From contig NW_027271522.1 of the NCBI RefSeq assembly GCF_040938485.1, positions 744,001 through 808,000 on the forward strand: a stretch of DNA of 64,000 nucleotides, read 5' to 3'. This document shows positions 1 to 64,000 of the stretch, piece by piece. This DNA comes from Diadema antillarum (Eukaryota). The position numbers were made by a program, and so were the translations under genes. The stretch's first letter is position 1, and every line of letters begins with the position of its first letter. The notes below the pieces were generated by a model. It did not search any database, had not been told where the DNA came from, and saw nothing but the letters and a program-made list of their open reading frames with translations.

Positions 1-33
1 ATTAATGTTGATTATAACATAGTAACGTTTTAA

Positions 34-416
34 AGGGATGGTACAGTATTGGTGGAGATGAAAATTGGGCTTTTAACTTTTTGGGAGATACCAAGAAAAC
101 ACTTATGATATAGTACAGAGCATATAATTTTAAGAGGAATTCAAAGTTTATTTGATAAAAATCGGGTTGGTAATGACTGAAACATCCAAAAACAAAGTAA
201 AACAAAGCGATTGTAATAAAGTGTGGGTCCCACACTTCATTAGAATCGCTCTTTTTTGGATACCTCAGCCATTTGCAAACCAATTTTCATCAAATAAAAG
301 TTGAATTCCTCATAGAATTACATGCTCTTTCATATTTCATAAGAGGTTTCTCATTATTTCACCAAAAAAATGTTAGAAACCTAAAATTAGGTCTCAACCA
401 AAACTGCACGATCCCT
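34..416. mobile_element. TTAA-flanked foldback MITE (Kolobok-like non-autonomous element)
   Basis: TTAA at 30-33 and 417-420. Imperfect TIRs AGGGATGGTACAGTATTGGT vs reverse complement AGGGATCGTGCAGTTTTGGT. The interior is also self-complementary, with a central palindrome AAAGTGTGGGTCCCACACTT. Confidence 0.85.
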
Positions 417-420
417 TTAA

Positions 421-849
421 CAGGGAAGTGGTACTTTTCTTTATTGATTACACCAAAATTTCTAGAATTTATACGCAATGTGCAGTCAACAGAACATGTT
501 TCCAACAAAATAATATCTATACTCTTAAACAGAGAAATTTAACAGAATAAACCTGTTTGATAATTTCATTCTTAAGAAGTTCATCGTGCGTCAATTTATC
601 AACTTATTACTGAACAACGTCAGATGTATTTTCTGTAGTAGATTGAGCGTAATTTATTTGCTCTTAACCACTGAATTATTGTCATGAGTTCTACATTTAT
701 GGGATTGATGCATTTGCAAATATTGTAAAGGGGATAATATTTGAAGAATTCAGAAAAAAAAATGGATATAGATAATAAACAGTAACGGTTCAACAACACT
801 TCTCTTTCGAACCCCACAATAAATTTGTCTGAAAGAAGATTTTTCATTG
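421..849 (-). mobile_element. Decayed CR1/L2-like LINE reverse transcriptase fragment (C-terminal part)
   Basis: Minus strand reads ..IYCGVRKRSVVEPLLFIIYI.., INVELMTIIQWLRANKL, IKQVYSVKFL and SRNFGVINK, with stops and frameshifts. These match the CGVPQGS-LGPLLF-IYIN and WL-ANKL motifs of CR1-type RT. Confidence 0.8.
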
Positions 850-1354
850 TTAAAAGGGCATTGTACCGGTTTTTTATCTTTTTATATGTTGTTCTTTTAA
901 TTCTAAAAGACCCAGCGGTGAAAATAGAATCAAAATTTCATTACGATTTAGCCCGTAATTTCATATTAAAAATTGAATTTTTTTGGCGAGAATTATGCTA
1001 ATGAGCTGACGAGCCCGGATGTCGTGATGTCACAGGTGCCAAACCTCATGTGTGCTCGCTTGAGAAAATACGGGTGCGTTTTGGGTTTTCCTTCAAGCTG
1101 ACATCATACATGTCAAAGCAGACAGATATATCGATCGATGAAATCGGCGGCTTGATATGTCTACTACACCATGGACCTACATGCTCTGCTGGCGGCGCGG
1201 GTGGCCGCGCCGCATCTGCCAAACCGCAGCCATTTGTGTGGTGCGATCGATAATCGCGCTTGTGATGTAGATTTGTAACGCATGCAACGTTACATAGCGA
1301 TATCACCGCACACACGGTACCTAACTCGTCCATGGTCGTCGGCAATCTACAATC

Positions 1355-4300
1355 ATGCCGTTGTGCCAGGCAGTATTTTGCCGAAATAGACGTAAAGGAT
1401 CCTCACCTAAGTCTTTTTTTGCCATACCGGATCCACTGAAAGAGAGGGAAAGGTGCTCAATATGGCTACGAAACATCGGTAATCCAAAATTTAACATCAA
1501 GTCGTATCAGTATTCAAAATATCGCGTAGTGTGTGAGGACCACTTTGAGCCCACCGCATTTGAAGAAAATCGCACAGCCACTTACCTCGGCTACAAACCC
1601 CCCAAGAAAACCCTCAAATCTGATGCAGTCCCTACCATATTCGAGCACAAACAATATGGAGGCTCGGCACCCCGACCCTCGACTTCCAGAAGGGAGATCA
1701 AGAAGGAGCGTAATGAGGTAGGCCTAGGCCTATGTCTAACTGTTATTAAGGACCAGGAAAAATCCTTTCTTGCAATTGTATGAAAGAAACTTATGGCAAA
1801 CCACTAAAGCCAGAGGCCCTAGTCTAGGCTAGGGCTAGCACGTTGGGGCTGGTTGCAAGGGCTATGCCTATCGTTGCACCGTATCATTTTAGTATCAAAT
1901 AGAACTAGTCTATAGCCTGAATTTTTAGTTTCACGTCAGAAGGTAAGACCTAGCAGTTAGCAGAGACTCCAACCCAAAGCACCTTCTGATCTGGAGATTC
2001 TCCCGCCTGAAACCCCCAGCAAACGGGAGACTCCAAGTCGATGTGTGCGAATCGCCAAGTTCCTAGGGTTCTAAATGCTCTCTGGTGCTATCTAGCTAAG
2101 GCTTGTTTTTTCAACATACAATAGCAATAAGTAAGAAATCCTTTCCAACGGGAGACACAGAGCCAGGGCGGGAGAAATTAAATCTCAAGCGGGAGAACGG
2201 GAGAATTTTGCAAAAATGGGTTTTCGGCGGGAGATCTCCCGTCGAAAACGGGAGAGTTGGAGTCTCTGAGTTAGCCTGTTAAATTTCTAACTGTTACTGG
2301 TACAATGATTCTTAACGTTAGATCTAACAAATCAATTGTTACTAGAACTAGACTCTAGGCCTAACTGCTAGCTAACCGTTAGAACTAAGATTTAATAGAA
2401 TCTACATCTAACAGTTACCTAACAGATCTAGGCCTAGTAGGTCTAGACCTTTCTATAGAACTAGTAGTAACGTTGTGGTGTTGCCGAGACGGCGTAAGGA
2501 AAGCACGTCTGTTCTAACAATTACCCCGGTAACGTCAGGCTACAACTTGTGAAGTTGTTTTTGTTAACGGTTACAAAACTCAAAGACTCTAGAAATATAA
2601 CGCTATTTACCGGTAGATCTAAACGTTAACTTGTTAATGTTACGGCCCTAACTCAGTGTTAGATTCTAACTGAGAGTCTGAGTGTTGAATGTTAGATTCT
2701 AACATGGATGTAAATTTAACAAACAGCTAGACGGTCTAGACTACTATTATTACCGTTAGACAGTCTAATCTAACGCTAACACTCATACAGTTAGCTGTGA
2801 GAATTTTACAACAACGATAAGTCGACTAACGTTCGAAAGCGTCTGATCTAAAAACAGTACACGTAATAGTACCGGTTAACGTTAGCCATTTAGTTACGGT
2901 ATTAGTTAGAATCTAGGCCCTATATAACGTAACAGATCTAACGTTATACTGTGCTAGATTCTCATCGTAGGTAGGCCTAGATCTAAGTAACGCTCAGTTT
3001 AATTCAGGTACAAAATAGGGCCTAGGCCCTAATTAACGTTAGTATTGACATAGGCTCTGTCTAGCTCTAACAAACCTAGATGTTTAACGTTAACTCTAAC
3101 CTGCAGCTCTAACCTAACCGTTACTGTACAATACACTGTAACAATAGGCCTACCATGATAGTGTTAAAATAGACCTAATGTTAACTGTTAGACCCAACTT
3201 CTAACGTGTTAATGTTACCGTTTAGGCATAGATAACGGGTTTGGGTTAGGCCCTCACGTTAACTTAATCGTTGCTGTTACACTCTAAGTGTAACGCCACG
3301 GTTAGAGAACACATGAACTATCATCCCTATAATGACATGTTAACAGTTAGGGCGGTCTAGTTAGACTTCCAGAGTCTCTAACGTTAGAACTAACGTTAAC
3401 CTAGATTCTTTGTAGACTCTATCTACATAGACCCTACTTGCCAACATTTTCATTTGAGAAAGCGGTAGAATCCAGGATGCCTATGCGAGCAGCGCTAGCT
3501 TGAATGCTAAAGAAATCATTCAAAAGCGGTAGTCTACCGCCAAATAAGGTAGAGTTGGCAAGTATGTATCTAAATTCACATTGACAATAAGTTTCTACTA
3601 TCTAGAAGAACCTGTAAAATGTTAAGGAGGTTAGCTGTATTGTGTACGTGAGGCATACGCCGCCTGCTACATGTATTTGTACTGTAGGCCCTGGCCTAGC
3701 GGTTAGCATTATTATTTGTTTATTGTTATTTTCTGTGATAGGCCTACACTGTCGAAACGTGACACAATATGTAATGTTAGGCCTATTCTGTTAAAATGTT
3801 CAGTATCTTTTTATGTCACTAGTTAGAAATGAGCGCTTGGGTTTATTATTATTAGAAGTGGAACTAGAATACGTAGGCTAGATCTATCTATTAACGGTCG
3901 GTAGGATTCCTATACTATAGGCCCTTAATATAAATAGGCCTAACTGTGGTCAGTGTTACTACAATACTAGATATAGATAGGTTCTAGACCATCTACATCT
4001 GGTAGTAGATTTCTATTCAGTAGTAGTACTAGTAGTACATTAGTACGTAAGAGACGTCTAGTGTACTGACTAGTTGTAACAACGGTACCTACAGGTAGGC
4101 CTAGTAGTAACATTTACAATAGTAGTAACGTTAGGCCCTAAGTTAGGTAATGTTAGAATCTAATGTTTGCGGCAGAACCTAGGCCTAATTAGGGCCTACC
4201 GCGAACCATGATATTCGTTTAGTTGATAGGGTGTCACGGCAAGTCCGTAACACCCAAAAATAGCAGTGGTTTAAATTCGCCCATCTTGAGTCTCAAATCT

Positions 4301-7300
4301 AGATTTCTAGGTCTGGAGTCTAACCTTAAACTAAGGTTGTAAGCTAGCACTGTAACAGTTAACAGTAGATCTAGAAACTTTATTCTAACACAGTTAGACA
4401 CTTAGATTCCAGAGTAGGCCTAACGTGTTGGTCGTTACATCTAACAATAATATGTTGTTAGGCCCTAGTTAGCTCGTAAGTAAGGTCTCAACTCTAAATT
4501 TAGTTCTAGTAGTATTTACTAGTAGTAGTAGTAGAACTCTACTACTAGTACTACTAGTAGAAAAAGTAGTAGATCTATCCTGGATCTAATCTAACTGAGA
4601 ACTCTAATGTTAGACCTTATCTAAGATTAGATTCTACTCTTGTTCTGGTCTCTAGAAAAATTTAAAACATCTACGGGTAGATGTTGCTGTTAGAAGACTA
4701 TCTAGACATAGAGAGGTGTAACTCTAATGTTAACATTAACTGTAACAACTGTTATAAGTGGCCCTGTTAATAAAACCTAGGGTCTAACACTAATCACAGT
4801 ACACGTTACATGTTAGGTGTGCAATTTACATGTACCTAACTGCGACCAGCCCGAACGAGAAGCGTTAATATTACTGCATACTGTGTACAAGGTGGGTTTC
4901 TGTCTACCCGATAGTTACGTCAGAATATAGAGCCTGTAACTATGGTTGACAGGATCTAACGTCAGATTTCTAGGCTACTAAGCAGCTAGTTCATATTAGA
5001 TTTGAACTTGATGTACCTATAAGTAAATGTGTGGTCAGACCCTCGGACAATCTAACGGTTACAGCTTTTGAGAAAATGGGATTGAGAATCTGAGGTTTCA
5101 CATCTAATGAAGCTATGAAAAGTAGTACTAACGTGCTACTAGTAACATTGTTAATTGCGATGAAGCCCACTGTTAACAGTGAAATGACTGGTGGAGTAGG
5201 CTAGACAAATTTAACATTTAACTGATGTAACAACATTACTAACAATGTTTTTATGGGTCTAAGACTATCTACACACAAACACACACAAAAAAAGCAAAAA
5301 CAATAAAAAAAAAACCAAATCTGATTGAACTGCTAATAACATTTGCCGGAACATTTATCACAATGATTTAACTGAAGTCAATGAGACAATTTGTTTGCAC
5401 CTGATTCTAAATTAGAGTTTTCGCTGAATTTCGATATTTATTAGTTTTTGTTTTTGTGTTTTTTTGTAAACGATATTTTATGTCGATAATATTACTAACC
5501 GACTCTAAATGTAGCCATGACAACTGTAACAGTTATTTAATTCTACTAAATCTTTTTCTACATTATAAAACTTGATAGGACTCCTGACTGCCAGCTGGAT
5601 GACCCTAGTTTGATCTCCATCCAGTGCTCCATCCTATAGGCCATGATGTTTGTACACTACAACATCCCTCTTGACCTACATGTATAAATGCGCAGACAAT
5701 GTAAATGTAATGATAATGGCAGGACCTTGTACTACAACATGGAGGGTACCCTGGATGTAGAAGACAATTATTAGTATTATACAACGTAATCCTTGCACAT
5801 ACTAAACAAACTAGGAGAATAACTGAAACTTGTGCTGAATGCAGGTTGTGTAACGTCTCAGCATGGTGATGATTTCCTCTCACTTCCCGTATTTCAGCTA
5901 GGACTTCAATTTACCTTTTAGCGTCCATACTGAATGTGACACTTGTTCACAGTAAATAGTAGTTTCCCAATAAGGCTTTTGCAGAAGATTGCATACAGAA
6001 CTACACCTTAGCATAACTGCACCCTGAACTCCAACAGTTATTGTTGTTAGTGGTTATACAGCACAAAGTGGTTAGCCCTACCAATATAGGAGATACAGTT
6101 TGTATAGATGATGAAGAAAAAAAGAAATACCTAGAGTACTATGTGTTGTTTATATAGGCTCTACTAAATATTATAACGAACTTTCAGTAAATCTTGAAAT
6201 CCAAGTACAAAGATTCATCCTTTCCTGAGGGAAATTACATAGTCTAGACTATGACCTACAAATTATACTCTACACAATTTTAAAGTTATGTCTATTTCCT
6301 AACGATGTTCTGTGAAGTAAGTATCATTTAAAATGGGGTATTCTTGTTTTGGATGAAAATAATATTCTTGAATTTAGAATTTGTATATGTCTGGTTTGTG
6401 ATATTAAACTGCTAAAAAGACAATTTTCCTTTAGGCCTATGAATTTTCAATTGCAAACTAAGGAGTTCAAATGAAAACTTCATTCGTCATCTTGTGTACA
6501 TTACCTTTCTGCATATAATTTTGCTGGACCCCAAATTTTCTGATTTTCTCAAATCAGCCTCTTTTGATCCTATTTTTTCTATATTCATCAGATTCTGTCT
6601 AAATGCCATACAAAACCTGTTGCTGCGGATGTGCAAGATCGAAGCTCTAAGGTATGTATCTACTAGATCTGTCGTACTGACCTAGATTAGTGAAACCATT
6701 TAGAAGTCACATAACTTTCTATTTTGGGTATAGTTTTGCATGGATGCAAGCTAATGCGTGAAAATGATATTCTTGAATTTGCAATTGATATACAAGTACG
6801 TCTGGTACTTGCTAACATGCCAATACTCATTAGTGCTTATTCTTGACCACAACCTTGCACCTCATTACTGTGTATCAAACATGTTGTAATTGAGAAACAG
6901 AGATTACGTGGTTACTGCGTGCACACATATGGTTCTGCTGAGACCTTGGCAGTTTTTCTCTCTAAAAAATCATGAAAGTGGCAAGTCAGGCATTATTTAG
7001 TGAAAATATGCTAAAATGTCTTTTTATATTCCTATTTTCTTAATATTGTACTACAAATGTGACATCACAAACTATAGAAGCCTTCATTGTCATCTGGCAA
7101 TGACTGAGCAGAAACTTAAAAAGAAAACCAAAATTTTTCACGTAGGACGGTGATTTATTCATGATGCTGAAAACAAAATGAAAAGCTGAAATTAGAAAAA
7201 AATAATAATCCAAATGGAAATTATGGAAAACCATTATACACAAGAAAGCACATAATATATGGTCAAATACTCTGGAGTCTCTGCATGACTATGTCTTTCC

Positions 7301-10300
7301 CCATCATGGGCCGATTCCATCTATGATGAAGAAACAAAAAAAACAAAACAAACAAAACAGAAAAAAGCCACGAAACCACTTGCTAGCTGGCAGGCAGACG
7401 TCTCTTTCAAAATTTGTTGGTGTAAACAAATGAAAAACAATGATAGTACTTTGGTGTAGATCTAGACAGATACATGTACTTGACAATCAACCACGGCAGC
7501 AAGGCCTGACTTGGGGGGGGGGGGGGGAGGGGGGGGGGGGTGATGATTAGACACCAGTTCATCCTGTAGCTGGAGCCAGTACAATCGTGACAATCTCAAA
7601 GCTAAGGTTTCTTGTACACGGTCTAGTCAATGCTCAGCAAAACTGCGTGTTTACTTCTCAAAATTCGACACTAAAATATGGGCCGTATGCAATGATAAAC
7701 ATGAGTTTCTTTGGTGATTTGTTTTATTTCCATTCATTTTTCCAATGTCATACAAAATAGTTAGATCGATCTAAAAGGAATGTGTTTTTTTTCTATAGAT
7801 CTACATATGAAGAGTTTGTTTGCAGTAACAGATACATCCATAGTTGCCAAATGGAGATATTTGTAATTAAATGTGAGAAAAAATAGAATCATATAAGAAA
7901 ATTTTTGCTTCTTGCGACCTAACTTTAAAAATGTACCTTCATATTTCATGACCAATACAGGGCAAAGTCCATGAAGATGTCCCATCAGATGCTAAAATTC
8001 ATTTTGATTTAATTAAAAGAATATTGTTATCATGTTGTAATTAACGAGTTAATTTTCATATTTTCAACATAGAAAATATTGAATTATGCAAATTTATGAA
8101 CGAAACACTGCCTTAATTTGCATAAATCAAAAACAGTTCTTCGTTTGGAACAAATGAAAAATTATCATCTAAAATGAGCTGAATTGATCTTCACGTAGTT
8201 CCTTTATTGACGAGACCCCTGTATGACTACTTATAAAATAGTATAATATCTATTGGTAAGACAAGATCATCAGCTTCATTATGCAAATTACAGGTGCACT
8301 CCCGATATAACGAACACGGTTATAACGAAATTTTGTTATAACGAAGTAAATCTTCTGGTCCCAAAATTATCACCGTTAAAGTCTATGGTAAGAAATTCGC
8401 TTATATAACGAACACGGTTATAGCGAAATTTCCATTATAAAGAAGTCTTTTCCGAGCGCACAGACAAAGAAAAACAAAAGAAATGTGCTCCGTTATAACG
8501 AAATGCGAATTGCTTTCGAAATTTCGTAGCGGAACAAGCATTTATAGCGTCCTCTGCATGGGTGAACGCTTCACGCCACTGTGTGTTCGCTCTTTGTGTC
8601 ACGCACAGTTTATTATTACGTTTATTATTGTGATACAGCTATTCCATCACATTTCACATAGCTTTCCAGTGTATGATGAGTAATCAGCAAACAGAATATG
8701 ATACAAATGCATGGTTTTCTTGTTTTCGTTATATTGTATTTGTTCGGTTATAACGAAATTTCGTTATAACGAAAGAAAATTGCCTGGTCCCGAGCATTTC
8801 GTTATAACGGGAGTGCACTGTATATGAATTACCCGGAGCGAAGCGTCCAATGCATATGGATTGTGTGTATGTTCTTCAAAAGTTTATTTATGAAGATTTC
8901 TAGCATTGACAAATCTTAATGCATGAAAGAAACCAAACTAAGAAAATAATTGCAAATTGGTGATTCTTTTATTTGTCTTGATTGAAGATTAATTTTCAGG
9001 TACCTTGTTCGGGGAAAGTACCCACTGCAAGTCTATCATTTTCTACATGTTGTAGTACAATCTGTGGAACTGAACATGACACTGTAGAGACATTTAAAAT
9101 CATTCCATAAATACTCTTCTGCATTAAAGACAAATTAGCCTGCATTATCATTTATTTCACATCTGGTTTATCCCCTATTCATCAGATTCTGAGTGCATGT
9201 CATGACAACCCAGATGCTGGGGATGTGCAAGATCGAAGCTCCAAGGTAAGTATCACTATAGATCTGTTGTATTATCTTGGAGCCATGTCATTTACAATTT
9301 CTCATAACTTAATTACCTCCGCCAAGGAAGGAGGTTATGTATTCGTTAACCGTTGGTTTGTGTGTTCGTTTGTTACTTAGTTTGTCCGTGTGCAAAATAC
9401 TCAAAAAGTAGTGAACGGATTGGGATGAAACTTGCAGGAAGAGTTGAGAATGACACAAGTAACAAACGATTAACTCTCGGTTAATGATCCGAGAACTTTG
9501 GGGGAATTTATGAAGGATTTTTGATGTTTTGGCAGTTAGGGGTCAATGAAACTTCGGAGTTCGCCAGGCTGCGCATATTGAGGTTTGCCTGCGCGCACTA
9601 AAGTGCATGCTCTAGTTTATGCTGGGGCGAGGTGCGCCATGCAGCTGAAGGCTTATGACGTAACAAAGGCTTCTATATTTGGAAATCTGGCTACTATTAG
9701 CACCGATGTGGTGTGTACCTATGACATCTCTATGAAGAACAAGATCAGTGAAGTGGTGGAAATAAGCTTCATGCTTGGCGGAGATCTGCGCTCTCAGAGT
9801 GCTTTTCTAGATGCTATCTGCATAATTCCTGCTTTTGTGGGAATGAAAGCTAATGTATGAAAATAATATTTATGAATTTCAATGTTGTATGTGTGGGGTT
9901 TGAAATATCAAGCCTATATTGCTAACATGCCAATCCTTGTTAGTTTGTGTCTCATATGTGTTTTGACCACAACCATGTACTTCATTACTGTTTACTGTAT
10001 GGTGGTGTATTTGAGAAAAAGAGAGTGTGATAAATGCATGCCCGCATACATGTGATTCTGCAGAGACATTGACAGTTTAGCCGTGTACAAAGCTTCTGAA
10101 AGAACAATGAAGTTATCCAGTAATTCTTGTTTTAATGCAAGAACATTGAAAATAGTCAATTTTTAAATATTTTCCTTAGTATCGTTTCATGCATGTGACA
10201 TCACAAGCTGTAGTAGTCTTGATATCCGGTATCAGTCTGAGTAGATACTTCCAAAATTTTAACTATTGCTCATGTCCTATTTTCCTCCATCTTTCAGTGA

Positions 10301-13300
10301 TGTGTTTATACTAATATTGCTGCTTGTATGTATTTATATGAATTAAGGCCGCCTTGTCATTTAACGTCTTGGAATGAATGATAATAATTTCCCAAACAAA
10401 CCAATCCAAGAAATATGGTACAGATTAAAATTCACTTGTTCAACAATAATCACATTACATACAATGCTACGTATAATGTGAACCTCATGTTGAAAGTGCT
10501 ACACACAGTTTGAAGAAAAAAATCAATTGAATTATATGATTGAATTCCATTCATGGTTAAACTTGATTTCAACACATGGTGATTCTTTTACAGTAGGCTA
10601 CAGTGCGCTGTACATCGTCTAGGATTGTATGTGATCTACGTGGTACTCTAGTTGACATTCAGTGCAGATCATAAGATCGGTGGATTTGAATTTACAATAT
10701 ATCATTCAGAAAAAATGCTGATCTTGCCTATGGCTGTCTGTCAATCACTTGATCACAAACCTACATAGGATATAATATTAACAGTCATGTATTCTTTCCT
10801 TATTCCTGTGCCCCAGAAATAGGCAAAGGAAACCAATTAGAAACTTTGAATTTTAAGGATTTAACATTTAATTTTGTACTTCATGCTTACAACTTTTTGA
10901 TATATTTTTCAATGTAAGGATATTAAATATGTCAAAATACATCGTTTATCGTTGAAAAAACAAGGATAAATGTGGAATAAAGTTTTTGAAAATTACACCT
11001 TTTTCATGAATTTTATTCTTATGAATCACCTGCCATCTGTCAAAACATGTAAAAAATTAAATGGCACTTGCAGATTTTTCATTTCACAAAATATGTTTTG
11101 GTATGTACCTGTCTGGGTTTGGACTGAGATTAATTCCAAACTTTATTTGTCCTCGCTGGTGTACATTATCATACTTCATACATTCTTGTAGGACCCAAAA
11201 CTTCCAGATTTTTTCTCACATCCACCTCTTCTGCTCTTATTTTTCTCTATTCAGCATATTCTTTCTGCATGCCATGCAAACCCTGATGCTCAGGATGTGC
11301 AAGATCGAAGCTATAAGGTATGTATTTACCAACTAGCTCTGTCGCCGGCTTAGTTAAGTGTAACCATTTTAAATTTCACAAAATTTTCATCTTTAGGTCT
11401 GGTTTTGCATGGATTCAAGCTAATGTTGGATATGATATTATTGAATTTCATTTGGTAATGGTTTATGTCGTGTTTAGAATATCAATTTGGTAATGATGCC
11501 AATGTTATTTAGTGCCTATACATGTTACGTATATTGCACACAACCAGACACTTCATATACATTATGGTATATCGTTAATGTTTTAAGAAACAGATAGAAA
11601 GTTACTGCCTACATACATGTGGTTATGCAGAGACATTGGCATTTGTTTTTTCCTCTACAAAGCGTGTCATGACAGAGTTGGGGTTATGACAGTATTGATT
11701 ATGTACTGCCTTTTATCAAAAAAACATCTAGTAGCATTCCTTTGTCACAGCCAAAAAGTTTGGGACGAACATCTTCGGACATCTTGACTTTTGAGCGAGT
11801 GCTACATGTAGCTGGCTGGTATTGACCCACAAAGGTACGTGAATAATGCTGTTAGTTTTCGACCCATTTTGTAAAACAAGTGATGCACAGGATTATTTCG
11901 TGGCGTTAGTGAAGGTGCGGCTCACTCTCATGTCGCACCATTGTCAATACTCTCGAGCGCGCCGCACCTTCACTAACACACTCTATCCTGTGCATCATTT
12001 GTATAAAAATCATTATAGACCGTCTATAGGCTTATCCGCACTGTGGCGGCAGCGCAGCGCCTGCAATACGCAACAGTGCGAGAGATCGGAAATTGAAAAA
12101 CGTAGTAGCCGTGGCACCGCCAGAGTTGCCCGTCGCATGTATCCAAGCGCTCGTATGGCCGCTGCAAACCTGAACACTAGCATACACGGGACAGGACGCG
12201 GACGGGTACGCTTGATTGTAAAGAAGGGTGATTGTGACATCATTTTGCAAATAGTATACTATTTGCAAAATGTCGTCATAAAAGTGACGTCATTTTGCAA
12301 ATAGTACTTCATGGAGTGTCAAACACACCAACACTCTAAAATAGTTCAAAATACCTCTAATCACGTGAAGCTCTTTTAACCAATCAATGAAAGACAAATT
12401 TTTGATCCAAAATATAATAGAAAATATTTTCTTCATTTACATAACATGCAGAAAAGGTGCTGTACAGCAGGAGCCGTAGCGGATGTAGGTATTCAAACAG
12501 ATGTATCTTCCATCGTGGGCACAGCTGAATCCAGTTCACAAACAACAACTACTGTCTTCGAATATGGGACACAGATGCCAGTTGCGGAACTGTCACCAGG
12601 AGCATTGGTCATTCAGGATCATCAATACAGCAATCCAAGCAAGGAGTGCACACAGTCACAAAGCCTTCAATCGTGCAGCCAACCCAAATCTCTACAGTGT
12701 TCCAATGATGAAGTCCAGACTTCAGTGCTTGTTACCCCGGTAGATACTCCGCTGCTGACACATTTGCCTGCACCACCGCTTAGTAATCAAGATGACTCCG
12801 TTAACCAACTGGTAGGATTTTATAAAGTTGACTATTGATATATATATTTACTGAAATGATATTGTAGTCAAGGAATCGCAAACAGCAATACCAAAAGTAT
12901 TTTCCATAAATATTTTTAGTTTTGGGTAATTTGAAAGTCTCACAAATAATACAAACAGTCATCATCCATGGTCTGTTGTGTGTATAATCCTTGCAGCATT
13001 TCAATTTTTTTTTTCATCTGTCACTCCATAAATTTTTGTCTTGTGTGTGTCTTCATACCAATGCAAGTCAATTTGTAACTTTCAATTTATCATATGAGTA
13101 AAAAAATTAAATCGCTAACTGAAAATCCTAATTTGTTCACATTAGCAGATCCATTGTGGGTTGTGAGGAGAGTTCAAAATGGCAGTTGGTGAACCATCTA
13201 TTTTTTTTTCCCCAAGTGCCTTATTGAAAGCACATGGTCAATTTTGACACCATAACACTTGCATTATCACAAGATTGACAGTACTTTAAAATTACAATGA

Positions 13301-15315
13301 CCCCAGAATGTATTTTTGGAACTGTAAAAAGTCTTGATATAAGGTTACCAAATGCATTTTCAGTGTTCATTACATTAGATTCAGAAGTTGAACCAAGATT
13401 GGGGGGGGGGGGGGTGATTTACATTATTTCCTTTTTTTTGGTACTCTTAAGTCAATTTGTAAGTATAGTGAAGATTGCAATCTTTAAGGAGATTGGAATC
13501 TTAAAAAAAAAATGCAATTTATTCAGGTAGTACTACGTAGTCTAGAAAAATGTGTGAAGATGAACCTGTGATCTTCAGGTGAGCAAGAGAACTCGAATTT
13601 TTTTTTTTTTTTTTGGGGGGGGGGGTTAACTTTGTTAGATGCTGTTTCTTTGTTCTAGTGCAAATCTTTGTTTTTATACTGCTAATTCTCTCCATCTTAA
13701 TCATTGTTTTTCTTCTTATTATTTTCTTAATCATTGTCTACAGGATCCTCCAAGTGCAGATTCAGAGGCAGACCTTCACGAAGATCCCCCATATGAGCCG
13801 GGCACTGATTCTGTATCACCTGACAGTGAAGAAACAACAGGAGAAGAACAATATGTTTCTTCCAAGAAATATCTGGTGTTTGAGGAAAATCTGTTGTCAT
13901 TGGTGTTTAAGTTATCATGCCCTACTTGCAAGGGAGCTGTGGGAGAAGTCAAACAGATTCCGCAAGGATCAATGCTGAGAGTCCAGGCATTCTGCACAAA
14001 TGGACACTATGTTGTGAGTTGGGATTCACAGCCACAAATACAAAGAACTGCTGTGGGTAATCTTCTCTTAGCTGCAGCCACATTGTTCACTGGGCTGACG
14101 CACAAAAGAGTGGAAGACTTCATGAGTTGTGCAGGCATTGAATACATCAGTGAGTCAAGCTTCTACAAGTATCAACGAACTTTGCTCTTGCCTGTAATTA
14201 ATGCAGAATATGAAGCTTCAATAAAGGCTGCTGTAGAGAATAGCCAGAAAGGTGTCGGTGATGGATCTAAACTTGTTGTTTGTGGAGATGGCAGGTGTGA
14301 CTCACCAGGTCACAACGCTAAATTCTGTACGTATTCGATGATGAACTCGTCAACTCATCAGATTATAGCCACATCTCTGGTGCAAGTTACACAAGCATCT
14401 AGTTCCAATGCTATGGAAAAGGAGGGGTTCTTGAGGTGCATGAAAGAACTTGCCAGTAAAAGCGTCAATGTTAACATCATGACTACAGATAGACACATGG
14501 GCATACGCGCTGTTATCAGGAAGGACTTTCCAGATGTAACACATCAGTTTGATGTATGGCACTTGTCTAAGAGTGTTAGGAAGAAGCTCTTTGAAAAGAG
14601 CAGACACAGAGGATGTGAAGCACTGAGTGGTTGGATACAAGCAATATCAAATCATTTGTGGTGGTGTGCATGCAATTGTCAACAAAACCCTGACAGACTA
14701 GTGGAAATGTGGACATCGATTACACACCACGTCACAGATTCCCATGAGTGGTGCCATGGTGATCACTTCAGGAAATGTGCCCACGAACAACTTACCCCAG
14801 AAGAGAGAGCTTCAGTGGAGTGGCTCGAGTCAGGATCTCCTGCTCATGAAGCTCTAAATGACGTGATTTTCAATCGCACCATTTTGAAGGACATCCGCCA
14901 AATCACCATGGCATTGAACACGGGGGGGCTAGAGCAATACCATGGCCTTATGCTCAGATATTGCCCCAAACGCCAGGCATTTGACTACCCTTGCATGCTG
15001 GGTAGAACACAAATGGCAGTCATCGACCATAATTACAACAGTGACAGGAAACATCTGAGGGACAGTGAGGGGAGAAAGAAGTACTCAGCAGTGTACCAAA
15101 AAGCGACAAAAAGATGGGTACTGAGGGCAAGGTATGCCAAGAAGGACTTTTCCTATCTAAGAGGAATGATGACAAATGTCTTTGGTCTGAAATTTGGCAA
15201 CATTGAGCTGGGTGATCCAGAAATCCCCAATCTTCCACACAACATAGCACCAGTTCCCTGCCCACCAATGGAGGAAATGATTGCAACACGTAGGACTCGC
15301 TTTCAAGAACTGTAA
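1355..15315 (+). CDS. THAP domain + Kolobok-type DDE transposase, about 825 aa, spliced
   Basis: Predicted exons 1355-1717, 6592-6651, 9186-9245, 11255-11317, 12452-12811, 13744-15315; all GT-AG, all phase 0. Exon 1 is a THAP C2CH domain (C-x4-C..W..CEDHF..AVPTIF). The last exon has CPTC..CTNGH, GDGRCDSPGH (D, 14287), TTDRH (D, 14488), FDVWH and TGGLEQYHG (E, 14932). No stops in the model. Inclusion of the mini-exons is inferred. Confidence 0.88.
1718..5300. repeat. Low-complexity intron region rich in short palindromes (CTAG, TCTAGA, AGATCT, GTTAAC, AACGTT, TAGGCCTA) and TAG runs
   Basis: Dense occurrence of these words throughout the first intron of the transposase gene; TAG/CTA runs near 4020 and 4510-4570. 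Confidence 0.7.
1961..2268. mobile_element. 308-bp MITE with 13-bp TIR and 6-bp target duplication (hAT-like)
   Basis: CAGAGACTCCAAC...GTTGGAGTCTCTG, with AGTTAG immediately on both sides (1955-1960, 2269-2274). Internal GGGAGA motifs repeat. Confidence 0.8.
8291..8820. mobile_element. Tc1/mariner-type MITE (TA target)
   Basis: TA|CAGGTGCACTCCCGATATAACGAA ... TTCGTTATAACGGGAGTGCACTG|TA, with many internal TATAACGAA motifs. Confidence 0.85.
9311..9811 (+). mobile_element. Non-autonomous Helentron-type element (HINE/DINE-like)
   Basis: 5' TACCTCCGCCAAG and 3' CTTGGCGGAG subterminal inverted repeat. A 3' hairpin GCGCTCTCAGAGTGC is followed by TTTTCTAG. Microsatellite-like GTTT stretch near the 5' end. 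Confidence 0.75.
12225..12425. repeat. Dispersed repeat, unclassified; inverted copy at about 56625-56825
   Basis: Shared GTGACATCATTTTGCAAATAGT..TACTATTTGCAAAA..CACGTGAAGCTCTTTTAACCAATC, present as the reverse complement near 56660-56820. Confidence 0.7.
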
Positions 15316-15369
15316 TTGTTAATTGAAGTGAAGTAAACATAAACTCTTGAGTTGCTTTAGTCGACATCA

Positions 15370-16260
15370 CCTGTTCATGAAGCATTGAATGCTGTTGTCT
15401 TTAACAAGACTCTGCTCAAGGATATTCGTCAGATCACTGTGTCATTGCACGCAAGAGGACTTGAGTATTATTATGGCCTCGTGCTCTCCCCTTTGCCCTC
15501 ATTTTATCATGACAGTTATACCCATGATGACACTACCCAAGAATGGAGAGGTCCAGTTGAATGGCTTGGGTTGAGATCCCCTGCTCATGAAGTTTTGAAT
15601 GCTGCAGTCCTTAACAAGACTCGCTGCTCAAGATCATTTGTCAGATCACTATGTCATTGCATAAAAGAGGACTGGAGTATTATGGCCTCATACTCAGATT
15701 TTTCCCTCATAACAACATGAAAGATAAACCCATGATGACGCTACCCAAGAATGGCGAGGTTCAATTCAGAATGGTACGAGTCAAGATCCCCTGGTCATGA
15801 AGCTTTGAATCGAGACCGCCTGCTCATGAAGCTTTGAATGCTGTTGTCTTTAACAAGACTCGCTGCTCAATAGTCGTCAGATTACTATGTCTTTGCACAC
15901 AAGAGAACTGGATCATCATCATGGCCTCATGCTGAGATTTTGCCCTGAACGGCAGGAAAGATATACCCATGAAGACTTTACCTAAGAATGGAGAGGTTAA
16001 GTTGAACGGCTTGGGTCGAGAACCCCTTCTCATGAAACTTTGAATGCTGTTGTCTTTACTTGCTGCTCAATGACATTCGTCAGATTAATATGTCATTGCA
16101 CACAAAAGGACTGGATTATTATCATGGCCTCTTGCTGAGATTTTGCCCTCAAAACAGCAGGAAAGATATACGTACCCATGAATACTTTGCCCAGAAATGG
16201 AGAGGTTAAGTTGAATGGCCTGAGTCGAGATTCCCTGCTCATGAAGCTTTTAATGCTGAT
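15370..16260 (+). repeat. Tandem array of about 208-bp units derived from transposase CDS 14790-14995
   Basis: Unit anchor CCTGYTCATGAAG at about 15370, 15580, 15790 (with a short extra duplication at 15820), 16026 and 16235. Units translate to degenerate VEWLG..SPAHEALNAVVFNKTLLKDIRQIT..GLEYY.G, matching VEWLESGSPAHEALNDVIFNRTILKDIRQITMALNTGGLEQYHG. Confidence 0.9.
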
Positions 16261-18792
16261 ATCTTCTGGAGGCACTGGACATAAGAGAGTACGTGACGCA
16301 ACTACAGGAAGGATAGAAGTGTTTGTCATCGTGATACTAACTTTATTTTGGTGACCTAGTTCTAATCAATGATGGGAATTAACATACCGCATAGTTCATG
16401 GTTGCTCGGGAAATAACAAACAGACTATAATGCCTGATGACAGACATTACATCAATATCGCTGAAAGGAAGACAATGAACAGCATTATCTTTTGTGAAAT
16501 CTTGGAAGGAGATGACTTCATGGAGCTCATATGGCATCAGTGAATTAATGGAGCAGTGAAATTTTATGAAAGCTGATACACAGCATTTTTTTAAAAGTGT
16601 CATATGTGTTGAAGCATTTGTGATTGTCAAGTGGAAATCAATGGTCGCAGGAGGGAGATATTGTGTGATGCTGTTACTTCAACTACAATTCCAGCATAAA
16701 GATAAATGCATCCTACAACAATACGTTGTGGTGGTGAGTTTGTGCTATAATGGCAGCATAAAGACAATCGCATGTGTGGAAGTATGAAATGAAGGTCAAA
16801 GTATGATATCGTGTTGCACAAGCATGACGTAAAGGTCAAGTTGTGATGTACTTTATGAAAATGTCGTTTGGAGCATAATTTGTGATATAATAGCAGTATA
16901 AAATGACATCAGTTGAGTCCTTGGATGAAAAACTCAGCATTCAGCCTTTCTCAGAGGTGATTTTATCATCAAAACGGTTATATTTGCTGTGATATCGCTG
17001 AAGGCTTGTGTGTTTAACCTCATCGCGGAGGAGATCATTTGCGACAAGTGAATATTTCCTAGTCACCGGAATTTATTTGTTGCATCTTTTCAGACCAGTA
17101 GAATTCAAAGCAAAGTGAAAGATTACTTGTGGAAGCGTTGAATAAATCACAAATACTGGGTTCTTAAGAATTCAGTAAGGTATCACATTTAAGGGGTCCA
17201 AGATGTAAGATAAGTATGTTGGGAAGTTGCGGACTTAGACTCCTCTTGTGATTCAACATGTAGAGGTTGTTTTGCATTTCTCTGCCAGCAGTCAATTGTC
17301 ATTGAAGAGGACTTGTTGTCATGAATCCAGCTGGATTCAATTCCACAGTTTTTGATAAGACTAATGTCATTGAAACTTATCACTTTGCAACCTGCTAGTT
17401 TGCATGTTGGTGGATAGTAAGTGTGAATTCATTGACAACAAACCGTATTCTTGTCATGTTGACATGGTCAAAAAATTGCAGTAGAGTTGAGCTTTTATAT
17501 CAGCATGCTACCAGCTGCAGTGGCTTTTGCTCACATTGTGACATATAATACACTAACATGACATTTTATTCCAGAGGGAGTTATTACGAATTGTATGTTT
17601 ATATTCTAGATGTGGCTTCAGCTTTGCATATTATTGCATATGTACCGGCCTAAATATCACCAGAGGCTTACATTTTCAGGTTTTCTGTCTGTCCTTATGC
17701 CTGTAAATGTGTTTTGGTCAGCGTTAGAAAGTTGATGGTGGAATCGAGGCAACTAAACTATGCTTATAGTTCTTGCTTGGCAATTTTACTTGGTAACTTT
17801 ACACCAGAACTATAATTTCGACGGGGACATGTGTGGTGACTTGTAGGTTATGTTGTGATGCCAGATCGATCACAAATAGTAATAGCTTTCAGTGAATTAG
17901 TGTAAGGAAATAGTGGAATTGTGCTGCCATCACTGAATTTTATCTTAATTCAATGTGAGATTGACACATATTGTCACTATAGACTTGAAAATATGTCAAT
18001 GCCAACAAACAAGGTGATTTGGTACATTTAACCAGACATGTTTTAAGCCATTACCCCAATTCAGATAACCCTATCCGTTATATCGTTGAATGCGGACAAA
18101 CATACATGTGATTTTTTCAGATTCTCATGAAAAACAAAAAGCAAAACGAGTAAAAAACCTATAAAATGTATCATTTGATCGGGTATATACTAACAAAGAT
18201 GCAAAATAAAAAATTTGTAATTTCGATCATCATTTGCAAATGCAAGGTGGTGAATAAGGAGAAAATTATTACTTTGTGAAGTGAAGCTTGCAACACATAC
18301 AGACTTTAAGGGTCCAAAATATAGGGAAGATAGGACATGTGCTTTCCAAGATTCATGATGAAACATGACTTTGGGAGTAATTTGCACAGCCAATATGATG
18401 TCTAGTGAAGTTGGCCTAATTATCTTACTATGAAGTAATATATGTGACATGGATTGAACTTGTGAAAATTATAAGAGATATAGTAAGGTCTTTATATATC
18501 AAGGTAATACAGACAAAGTTGTAGAAAGAAAAAAAAATATCCTGACGTCGAAGTTATGTTTCAATTTTAACCCAGTATGTTGATGTCATCCTGGCATCTA
18601 ATGAGAAAAATGGAGGGCACACCTCTGATAATGCAAAGTATCGGCTGCAACGAATTGAATCCTTGGAGAAATTCACATAATAATGTTGAGTGACCTAGTG
18701 TTCGACGGAGACTGTTGTGTCAATTTGCATTTAAAGAAACAAATGGATTGTCATAGAGATAATATGTACAAAGATTGAATCTTTAATGCTAT

Positions 18793-19260
18793 TTACAGTT
18801 CATTTTTACAAGGTATTAATGTCATCCAGTTTAAAATTTGAGGTTGCATACATACCAAAGGCAATTCAACAAGCTGTAGCACAATGAATTCTTGGTGAAA
18901 ATTTGTCCAGGATAAGTGTATATACAGTATAAAGGACAAGGTATTGACATGATACCTGCATATTTCCTTTAAAATGTTATGGATTGAATTCCAAATTTTT
19001 GAATCATTTGAAATCAAACTTGATGGAGAGCATGACAGTGAGGTATAGATGTGATAGATACTTATCTTGTGTTTGCCAGAAAAAACATTACCATGATCAA
19101 CCACAGTTTTACCAAAACCTTGTCGTAGGAAATTACTTCCACAGTATTAGTATTTAAACACTTTATTTCAAATTTGGTATGTACTGTTGTATGATACATG
19201 ATGTTTAATCTTAGATGTCGTTACGTTGAGACACTGTTTCCGCTTGTACCAAACAGGGCA
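18793..19260 (-). pseudogene. Possible decayed Mab-21 / cGAS-like receptor (cGLR) fragment
   Basis: Minus ORF 18793-19104 contains ILKEICRYHVNTLSF..W-x18-C..L..LIPCKNEL, resembling the Mab-21 C-terminal pattern SYH(V/L)KT..F..W-x18-C..L..YFIP..NL. An upstream frame gives PWP..VWYKR. No NTase GS/DxD motif was found. Match made by eye only. Confidence 0.35.
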
Positions 19261-20189
19261 TGGCCATGGTAACTGCATATACTTTCTTGAATATCTTAAT
19301 GAATGAATACCACAATTGTATTAAAATCTAGAGGTGTATTTGCGCAAAATGCCTTTTGTTTTTAGACCTGACAGACCTTGGTTCAATTCTTTTTCATAGG
19401 GGAATCACAGCTGCTGGACCTTTAGTGATAATTCTCGTTCACTTCAGGTAATTAAACACATATGTATTGATTTTAACTACAAAAAGCGGTACCTCCATGC
19501 ACCTTTCCCAGGGATGAAAGTATGAAATTACATGTATTTATTTGAGATCCTTTTTTTTTTCAATAAATGGCAAGGATATATGGTCAGAGCAGTGGTGAAA
19601 TGTATGACTCTGTATCCACAAATGATTCTCATCTCAATTGTGACATGCATTGCTTGCAGTTCCAGAGTGCAGTAACATCCATTATATATGGAGGTATCGA
19701 AAAAAAAAAATAAACCTCAAATTTGAAGCATTTGGAAATGAATGCCTGATTTCAGATGTTATTTTAATATACAGATTACCTGTTTTGTTTTTTTGTTGTT
19801 GCATAATTTGCACGTATCAATTAATGTTGTAACCCATATCATTGGCAAAACTCACCACTTCAGCATGCCCCCCCCCCCCCCAACCAATTTTTGCACTGAT
19901 AACACCCGATATGATTAGATGACTCTCATCTCACCGAGATGTATTAGATGACTCTCATCTACAAAGAGTCTCACATATCATATAATACATGAAAATTTCA
20001 CCCAAAATACACACACAGATGCAAAAACAATCTTATTAAATAACAATTGCATGAAGTGCTCTATGAGTGCTTGTGCATCTACAGTATGTGCAAGTACATT
20101 TTCGTGTACAGTGATGCAAAATGTATGTACTCGACATGCAACCGTAATGCATCAAAACATCAGAGTTTAGTTTAGATAAGTGCCACAGA

Positions 20190-20221
<32 letters not shown>

Positions 20222-20946
20222 TGTGTGTTAAGAGTTGGAATCATGCATAAAAATGTGCTGAAAATAAATCCTTGCTTCCAATCCCTCAACATGAAACTTG
20301 GCATTTACATCAAGAAACAAAGAGTGAAAATGTATAGGCACGAAACTATTGGAAAAGACTGTCTTCCAAAATTGTGTTACTACACACTATTTGAAGACAT
20401 TTTTTATTATGATATATCTGCAGAAGGGACATTTATTGAATGTAATGTTGTGACCGAACTTATGATAGTACATCAACACAGAACATATAGTTACCATTTA
20501 ACTTGATACAGACTCATTCCCATAGCATGCATTAGACTTGCCATGAATTGTACATTGTTAATGTGTACGTAAGCAACTGGTTACTAGTATGTACATGATA
20601 CGATAAATTAAGCTACAACCGTTACTATGCTAAACATGTAAAGTTACTGACAATAGGATATGTAGTGCAATGCAACCACGTCAAATTAAACTTCAATTAA
20701 CATGTAACCTGCTTTTTTTTTTTGTGGTGTCTTCAGCTCATTTCAACGGGAGTACCCTACACTTGCTCAAGTCAAGTTTTAGTGGTAATGCCAGTTAAAA
20801 TATGTCAACACAGTTAACATATTCTAGGAAGTTAAATCTATTTGAAATGAAGATGGTAACAGCTTAGCATAAGACGAAATTTGACTCGTGAAGTTTTAAA
20901 GTCAATACAAAGAGAAAAGGACTCGAAAATAAATTCCAATTATCAA

Positions 20947-21460
20947 ATGACTTAGCAAGCTAGACTATACTTTAGTGCAATCCGTGCCCTTTTCGCTATG
21001 TCATGCCAAACAAACGAGAAAGCATTTATTGTAGAATATTCGCAAGATTCCAGACTCACTAATGCAGGCATAGCACAATTTATATGCAGGCAGACTTTGG
21101 AAAATACTTTGGAAAAGTCTGTCAATAAATACTTGTAGGTTAGCATGTTGTCGATGATGCCACTGTGATTGGATGACATGTTTAAGTATACACAATGAGA
21201 GAAGCGCTTTCACTTTCTGATCCGATGACTTAGCAAGCTAGACTGTACGTTAGTGCAGTCTGTGCCCTCATCGCTATGTCATGCCAAACTGAAGAGAAGG
21301 CTTTTATTGCAGAAGATTTTTGCTAACATTACAGACTAACTGTTGCAAGTATATATAGCATAATTTATGATGTAGAATTTGGAAAAGACTACAGAAAATT
21401 CCGCCAAAAAATGGTTAAAATGTTTTGGATTTTGCCACTGTGATGTGATGACATTTTTAA
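20947..21460. repeat. Two-copy tandem duplication, period 278 bp
   Basis: ATGACTTAGCAAGCTAGACT..TAGTGCA..GTGCCCT..CGCTATGTCATGCCAAAC at 20947 and 21225. Confidence 0.85.
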
Positions 21461-21524
21461 TGAATGAATGAATTCTAAAAAGTAGTGAACACGAATGAAC
21501 AGATTGACATAAAAAAGAATAACA

Positions 21525-21712
21525 GTGGACTGTTGTTATAACAAATTTATCGGGCCTGCAGATTTCTTTCTTTGTATCAAAATTTGTTCACATCCTAACA
21601 AATAAGCAATAAAAAATACAAACCAGGCAAGGTTGTGGCCGGATATTTTAACTCATTGCAGCTGAAATTTTGTTATACAACAACAGTGTTCGATATAACG
21701 TGAGTGCACTCT
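21525..21712. mobile_element. Degenerate relative of the 8291-8820 Tc1-type MITE
   Basis: GTTGTTATAAC.. at the left end and TTCGATATAACGTGAGTGCACTC at the right end. Confidence 0.5.
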
Positions 21713-21855
21713 ATCACAACAGCAGTTCCAGAAGATATTAGTCTTGTATGTAGCATGAAAATAAATAGCAAGATTTAACTTCATAACAGTCTTTTTACAT
21801 CTCACTACAGTGTACTAGTATATGTTTAGTGAACACAGTAGGCCTCATTATCAAA

Positions 21856-22453
21856 CTATATATTTAATGCCTCATCGATCTCGGAAGATCCTTGAAAGCC
21901 AGTGTAGATGTTGTCCTCTGCGGGAAAGACTGCCCGTATTTTAGAAACCGCACAAGCCGGGATCACTCTTCGCTTTCCCTTTCCCAGGTATCCATGCGTC
22001 CATGCAGTGAAGGCCTGGTATGATGTAAATCTGTACCTCCTGTAATTAAAACAAGAACAAGAAGCAAACATGGAAAAACTTTGGTGAGCTACAGGTACTA
22101 TGTCACAATCATATTTGCGACATTAATATGAGACACAATCGAGTATATGACACCATTTACAATACACTGATATTAACTTTGCAAACATTCCTTTAAATAA
22201 AGTGTTGAGGAGACTATGACATTAATGTATATATGTATACAATATTAGTATATATATATATATATATATATATATGCATATATTAATGGAATACAAAGTT
22301 TTCTCCATTTCTGTCCTTTCAAAAATGCCTACTCTTCCTAGGCACAATGAATTTGATTGCAAACATGCATATGCAGTTCAATTCACTTATGTAAATACCG
22401 GTACTGTCCAAATGACAGTTTCGTTAGAAACATAAAAAGTGAAGATAACAAGA

Positions 22454-22494
<41 letters not shown>

Positions 22495-25400
22495 GGGAGT
22501 GGCTATGGTAGGGAGTTCCAATCCCCATTCAATCTTTTTTTGGGGTAATATTGCTTCAAAAAAAAAAAAAAAAAAAAAAAAAAAACAAGTTGAAAATTTT
22601 CTTGAATTAATGGTGGCAATGTTATCTTGGAGCATTTAGCGAAAGTGTAAGTTTTGCTGTCCGTACTGAATTCAAAATAATGTCTTGACATGTGAGTAAA
22701 TTACTACAAAATTGTTAGAATTTTTCCAATTTCTATTGAAAGCAATGGTGTCGATGTGTTGGAAACCCAACCATAGGCCCTCTAATTGGTGTGACCAGTG
22801 TCTTAAGATCTAATTTGCAATTTAGTATTCTTAATCAGGTTATTTAAGTACATCAGCTAGATGTCTACTCGAGAAGGTAGATCCACTACTAGTAATTACA
22901 TGTACTAGAAACTCTGTCAGATCTAACGTATTCACTTCAGGTATGGTTATAGGCTTTTAGCTAACGCTAGGAAGGAGGCCTTTGTGTTTACTAGCTTTTG
23001 CTGTTTACAATTTATATCACAGAATGAAGAACCTTGTAGGCCTAATGTTAATAGATCATACATTTATCTCAAATTCCACGATACCAAATTAATTGCATCA
23101 AATCACAAGACATGGGTAACTTCACAGTTGTAGTAGATCAACATTTGTCTTTAGAGTTGTAGTAGATCAACATTTGTCTTTACATGCATTATGCATGGAT
23201 ATATGTGTGTGTATGTTTGTGTGTGTGTGTGTGTGTATGTACATGCTGAAGGTTTTTAAACTATCACCGTATACATTACACAGTTGTAGTTATTCAACAT
23301 CTACTGTAGATGGCTGCTTTTGCGTGTGTAAACATTGCAAGTTAGACAAACACTGGAACTTCCTGTTTGCAAAGTCGTGTGACGTCTGGTTTGCATGCAA
23401 ATGAGGCAGTTACGAATAATTACTGTATGACAGCCAATCATTTCAGAGTTACTTAATGTATGCAGTATTTTACAACCAATCAAAATAGTTTTTGCCTTTG
23501 TGGCCATTGATGAGAACTAGCTAGCTTCCCGCGCGCGCTGGCTAGCTACTAGTAGCTTTCTCCACTACGATAACGTTTGTAGTATAGACCTACATACTAG
23601 TACAGAGGTAGACAGTCTAGTTTGCAACGCTATAAACGACATGCGCGGCCCCAAATTTAGTGAATCCTGCATGCATGCTAGCTGTAACAGCTCGTGTAAC
23701 TTTCATGCCATGGAGTGAACACCTTGCTTGATCTGTCTCAATTTAGCTCAGACCTGACGAGTGCTTGATTATCAGGCTCTTTACTCACACTTGGATTGTC
23801 AGTGATGTTTGACTCTTGAGATTCTATCTCTCAGTTTCTACTGATTACAGAGTAACGCTAGAGTCTACTGTAGGATCTACCCCGTCTACGAAGTGTATAG
23901 CCTATACTAGGCCTATCGACGAGTTTTGTGTACCTACTTGTGGAGACCACATGTTCTGCAGTTATCCACTGATCTTCATGTTGGATTATAATATATTGGA
24001 CTATATGCCCTACCGTCCACACCGAGTACCGTTACACTTCGTTGGACATTCCGAACCTCGGATAATTAGTAGGCCTAGCAGGCACTCCACTGACACACCA
24101 CTACCCCCGGTACCCCAAGGTTAGTATTTATTAGTAACCGTTAATACTAATACTAGTAGTACATTATGTTCGACTTCGAGGGATTTATATCGACCATCCA
24201 TGCCATCGGCATCGACCTAGAGCTCTAGAGTAGAGACAGAGTCAGTCTACTCTACTGTCTCTAGCCTACATCGTGCTCCTGTCTGAACATTGCTGTTATA
24301 GTGTTAAGAGCGTTAAGTACCACGGAAGGCTTGGCTATTGTGTTCTTTTTTTCGGCAATCTAACGTTTTGACATACAATCTATGTTCAACTGTTACTGTT
24401 AGGAGACCTAGGTCTAGAACCAGTCTAGTAGATCTAGAATCCAACGTTAGACTCTAGACTCCGACTAGAGTTAACAGTTACGAGTTAGATCTAGTGTTAG
24501 GGCTCTAGGCTAGCTTTAGGCCTAATATATTAGGACAACCTGCCATTTATGATTTTAAGGAACTCGGACTCGCGCCCGGGGGTTCCTTGACCTTGTTCCT
24601 GCTTGGATGACGCACAGCACAACATCAATTAGACTGGTCTAGAAATCTAGATCTATCAAACGACGAACGTTAGGCCCTAACACTAGGCCTAGCAATTTTT
24701 AGGACTAGGACCTAGTCAGTAGTAAAATACCATATTAGATTCTAGACTCTAATAGGTTTAACTGTTAGATGCTAATAGTTGAAAAAAAAAAGGAGTGTAG
24801 TGTAGGCCTACTTTACAGACAGTAACACTCGAACAGTGTTACAGTTCTGGTCGACGTGAGGATTATCATTTAGATTTCTAGCTTTTAATATTTTGCGTGA
24901 TATTCACTTCAGAAACCACTCTAACCAATTCTATGACGTAGTAGGATCTATAAGATGTCAAACTCAAAGAGCATGCAATCTAAAAGGGCTGTCAAAAGTT
25001 TATTTGATGAAATTCGGTTTTGAAGTGGCCGAGATATCCAAAATTGAAACGAGGTGAAACAAAGATTTCCCAATAAAGTTGGGGTAGAACTTCCTAACGC
25101 TAGATATTTCTACATATAACGTTAGAGTCTAGATCTAGTCTCTAGGTAATATTAGACCCTACCTAGTCTTTTATTAATATTATCATCTTTTTTTTTGGGA
25201 GGGGGGGCTATCTCTGCCATTTGAAAATCAGTTTTCATTAAAAAAAAACACACAGTTGAATCCTTCTTAAAATTATAAACCCAGGGCCAGGCTATTTTAT
25301 GGTTTTTCTTCATATTTTAAGTAAGCTAGTTTCTCATTTGATATCTCACTTTGGAATGTAAAAAAAAAAAAAAAAAAAAAATGAATCCCCACCTATTCAC

Positions 25401-26536
25401 CAGTACTGTAACAATACGCTACAGCCCCTGTATTAAACGTTAGATTAAATAATTTCAAGTAACTGTTAGGCCTAACGTTACTTTTGTAAATGTTAATCGA
25501 AATCAGACATAAGGAAACATTAAATAGCAAGATAAACGTTAGTACTCAATATAGCCCTTTACTTAGGAATGAATGGCATAGGCCTACTTCCGCATAGCAT
25601 GGTCAAATGTAGTGTACACGTGTGAATATAACATTAGTACAATGTAACGTTTATTAACCAAAGAACATTGCATCAACATACATACAGTACATACACGCAA
25701 GACTGACGTGCCGGGCCGCGCCAGCATCCAGGAAGCTCGATATATCGTTAGTGCGATACTAGTATGGGATCGGATCATGACGTGTATCGGCACACGTGTA
25801 GCTAAAGTTAGCTACCTAATAAAAAATGATAGCACATGCGAAGAACACGCCCACAAGCAAAAGCTGGCAAATTCGCTTACAAGGAGATCGCTAACTTCAG
25901 TTTCGGAATACGCGCTTGTATGCCTTGCTTCAAAGCGACTTTTTTTGAGCGATAATATCCAAATAGTCGCAGGTATATCAACAGTTCCCGAAATCGGATG
26001 CATATCAAATTTTCATGATCGATGGGATACAAGATGTTAAGTATTTCGTTTGATTTTGATGAAAATTGGTAATACGGAATTTGAGAAATCAACTTTGTTA
26101 AATAGGATCTTAAGCGCAAGTCTTGGCTGGGAGTTAAATTTTACTTGTTCGACATAGCACCGGCTCCACTTATTCCCTGAACATGCCGTCGCATCACGTT
26201 GGCGACTTCCAGCACAGCAGTACTGAGGCAAACCTTCTCGAAGTCTCTATGTCGTGTTATGCATTTAACTGAGGAGAAGTCCGTAATGTTTGCAAAATGT
26301 ACTTCTTTACAACAGATATTTTCTCTCTCACTCGGCATTGCAAAGCAGTGCGAGCAACTGCACCACACATCCACAGCCTGCGTTAAACGGGACGGTGGAG
26401 CTTTTGAGTTGCGAACGAACAGGTCGGGACCAGCAACGGCCTGGTTACAGGGAAAGTCACGGATATCCTTATCGCGGTCGTTCTTCCTGTGCCAGATTTG
26501 CCGTCGGGTTGGCTGAAAATCATAAGGAAGGGCCAT
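21856..26536 (-). CDS. KolX / P2X7 C-terminal ballast-like Cys-rich protein, 191 aa, two exons
   Basis: Exons 26536-26145 (392 bp) and 22039-21856 (184 bp), phase-2 GT-AG intron, joined in frame. Motifs PYDFQP, WCSCSHC, ENICCKE, CITRHRDF, RYRFTSY..W.HGYLGKGKRRVIPAC.V.KIR..FP..YTGF. Confidence 0.9.
22700..25600. repeat. Palindrome-rich (CTAG/TCTAGA/AACGTT/TAGGCCTA) low-complexity intron of KolX
   Basis: Same word bias as 1718-5300, inside the single KolX intron. Confidence 0.65.
24890..25350. mobile_element. Fragmented copy of the 34-416 TTAA MITE family
   Basis: AAAGTTTATTTGATGAAATTCGG..GCCGAGATATCCAAAA and GCCATTTGAAAATCAGTTTTCAT match the internal arms of the 34-416 element. Confidence 0.55.
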
Positions 26537-27116
26537 TTGTATCTCGTCTAGTCGCCATAAAAAGTAAAATTTCTGGAGCTAGCCACACGTACACCTCGCG
26601 AGTTCGGTACATCACAGTGAACAGCTGTTCGCCTGTGTTGAGCCGCTCGATGCTGCCAGCGTTGATTCCTCTTACTGCATGCTCTACGAGAGCACGTACG
26701 GCTAACCATGCCAATTTAGTTTTACATATTTTCAGAAAATTGATTGTTTTCAGATCAAAGTAATTAATATTTGATATGATATGCTTCACATATCAATATG
26801 AATAGTTTCCGTAATTATTGTAAACTCATAAAATGCATATACGTATGACAATTTTATTTTGATACTGCATCATCAGTGCATGAATGTTTACTTCAGTAAA
26901 TTGACTTGTGTAGTATTTCTTGCGGAAAGCACAGTTGGCACCTGTGACGTATGCCAAATTGTGTGGATCGTTCCTGGGAATGCTCGTTTTCATTTTTTTC
27001 AAAAATCCATTACAGGCTTATCCTGGGTTTTAGAATCCTCTCTTTCCAGTTGTAGGCATCAAAAAAATGTAGATTAGAATTATCAGACAAGTAGAAAATG
27101 TCAGTACAGGTTTCTT

Positions 27117-27480
27117 TTAAAAGAAAACGAATTGTTTGAACTGTCTTTCGAATCACTTCTCAACCACCCAGATGACGCCGGCAGTATGTTGAAACTTATC
27201 GATGCCTCGAGATACTTTTTTTTTCAGTAAAATATGACACTGCATAATATGATGAAGGCCCTCTTATGTTTTTGCAAAATACAACTTGATTCTTCAACAA
27301 AATATCATCATCCAAAAATATTCCACAATTGGGAAGTATATTTTTCTAATATTTTAGATAAAGTAGGCAATAACGACTTCGAAAAACAAGAAGTTCTGAT
27401 TCTGTTTATAACACTGTTAATGGAACATAATATCTAACAATGTCACAATTTTATTCATAGAAATATCATAACCTACATTT
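27117..27480 (-). mobile_element. Decayed CR1/L2-like LINE RT fragment (N-terminal part, continuous with 421-849)
   Basis: Minus strand SLLPTLSKILEK at about 27341-27376 and WLRS at about 27155-27167. Confidence 0.75.
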
Positions 27481-28027
27481 ACATCTCGCCGAATGTATAT
27501 TCAAGACGAATAACTTTTCATTAAGGACTCTTGACATCGGGTTAGGTTTTGAGGTGTGACCTTACGCTTTCTAACTTCAGTCAACCACGATAATCAACTC
27601 ATCGTGCTGTGAATTTAAGTCGACCGTATATGAGAGCTTTAGTCCTCGATGGTCAGAGAGAAGTGCAAATGTTTGCACAGTGCATTTTGTATGATGGTTT
27701 GAGGGGAATTCACATGGATCTAGCAATACTCAGTCATCGTCGAGGATTCAGCTAGATTCGATTGCCTTTCGTGGTTCCCACCCACCAGTGAATCCTCTTG
27801 AGCCGCACTGTGTTACATCATTACCACATTGATTCACCGCTTTCGTGACTGGATTTGAAACGAACCCTTGGTTATTTCATTTTCTGATAAACAAATCCTT
27901 GGAATAGCGATGCTTTGAAATAACTTCACAAATGTTCGGATTAACGAAACTTTTTCCCCTTCACTGATTAACGAACATCTAGGTATAGGAAATTGGTGTG
28001 TTTCGAAATGACAAAACTTCAGGTTAG

Positions 28028-28387
28028 AGGGATGGTATAGGTTTGCTTGAGATGGGGTTTCATGTTGCCAGCTTTTTTTGTGAGATAATGAGAAACTTCT
28101 TTTCAAATATGAAAGAGTATATAATTCTAAGAGGGATTCAGAGGTTATTTGATGAAAATTGGTATTGAAATGGCTGAGATATGTAAAAAAAGTGATGATA
28201 GAATAATAAAAGGTGGGATCCACCTGAGGTAATTCAGCTGTTTCAAAACGGTTTTCTTCAAAGAAAAAAAAACAAGTTTGAATGCCACTCAGAATATATG
28301 CTCTTTCATATTTCATGAGTGGCTTCTAATTATTTCGCACGAAGTAAAAAGCTGAATCTGCATCACAACCAAAACTATACAAGCCCT
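28028..28387. mobile_element. Degenerate copy of the TTAA foldback MITE
   Basis: AGGGATGGTATAGG ... ACCAAAACTATACAAGCCCT; flanks have decayed to TTAG and GTAG. Confidence 0.7.
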
Positions 28388-28486
28388 GTAGGGAACCATA
28401 TTTCATTTATGGATTAACAAACCTTCAGAATAACGAACATCACCCGTGGATTGAGAGGGGTAAGAAACAATTCTCAAGAAGCTTAC

Positions 28487-31400
28487 TTGTGTCGTCGCAC
28501 ACCACTCCTGCATCTTCCTTATGGGAACAGTCGTGGATGCCCCACGACTTTTCTACTGGACATTCTCTCAGAAGTCTCTGTTGTGAGGCACATGCAACTT
28601 CATCAAGCAGAATCGGGCCTGTTCCTTGACCGAAAGGTGGTTCAAAGTAAGATGGAAAAGGGTTTGTACGAGCTTCTAACGCGCCGGGATAACCCAGCTC
28701 TCGGCATGCGACCCGAGCGTCGTAGATATCCCAGCCGTCATCACACACAGTTCCCCATTCTCCAGACTCGCTGAGAACTTCTATGCGTCCCTCAGAAGGT
28801 GTCGAACCGTTGACCAGCCGAAGGCTTCCTAGTGATAACATTGGGGAAAACGCCAAGTTACTGGTGAAGAACTTGCACGTGACGGATGATCATTATATTG
28901 TTGGAGCCTTGGTATTAGTGATTATTGTGAGTACCGGATCGTATACTGTATCTTCTGATATCTACAGATTCACAAGTTACTGGCGTGAGGAATTGACTTA
29001 ACAAAACAAGCATGAGGTTACAACATATAGGGCCTAACTTACCTTTAATAATATCACATCCCACTGATATCTGAAGCATCAGGAACACCATGTATAGATT
29101 TGTATTTATAACCTTATACCCTATTGATATCTGCATAATTCAGAAGTCACATAGGTTTATGAGAGTCACAAGACTCGTTTACATCTTTACTTTTGTGGAG
29201 TTATCAGTTTTACTTGTGCACACACATCGAAGCATGCTAAAATAAGCAAATTTGTGCCCAGCATCATGCCTCACAAGTGGATAGGGGTAAATAAAATTCT
29301 CACAGCGAATGGTTTCTGCTGCTCATGCATATCATTATGAGTTCATAAACTTATGAAGATGTGAATCAATAAGAAGATGTACTGAAGAGAGGATTGAGAC
29401 ACCATTGGCACTTTACCTTCAGTTGTGCACGTTACGGCTGCAATTTTTGATTCGTGACAATCCTTGACGCCTATACCGGCATGCTGACAAGTTGATATGT
29501 TTGATTCAAGACCATTACATTGTACTTTATCCAGGAGTACGGGGTTATTTCCTCGCCCAAATGGCGAAGCTACTAGAGCCAGGTCCGCCCCGATGTAGCC
29601 GAGCTGTTTGCAGACAACCTCGGCATCATCGGGTCCCCACAGGTTGTCACATATCGCGCCCCAAGTATCGTCAAGGAAGACTTCAACACGACCCTCAGAG
29701 TCAACTCTGCCGTCGACTAGTCGAACCGACCAGGGAACTGCAATTCAGTGAAAGAGAGAAAAGACATGAATTGTGAATTATGACGACCATAATCAGACTA
29801 TCAATTTCAGAGTATAAGCATAGTTCTTTTTTTTTAATTCATCGCCATGTAATGAACGACACAGATTTGAGTTTCTCTAGCAAGCATTAATATTCCTGTG
29901 TGCATGTAAGCTATTTTTTTTCAGCAACATTCATACCGTACACTTCAGTGGTGGTCAAACTGTTGTCTCGAACTTTTTGTGTGTGTGTTTGTTCGCTTTT
30001 TTAAGCGAAAGCGGTGATAGACTATAAAATAAAATCACAAAACACCCATAAACAAAATAGGGAATACAATCACGTGAATGAACTGAACCACCCACCCGAA
30101 CTGCTGGTTTAAGAAAAGCTTTGTTATAGGCAATACCATGTGACTGAAATCCAAGTGCCTATAGGTGAGATCATATCTCTTTTGTATTGTTAACGTTCTA
30201 GTGATCATCCTAAGAATTTCACTCTTCTAGAATTGTCTCGCGATCCTATATGGGAAATCTACCAAAATCTTGCATTTTTACATTGTTTTTGCGACGTCCG
30301 TAATTCTTAAAAAAAGGTCTTACGAAATGGTCTGAATCGTTCTTGCGGCGTTCGTATCATGTTCATAAAAGCTTGACTGTTATTCATATTTTTCACTGTA
30401 TCAGCCCCTATTTAGAGTTGTTACTGGAATCCTACTGCAACTTTACACCGTAGACCCGACTTTTTGTGCACTCTTGCCCTGAAGAGTCATCTTTACTTTG
30501 CGCTAGCATTATTCTGAAGTAGCTATATTGTCGCTGAAGGGGGAGGGGGGGGGGGGGGGGTGGGGTCACGGTTGAAAGACTGAAGGTTACGGTGATACAA
30601 AATGTACACGTCATCAAAATAATGATTCGGAGGATGAATATGAAGCGAAGCGGATGTACTGTAATGTCATTCTGCTGGTTTGATTGCCAAATGTTCACAA
30701 CTTATTGTAATTTTCGAAACATCATTCTGCGTTTATTCAACCTTAATCACATGTTCACGTTGCGTAGATGTCTTAATACAATACATGGAAAGAAAAACGT
30801 AGGCATTCAATATCTCTTTTAGCTAAGGATTTTTTTTCCATAGAACGGCAAGACAATAAAGGTGTGTTCTCCTTTTTTTCTTTTCTTTTTTGTTTACTTT
30901 GTGATTTGTAATATATATTCATGTGTTAGCCCTACGAAAGAATACTGCAAGGCTTTACGGGTGTTAGCCACAATTGCAAACAGTTCGCTTGTACTTTGCG
31001 TCAGGTCGAACCCCTACATGTACGTCATGTACATGTATCATTATGCTTTATCAATAGAGGTTTACAATAATTATTCTTTAATATCCCATTATTAGAAGAG
31101 GACTGTGGACTGCAGGTCTTTCTAGTCGTTACATGGTATATGTCCATTTATTTATACATCAATCACTTTTCAGTCTCTCTGTGATGCGAGAGAAAGAAAG
31201 GCACAGGAGATAAGCAAACACGAGACCGGTCTAAACTGCTTACTCACTATATGACGTCGTATTATGAGTCAATATTCTGATATTTATATTGCCATTGAAG
31301 TCTTCAGTTCCTCGTACTGAAATTGCATTGCTCTGTCTTTCACCCTTAGGCTCTACAGGCACATACTGGCTACAAGTTGTATGACTGATAATTAACGAGG

Positions 31401-31498
31401 GGATATATATATATATATATATATACATCTATATGTAAAATTTATTATATACATGCATATACATGCATAGATATTTAATCAAATAGAAGTGTGTGTAT

Positions 31499-31536
<38 letters not shown>

Positions 31537-32358
31537 AATGTTAGGCCGCAACCACTCGCGCGTAGAACTAGTCAAAGTATGGACCTTATTATACATGTAG
31601 GTCCATGGTCAAAGTGAGACCTCTGCGAATAATGCTGTACACTATCACACAGATATAATACCCATGAATTTCAGCATACCATGCAGTCGTCGTGTAGACC
31701 TGCAGTGTAGTTAACATCCACTGCGTGATATAGACCAATACACAAGTTGTCTATCTACCGTCGTTTGATATATATTAATGTATGATGCGTTTTGGGACTC
31801 TACTCTCCACTTAGACGTACCAGTATTCACTTCACCCATTACAAGGGTTTGTCATTCCATTATAGCAAACGTTGAATTAAATAATCCTTTATTCCACACA
31901 ATATCTGGTGTAATGCACATGCAATGATATACTGATCCGGGGTACATCGTGAACAATAATGCTAAAGTTGAATGCAGGCAACAACAAATGTTTTTTACAT
32001 AGGACTGTGAATACTGCCATTCGACTCCCCCACAAAAGACGGTTAACGCTGTTGTATAACTTGACTTGTAGAGACATCTAAGTCAGGCATAATTTTACCG
32101 AATATATTATCATGAATGCATCAAGGACTGAAGATCATGGCTGCGAGAGGGTTCATCATGTTTGCTGGAAATTGAATACTTGTATTCACAAGTAACAAAA
32201 ATACACACACACACACATACATGCACATAAAGATAATCAACATGTTTATATCAACATACACTATCATAATGTGTGTGTGCCTGTGTGTATTACGTGAGTA
32301 TGTATTATGTGTTTATGTATATTGTATGCACTGTGTGCATTTGTGATTTGTCGTAAGG

Positions 32359-32408
<50 letters not shown>

Positions 32409-32708
32409 CATGTTCAGTAATTCGTAATCAGTGAGTTAGCCCAACAATATCAAAAGCAGGAGAACGCAAGAACTCCTCCGGAAAACTGATCATGATGTAC
32501 ACCGACAATAATAATTATTTCGAAAATAAACTGTTTTCAATCTAACAATTTCAATCAATCTGCAATCTAACTATTTTAATCCGATTTTTAATTTCAGTTT
32601 TATTCAACTATACTCACCCGTTGTGTTTTCAGCCTGACTTCCAATTACCTTTAAGCACAGCAGGTACATGGAGAAGTAAACCAAGAGCGAGGTCGTGTCA
32701 CTTGACAT
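28487..32708 (-). CDS. SRCR scavenger-receptor paralog B, 5' part (signal peptide + SRCR1 + SRCR2); 3' exons not in this window
   Basis: Exons 32708-32618 (MSSDTTSLLVYFSMYLLCLKVIGSQAENTT), 29737-29417 (VRLVDG..EGRVEVF..WGAICD..VVCKQLGY..) and 28828-28487 (LRLVNG..EGRIEV..WGTVCDDGW..CSHKEDAGVVC). All phase 1 with GT-AG and open. Exons and introns are homologous to gene A. Confidence 0.85.
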
Positions 32709-33854
32709 AGTTATTCCTGTCAGGATTTTCGTGCGAGGTAAAACGGCACTCTAGGTAGTGAGCAGCATCATACTCATTATGATAAAGATGGATCAGTATA
32801 TTCTAAACTCAGAACTAACACGACTGTGCTGTGCATGCATGCTCAGGGCCTCATGCCTCATATCCGAACAGCTTGTTTAGCAGTGCCGCCAGGCCTTGGT
32901 ATACCGAGTATGTGGAGAATGAGCGTGCGGTCTCTGCTGCTACTCCCCTATTCATTTTAAATACACAACCGCAAAAGAGCGAGTTGTAATCCCGATCATT
33001 GTTGCACCGGCGAGAGAGCGTGTCATATTTGTTAGGTTGCTTTTGTATTGTCCCCGTTCTATTTTGGCAGCGTTTCATTACGAGAGTGTGATCCGTACCT
33101 GTTACGAACCGTACGCTGTGTTAGCACATTGAACATCTGGCGTATGTCTTGCTCGTTATACATCGGTGGCGGAGTAAACTCCGATGTCGGGAGTATGTTT
33201 ACACACATTATTTTATTATAGTGAAGAGCTGTATAAAATACTATGTAGGCCCTAACTTTTGCTATTACTCTTGATGTGATATTGATAAATGAGAAGCATG
33301 AAAGTAATTACACTTGGACTTGAAGTGACCGTACATAATAGAATATTTTGATAAAGATAAATGCCAGTGGAGGGGAAGGTATTTGACTATGAGGTAATTT
33401 AATGGTACAGTGACGATATATCGTTTATCTTACGTTATGGGTATCCCTTTTTTGTGCGTGTGTGAAATCGCTGTGACATCATTTACGTCTTTTTTTATTG
33501 TCTTTCATTTTCTTCACATTTCTAAAAGAGGCAGGGTATATCGCAGAAGTAAAAAAAAAATAATTCACATGAAATTTTACATGATCATTTCGCATAGGCA
33601 TATCATTTATTCTATCCGATATAAGATGTTTTCGTTGATATCACTCGTTCCTGACGTCATCTGGGGTTCGATTCCCAGCGAATCCCATTCGTTAAATCTT
33701 TAGGTTTGTTTGTATGATTATCTATTTTTCAGCTTTTTTTTTTGTTTTCTTGGTGCATCAAGCTTACGATCGTTTGGTTTCTTCTGCTTTAATCCCCTTG
33801 TCAAGAGAACGATCATTACGCTTGTAAAACCGACACACACACATACACACACAT

Positions 33855-33889
<35 letters not shown>

Positions 33890-34584
33890 ATACACACATA
33901 TACAAGTCTGGGATACATATTATTATCATCGAAATGTTTTATTGACATAGAAAGCAAAAGCTGTCTAAGATGTCTATATTCGTCAAATGTTTGCTAATAG
34001 ACTGATTAATTATTAGACTGGTGTCTATTTAAAAAGTAAATGAAAAAGAAGTGCACACATTGATTTAACTTTCTACATTTCTACATTTTGCTCTATAGCT
34101 GTCCGGAGCATGCATTTCACCTGCTTCTGTCGCTTCTGTTATGGCTGCTGATATAGCTAGCTATCACATTACCAGTGACCCATCATGATGATACCTGCAC
34201 AGTGAGCGAGCTCCCGTGGATTTTAACTTCTTGGTCAAGAAGCATTTTCCCCAGGGTAGGGGGAGGGACGGGGTTCAATACAAGACAGTGAAATTTGATG
34301 ATACGAAAAATGTATCATACTTTTTCCATGTTTTCTTGCCAATATTGCTGTGTCGCCATAACATAACAAACTGTGAAAGTTAACACATTCGTATGTGCTG
34401 TTCGATTGTAAATGGACCTACTGTTCTCTTCATTTAACCTCACTTGCTATCAAAGTCATTCTGGTGGATAAGACCATTGTCCAATAATCACGAGGTCTTT
34501 AGTTCGAGTCTCATGGCAGCAGTGGTTGTACCCTGATTGGAACGAGATTTATCTTAAGTGCCCACTTGTTCGGATTTGGCCCTA

Positions 34585-35004
34585 CACACTAGGAAATATG
34601 GGTTCAAATATGAACCTCAAATTGTCGCTATACAACCACCCTATAGGGTGCAACTTTGCATACAAATAAGCAATTTGCACCCTTAGAAGTGCAATACGCT
34701 GAATTTTGAACCCAAAGGGGTGCGAATTTGCAACCTCAGTTTTGTGCTAATCAAGGGTGCAAACATGCACCATAAACATCAATACATTGTGAATTGAAAA
34801 TCTGGACCACAAGCACCAAGGTTGTACTTGTAAGATCAAAATTACACTCTGATGGATATGTCTGCATCTTTGTAGGTACGGATAAAAATGTTAAGAGATT
34901 TAATTTTCTACTTGCATGATAAAAGGTGCAATTGTGCACCCCAGGGTGCCACTATAGAGACAATATTAATAGGGTGCAAATTTGAACCTTTATTTTTTAG
35001 TGTG
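34585..35004. mobile_element. CAC-terminal MITE with TA flanks (EnSpm/CMC-like)
   Basis: TA|CACACTAGGAAATATGGGTTCAAAT ... ATTTGAACCTTTATTTTTTAGTGTG|TA, with internal GGGTGCAA/TTGCACCC repeats. Confidence 0.75.
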
Positions 35005-37080
35005 TATAGTCACTTATAGTTCCGTAGTTGCTTACTTTCAGAGCTTACAGACATATGTTGCTTCCTTTGCAGTCGTGTAAACCAAATCATTGTCTCAGTC
35101 ACCATAATGCATTAGGCAGTCCATGTTGGATATTTAATTTCATACCGATGTAGGTAAATTTACATCCATTTAGTGTTTTTTTAAACAGGAAATAAAACAA
35201 GATAATGTGAGGCCCTCTACAGGCATATATAAAGAGATTAGATCCTCTACACGGGCCACAGTAGAATAGTGAAAGAATCAGACTTTTAATCAAACACAAA
35301 ATCATTGATGTTGCGATCTCATGCATTCTCATAGACAGATGAGATAAATTCTGTTATGGAATTCCGTAAAATTACTACTTTATCAAATAGATATTCTAGG
35401 CAAACTACGCAATGCACATTCATTTAAACATGGTATTATTCAGTCTCAAAATGGAAATGTTTATTTATTATCATCTAAAATGTAGCATTCTTAATCATTA
35501 TCAATTAATTACTTTACGTGCACTAGACTCGATGGAAAAAAACATAGACTCACATGTATTCAAAACAGTTCTCTCTTTGAATCGGAGTTTCCTGATACGA
35601 TTGTATCGTTCTGTATGTATATCAAGTATTTCGGAGGTATATACAATGTAAGCTGGATTCTATTCCGCAGTTAGTGACATGTATTGAAATGCATGAACTG
35701 TGATGACATAATCATGTCTTGGTTAAGTAGTCGGTTCAGAAAAAAAATGGATACATGACATTTACTATGTCTACGAACGGGGGATATTGAGGACTCAAAA
35801 CAAAATACCCATTTTTAATGTCGTTTTTGTGTTTTTTATGTCGTTGCAGCGCCACGATTTCTCTTATTACCTTTTTTTTTTTCATTTTGGCTTTATTTAT
35901 TGCAGAACATGACATTCATTCAATAGCGATACAATAAGTATATGGTAAGATATGACATACACTAGGTGTAAGAACGGGAAACATGACGCCCACCATTAAA
36001 TTGCATTTCCTCATAATCATTTCTTAAGACTTTTGATTCATTGATATTATTTTCCATATAAACAAAACAACAACAACAACAACAACAACAACGACGGCTG
36101 GATAGCCCATATTCAGCGATTCTTTCATGGGTTACAGAAGGTATGAATTCTAAATACATCACAATATAATAACGATAATAATGATAATAATAATAACTGC
36201 GTTTATATGGCGCTATTTACTGATGTTTCTACGTGCAAAAAGACTATAAAAATAATATTAGGACGATACAAAAAAAAAATCAGTGTCTAATATGAAACTA
36301 TGCAATACATAAATTGGAAAAAGAAACAATAATCGCAAAATTAAATGGTACATGCAAATAACATAAATAAAAGATATAAGGGAAAGACAAGGAGAGAAAA
36401 TAACAAACCATATAGGCCTAGCTTAGATAATAATCTTGAAATTCACTTATGCTGGCTCTCAAGCCGAGCGTATGGAAAGCGTAATATAAACTTAGATATG
36501 TAATGAAATTGGTCTGACTTTTGTTTTGTTTTGGACTAAAAGTCATTCTTGCACTCTCGAGTATAAGGGTCCGCTAGGTGATATTGCTTAATACGGACTT
36601 GACCGCCGATAAAATGTCTTCATAACAATGAAGGGGACCGATTTCGAGGTCCTGACTACGTAAAGATGCTGGTTATCCTTTCATAATGCTAACAAGCTGC
36701 TGATGCCGCATTCTTTGTTTAGGTATGTGCACTGTTTGCAAACAAAAATGATCATGCATTTAACGGCTAACTTCATCATTCACAAATTTAAATCCTTGGA
36801 ACAGAGTCTGTATGCATGCGTATTAGAGTATGGGTGTGTGTGTGTACCTGTGGCTGTGGCTGTGTTTCGTGGGGATTTCAACTTTACATCTTATCCCCTT
36901 GAAAGATACGCTAAACTTGAAAATATAATGACTGTGTTTCGTTGCATTAGTAAACAAGCCATATGAAGTAGCGTCGTCATAAGTCTGATCATACAATCAT
37001 ATCCTTTGAGATGTTCAATTGACCGTTTCGAAACCGCACGTCGTTGTTACACTGGTATATTGTATTCGTCAGGAAAAAAA

Positions 37081-50800: not shown

Positions 50801-52565
50801 TTTTAAGGCCCCGAAGTAGCACTTAGACAGGTCGATCATTTTGGATGTTATCAATTCTAAAATTTGATTGTAATTTTTGAGCGACATACTGCAGTATGTC
50901 CAATAAAAATTACAATCAGATTTTCGCATTGATAACATTCAATATGATTATTTTTTTCAATGCTACTTCAGGGTCTTAAAACATAACATCTTAGCTCTAT
51001 TTTGCAGAAATCCCCATTCGATTTGGTTAAGTGGTCACAGAGAAATGGGGATTGTAGTAAAGCATGTCATGAGTCTGATTCTTCCAAGTTTAGCACTTCG
51101 ATGATTTTGTGTGTAAACAATAAACAGAACTTGGACAAAAGAGATTCCCGACATCCTCTACAAAATTCCTCATTTCTCTTTGACCACTGAAGCAAATCGA
51201 ATGGGGTTTTTTGTAAGATGTGGGCAATGAGTTATAGTTTCACACCCTGAATTTGTATTTAGATTAATGCAACATTTTTAAAGATATCATTGCGTAGGGC
51301 CCCGTTGTAATTTTTTTTTTGGGACATACGGTACTATAATAGATAATGAAATAAACGGATGAGGCGACCGACATGGGCAAACGAACAGGACATTAACAGA
51401 AAGAAAGGCCAATTATTTTATGCAAGCGACTCACTGAGTACAGGCGGGCATTTCATGCAGCATTTCGTCCGACAAAGCCAATCAGATGCAAGGATTTTAG
51501 TAGCTTGTAACAGTTTGCCAGAAAAAAATATCCGACCAAATTGCTTCGTGAAATGCCCCCAGGAGTTGTGGCTTGAGAGGATAAGAAACAATTCTCAAGC
51601 TTACTTGTGTCGCCGCACACCACTCCCGCGTCTTCCCTATGCGAACAGTCATGGATGCCCCACGCCTTTTCCACTCGACAATCTCTCAGAAGTTTCTGGT
51701 CGATACACATAACCCCATCAAGCAGAATTGGACCTGTTCCTTGACCGAAAGGTGGTTCAGAACGAGATGGAGAAGGGTTTGTACGAGCTTCTAACGCTTT
51801 GGGATAACCCAGCTCTTTGCATGCGACCCATGCATCGGTTATATCCCAGCCGTCATCACACACAGTTCCCCATTCTCCAGACTCGCTGAGAACTTCTATA
51901 CGTCCCTCAGAAGGTGTCGAGCCGTTGACCAGCCGAAGGCTTCCTAGATATGACATTGGAGAAATTACAACCCACAAATGAAGAAATCGTACCTGACGGA
52001 TGATCACAGTATAATGGGATTGTTAGAAAAAGTGAATACCTCATCGCTTATATCTCTCTTGATATGTAGCATATAATACACAACTTATTGTAATTGGCAT
52101 AGCTAAAAATGGCATCAAGTTAAGAGCATGTACCAAATTAGAAGTTCCATAGGATTATGAGATTTGTTTTAGTACCTCTTTACTTCCGTGTGATTATTTG
52201 TTTGTTTCCTTTCCATTTGAGGAGATGACTGGATACAGCCCAGCTGCAATAGCTGATCTTCCAGGGGATCCAGTTGGATGTTAGGCGGGACCACTTCACC
52301 GGGTTAAATACCTTGCTCTTTGCGATGAATAGATAAAGCGGGATATTCTACATGCATGAGTTGTGGCTGTCTCACACACGGAACCTCCATTAATATGTCC
52401 TATCAGAAGGATAGTGTGTTTTGCCTCTTGCTAGAGGGAACGGTATGATTACACACAACATTCCTCAGTGGGACTCGGGAATCGAACCCGTGTCCTTTCA
52501 ATCGTGAGGCAGACGCGCTACTGACTGAACTAACTCACCGCCCCTACAATGTCATCAAATTTACT

Positions 52566-52599
<34 letters not shown>

Positions 52600-55500
52600 C
52601 TCACACACATCACTATAGGATACGAAAATAAGCAGATTCATGTCCATCACATGTGGACATGGGTGTTAGAATACTCATGGGGAAAGGGTTACAGGCTGCT
52701 TATGCATACTGTGCCTTCATAAACTTGAAGACTAAAAATCAAGTGGGAAGATGTATATTACGGGCGGGTGAATTAAGACACGATAACACCTTTACCTCGA
52801 GTTGTGCACGTTGCGGCAGCATATTTTGATTCGTGACAACTCTTGACGCCTACACCGACATGCTGACAGGTTGATAGGTTGGATTCAAGGCCATTACATT
52901 GCACTTTATCTAGGAGTACGGGACGAATTCTTCGCCAAAACAAAGGAAATGGCGAAGCTACCAGGGCCAGGTCCGCCCCGACGTAGCCGAGTTGTTTGCA
53001 GACGACCTCGGCATCCTCGGGTCCCCACAGGTTGTCGCATATCGCGCCCCAAGTATCGTCAAGGAAGACTTCAACACGACCCTCAGAGTCAACACTGCCG
53101 TCGACTAGTCGAACAGACCAGGGATCTACAATTCAAGAGTTAATTAAATGAACATAGGACGACTGTAATCTGTATGTCATTTTTACAGAATGCATAGCTA
53201 TCTTCTTGTTATTTGCATGAAGTCAAGGCGGCATTAAATTTGAATTCTCTTTTTTCTTTTCTTTTCTTTTTTTTTTACCAAGGAGTTGCTAAACAATAAT
53301 GATTATCCGTGTGTGCATATACAACTCGTAGCTACTTTATGGCAGAAATCATATCAAGTTCTGAGAACTTAGTTCGGTCTGAAATGGTCTTACTCAGTAG
53401 TCATGAAGCTGTTGAATGAATTGATTTTAAAAGCGAAAACGGTGGTAGACAAATGTAAACGTACAAAGCACCCAGCCCTCTCATCAAAATGATGATCTGA
53501 ACAACTCAGTCAAATTCCTGTACAGATAGGATTTGTCATTCAGTATAGACAAAACGGGGTATGAAAAATGAAGTGTGTTTAGGTCTAATTGTAGTCCCGT
53601 AGCTGTATCGATTTGTAGTCTGTGTTTGTCAACCTTTATTTCCTTTGAATAGATGAACTGTTATCCTTATTCATGTTCACATAAATTAATCAAACGAGCA
53701 AACCTGTGCAATGGTTATTTTTTTGTATTTCAAAGTTCCAATCATGGGCAGTGGCGTACCGCGGGCCAAGACAATGGGGGGGGGGGGGGGGGGGGTGGCA
53801 CCTCGTGGAAAAGTAATTTTGAGGGTGTGTATGCTTGTGCGTGCGTGTGTGTCCTGTGTGTGTGCGCTGTCAGTCTGCAAACTTAATGGGGACTACAATA
53901 CGTAAAATGTGATACATTCCACAGCGCGGTCATTGAGCAACATTGTAAGTTTTCCTTACATGGATTATGGAATGACGGTGTGAAACGACAAATTACTTGC
54001 AGCAACCAGGGAGGTGTGAGAGAGAAAACACCTCCCTGCAGCAACATCAGGAGAATTGCATAACAATTGAATGCGAGCGAGCTTGAAAATTTCGACATTT
54101 TACAGTCCAAAAACTGCCGTTTGTAGCTATATTTTTTCGCTGTGGAATTTAAGGGGGCGCACCGGGCGCAACTGCTGGCAATTACTAGCAGCAACATCAA
54201 GAGAATGGCATAACGATTAAATGAGAGCGAGCGAAGCGAGCGAGCTTGAATATTTTGACACTGTATAGTCCAAAAACTGCCGTTGGTAGCTATTCTTTTT
54301 TCGCTTTAAGAAAATAAGGGGGGGGGGGCACCGGGCGCAACTGCTGGCAATGATTGGCAGCAATATCAGAATGGCATAGCGATTAAATACGAGTGAGCGG
54401 AGCGAGCGAGCTTGAAATTTTTGACATTTTACAGTCCCAGAACTGCCGTTTGTAGCTCTTTTCACTTTGGAAATTAAGGGGGGGGGGGGCACCGGGCGCA
54501 ATTGCTGGCAATTACTGGTACAACATCAGGAGAATTGCATAACAATTACATGCGAGCGAGCGAAGCGAGCGAGCTTGAAAATTTTGACATTCTACAGTCC
54601 CAAAACTGCTGTTTTTAGCTATATCTTTTCGCTTTTGAAATTAAGGGGAGGGGCACCGGGCGCAACTGATGGCAATTACTGGCACAACATCAAAAGAATG
54701 GAATAGCGATTAAATGCGAGCGAGCGGAGCAAGCGAGCTTGAAAATTTTGACATTTTACAGTCCAAAAAACTGCCGTTTTTAGCTATTTTGTTCGCTTTG
54801 GCCGGAAATTAAGAGGGAACCTCACCCCCTCCCCCGATCCACTACTGATAGTCAGAGGTGTCGGTTTATGTTCATGATTTGGGGAGGTATGACCAGTGAG
54901 GGGGCGTCGAAGTGACCAAGCGGGGGAAGGATGTCAAAATCTGCACTTTAGGGCATCCCCTACTTGTTTGTGTTTGTGTGTTTTATATACATGGAAAAGT
55001 TAGGAAATAATCCAGGTCAAGTCTTATTATTGGCAATGCAAGGCATTTTAATATAGACTGGCATGTAAAGCAACACTGCAAAATAAATAATCTAGCTTTG
55101 ATATAACGAAGCGTAAGGTACAACGGTGTACATTTTACATCACATTGCAGCGACTCTTTTTGCCGTTCGGATGTTCTGAGTACACTGCACACATCCTGCT
55201 TATATTCAGAATGCCAACCAGGAATCCCACTGAATCACAATCTTTTGTCGGCTCTGGGCTTTTTGAACTGTGTTTCACACTATATACGTCTTTAATTATG
55301 GCTAAAAGAAATCTGAGAAAAAATATCTTATTTCTTGATCACCCTTTCATGTCGATGTCAAGAGCAGATTACTAACACTTGAATTACCATTTTGGTAAGT
55401 TTTTGGTTTTTGTTCTGTTTTGTTTTGTATTTTGTATTTTTTTTTAACCAGAGGATTGGGGGCACGCACGTGCCTCCCCCAGTGCCCCCCCCCCCCCCTC

Positions 55501-58500
55501 CGTAGTTACGCCACTGATCATGGGCATACTTATTGGAGTAGGATTCGAACCTACGACCCCCTGAAATCCGCGCAAGCGTCTTCTCTACCTGACCACCGAG
55601 CTTCCGCCCGAAAGCCAGTGCAGGGTTTAATCTTTGTAGACCACCATTTTAACTTTGTCTACTTTACTATCGTATGAAACAAGAATTTATAAGTTCAACC
55701 ATAAAGCTACCACCTGCTTTCGGTATTATGCTTGCACCGCCACAATGGAATTCACTGTAAAAACACGGGACATCAATCCGGGAATCAATCTAATACACAT
55801 GTATCTATCACTCTCGTTTCCAAACAGTGAGTGCCCAAACAGTCTATGACATGTTAATGTGTCTCATATTTGGAAATCTTGGATTTACGGAAATGAAAAA
55901 AAAAATGCTGCCTCTTCAGAGCTTTAAAAAAATTATATATATTAATTTGATCATTGCTCTTTCATCAAGGTTTAACGGGAAAATCAAAATCATATTGTTA
56001 TATTATTTTGTATTAGATCCTTCACATTGTTGTGTTTCAATTTGTAGGATTTTTGTGTATTTTAGTATAAATCATTTTATTCTCTCCGTGTTTTGTTTCT
56101 TTATTGTAAGTAACTTTAATCGTTTGGTATTTTAATGTATAAATTGCAATACGTATTTCTTTTCTACCTGTTACATGTTATTAAATAGTATATACTAGCT
56201 GTATTTCCAACGAATTGTAAAGTATGAATTGAATGGAATTATGACTGCTACATGTCATAGGTCTATCCATTGATTCATATAATACATTTTCCATTCTCTC
56301 TGCGACAGAGAAAGAACGAGTTAGCAAACGCGAGGATAGTTGGAACTGCTCACCATCAACTATGACGTAATTTGAGTTAATATTCTAACAGTTATTGTAT
56401 GTCCCGTGTTTTATTTACCATGAAATCCGTAGTCATGCCGGCTGTGATTGGTCAATATCAAAGGAGGAAATAGAGACCGTATACATTTTGAGGTTTATGT
56501 TCAAACTGACACATCAACGATCATGATGGTAAAATATATACACGCCAACACACTGTACACCGATATGAACTGGAGCATATCATCGTGTAGCAACGCCTAT
56601 AAAACTATCGGTGTATTTGTCTTAAATACTTTATCTTTTGTATTAAAAAAATATCCTCTAGTGATTGGTTGAAAGAGCTTCACGTGATTATATGTATTGT
56701 CAGATATGTCAGAATGTTGGCATGTTTGACATTCCATGCAGTACTTTTTGCAAATTGACGTCACTTCTACGACGACGTTTTGCAAACAGTAAACTATTTG
56801 CAAAATGATGTCACACAGCAATTCACCGAAATTGTGCACAGATTTGTACAGTCACTGAAATGCAACAATTTTTAACAAAACAATCAAGTTACATCACAAA
56901 GCAGTTGTGACATTGTGCTCTGCTTCTAAGGGTCAGTGTGGGATTTCTATTCATACACAGCATCGCATCCTAGGCACGACTTCCCGCCTCGCGTTTTTTC
57001 CTATTTCCCCTTCTTTTGTTTGATTTTTTTATCCAAAATGCAAAACAAATATGCTTTTCCTAATTTCGAGTTTTTGGTTAGAATTGTAGTCTTCAGTGCC
57101 ACTAAGAAACTATTCACTTCGTGGCTACGCCCCTTTGTGATAAGTTCTTTTGGAGTAACCTTTGACCACATTTTTAACCAAGAAATTCTCAAGGCAAAGT
57201 ATATTTGCATACCACCTTTTGATATAAATGTGCATAATGACTCAGCTTTCCACTTACCCTTACTAGTCTTCTTCACCTATTGTAAAGGTTCATCATTCCA
57301 TCAAAAATCCTATTTTGAATCAATTTCACACACTATTGCACAGATTGGGGGTACATCATGCGAACAGCTTGAAGTTTGATGCAGGCAACAACCACTTGTA
57401 TTTATAGGACTGTGCTATTGTTTAATCGACTCCAAGACACAAGAACTTTATTGCTGTCGTACAAATTACTTGTAGAGACATCTGAAGTGTGACACAGACA
57501 TATATAACTATATCGTAATATATAAATATATGATAATGTATAATTATCGTAAGGTACTACAATCATTGTACATTCTTTTCTCCTACAAAGTTTTATGCAC
57601 CTTATTTTCTGTTACCCAAAAAAGTGATGTCTAAATGTTCTTGTCGAAAAATTAATTAAAAAATTTAATTGAATTGAATTGAATTGAATGAAATGGAATA
57701 TTCATGAACGCATCAAAGACCGAAGTGAATCTTTGCCAGAGTTTCACTGTCAATGCATAGTGAAAAACATAATGAAAAAATCGTCGTATTCGCAAGTAAC
57801 CAAACAACACACATACACACGCACAATGCAATAATTTATAATATTTGTATTTATGAATAAACATAATAAACACTCTATCATGTGCGCTTGTGTCAAGCGT
57901 TATACTATACAACTCGAAAAGGTAATTTAGCATATAAACACAATATTTCATGAAGAATGTAGATCTATGTTGATTGATTGATTGATTGAATTTATTGCCA
58001 CTTCATGGGGTGAAACACCCTGATCAGCAGAGCTGGTTTCCATAGGGGTCCACTTCCATAGACATATAGGCCTATTATTATATAATTTACATAGTTTGTA
58101 TTTTTTTCTAATCATCCCCATGAAATTAGCCATTATCGTTCCATTCCTTGATTGTCTAGCATATCCAAAATTTTAGAAAAAAAAAGTTTATTATAGATTA
58201 TTGTTTAAAAAAACAAACCATGATATACTTATTTCAAATCAATGTGATTCCAGGAGGAATTATTCAACTGCCTTAACATTAAAACAAATCTATGATAAAA
58301 TCACGAGTGCTCTTACTAATAAAGAATGATAAAATTATGTTTTACTGTAGGTATACATTCTGTGATTTTCAGTCAGGTACTCGACACTCTTGACCACGCT
58401 GTTTACTCTCCAAACTCAGTCATTATGGGTATTCGGGGTCAAGCACTTTTATGATTTAAAGATTATTCAACCCATAGAAAACAATAAGCTACTTTAAATG

Positions 58501-59984
58501 GGTTTTATTCCAATCCTCTTCTTATCAAACATGTCAAATGCGGTGTTCATTAGAAAGGTTCAATCTCGGGCTCGCTATTATTCCTTCTTAATGTCGATGA
58601 ATCATTAATACATCTTCCCCTCTTTTCTTTATTCTATTTTATTTGCTGGTGACACTTAGATATTTCATTCTCATAAAGATTTCAAGACTTTGAGTAATAC
58701 TTAATAAAATAAAAGTCTGATAAACTTTCTTTCAATATAAGAATAGTCATTTGTATTTTCAATTTTAAACTTCATTCTCATAACACATACGGCAATACAT
58801 ATTACGATTATTGATATACCATCAGAAAAGAAAACAAATTTAAAATCTTGAGCCGTATATGATAATATAGACGAAACTTTGACTTGGAATTAGCATTTGC
58901 ATAATGTTATATGTTAAATACATTATGTATTTCTAAAAACATAGGGATTATTTCTAAGCTGTAGTTTTTCCTCCCTTTTTTTTCACTCTCTATTTTATTT
59001 CATTCAACTACACTGCAACCAACTGATCACCTAATTTCCTCCAGGAGAGTTATTCTTTTCATGAGGCCCCATCCATTTCGAGCTTTCGTTCACGATGGTG
59101 GTCTCCTGCATTCACTTATCTCTGTTATTTACTTTAAAAAATATAAATCTTATTGCACGTTTCTGTATATGTATTCTGTTCGATACATTTACTTATGTTT
59201 ACATATTTGTGTAATGTGATATTATTATTTTAAATCACTGCTTTTGTTATTCTTCAATGTTCTTCGTCTAAATGCTTTTGAAATTTGTATTTGATTTTTA
59301 TTGGACCGAATGCGGAAATAAAATTATATCAAATCAAAACAAATCAAATACATTTTGTATACATTCATATGCATACATGATATTCGTAACTATACAAATC
59401 ACAAATAGAGTGTGGACGCTTTGAGGGCCATGGTCACAAATAGGGGCAAAGCGTAGTTTGATTCTCTTTCTTGCTCAGTATGTTGATCCTCAACCATTTC
59501 TGAATACCAGCTCTGTTACTTTTCATGACAGTTGTGCAAAATGTGTCGCCGTCAATCGAGAAAACTGTTCCAATGAATGTTGAACAAATTATATTGGAAT
59601 ATACTTCTTTTCGTTTTAAATAGATGGAGCAGACTAGGCGACAGGGACGTGGACATTTTGTCCACGAGCTTAGCTTTTAACCATGTCTCCTCCATTTCCT
59701 GCAACTTCAATTTTAATTCAATTTCATCTGCTTTTCTTATGCGCAGTATTGTTAAGTATTTTTCTTTGTTACTACATTGTATTGATATTGTGTTACTTTG
59801 CGTATGACAAAGTTTTGCACTGATGGAAATAAAATAAATGAAATGAATGAAAAAATGATGGGGGGGGGGGGGCAAACAATCAGTGCTACTTACCCCTTGT
59901 CATTTCTGCCTGACTTCCATTGACCTTCAACCACATAAAGTACATGGACAAGTAAACCAAGAGCCAAGTCACGTCTCTTGACAT
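38841..59984 (-). CDS. Type I membrane SRCR scavenger receptor (paralog A): signal peptide, 6 group-A-like SRCR domains, TM, PPxY tail; 815 aa
   Basis: Exons 59984-59894, 53125-52796, 51943-51605, 50388-50080, 47623-47300, 44935-44606, 41487-41357, 40939-40684, 39178-38841. They total 2448 bp, all GT-AG and phase-compatible, with no internal stop. Signal MSRDVTWLLVYLSMYFMWLKVNG; tail LYCCCR..PPPPY..PPTY. Confidence 0.88.
39904..40240. mobile_element. Degenerate copy of the TTAA foldback MITE
   Basis: TTAA|AGGGATGGTATAGTATTGG; the internal arms match 34-416; the right terminus is eroded. Confidence 0.7.
41868..42026. mobile_element. Small PIF/Harbinger-like MITE
   Basis: GGCCCCATTTCATAAAG ... 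TTTTATGAAATGGGGCC; no clean TSD. Confidence 0.65.
43212..43743. mobile_element. CACT-terminal MITE with TA flanks (EnSpm/CMC-like)
   Basis: TA|CACTGTAAAAA ... TTTTTGCAATG|TA, with many AACACC/GGTGTT motifs. Confidence 0.75.
45314..46501. mobile_element. 1.19-kb non-autonomous TIR element, AT/ATAT flanks, superfamily unassigned
   Basis: ATAT|GGGTAATTCCATTAAAAAGGGTCCCACTT ... AAAGTGGGTCCCTATTTTATGGAGATACCC|ATAT, with internal GGTGTCCCC / TTACACG repeats. Confidence 0.75.
47983..49993 (-). mobile_element. Helentron-type non-autonomous element, same family as 9311-9811, enlarged by insertions
   Basis: CTAGAAAAGCACTCCGAGAGCGCAGACCTCCGCCAAG at the left end (rc of the 3' hairpin end) and CTTGGCGGAGGTAA at the right end. 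Confidence 0.75.
48091..49020. repeat. Nested inverted repeat (arms of about 170 bp) with GCCGCCATTTTGAATTCCAATATGGC motifs
   Basis: AGATGCTCACATCCGGCGGAAAG.. at 48091 vs ..TTTCCGCCAGATGTGAGCATCT at 49020. The motif recurs near 48195, 48360 and 48520, and inverted near 48885. Confidence 0.7.
50449..51331. mobile_element. Tc1/mariner-type MITE with long (over 200 bp) TIRs
   Basis: TA|CAGTATGTCCCCAAAAAAAAAATTACAACGGG ... CCCGTTGTAATTTTTTTTTTGGGACATACGG|TA; the arms are near-perfect complements. Confidence 0.85.
52195..52544 (-). mobile_element. tRNA-derived SINE, possibly with a Deu/Nin-type core
   Basis: The rc head GGGGCGGTGAGTTAGTTCAG..GGGTTCGATTCCCGAGTCC has A and B boxes. The body has TGTAGAATATCCC..AAGAGCAAGG..CCCGGTG and an AAAC-type tail. 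Confidence 0.65.
53749..55516. mobile_element. hAT-type non-autonomous element with 8-bp TSD and internal tandem array (about 160-bp period)
   Basis: ATCATGGG|CAGTGGCGTA ... TACGCCACTG|ATCATGGG. Five GAGCGAGCTTGAAAATTTTGACATTTTACAGTCC units lie between about 54075 and 54780. Confidence 0.85.
55535..55610 (-). mobile_element. tRNA-derived SINE head fragment
   Basis: GGATTCGAACCTACGACC B-box complement and an upstream A-box-like CTGACCACCGAGCT. Confidence 0.5.
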
Positions 59985-60719
59985 AGCTGTTCCTGTCAGG
60001 ATTTTCGTGTAAGGTAAAATGGCACTCTAAGTAGTGAGAGGAATCATACGAATTCTGCTGAAGAAAGAACCCTACATCATAATTCACTCGGCAGTCTTAA
60101 CACGACTCTGCATGCCCACCTCTTCCAGCCACGTATCCAAATTCATAAGTGCTTCTATGTTCTTGATACAGCTCATCACACCAGAATACGCGTGTTGTTT
60201 GCCTTGCTGTGACATCGCTTTGCATTTCTGGCACACAACTGCAAACAGTGTGAATATAAACAAGGAAAAATGGGCCAGAGCAAATAATCGCAATCATTGT
60301 TGCATCCTTCAGGGAGCTTGTTGGTTTCTTTTTTTTTTTGTTCCAGTTCTATTTTGGCATCCGTTTACAACGTAAGAGAGTATGGTAAGTACCTGTTACA
60401 AGAAACGGTTTGCTACATTGGCACATTGCACATCTGACATGTCTGGCCTGATATATTGAGGGAGGAATAAAGTCTGGGGTCGGGGAAAAAAGTAGGACCT
60501 TTGAATCATAAAGCGCGATATAAACACTTTTTTTCGCTTATAATAGATCCATGGTACCGGTGCATTTAGTCAAAGTTAAAGCCTTCCTACCACACTCAAA
60601 CTTTTGAAAACTTCACCAATTTATTGCACTGCTCAGGACAAAATCCAACCCTATCAATTAACATAAATTGTCAATTGATAACATTTTTTGGTAATTCATT
60701 TCAATTTTTAGATTCTTCT

Positions 60720-61526
60720 ACAATTCTAACCGATATGACTGATCATTTCCCTGTTTAATCTTAAGCATGCGTTTATTAAGCTTCATGTTCCTTTAACCAG
60801 ACGAAGAGCCACACCAAAAAATTTAGCTAGCCTTGGTGCCAGCTTAGACAGAGCTGATTGGTCTGTGTTCATGACAACGATGATGTTGATATGTCATTTG
60901 ATAATTTTTTACGTGATTGGTAGAAATTTTGATGAATATATAAGAAATCAAGTATTACAAAAATTCGACTAGATGATTTAATTTTTGAAGATTCTAGCGA
61001 TATGGCCAATATTTTTTATTCTTATTTTTCAATGATTAGAGAGAATTTGGCGAAAGAAGTACCACCGTCTAATACACATTTTTCATTTTTTAGGCCAATC
61101 TAATTCCAGTACGAAACATGAAATAATGGATATCGTTACTGGAATGACTAACAAACGCAGTGCAGGTTATGATGACATAAGTAATTTCATTCTAAAGGGT
61201 ATTATGATTATCTTCAATTGTGGACGAACTTGCACATATTTTCAATAAGTCTATGTTATATGGTATTTTTCCTGATCAAATGAAAATTGCTAAGGTTGTC
61301 CCTTTATTTAAAAAAGGAAATGATCTTGATATAAGCAATTATAGACCCATTTCTTTAATTTCATTCTTATCTAAAATTTTAGAAGAAATGAATATTCACA
61401 TGAACAATTAATTTCCTTAACTCTCAGTTTGGGTTTCGTCGGAAGCACGACACTATTCACTCTTTATTGAAGTTTATTGATAATGCCGCGCATACAATAG
61501 ATAATCATTCACATCTTGTTGGTATA
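60720..61526 (+). mobile_element. Decayed CR1/L2-like LINE (end of APE domain to RT)
   Basis: TDMTDHFPV, KRSAGYDDIS, IFNKSMLYGIFPDQMKIAKVVPLFKKG..NYRPISLISFLSKILE, SQFGFRRKHDT..VGI; frameshifted. Confidence 0.85.
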
Positions 61527-62087
61527 GGGGTGGTATTCTGTAAGCGCGATCCTTATTTCGATCCTAGGAGCGCGCGTAGGACAGAAAATAGGATACCCTT
61601 GGGACAGGCAAAATCGGTATTCTGTAAGCCTGTCCTAAGCCTATCCTAGGACAGTCATTTATGAATAATGAATATTAATGAGGAAAGACAGGATACGCCC
61701 GACGCAGTATCTATAAGCCAATCATCTGGCTAATTTTACGCAATGCGCGCCCAAGATCTACATTGCTCAAGAGTGCGCTTCACGCAGCTCTACTGTGTGC
61801 AAGGAGTTAAAAATGTATTGTCAGTCTAATTTTACAGTTAAGAATACAATTTCGATTATCAAAGCTTTAGCACGCTCTTAGCCCACCATAATAAATGTAG
61901 ACCTTACGAGTTCCATTAATTTGCATTTAAAGTTTTTGCAGAAATTAGCTCAAATTTTGAACTTTTGGAGGATGTTGGGGTAAACTGGGATATCATCACT
62001 GCATGCCAAACTTCGCCCTTAATTCAAAGTTATTATAAAATATATAAGATTTTCTTAAATATAAAAAAAAAATAATAATAATAGATG

Positions 62088-62125
<38 letters not shown>

Positions 62126-62853
62126 CGCTCACATTATTTTATGATCGATATGCTTGTAATAATAATGTCTTGCTTATAGTTACTGTTTGCCCTCTTAAAC
62201 CAAACCAATGTTCCATTTCTCCCAGGAAAAAAATAACAAAGACAACACAAATACGACACTTACAGGAATATAGCGTAGCAACCCGTCATGTGGCTAGCAT
62301 CAAAAGTCTTTGGGTCCGATTTAACATGTGTGCCCCATTCTAAATATCAGAAAGTTATTCGAGAAAATTCATCAAATCACAATTTTTTTTGTTGTCCCAT
62401 TTAATTCACCCCGCTAGCTCTCCCTATCTTTATTTTAGTAGACTTACATGCTGGGCAATGATAACAGAATAAATAAAGGAGATTTATACTGATAGATTAA
62501 ACAAAGATATAAACACGGAGCTACTATACTGTAGCTCCATAATATCCTTGTATAAACACGTAAGTTCACTACATTTTGGAAAAAAAAAGTTAACCCATGC
62601 ACATAGACTGTTAGGTCACCGGGTTGCGTCACATACTATACATACGTCTTAACAATAATGTGTGCGTATGGATCGTTGCGTTACTAGTACTTTTCATATT
62701 CTACACGCGACCTTTTTTCTTTGGTTACTAGATCTTCATAGCAACGACTTCGAGGGTCACGTAATGAGGGCGGCGAAGGTAGGCTACTTGCACTGCGTCC
62801 GCATGACGTTCAGGCCGACGCTGAGCATAATGATAATGATAACAACAATAATG

Positions 62854-62899
<46 letters not shown>

Positions 62900-63617
62900 T
62901 GATAATAATAATAATAATAATAATAACAATAATAATGAAAATGATAATAATAATGATATTAATAATGATTATCATTGTTACCATATTAATAATTATAATA
63001 ATAGCTTTTGTTGTTATTGTGTACATGATATACTTTTGATTTATTTTGTGCCGAATTAATGAAGTGTGAATTGAATTGAAAATGGCGAACAACAAACAAA
63101 TAAACACATACCAGCTAGATAAAGAATAGAATTGTTTCGAACATTATAGACTGCAGTTTTAGAATCCTCATTATGAGAGGAACAGATAACTCTGTTATAC
63201 GATTCATGTATTTATTTTCTTGTTCATGAACATACAAAATAAGAGACAGTAAGTCGTCAGTAGGCCTATATACGCAATAGCCCGGCATAATCGCCAGAGA
63301 AAGATTGCCTAGAGGCTATCCTTATTTTTGCTCCTAAACTTGATCCTACTTGTGCTTACAGAATACCACTTATCTTAAGATCTCATTAACATCTAATTAC
63401 ATCTAATTAACATATCAAGTTACGCCCCTATCCTAAACTGGGAGAGAAATAAGGATCCCTGACGTCACTATCCTATTTCTCCTCCTACGCGCGGTGTTAC
63501 AGAATACCAATCGCGCATTTAGGAGCGAGAGCTGTCCTAGGATCCTTCTTCTTCTGATTAAGTCTGCCTCCTTCAATAGACTGAAGATTCTTGCAGATCC
63601 TTACAGACTACCACCCC
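61527..63617. mobile_element. 2.09-kb non-autonomous TIR element (PIF/Harbinger-like GGGG termini) inserted into the LINE
   Basis: GGGGTGGTATTCTGTAAG ... CTTACAGACTACCACCCC, with internal TATTCTGTAA / TTACAGAATA copies. It separates LINE codons VGI and DF-KAFD. Confidence 0.7.
62826..63002. repeat. (AAT/GAT)n microsatellite
   Basis: Direct ATA/ATG triplet run. Confidence 0.95.
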
Positions 63618-63790
63618 TGGACTTCTTCAAGGCCTTCGATTCAATTAATCATGACAGTTTATTTCACAAATTGTCACATTATGGCATAAGGGGGAAGGCC
63701 TTGGAGTGGTTAAGGAGTTACCTGCAAAACCGAAAACAATATATATCTCTGAACGAGAATAACTCAAGTTTCAAATTTATCTATAATGTG
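63618..63790 (+). mobile_element. Continuation of the CR1-like LINE RT
   Basis: DFFKAFDSINHDSLFHKLSHYGIRGKALEWLRSYLQNRKQYISLN..(frameshift)GVPQG. Confidence 0.85.
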
Positions 63791-64000
63791 GCGTCCCTCA
63801 GGGTATAGTATAGGTTTTCCCGGCCAATTTCGCACTTTTGTCAGTCCAATTCCTAATTGCTGCATTCAATTTAGCAAACTGTAGCGTAGATGACATGTTC
63901 GGTGTTTCAGTTTAATGAACTTTTCATTCAAATTCATTTTGAAGCATTCAAATTACCCTTAGCCTCATTCTAATCAACACTTTTTTCAATCAAAATTCGT

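What the first reader, a model, noticed from the sequence alone, without database searches (positions are those of the whole stretch)
854..27116. 26-kb, intron-rich, coding-intact Kolobok transposon with convergent THAP-transposase and P2X7-ballast (KolX) genes
Seen: TTAA on both sides; a spliced + strand THAP/DDE gene and a spliced - strand Cys-rich gene pointing at each other; no stops in either model; introns up to about 4.9 kb with several nested MITEs. Known: Kolobok elements use TTAA targets and pair a transposase with a KolX accessory protein, and autonomous cut-and-paste elements are usually only a few kb. Inferred: this is an unusually large, gene-like Kolobok lineage that behaves as a two-gene mobile island with room for cargo, or one on the way to domestication.
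Basis: partly seen in the sequence, partly recalled or inferred. Interest (0 to 1): 0.85.

Follow-up and report, generated by a model that had tools for sequence, protein, structure and literature searches.

The report
Giant two-gene Kolobok transposon, sea urchin
This is a 26-kb jumping gene of a known family (Kolobok, Kol0 type) with both of its genes apparently intact; it is ordinary in kind, but it is about twice as long as any Kolobok described in the papers read here, and read depth suggests, without proving, that several near-identical copies exist.

Summary
Window 854-27116 (26,263 bp) lies between two TTAA tetramers. Its ends start AAG and share motifs in the same order and register, including a 14-bp inverted repeat about 170 bp inside each end.

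On the + strand there is a THAP/DDE transposase gene with no internal stop: 764 aa in a 3-exon model, 825 aa in a 6-exon model. On the - strand, pointing towards it, is a 2-exon, 191-aa gene for KolX, the family's second protein, which carries a P2X7-ballast domain. All modelled splice sites are GT-AG. Every residue invariant in 21 homologues is kept.

This two-gene layout defines the published Kol0 lineage of Kolobok (Kojima & Bao 2022). I found the same convergent layout in four other animal loci, from a compact 4.1-kb element to a sea-cucumber locus of at least 14.5 kb that shares the KolX intron at the same codon and phase.

Only the size is new. Nested MITEs (short non-coding transposon copies) explain under 10% of it, and no cargo gene was found. 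DNA contigs show the left end belongs to a repeat family starting exactly at the TTAA. Depth suggests roughly 3-10 near-identical copies, but this is indirect.

No RNA data were obtained. Mobility versus early domestication stays open. The scan has unchecked notes of other Kolobok/KolX relics elsewhere in this genome.

The parts
850..853 (.). left TTAA (target-site duplication)
   Evidence: Sequence. Contigs of the repeat family that match the left end begin at 850, that is, with the TTAA (records 4 and 19).
854..1045 (+). left terminal region: AAG terminus, imperfect terminal inverted repeat (TIR), and the 14-bp subterminal motif at 1029-1042
   Evidence: The depth here is 2,000-34,000, against roughly 100-175 in the unique interior. 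Family copies are about 92% identical, and one contig has unlike sequence to the left of 850.
1355..1717 (+). transposase exon 1: THAP zinc finger (C4, C9, C60, H63, AVPTIF box), 121 aa, donor GAG|GTAGGC
   Evidence: Pfam THAP 3e-16. tblastn with THAP-bearing homologues. Sequence.
6592..6651 (+). candidate 20-aa mini-exon, copy 1 of a triplicated unit
   Evidence: Alignment of the three copies, with AG/GT sites and an in-frame reading kept. Use in mRNA not shown.
9186..9245 (+). candidate 20-aa mini-exon, copy 2
11255..11317 (+). candidate 21-aa mini-exon, copy 3
12452..12811 (+). transposase linker exon, 120 aa, with the DxGxQ linker motif and a DHQY motif that resembles an HCF-1-binding site
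   Evidence: Canonical AG/GT sites, phase 0 on both sides. The motif is shared with the linkers of P0059, P0035 and P0023.
13744..15315 (+). transposase core exon: zinc finger plus DDE domain, 523 aa and the stop codon
   Evidence: Pfam Mutator-like 8.6e-12. 510 homologues, best 49% identity. All invariant residues kept, including D182, D249, DxxH 270-273 and E397.
15347..16265 (+). about four decayed tandem copies (about 210-225 bp each) of the segment that encodes the catalytic-Glu region, lying just after the stop codon
   Evidence: blastn self-matches; tblastn secondary hits.
21856..22039 (-). KolX exon 2 (60 aa plus stop), the C-terminal end of the ballast domain
   Evidence: Pfam P2RX7_C 3e-9, profile positions 143-192. 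Collinear with P2X7 residues 544-592, E 0.024.
26145..26536 (-). KolX exon 1 (130 codons plus 2 nt) with the Cys cluster WCxCxxC...CC...C
   Evidence: Pfam P2RX7_C 1e-5, profile positions 66-127. The motifs match the KolX alignment in Fig. S6 of PMC9587614.
26935..27116 (-). right terminal region: the 14-bp motif at 26935-26948 and the AAG terminus
   Evidence: Not examined with reads.
27117..27120 (.). right TTAA
   Evidence: Sequence.
1961..2268 (.). nested high-copy MITE in intron 1 (TIR CAGAGACTCC...)
   Evidence: Depth about 100,000-370,000 and loose ends at 1961 and 2268. Sequence.
8294..8818 (.). nested MITE-like element with 21-33-nt inverted ends
   Evidence: I1, I11, I25.
9310..9783 (.). 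nested repeat with a second copy at 49063-49996 of the window

Best explanation
This is a full-length, autonomous-looking DNA transposon of the Kol0 lineage of the Kolobok superfamily in a sea-urchin genome. It is 26,263 bp long and inserted at a TTAA.

It carries the lineage's two genes tail to tail. One is a THAP-zinc-finger/DDE transposase. The other is KolX, a small cysteine-rich protein with the fold of the P2X7 'ballast' domain.

Shown: the ends, the two intact reading frames with canonical splice sites, the retained catalytic and zinc-binding residues, and the family relationship.

Inferred mechanism:
- The THAP finger recognises the terminal or subterminal motifs; the 14-bp inverted repeat about 170 bp inside each end is the best candidate.
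- The DDE domain cuts the element out and pastes it into a new TTAA.
- KolX assists in an unknown way.

The extra length is about 20 kb of element-specific introns and a 6.5-kb spacer, enlarged partly by internal duplications and only slightly by nested MITEs.

Contig depth suggests a few near-identical copies, all with the long form, which would mean recent movement. That step is indirect.
For: Ends: TTAA on both sides, AAG termini, motifs in the same order and register, and a 14-mer present only at the two ends in inverted orientation.

Reads at the left end: contigs of a repeat family start exactly at the left TTAA, and one has unrelated sequence outside it.

Genes: Pfam THAP, Mutator-like DDE and P2RX7_C; models of 764/825 aa and 191 aa without stops; all residues invariant in 21 homologues are kept.

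Family: KolX plus transposase defines Kol0 (PMC9587614). The same convergent layout occurs in L001-L004, including a young compact element of 4,120 bp with 201-nt TIRs (99% complementary) and TTAA|AGGG termini. The KolX intron sits at the same codon and phase in a holothurian. The transposase falls in a clade with the two named echinoderm sequences.

Copy number:
- In run X2 the flank/junction contig has depth 19.5 against 77-105 for the interior.
- In run X5 the flank bin has 16 against 133-178 inside.
- The small run X8 covers about 35% of the unique interior, although its contigs total at most about 4.8% of the contig letters of the full DNA run X2, taken as a proxy for genome size.
- Exon 1 and intron 1 have the same depth.

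No annotated sea-urchin protein is more than 49% identical, which argues against an old conserved host gene.
Against: No second copy was seen directly.

The reads tool itself warns that summed contig depth is not a copy number and that dips in depth prove nothing.

Each run shows one sequence variant in the interior, which is also what a single locus would give. Organisms A and B differ by only about 0.1-0.3% there.

The TIRs match at only 9 of 16 terminal bases, although putatively active Xenopus Kolobok copies match at 10-11 of 16 (PMC6004289).

The right end was not examined with reads.

There is no RNA evidence. The only contigs over the exon-1 donor cross it unspliced and look like DNA.

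Use of the mini-exons rests on sequence alone.
Confidence: 0.6

Rival explanations
1. A single-copy, immobilised Kolobok insertion whose two genes are being kept by the host (early domestication). The long introns, CpG-rich promoters and the HCF-1-like motif would then reflect life as ordinary host genes.
For: The structure is gene-like, with 2-6 exons and CpG-rich 5' regions. Each DNA run shows one sequence variant. The element is present almost unchanged in two organism labels. The terminal branch in the tree is long. Domestication of Kolobok transposases on a large scale is documented in Xenopus (PMC6004289).
Against: Both ends and the TTAA are still recognisable. Interior depth is 4-10 times the flank depth, and the interior is over-represented in small runs. 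No ortholog above 49% identity appears among annotated proteins, including sea-urchin and sea-cucumber ones. All catalytic residues are retained, but that fits either reading.
Confidence: 0.25
2. The unit is mis-delimited. The sequences at 854 and 27116 would be ends of unrelated small elements, and the two genes would be the remains of a shorter or differently bounded Kolobok element, or of two elements.
For: The left 190 bp belongs to a family with far more copies than the interior, so it could be a separate MITE fragment. Overall identity between the two ends is low.
Against: The distances from each end to the gene starts (501 and 580 bp) are of the same order as in the compact relative (322 and about 275 bp). 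The two ends share motifs in register and a unique 14-mer. There is exactly one THAP exon, one core and one KolX between them. No TTAA or matching inverted end closes a MITE near 1045.
Confidence: 0.08
3. A dead relic. The open frames and splice sites would be leftovers, and the gene models would not be expressed.
For: There is no RNA evidence. Decayed tandem copies of a coding segment sit after the stop codon.
Against: 825 codons and 191 codons without a stop, seven canonical intron pairs, all in phase, and every invariant residue kept. That is not expected after long neutral decay.
Confidence: 0.07

Closest known systems
Kol0 lineage of Kolobok (type element Kolobok-1_XT; Kapitonov & Jurka 2007; Kojima & Bao 2022, PMC9587614)
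   Same: TTAA target, 5'-RR termini, a DDD/E transposase with a DxxH motif and a zinc finger, plus a second protein, KolX, with the P2X7 ballast-type Cys cluster.
   Different: This element is 26.3 kb, with 1-5 kb introns in both genes and a 6.5-kb spacer. In that paper's list, Kol0 hosts are vertebrates, annelids, cnidarians and sponges; this element is from an echinoderm. Placement against the Repbase sequences themselves was not tested.
Full-length Xenopus tropicalis XKol elements (Hikosaka et al. 2018, PMC6004289)
   Same: TTAA flanks, AG/RR termini, imperfect 16-nt TIRs (10-11 of 16 matching there, 9 of 16 here), and a transposase of about 765 aa.
   Different: They are 6.8-13.9 kb with a contiguous transposase coding sequence of about 2.3 kb. 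Here the coding sequence is split over 14 kb and the element is about twice the longest of them.
Compact Kol0 element found here in L004 (9055-13174 of that locus, assembly GCA_949826985.1)
   Same: The same order: THAP, transposase core, convergent KolX. TTAA flanks and an AGGG-type terminus.
   Different: It is 4,120 bp, has 201-nt TIRs (99% complementary), and has no KolX intron at the position seen here.
Holothuria leucospilota locus L001 (annotated 'Transposase' HOLleu_02272 plus a 191-aa P2RX7_C gene)
   Same: A convergent pair, a multi-exon transposase with mini-exons in the linker, and a KolX of the same length with the intron in the same codon and phase. It falls in the same tree clade.
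   Different: Protein identity is only 34-46%. The two genes span 14.5 kb (transposase start to KolX start). I could find neither its ends nor its THAP exon.
P element / THAP9
   Same: A THAP DNA-binding domain at the N-terminus of a transposase whose gene has introns. This is a functional analogy for splicing-dependent control.
   Different: A different catalytic family and a different target duplication (8 bp), with no KolX partner. This comparison rests on general knowledge and was not tested here.
P2X7 receptor C-terminal ballast and zebrafish Nanor
   Same: KolX shares the domain (Pfam P2RX7_C on both exons).
   Different: There is no P2X channel part. Here the domain is a free-standing 191-aa protein inside a transposon.

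Membership tests
Kolobok superfamily | TTAA target-site duplication | tested here: met
   TTAA at 850-853 and at 27117-27120. Family contigs start with the TTAA.
Kolobok superfamily | 5'-RR ... YY-3' termini | tested here: met
   Both ends read AAG on their own strand.
Kolobok superfamily | DDD/E transposase with a C/DxxH motif and a zinc finger before the last catalytic E | tested here: met
   D182, D249, D270-x-x-H273, Cys/His at 312-347 and E397 are all invariant in 22 aligned sequences. Pfam PF20700 match. 510 homologues.
Kolobok superfamily | terminal inverted repeats | tested here: inconclusive
   Only 9 of 16 terminal bases match, but shared motifs lie in register and there is a unique 14-bp subterminal inverted repeat. 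This is similar to the published Xenopus copies.
Kolobok superfamily | several copies, or other evidence of transposition | tested here: inconclusive
   Depth ratios and over-representation in small runs suggest about 3-10 copies. No second locus was seen.
Kol0 lineage | a second gene encoding KolX with the ballast-type Cys cluster | tested here: met
   P2RX7_C on both exons. The motifs WCxCxxC, CC, CIT and YRxxxYxxFTxW are as in Fig. S6 of PMC9587614. Weak collinear match to P2X7 residues 544-592.
Kol0 lineage | grouping with Kolobok-1_XT in a transposase phylogeny | not tested
The tree holds only database relatives.
Domesticated Kolobok-derived host genes | loss of ends and TSD, single copy, orthologs under selection across species | tested here: inconclusive
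   The ends are present. There is no ortholog above 49% identity. Copy number is unresolved.
P2X7 receptor genes | ballast domain fused to a P2X channel | tested here: not met
   The 191-aa product holds only the ballast-type region. No P2X domain appeared in any ORF scanned.

The most novel reading that the evidence does not exclude
A currently or very recently active 26-kb Kolobok whose copies all keep about 20 kb of their own introns and spacer. This would be by far the largest working member of the superfamily and a natural TTAA cut-and-paste system that tolerates a very long payload. Its long, conserved-position introns might give it splicing-based control, as in the P element.
Probability: 0.3. 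Interest if true: 0.65.

Novelty: new member of a known kind. Interest (0 to 1): 0.45.

Why it matters
The kind of element is already described: the pairing of a Kolobok transposase with KolX, and the link of KolX to the P2X7 ballast, were published in 2022.

What this locus adds:
- An apparently intact example from an echinoderm.
- A size about twice the largest Kolobok copies in the papers read here.
- Evidence that an intron-bearing form of both genes is old in echinoderms, because the KolX intron is shared with a sea cucumber.

If the depth signal of several near-identical copies is confirmed, this would be a working transposase/KolX pair that moves 26 kb. That would be a useful system for asking what KolX does and how much DNA a TTAA cut-and-paste enzyme can carry.

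Tried and rejected
- Homologue search with KolX exon 1 found nothing (word index too coarse). phmmer of exon 1 against solved structures gave no P2X7 match.
- tblastn with the linker regions of P0059 and P0035 found no support for, or alternative to, the mini-exons.
- Cargo: ten other ORFs, including the supposed cGAS-like one at 18793-19104, gave no significant Pfam hit. No Rfam family matched.
- The ends and the THAP exon of the holothurian locus could not be found.
- Two contigs carrying the closest homologues had no DNA available. One look-up was not on record.
- The scan's own notes, searched by sequence, were blank. Searched by word, they list other Kolobok and KolX relics in this genome but no second copy of this element.
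- RNA evidence: the one run search, made with kind 'any', returned DNA-like runs only. The two small runs laid on the window cross the exon-1 donor unspliced.
- 'Nested insertions explain the size' was rejected. In 854-6000 only about 10% is high-copy repeat, and across the whole element the recognisable nested MITEs total about 1.5-2 kb.
Full report
**What is there**

The window is AT-rich (about 38% G+C). A follow-up note of this scan says it comes from a sea urchin; I did not check that.

TTAA sits at 850-853 and again at 27117-27120. The sequence between, 854-27116, is 26,263 bp.

Read outward-in, both ends begin AAG. They share short blocks in the same order: the terminal AAG, TGTAC at bases 9-13, AGCCnGTAAT near base 100, the 14-mer GTCACAGGTGCCAA, then TGTGCT and AAATAC.
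- The 14-mer occurs only twice in 64 kb, at 1029-1042 (+) and 26935-26948 (-), 175 and 168 nt from the ends. None is expected by chance.
- The pattern TTAARRG-N5-TGTAC also occurs only at the two ends, in inverted orientation. This pattern was chosen after seeing the ends.
- Shared 7-mers in register number 12, against 1.2 in shuffles; most of them come from the 14-mer.
- Only 9 of the first 16 bases match. That is close to the 10-11 of 16 seen in Xenopus Kolobok copies regarded as potentially active (PMC6004289).

**The genes**

Transposase, + strand. ORF 1355-1783 holds a complete THAP finger (Pfam 3e-16). ORF 13639-15315 holds a Mutator-like DDE domain (8.6e-12). Homologues that carry a THAP domain align to both pieces and to nothing else in the window.
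- Canonical sites define exon 1 (1355-1717, donor GAG|GTAGGC), a linker exon (12452-12811) and the core exon (13744-15315). All are in phase 0. Together they give 764 aa, close to the 782-802 aa of THAP-bearing relatives.
- The linker exon carries the DxGxQ motif that relatives have at the same place, and a DHQY motif.
- A unit of about 500 bp in intron 1 is triplicated. Each copy holds a 60-63-nt open segment with an AG acceptor and a GTATGT or GTAAGT donor, and this segment is more conserved than its surroundings. Including all three gives 825 aa, still with no stop and with introns of 4,874, 2,534, 2,009, 1,134 and 932 nt.
- Whether the three mini-exons are used is not shown.
- In an alignment with 21 homologues, every invariant residue is present in the window's protein. 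These include D182, D249, the DxxH motif at 270-273, E397 and the Cys/His positions of two zinc fingers.

KolX, - strand. ORFs 26536-26141 and 22071-21856 match successive parts of Pfam P2RX7_C: profile positions 66-127 at 1e-5, and 143-192 at 3e-9.
- A GT donor after 26145 and an AG acceptor before 22039 join them in phase 2. The product is 191 aa and the intron is 4,105 nt.
- Exon 2 aligns collinearly with residues 544-592 of P2X7 (E 0.024).
- The Cys pattern and the YRxxxYxxFTxW motif match the published KolX alignment.

Layout. The two genes point at each other across a 6.5-kb spacer. The spacer begins with about four decayed tandem copies of the transposase segment around the catalytic Glu. 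Both gene starts lie in CpG-rich stretches about 500-580 bp inside the ends.

**What it belongs to**

Kojima & Bao (2022, PMC9587614) state two things. The originally described Kolobok families, the Kol0 group typified by Kolobok-1_XT, encode a DDD/E transposase plus KolX. KolX has the P2X7 cytoplasmic ballast fold, with seven conserved cysteines. Kolobok elements target TTAA and end in 5'-RR. The window meets each of these features.

I found the same convergent arrangement in four other loci:
- A compact element of 4,120 bp with 201-nt TIRs (99% complementary) and TTAA|AGGGAT termini (L004).
- An intronless pair (L002).
- A hemichordate locus with short introns (L003).
- A Holothuria leucospilota locus (L001). 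Its transposase gene is annotated with at least seven exons over 6 kb, and a 191-aa P2RX7_C gene lies convergent to it. The two genes together span 14.5 kb.

The holothurian KolX intron splits the codon just before (R/H)YRF in phase 2, exactly as here. KolX is uninterrupted at that point in L002 and L004.

In a quick maximum-likelihood tree the window's transposase falls in a well-supported 11-member clade with both named echinoderm sequences (S. purpuratus, Holothuria). It sits on a long branch, with its best identity at 49%.

So there seems to be an old echinoderm sub-lineage of Kol0 whose genes carry introns. The window holds a much enlarged member of it.

**Why it is so long**

Recognisable nested repeats total about 1.5-2 kb: 1961-2268, 8294-8818, 9310-9783, 12233-12417 and a fragment near 25000. 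Internal duplications add perhaps 2-3 kb.

In the 6 kb laid with reads, only about 10% has repeat-level depth. The rest of intron 1 has the same depth as exon 1.

Ten further ORFs have no significant Pfam domain and there is no Rfam match. So I see no cargo gene. The supposed cGAS-like relic at 18793-19104 gets no support.

**Is it mobile?**

I had one run search and one read-laying run. I laid window 1-6000 with two full DNA runs (X2 of organism A, X5 of organism B) and two small runs (X6, X8).

(a) The left end. Region 850 to about 1045 has depth 2,000-34,000, from contigs about 92% identical to the window. Two listed contigs start exactly at 850, and one has 266 unlike letters outside that point. 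So the left end is a true repeat-family boundary at a TTAA. The family appears to share only the terminal 190 bp or so, up to the 14-bp motif. That is what non-autonomous relatives would look like.

(b) Depth in the full runs. The unique interior is covered by long contigs, up to 3.8 kb with 0-2 differences. Their depth is 77-105 in X2 and 133-178 in X5. The contig that carries the flank and runs 22 nt into the element has depth 19.5 in X2. The flank bin has depth 16 in X5.

(c) The small runs. X8's contigs total about 41 Mb, at most about 4.8% of the contig letters of X2 (about 850 Mb), which I take as a proxy for genome size. Yet they cover about 35% of the unique interior here and 33% of the transposase exon. 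X1, X6 and X7 show similar excesses. With Poisson sampling this points to at least 3-4 times the ordinary coverage.

(d) Cross-check. The X6/X5 depth ratio (about 0.01-0.03), combined with the fraction of the genome that X6 assembles (about 11%), implies a single-copy depth in X5 of at most about 18-55. That is well below the 133-178 seen inside the element.

Together these points favour roughly 3-10 near-identical copies, all carrying the long intron. There are caveats:
- The tool warns that summed contig depth is not a copy number and that dips in depth prove nothing.
- Contigs drop minor variants.
- Each run shows a single variant.
- Organisms A and B differ by only about 0.1-0.3% in intron 1, plus one non-synonymous change at 1644.

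A single locus is therefore not excluded. I put multi-copy at about two in three.

The absence of any protein above 49% identity among annotated proteins argues against an old domesticated gene, but not against a very recent one.

**What was not obtained**

No RNA run was obtained. X6 and X8 contigs run unspliced across the exon-1 donor and look like DNA. All splice junctions therefore rest on sequence and on comparison with relatives. The right end was not examined with reads.

**Verdict**

The classification as a KolX-bearing Kolobok is right and already known as a kind.

The unusual points are:
- the 26-kb size;
- the long introns made of the element's own sequence;
- the intron shared with a sea cucumber;
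- possibly, several near-identical copies.

The 'room for cargo' idea has no support. Mobility versus early domestication needs a whole-genome copy count and transcript data.

Noticed in passing
window 30-420 (also 28023-28390 and 39898-40213): A MITE of about 390 bp with TTAA|AGGGATGGTAC termini. These resemble the AGGG-type Kolobok terminus of the compact relative in L004 and, loosely, the left end studied here. Summed contig depth is about 1-3 million in the full DNA runs, so this is an extremely abundant family.
   Followed up: partly
window 15347-16265: About four decayed tandem repeats (period about 210-225 bp) copied from the transposase segment around the catalytic Glu (about 14777-14860), placed right after the stop codon.
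   Followed up: partly
window 6475-6955, 9175-10093, 11138-11663: A triplicated intronic unit. Each copy holds a 60-63-nt in-frame exon-like segment with intact splice sites. The last 20 nt or so of the segment are identical in all three copies, while the flanks have diverged.
   Followed up: partly
window 12232-12306 and 12233-12417 (copy at 56631-56815): Nested palindromes that contain TGACGTCA (a cAMP-response-element-like octamer), inside a 185-bp repeat that recurs elsewhere in the window. It lies just upstream of the transposase linker exon.
   Followed up: no
window 28446-28892 and 29219-29747 versus 51568-52006 and 52602-53135: SRCR-domain exons (Pfam 1e-28) duplicated at 79-86% identity about 23 kb apart. 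The transposon lies next to, or within, a tandemly duplicated scavenger-receptor gene.
   Followed up: no
window 50446-51334: An inverted self-match of about 890 bp at 87% identity (a large palindrome).
   Followed up: no
window 1644: In organism B's DNA run the THAP exon reads C instead of A (Glu97 to Ala, next to the AVPTIF box). This is the only coding difference seen between the two organism labels in exon 1.
   Followed up: no
L004 9055-13174: A compact 4,120-bp Kol0 element with 201-nt TIRs (99% complementary), TTAA flanks, a THAP ORF, a 673-aa transposase ORF and a convergent KolX. It looks very young and would make a good reference for the family.
   Followed up: partly
run X10 (organism C): A third organism label holds 12% of the sampled 31-letter words of the transposase exon. 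That suggests a related copy at roughly 93-95% identity, or a partial one, in another species.
   Followed up: no

What the first reader, a model, noticed from the sequence alone, without database searches (positions are those of the whole stretch)
15370..16260. Transposase 3' region contains about 4 tandem, decayed copies of its own catalytic-Glu coding segment
About 55 bp after the stop codon begins an array of roughly 208-bp units (anchors near 15370, 15580, 15790/15820, 16026, 16235). They are homologous to CDS 14790-14995, which encodes the helix and the TGGLEQYHG motif with the third catalytic residue. The units are frameshifted and non-coding. A satellite born from an element's own active-site exon and kept in its putative 3' UTR could be a nascent satellite, a small-RNA decoy or self-silencing source when read antisense from the convergent KolX side, or a gene-conversion reservoir. 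These roles are hypotheses.
Basis: partly seen in the sequence, partly recalled or inferred. Interest (0 to 1): 0.7.

Follow-up and report, generated by a model that had tools for sequence, protein, structure and literature searches.

The report
Transposase-derived repeat array inside Kolobok transposon
Just after the stop codon of a recently active 26-kb Kolobok jumping gene lie about 4.4 decayed tandem copies of a 69-codon piece of a transposase gene; the array is real, old and present in every transposase-bearing copy found, but nothing indicates that it does anything.

Summary
Window 15349-16266 holds 4.4 head-to-tail units of 208-237 bp. Each is 63-71% identical to CDS 14770-14976, which is 207 bp (69 codons) and encodes the C-H half of the H2CH zinc finger and the invariant catalytic Glu.

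The array is not private to this copy. It belongs to a 26.3-kb TTAA-flanked Kol0-type Kolobok element (850-27120). It occurs in 9 loci of this 1.75-Gb genome, and contigs of a second organism label also hold it. One copy has 7.4 units, so unit number changes.

The units are 78-90% alike, whereas whole element copies are 99-99.8% alike, so the array long predates the recent burst. It was copied from an ancestral version of the segment, not from today's CDS. A dead sister family carries an array-type unit in frame inside its CDS with the same junction.

None of the proposed functions finds support:
- The longest exact array/CDS match is 15 nt.
- No solo arrays occur elsewhere in the genome.
- No constraint is visible.
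- 0 of 51 relatives in other animals has such an array.

RNA could not be tested. My best reading is a neutral hitch-hiking relic of an internal tandem duplication. This is a known kind of thing, and interest is low to moderate. The scan's earlier notes cover this same element.

The parts
850..27120 (+). Complete Kol0-type Kolobok element, including TTAA at both ends (850-853 and 27117-27120). The termini read AAG...CTT.
   Evidence: Five other genomic copies align at 99.0-99.8% exactly from 850 to 27120, with unrelated flanks.
1355..1714 (+). THAP DNA-binding exon of the transposase, with an AVPTIF box.
   Evidence: Pfam THAP, E 3e-16. tblastn to the N-terminus of P0004.
13753..15315 (+). Main and last transposase exon, 520 codons plus the stop at 15313-15315.
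   Evidence: ORF. Pfam PF20700, E 6e-12. 441 homologues, best 49% identity. This C-terminal part of the exon (window 14650-15312) is 100% identical in 8 loci.
14770..14976 (+). CDS segment homologous to the array unit: 69 codons, residues 340-408 of the exon. It holds C342 and H344 of the H2CH finger and the invariant E394.
   Evidence: Junction mapping from the alignment. Invariant columns.
15349..16266 (+). The array: 4.4 decayed direct units (U0p 15349-15520, U1 15521-15728, U2 15729-15965, U3 15966-16174, U4p 16175-16266).
15775..15832 (+). 29-bp internal tandem duplication inside U2. It is absent from the second organism's contigs and from the extra units of the C1149 copy.
   Evidence: family D2, spacing 29. 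('left out 29' at 15775)..
17141..17146 (+). First AATAAA or ATTAAA after the stop codon, and therefore a candidate poly(A) signal. If it is used, the array lies in a 3' UTR of about 1.8 kb.
   Evidence: Motif scan. This is inference only, since no RNA data exist.
26144..26536 (-). 5' exon of the convergent KolX gene (P2X7-ballast-like).
   Evidence: Pfam P2RX7_C, E 1e-5. KolX is described in PMC9587614.

Best explanation
The array is a neutral, hitch-hiking relic. An ancestral Kolobok transposase gene suffered an in-frame tandem duplication of a 207-bp (69-codon) segment. The breakpoints share a 3-nt CAG microhomology, which is typical of replication slippage or of template re-invasion during gap repair after excision. 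Copies of that unit multiplied, lost their reading frame, and in this lineage ended up just downstream of the stop codon, where they do not disturb the transposase. The array has since been copied passively with every transposition. It grows and shrinks by unequal exchange or slippage (7.4 units down to 4.4, plus a 29-bp internal duplication). Shown: homology, tandem structure, presence in all transposase-bearing copies found, variable unit number, an age far greater than the recent burst, and a junction shared with the in-CDS units of a sister family. Inferred: the slippage or gap-repair mechanism, the route by which the units reached the 3' side, and the absence of function.
For: (1) The array is 100% identical in 8 loci. 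A ninth locus (C1149) has a long form, and each insertion has its own flanks and TTAA. (2) Units are 78-90% identical to each other, while element copies are 99-99.8% identical, so the array predates the burst by a wide margin. (3) C1149 has three extra units that are 85-90% identical to the rest and flanked by two 98%-identical units. The common form is therefore a 3-unit deletion by unequal exchange. (4) All array junctions and the A|B junction inside the CDS of the dead sister copy C185 share the same breakpoints, and in C185 the junction stays in frame (ORF 1626-1928 of L011). (5) The tree is ((window CDS, C185_B) 100/100, (C185_A, array units) 100/100). Array-type units keep the family-consensus V, K and H where the CDS has I, R and N. 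(6) There is no sign of function. The longest exact match to the CDS is 15 nt. The shared 14-bp subterminal motif is absent from the array. No solo arrays occur in the genome. Against the second organism's contigs the array shows 3.5% substitutions plus many indels, compared with 2.0-2.4% in the flanks. The two closest intact paralogous families, on contigs C549 and C503, show no extra copies. None of 51 related loci from other animals with at least 600 bp of 3' flank has a direct CDS-derived repeat.
Against: The array has survived a long time in an active lineage, also occurs under a second organism label, and no full-length copy lacking it was found. That is what a useful part would also show. 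Expression, 3' ends and small RNAs could not be examined. U0 into U1 still keeps an open frame of 111 codons. In 5 related families of other animals the 3' flank carries short antisense copies of the family's own CDS. This hints that own-CDS sequence in this position may sometimes be used. How the units moved from an in-CDS position, as in the sister family, to behind the stop codon is unexplained.
Confidence: 0.65

Rival explanations
1. The array is a functional 3' UTR module. When transcribed with the transposase mRNA, or antisense from the KolX side, it yields small RNAs or binds factors that tune or silence the element.
For: The array lies between the stop codon and the first AATAAA. It is retained in all 9 transposase-bearing copies and in a second organism. 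Five related families elsewhere carry 23-47-nt antisense copies of their own CDS in the same position, and all 16 downstream hits are inverted, compared with 0 hits in shuffled flanks.
Against: The array is in sense orientation and shares at most 15 contiguous nt with the CDS, so it cannot guide or decoy CDS-directed small RNAs. No constraint is visible relative to the flanks. No RNA data exist.
Confidence: 0.1
2. The array is a recombination partner of the CDS. It acts either as a gene-conversion reservoir or, conversely, as a built-in hazard that creates defective copies with a duplicated catalytic segment.
For: The sister-family copy C185 has a mosaic unit in its CDS. Its 5' third is 88% identical to its own CDS unit. 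Its 3' two-thirds are 75-90% identical to the array units in all but two of the comparisons made (67% and 69% in the last segment), against 67-74% to its own CDS unit. This fits a past exchange between array-type and CDS-type sequence. C1558 appears to carry more than one extra unit in the CDS.
Against: Present identity of 63-71%, with exact matches of 15 nt at most, is far too low for efficient homologous exchange. The only products seen are dead pseudogenes. The same mosaic can arise from an original in-CDS duplication followed by local homogenisation.
Confidence: 0.1
3. The array is a nascent satellite, that is, a seed that can leave the element and expand into long arrays.
For: It is tandem, its monomer is about 209 bp, its unit number varies (4.4 against 7.4), and it is dispersed by transposition. 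Coding-sequence-derived satellites from a CACTA transposase domain are documented (PMC7320549).
Against: A genome-wide DNA search finds the units only inside the element copies and in C185, and no array exceeds 7.4 units. Those counts are lower bounds by the tool's own caveat.
Confidence: 0.1
4. This rival concerns origin only. The units came from the CDS of a sister Kolobok family, through template switching between elements during repair, and not from this element's own ancestor.
For: The array consensus is 84% identical to the sister family's in-CDS unit C185_A but only 72% to the window CDS. Relative to the window gene, C185_A is as diverged as the rest of the C185 gene (71% against 71% for the N-terminal part), whereas C185_B is closer at 82%.
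Against: Third-codon-position identities for N, B and C (53, 62-64 and 55%) overlap within sampling error. The long branch of the still-evolving window CDS (0.18 against 0.034) explains much of the asymmetry. Each comparison rests on only 207 bp.
Confidence: 0.25

Closest known systems
Satellite monomers generated from the tnp2 transposase domain of the CACTA-like element Jozin in Chenopodium (PMC7320549)
   Same: Tandem repeats whose founder monomer is a fragment of a DNA-transposon transposase coding region, physically attached to the parental element.
   Different: In Jozin the monomer is about 40 bp and 82-95% identical to tnp2, and it has expanded into the major genomic satellite. Here the unit is 207 bp (69 codons) and 63-71% identical to the CDS, reaches only 4.4-7.4 units, and is confined to the element.
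Xstir tandem repeats riding on the Xmix T2-MITE, a Kolobok-type non-autonomous element, in Xenopus (cited in PMC6004289)
   Same: An internal segment of a TTAA-targeting Kolobok-type element is amplified in tandem and carried along by transposition.
   Different: Xmix is a non-coding MITE, and its repeat became a large repeat family. Here the unit derives from the catalytic coding segment of an autonomous element and has not spread.
Internal tandem repeats of the foldback transposon Tetris in Drosophila virilis (PMC4079207)
   Same: Tandem repeats internal to a DNA transposon, variable in number between copies.
   Different: The Tetris repeats lie in the terminal inverted repeats, are not coding-derived, and seeded a satellite.
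Tandem repeats in the 3' untranslated region of plant Ogre/Tat LTR retrotransposons (from my own memory: Macas et al. 2009; not checked here)
   Same: A permissive region just behind the last ORF of an active element accumulates variable tandem arrays.
   Different: Those are retroelements, and their repeats are not derived from the element's own coding sequence.
Kol0 lineage of the Kolobok superfamily (PMC9587614)
   Same: The host element shares the TTAA target, 5'-RR/YY-3' termini, a THAP-DDE transposase with a C/DxxH motif and a zinc finger before the last E, and a second gene, KolX, with a P2X7-ballast fold.
   Different: At 26.3 kb (about 31 kb in undeleted copies) it is far longer than the 7-14 kb full-length Xenopus Kolobok elements listed in PMC6004289. 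No CDS-derived array is described in either paper I read.

Membership tests
Kolobok superfamily, Kol0 lineage (host element) | TTAA target-site duplication | tested here: met
   TTAA lies at both ends of the window copy and of four of the five other copies aligned. C1931 has TTAG on the right. Flanks are unrelated between copies. Definition from PMC9587614 and PMC6004289.
Kolobok superfamily, Kol0 lineage (host element) | Termini 5'-RR ... YY-3' | tested here: met
   The left end reads AAGGGC... and the right end reads ...TTTCTT. The inverted repeats are otherwise weak.
Kolobok superfamily, Kol0 lineage (host element) | DDE transposase with a C/DxxH signature and a zinc finger between it and the last E | tested here: met
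   These residues are invariant in 16 aligned homologues: D179/D183, D246, D267-V-W-H270, H326, H331, C342, H344 and E394. Catalysis itself was not tested. No solved structure matched.
Kolobok superfamily, Kol0 lineage (host element) | THAP DNA-binding domain with an AVPTIF box | tested here: met
   Pfam THAP, E 3e-16, on 1355-1780. The ORF contains the literal string AVPTIF.
Kolobok superfamily, Kol0 lineage (host element) | Second gene KolX with a P2X7 cytoplasmic-ballast fold | tested here: met
   Pfam P2RX7_C, E 1e-5, above the curated cut-off, on 26144-26536(-). Only this exon was examined.
Satellite DNA | Head-to-tail tandem monomers | tested here: met
   4.4 units in the window copy and 7.4 in C1149, in register.
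Satellite DNA | Long arrays or high copy number independent of a parental element | tested here: not met
   The genome-wide search finds units only within the 9 element copies and in C185. The tool states that its counts are lower bounds.
Small-RNA (piRNA/siRNA) source or decoy acting on the transposase | Enough contiguous identity or complementarity to the target CDS | tested here: not met
   The longest exact match is 15 nt in sense and 10 nt in antisense.
Small-RNA (piRNA/siRNA) source or decoy acting on the transposase | Small RNAs actually produced from the array | not testable with these tools
   No RNA run is on record for this sequence. The runs that were laid are contigs of unknown library type.

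The most novel reading that the evidence does not exclude
Own-CDS-derived sequence behind the stop codon is a recurrent, selected feature of Kolobok transposase genes. In this reading the sense array here and the 23-47-nt antisense CDS patches found in five unrelated families of other animals are two states of one self-regulatory device. For example, 3' UTR-derived small RNAs or intramolecular duplexes could limit transposase output. The array would be an old, now degenerate version of that device, or a recombination trap that converts active copies into defective ones.
Probability: 0.08. Interest if true: 0.65.

Novelty: new member of a known kind. Interest (0 to 1): 0.3.

Why it matters
As it stands, this is a cleanly documented example of how a tandem repeat can be born from a transposase's own coding sequence and then ride along in an active DNA transposon. 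Three stages are preserved in one genome: in-CDS units in a dead sister family, a 7.4-unit array, and a 4.4-unit deletion form. That makes it a useful illustration of the link between transposons and satellites, and of template slippage in cut-and-paste elements. It does not change any concept. It would matter more if RNA data showed the array, or the antisense patches seen in relatives, to be a self-regulatory module.

Tried and rejected
- Tandem Repeats Finder reported nothing at the array, even at a score threshold of 30. The units are too diverged, so I used blastn, tblastn and MAFFT instead.
- No public RNA run holds the stretch. The one read-laying run used contigs of unknown library type, which cannot show transcription or 3' ends.
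I used metagenome contigs instead.
C1558, C1397, C557, C1268, C549 and C503 are therefore known only from hit coordinates. I did not try another tool to obtain them.
- I tested whether the array carries the element's subterminal motif, as a possible transposase-binding sink. The shared 14-mer GTCACAGGTGCCAA and its sub-words are absent from the array, so I rejected this idea.
- I searched the first 30,000 bases of the window, which hold the whole element, for short inverted CDS copies like those seen in relatives, and found none.
- The PDB sequence search with the family profile found no relevant structure.
- I considered a chimeric origin, in which the sister family's CDS-type unit was imported from this family, on the basis of region-wise identities. 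The third-position differences lie within sampling error, so I keep this only as a rival.
- I considered an alternative coding exon or an extra protein from ORF 15385-15720. It has no Pfam hit, and I saw no evidence for it.

Full report
**What is in the sequence**

The long ORF 13639-15315 (+) carries the last and main exon of a transposase. A splice acceptor lies at about 13752, and the stop codon is at 15313-15315. blastn of CDS 14750-15050 against the whole 64-kb window gives six direct hits. All lie in 15349-16266, at 66-73% identity and E 6e-24 to 5e-8, and there are none elsewhere. tblastn of the protein finds residues 335-415 repeated nine times in that interval, with best E 7e-14.

Cutting at the recurrent CCCATGA motif gives these units:

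| Unit | Coordinates | Note |
|---|---|---|
| U0 | 15349-15520 | partial |
| U1 | 15521-15728 | full |
| U2 | 15729-15965 | contains a 29-bp internal duplication |
| U3 | 15966-16174 | full |
| U4 | 16175-16266 | partial |

Units are 78-90% identical to one another and 63-71% identical to the CDS. TRF missed the array.

- Homology starts 34 bp after the stop codon.
- The homologous CDS segment is 14770-14976.

The second correction comes from the junction sequence. Every unit ends with the equivalent of ...CCN AAR YGN CAG and restarts with the equivalent of AAG AGA TGT GCC CAY. That corresponds to 207 bp, or 69 codons, with a CAG microhomology at the breakpoints.

**What the segment encodes**

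In an alignment of 16 homologues (38-49% identity to the window protein), the following residues are invariant:

- D179/D183 (GDGRCDSPG)
- D246 (TDRH)
- D267-V-W-H270
- H326, H331, C342 and H344
- T390, G391, E394 and H397

According to PMC9587614, Kolobok transposases have a C/DxxH signature after the second D, followed by a zinc finger and then the last catalytic E. The 69-codon unit (residues 340-408) therefore holds the C-H half of the H2CH finger and the catalytic Glu. It rests on conservation, however, not on an assay or a structure, and no solved relative exists.

**The array belongs to a large, recently active element**

A genome-wide search finds the 918-bp array at 100% identity in 8 loci on different contigs, including the window itself. 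A ninth locus (C1149) has a long form, and a 75%-identical relative lies at C185.

Alignment of 40-kb stretches from five other loci shows 99.0-99.8% identity exactly from window 850 to 27120. Outside those limits the flanks are unrelated, and TTAA sits at both ends. The termini read AAG...CTT.

Other features of the element:

- A THAP exon with a literal AVPTIF box lies at 1355-1714 (Pfam E 3e-16).
- A P2X7-ballast (KolX) exon lies on the minus strand at 26144-26536 (Pfam E 1e-5).
- These features match the Kol0 lineage of Kolobok as defined in PMC9587614 and PMC6004289.
- The window copy lacks about 5.1 kb that four other copies have at 11754/11760. That stretch has no transposase homology.
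- One copy (C1996) lacks window 11761-18015, that is, both the transposase exon and the array.
- The stretch of the transposase exon that I searched (window 14650-15312) is 100% identical and lies in an open frame in 8 loci.

The array is a fixed part of the family.

**The array is dynamic and much older than the burst**

The C1149 copy has 7.4 units. Its three extra units are not fresh duplicates. They are 85-90% identical to the others and sit between two 98%-identical units. The common 4.4-unit form is thus best read as a 3-unit deletion by unequal exchange.

Contigs of a second organism label (X2, X3) cover window 15010-17400 at about 96-98% identity. They join the end of the CDS to U0, lack the 29-bp duplication, and carry the ATTGA insertion typical of the C1149-type unit.

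Substitution densities against those contigs are:

| Region | Substitutions | Rate | Gaps |
|---|---|---|---|
| CDS end and U0 | 13 in 540 | 2.4% | none |
| Array | 28 in 795 | 3.5% | 40 gap letters |
| Downstream | 22 in 1086 | 2.0% | 26 gap letters |

No constraint on the array is visible. Pairing of non-orthologous units may inflate the array figure, however.

Runs of organism A reproduce parts of the array at 100% identity. No RNA run is on record, so expression was not testable.

**Where the units came from**

C185 (locus L011) is a decayed relative of the transposase gene. It has the arrangement N-terminal part, unit A, unit B, C-terminal part. Two 69-codon units lie in tandem inside the CDS, and the A|B junction (…CPKWQ|KRCAH…) is still in frame. 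That junction has the same breakpoints as the unit-to-unit junctions of the window array.

A maximum-likelihood tree gives ((window CDS, C185_B) 100/100, (C185_A, all array units) 100/100). The array consensus is 84% identical to C185_A, 79% to C185_B and 72% to the window CDS.

At the protein level, array-type units and C185_A read VVFNK…LHT(R)GLE, which agrees with the family consensus VVFDK…CHTGxLE. Both CDS-type units read VI(F/V)NR…LNTGGLE. The units therefore descend from a version of the segment older than the split of the two families. They were not copied from today's CDS.

A second sister-family copy, C1558, appears from hit coordinates to hold more than one extra unit in its CDS, with about 233 and about 55 extra bp.

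C185_A is a mosaic. Its 5' third is 88% identical to C185_B. Its remaining two-thirds are 75-90% identical to the array units in all but two of the comparisons made (67% and 69% in the last segment), against 67-74% to C185_B. At least one exchange between array-type and CDS-type sequence has therefore occurred.

Two questions stay open:

- Was the founding duplication inside the CDS, as the fossil copies suggest, or behind it?
- Did the units come from this lineage or from the sister family?

Region-wise identities give N 71%, A 71%, B 82% and C 74%. These hint at a chimeric history, but the third-position values overlap within error.

**Tests of the proposed functions**

- **Small-RNA decoy or self-silencing.** The longest exact array/CDS match is 15 nt in sense and 10 nt in antisense. 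That is too short for siRNA or piRNA cross-targeting as the sequences stand.
- **Nascent satellite.** No array-type units occur outside the element copies and C185, and no array exceeds 7.4 units (the tool states that its counts are lower bounds).
- **Conversion reservoir.** Present identity is too low. The only recombinant products seen are dead genes.
- **Transposase-binding sink.** The 14-bp subterminal motif shared by both ends is absent from the array.
- **Recurrence.** The two closest intact paralogous families in this genome (C549 at 53% and C503 at 49% amino-acid identity) show no extra copies nearby. None of 51 related loci from other animals with at least 600 bp of 3' flank has a direct CDS-derived repeat.
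- **Placement.** The only AATAAA or ATTAAA between the stop codon and 18200 is at 17141. Placement in a 3' UTR is therefore plausible but remains an inference.

**Conclusion**

The best-supported reading, with confidence about 0.65, is a neutral passenger. An ancient in-frame slippage duplication of the zinc-finger/Glu segment multiplied and decayed. It now sits in a permissive place behind the stop codon of an active Kol0 Kolobok element, and it expands and contracts by unequal exchange.

This is a new example of a known kind. The comparable cases are:

- transposase-domain-derived satellite monomers in the CACTA element Jozin (PMC7320549)
- the Xstir repeats on Kolobok-type MITEs (PMC6004289)
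- the Tetris internal repeats (PMC4079207)

**Side observation**

In five unrelated related families from other animals, the 40-800 bp behind the stop codon contain 23-47-nt pieces of the family's own CDS, 90-100% identical and always inverted. The families are L039/040/042, L085, L094/099, L102 and L105/106.

All 16 downstream hits are inverted. There were 0 direct downstream hits and 0 hits in three rounds of shuffled flanks. This pattern is not present in the window element. It is the reason I keep a small probability for a functional reading of own-CDS sequence in this position.

**Limits**

- Further genome letters could not be fetched.
- No RNA data exist.
It fits the best named hits, which are in Lytechinus, Holothuria and Ptychodera, but I did not test it.

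Noticed in passing
L039 2783-2811 and 3053-3085; L085 7568-7614 and 8317-8339; L094 5691-5741 and 6013-6043; L102 1844-1873; L105 3723-3755: In five unrelated Kolobok-type transposase families from metagenome contigs of other animals, the 3' flank holds 23-47-nt, 90-100% identical, always inverted copies of pieces of the family's own CDS. All 16 downstream hits are inverted, with none direct and none in shuffled flanks. Most pieces (27-33 nt) are about piRNA-sized. They could form duplexes with the CDS or yield antisense small RNAs.
   Followed up: partly
L011 1442-1859 (G000:C185) and G000:C1558:327971-329365: A dead sister family carries the 69-codon catalytic segment duplicated in tandem inside the CDS. 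The junction is in frame in C185. C1558 seems to hold further extra units and could not be read.
   Followed up: partly
L009 854-2417 (G000:C1149): One element copy has a 7.4-unit array. Its three extra units are 85-90% identical to the rest, so it is probably the older form from which the 4.4-unit array arose by deletion.
   Followed up: yes
window 11754-11760: The window copy of the element lacks about 5.1 kb that four other copies carry at this point (C590 has about 1.7 kb). The missing stretch has no homology to the transposase proteins I searched it with.
   Followed up: partly
G000:C1397:32903-42628, C557:906492-913974, C1268:507598-511288: Fragments homologous to the zinc-finger/Glu region of this transposase (42-49% amino-acid identity) recur every 1.3-2.3 kb in tandem clusters, and several have open frames of about 177 codons. 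They may be a tandemly repeated domesticated fragment or a different composite repeat. The sequence was not read.
   Followed up: no
window 850-27120: At least 9 copies of a 26-31-kb Kol0 Kolobok element are 99.0-99.8% identical, and the part of the transposase exon that I searched is identical and open in 8 of them. The element is unusually long and evidently recently active. Copy C1996 is an internal deletion that lacks 11761-18015.
   Followed up: partly
window 854-1250 and 26720-27116: The terminal inverted repeats are weak (AAG plus TGTAC only), but both subterminal regions share the 14-mer GTCACAGGTGCCAA in inverted orientation. It is a candidate THAP-binding site.
   Followed up: partly
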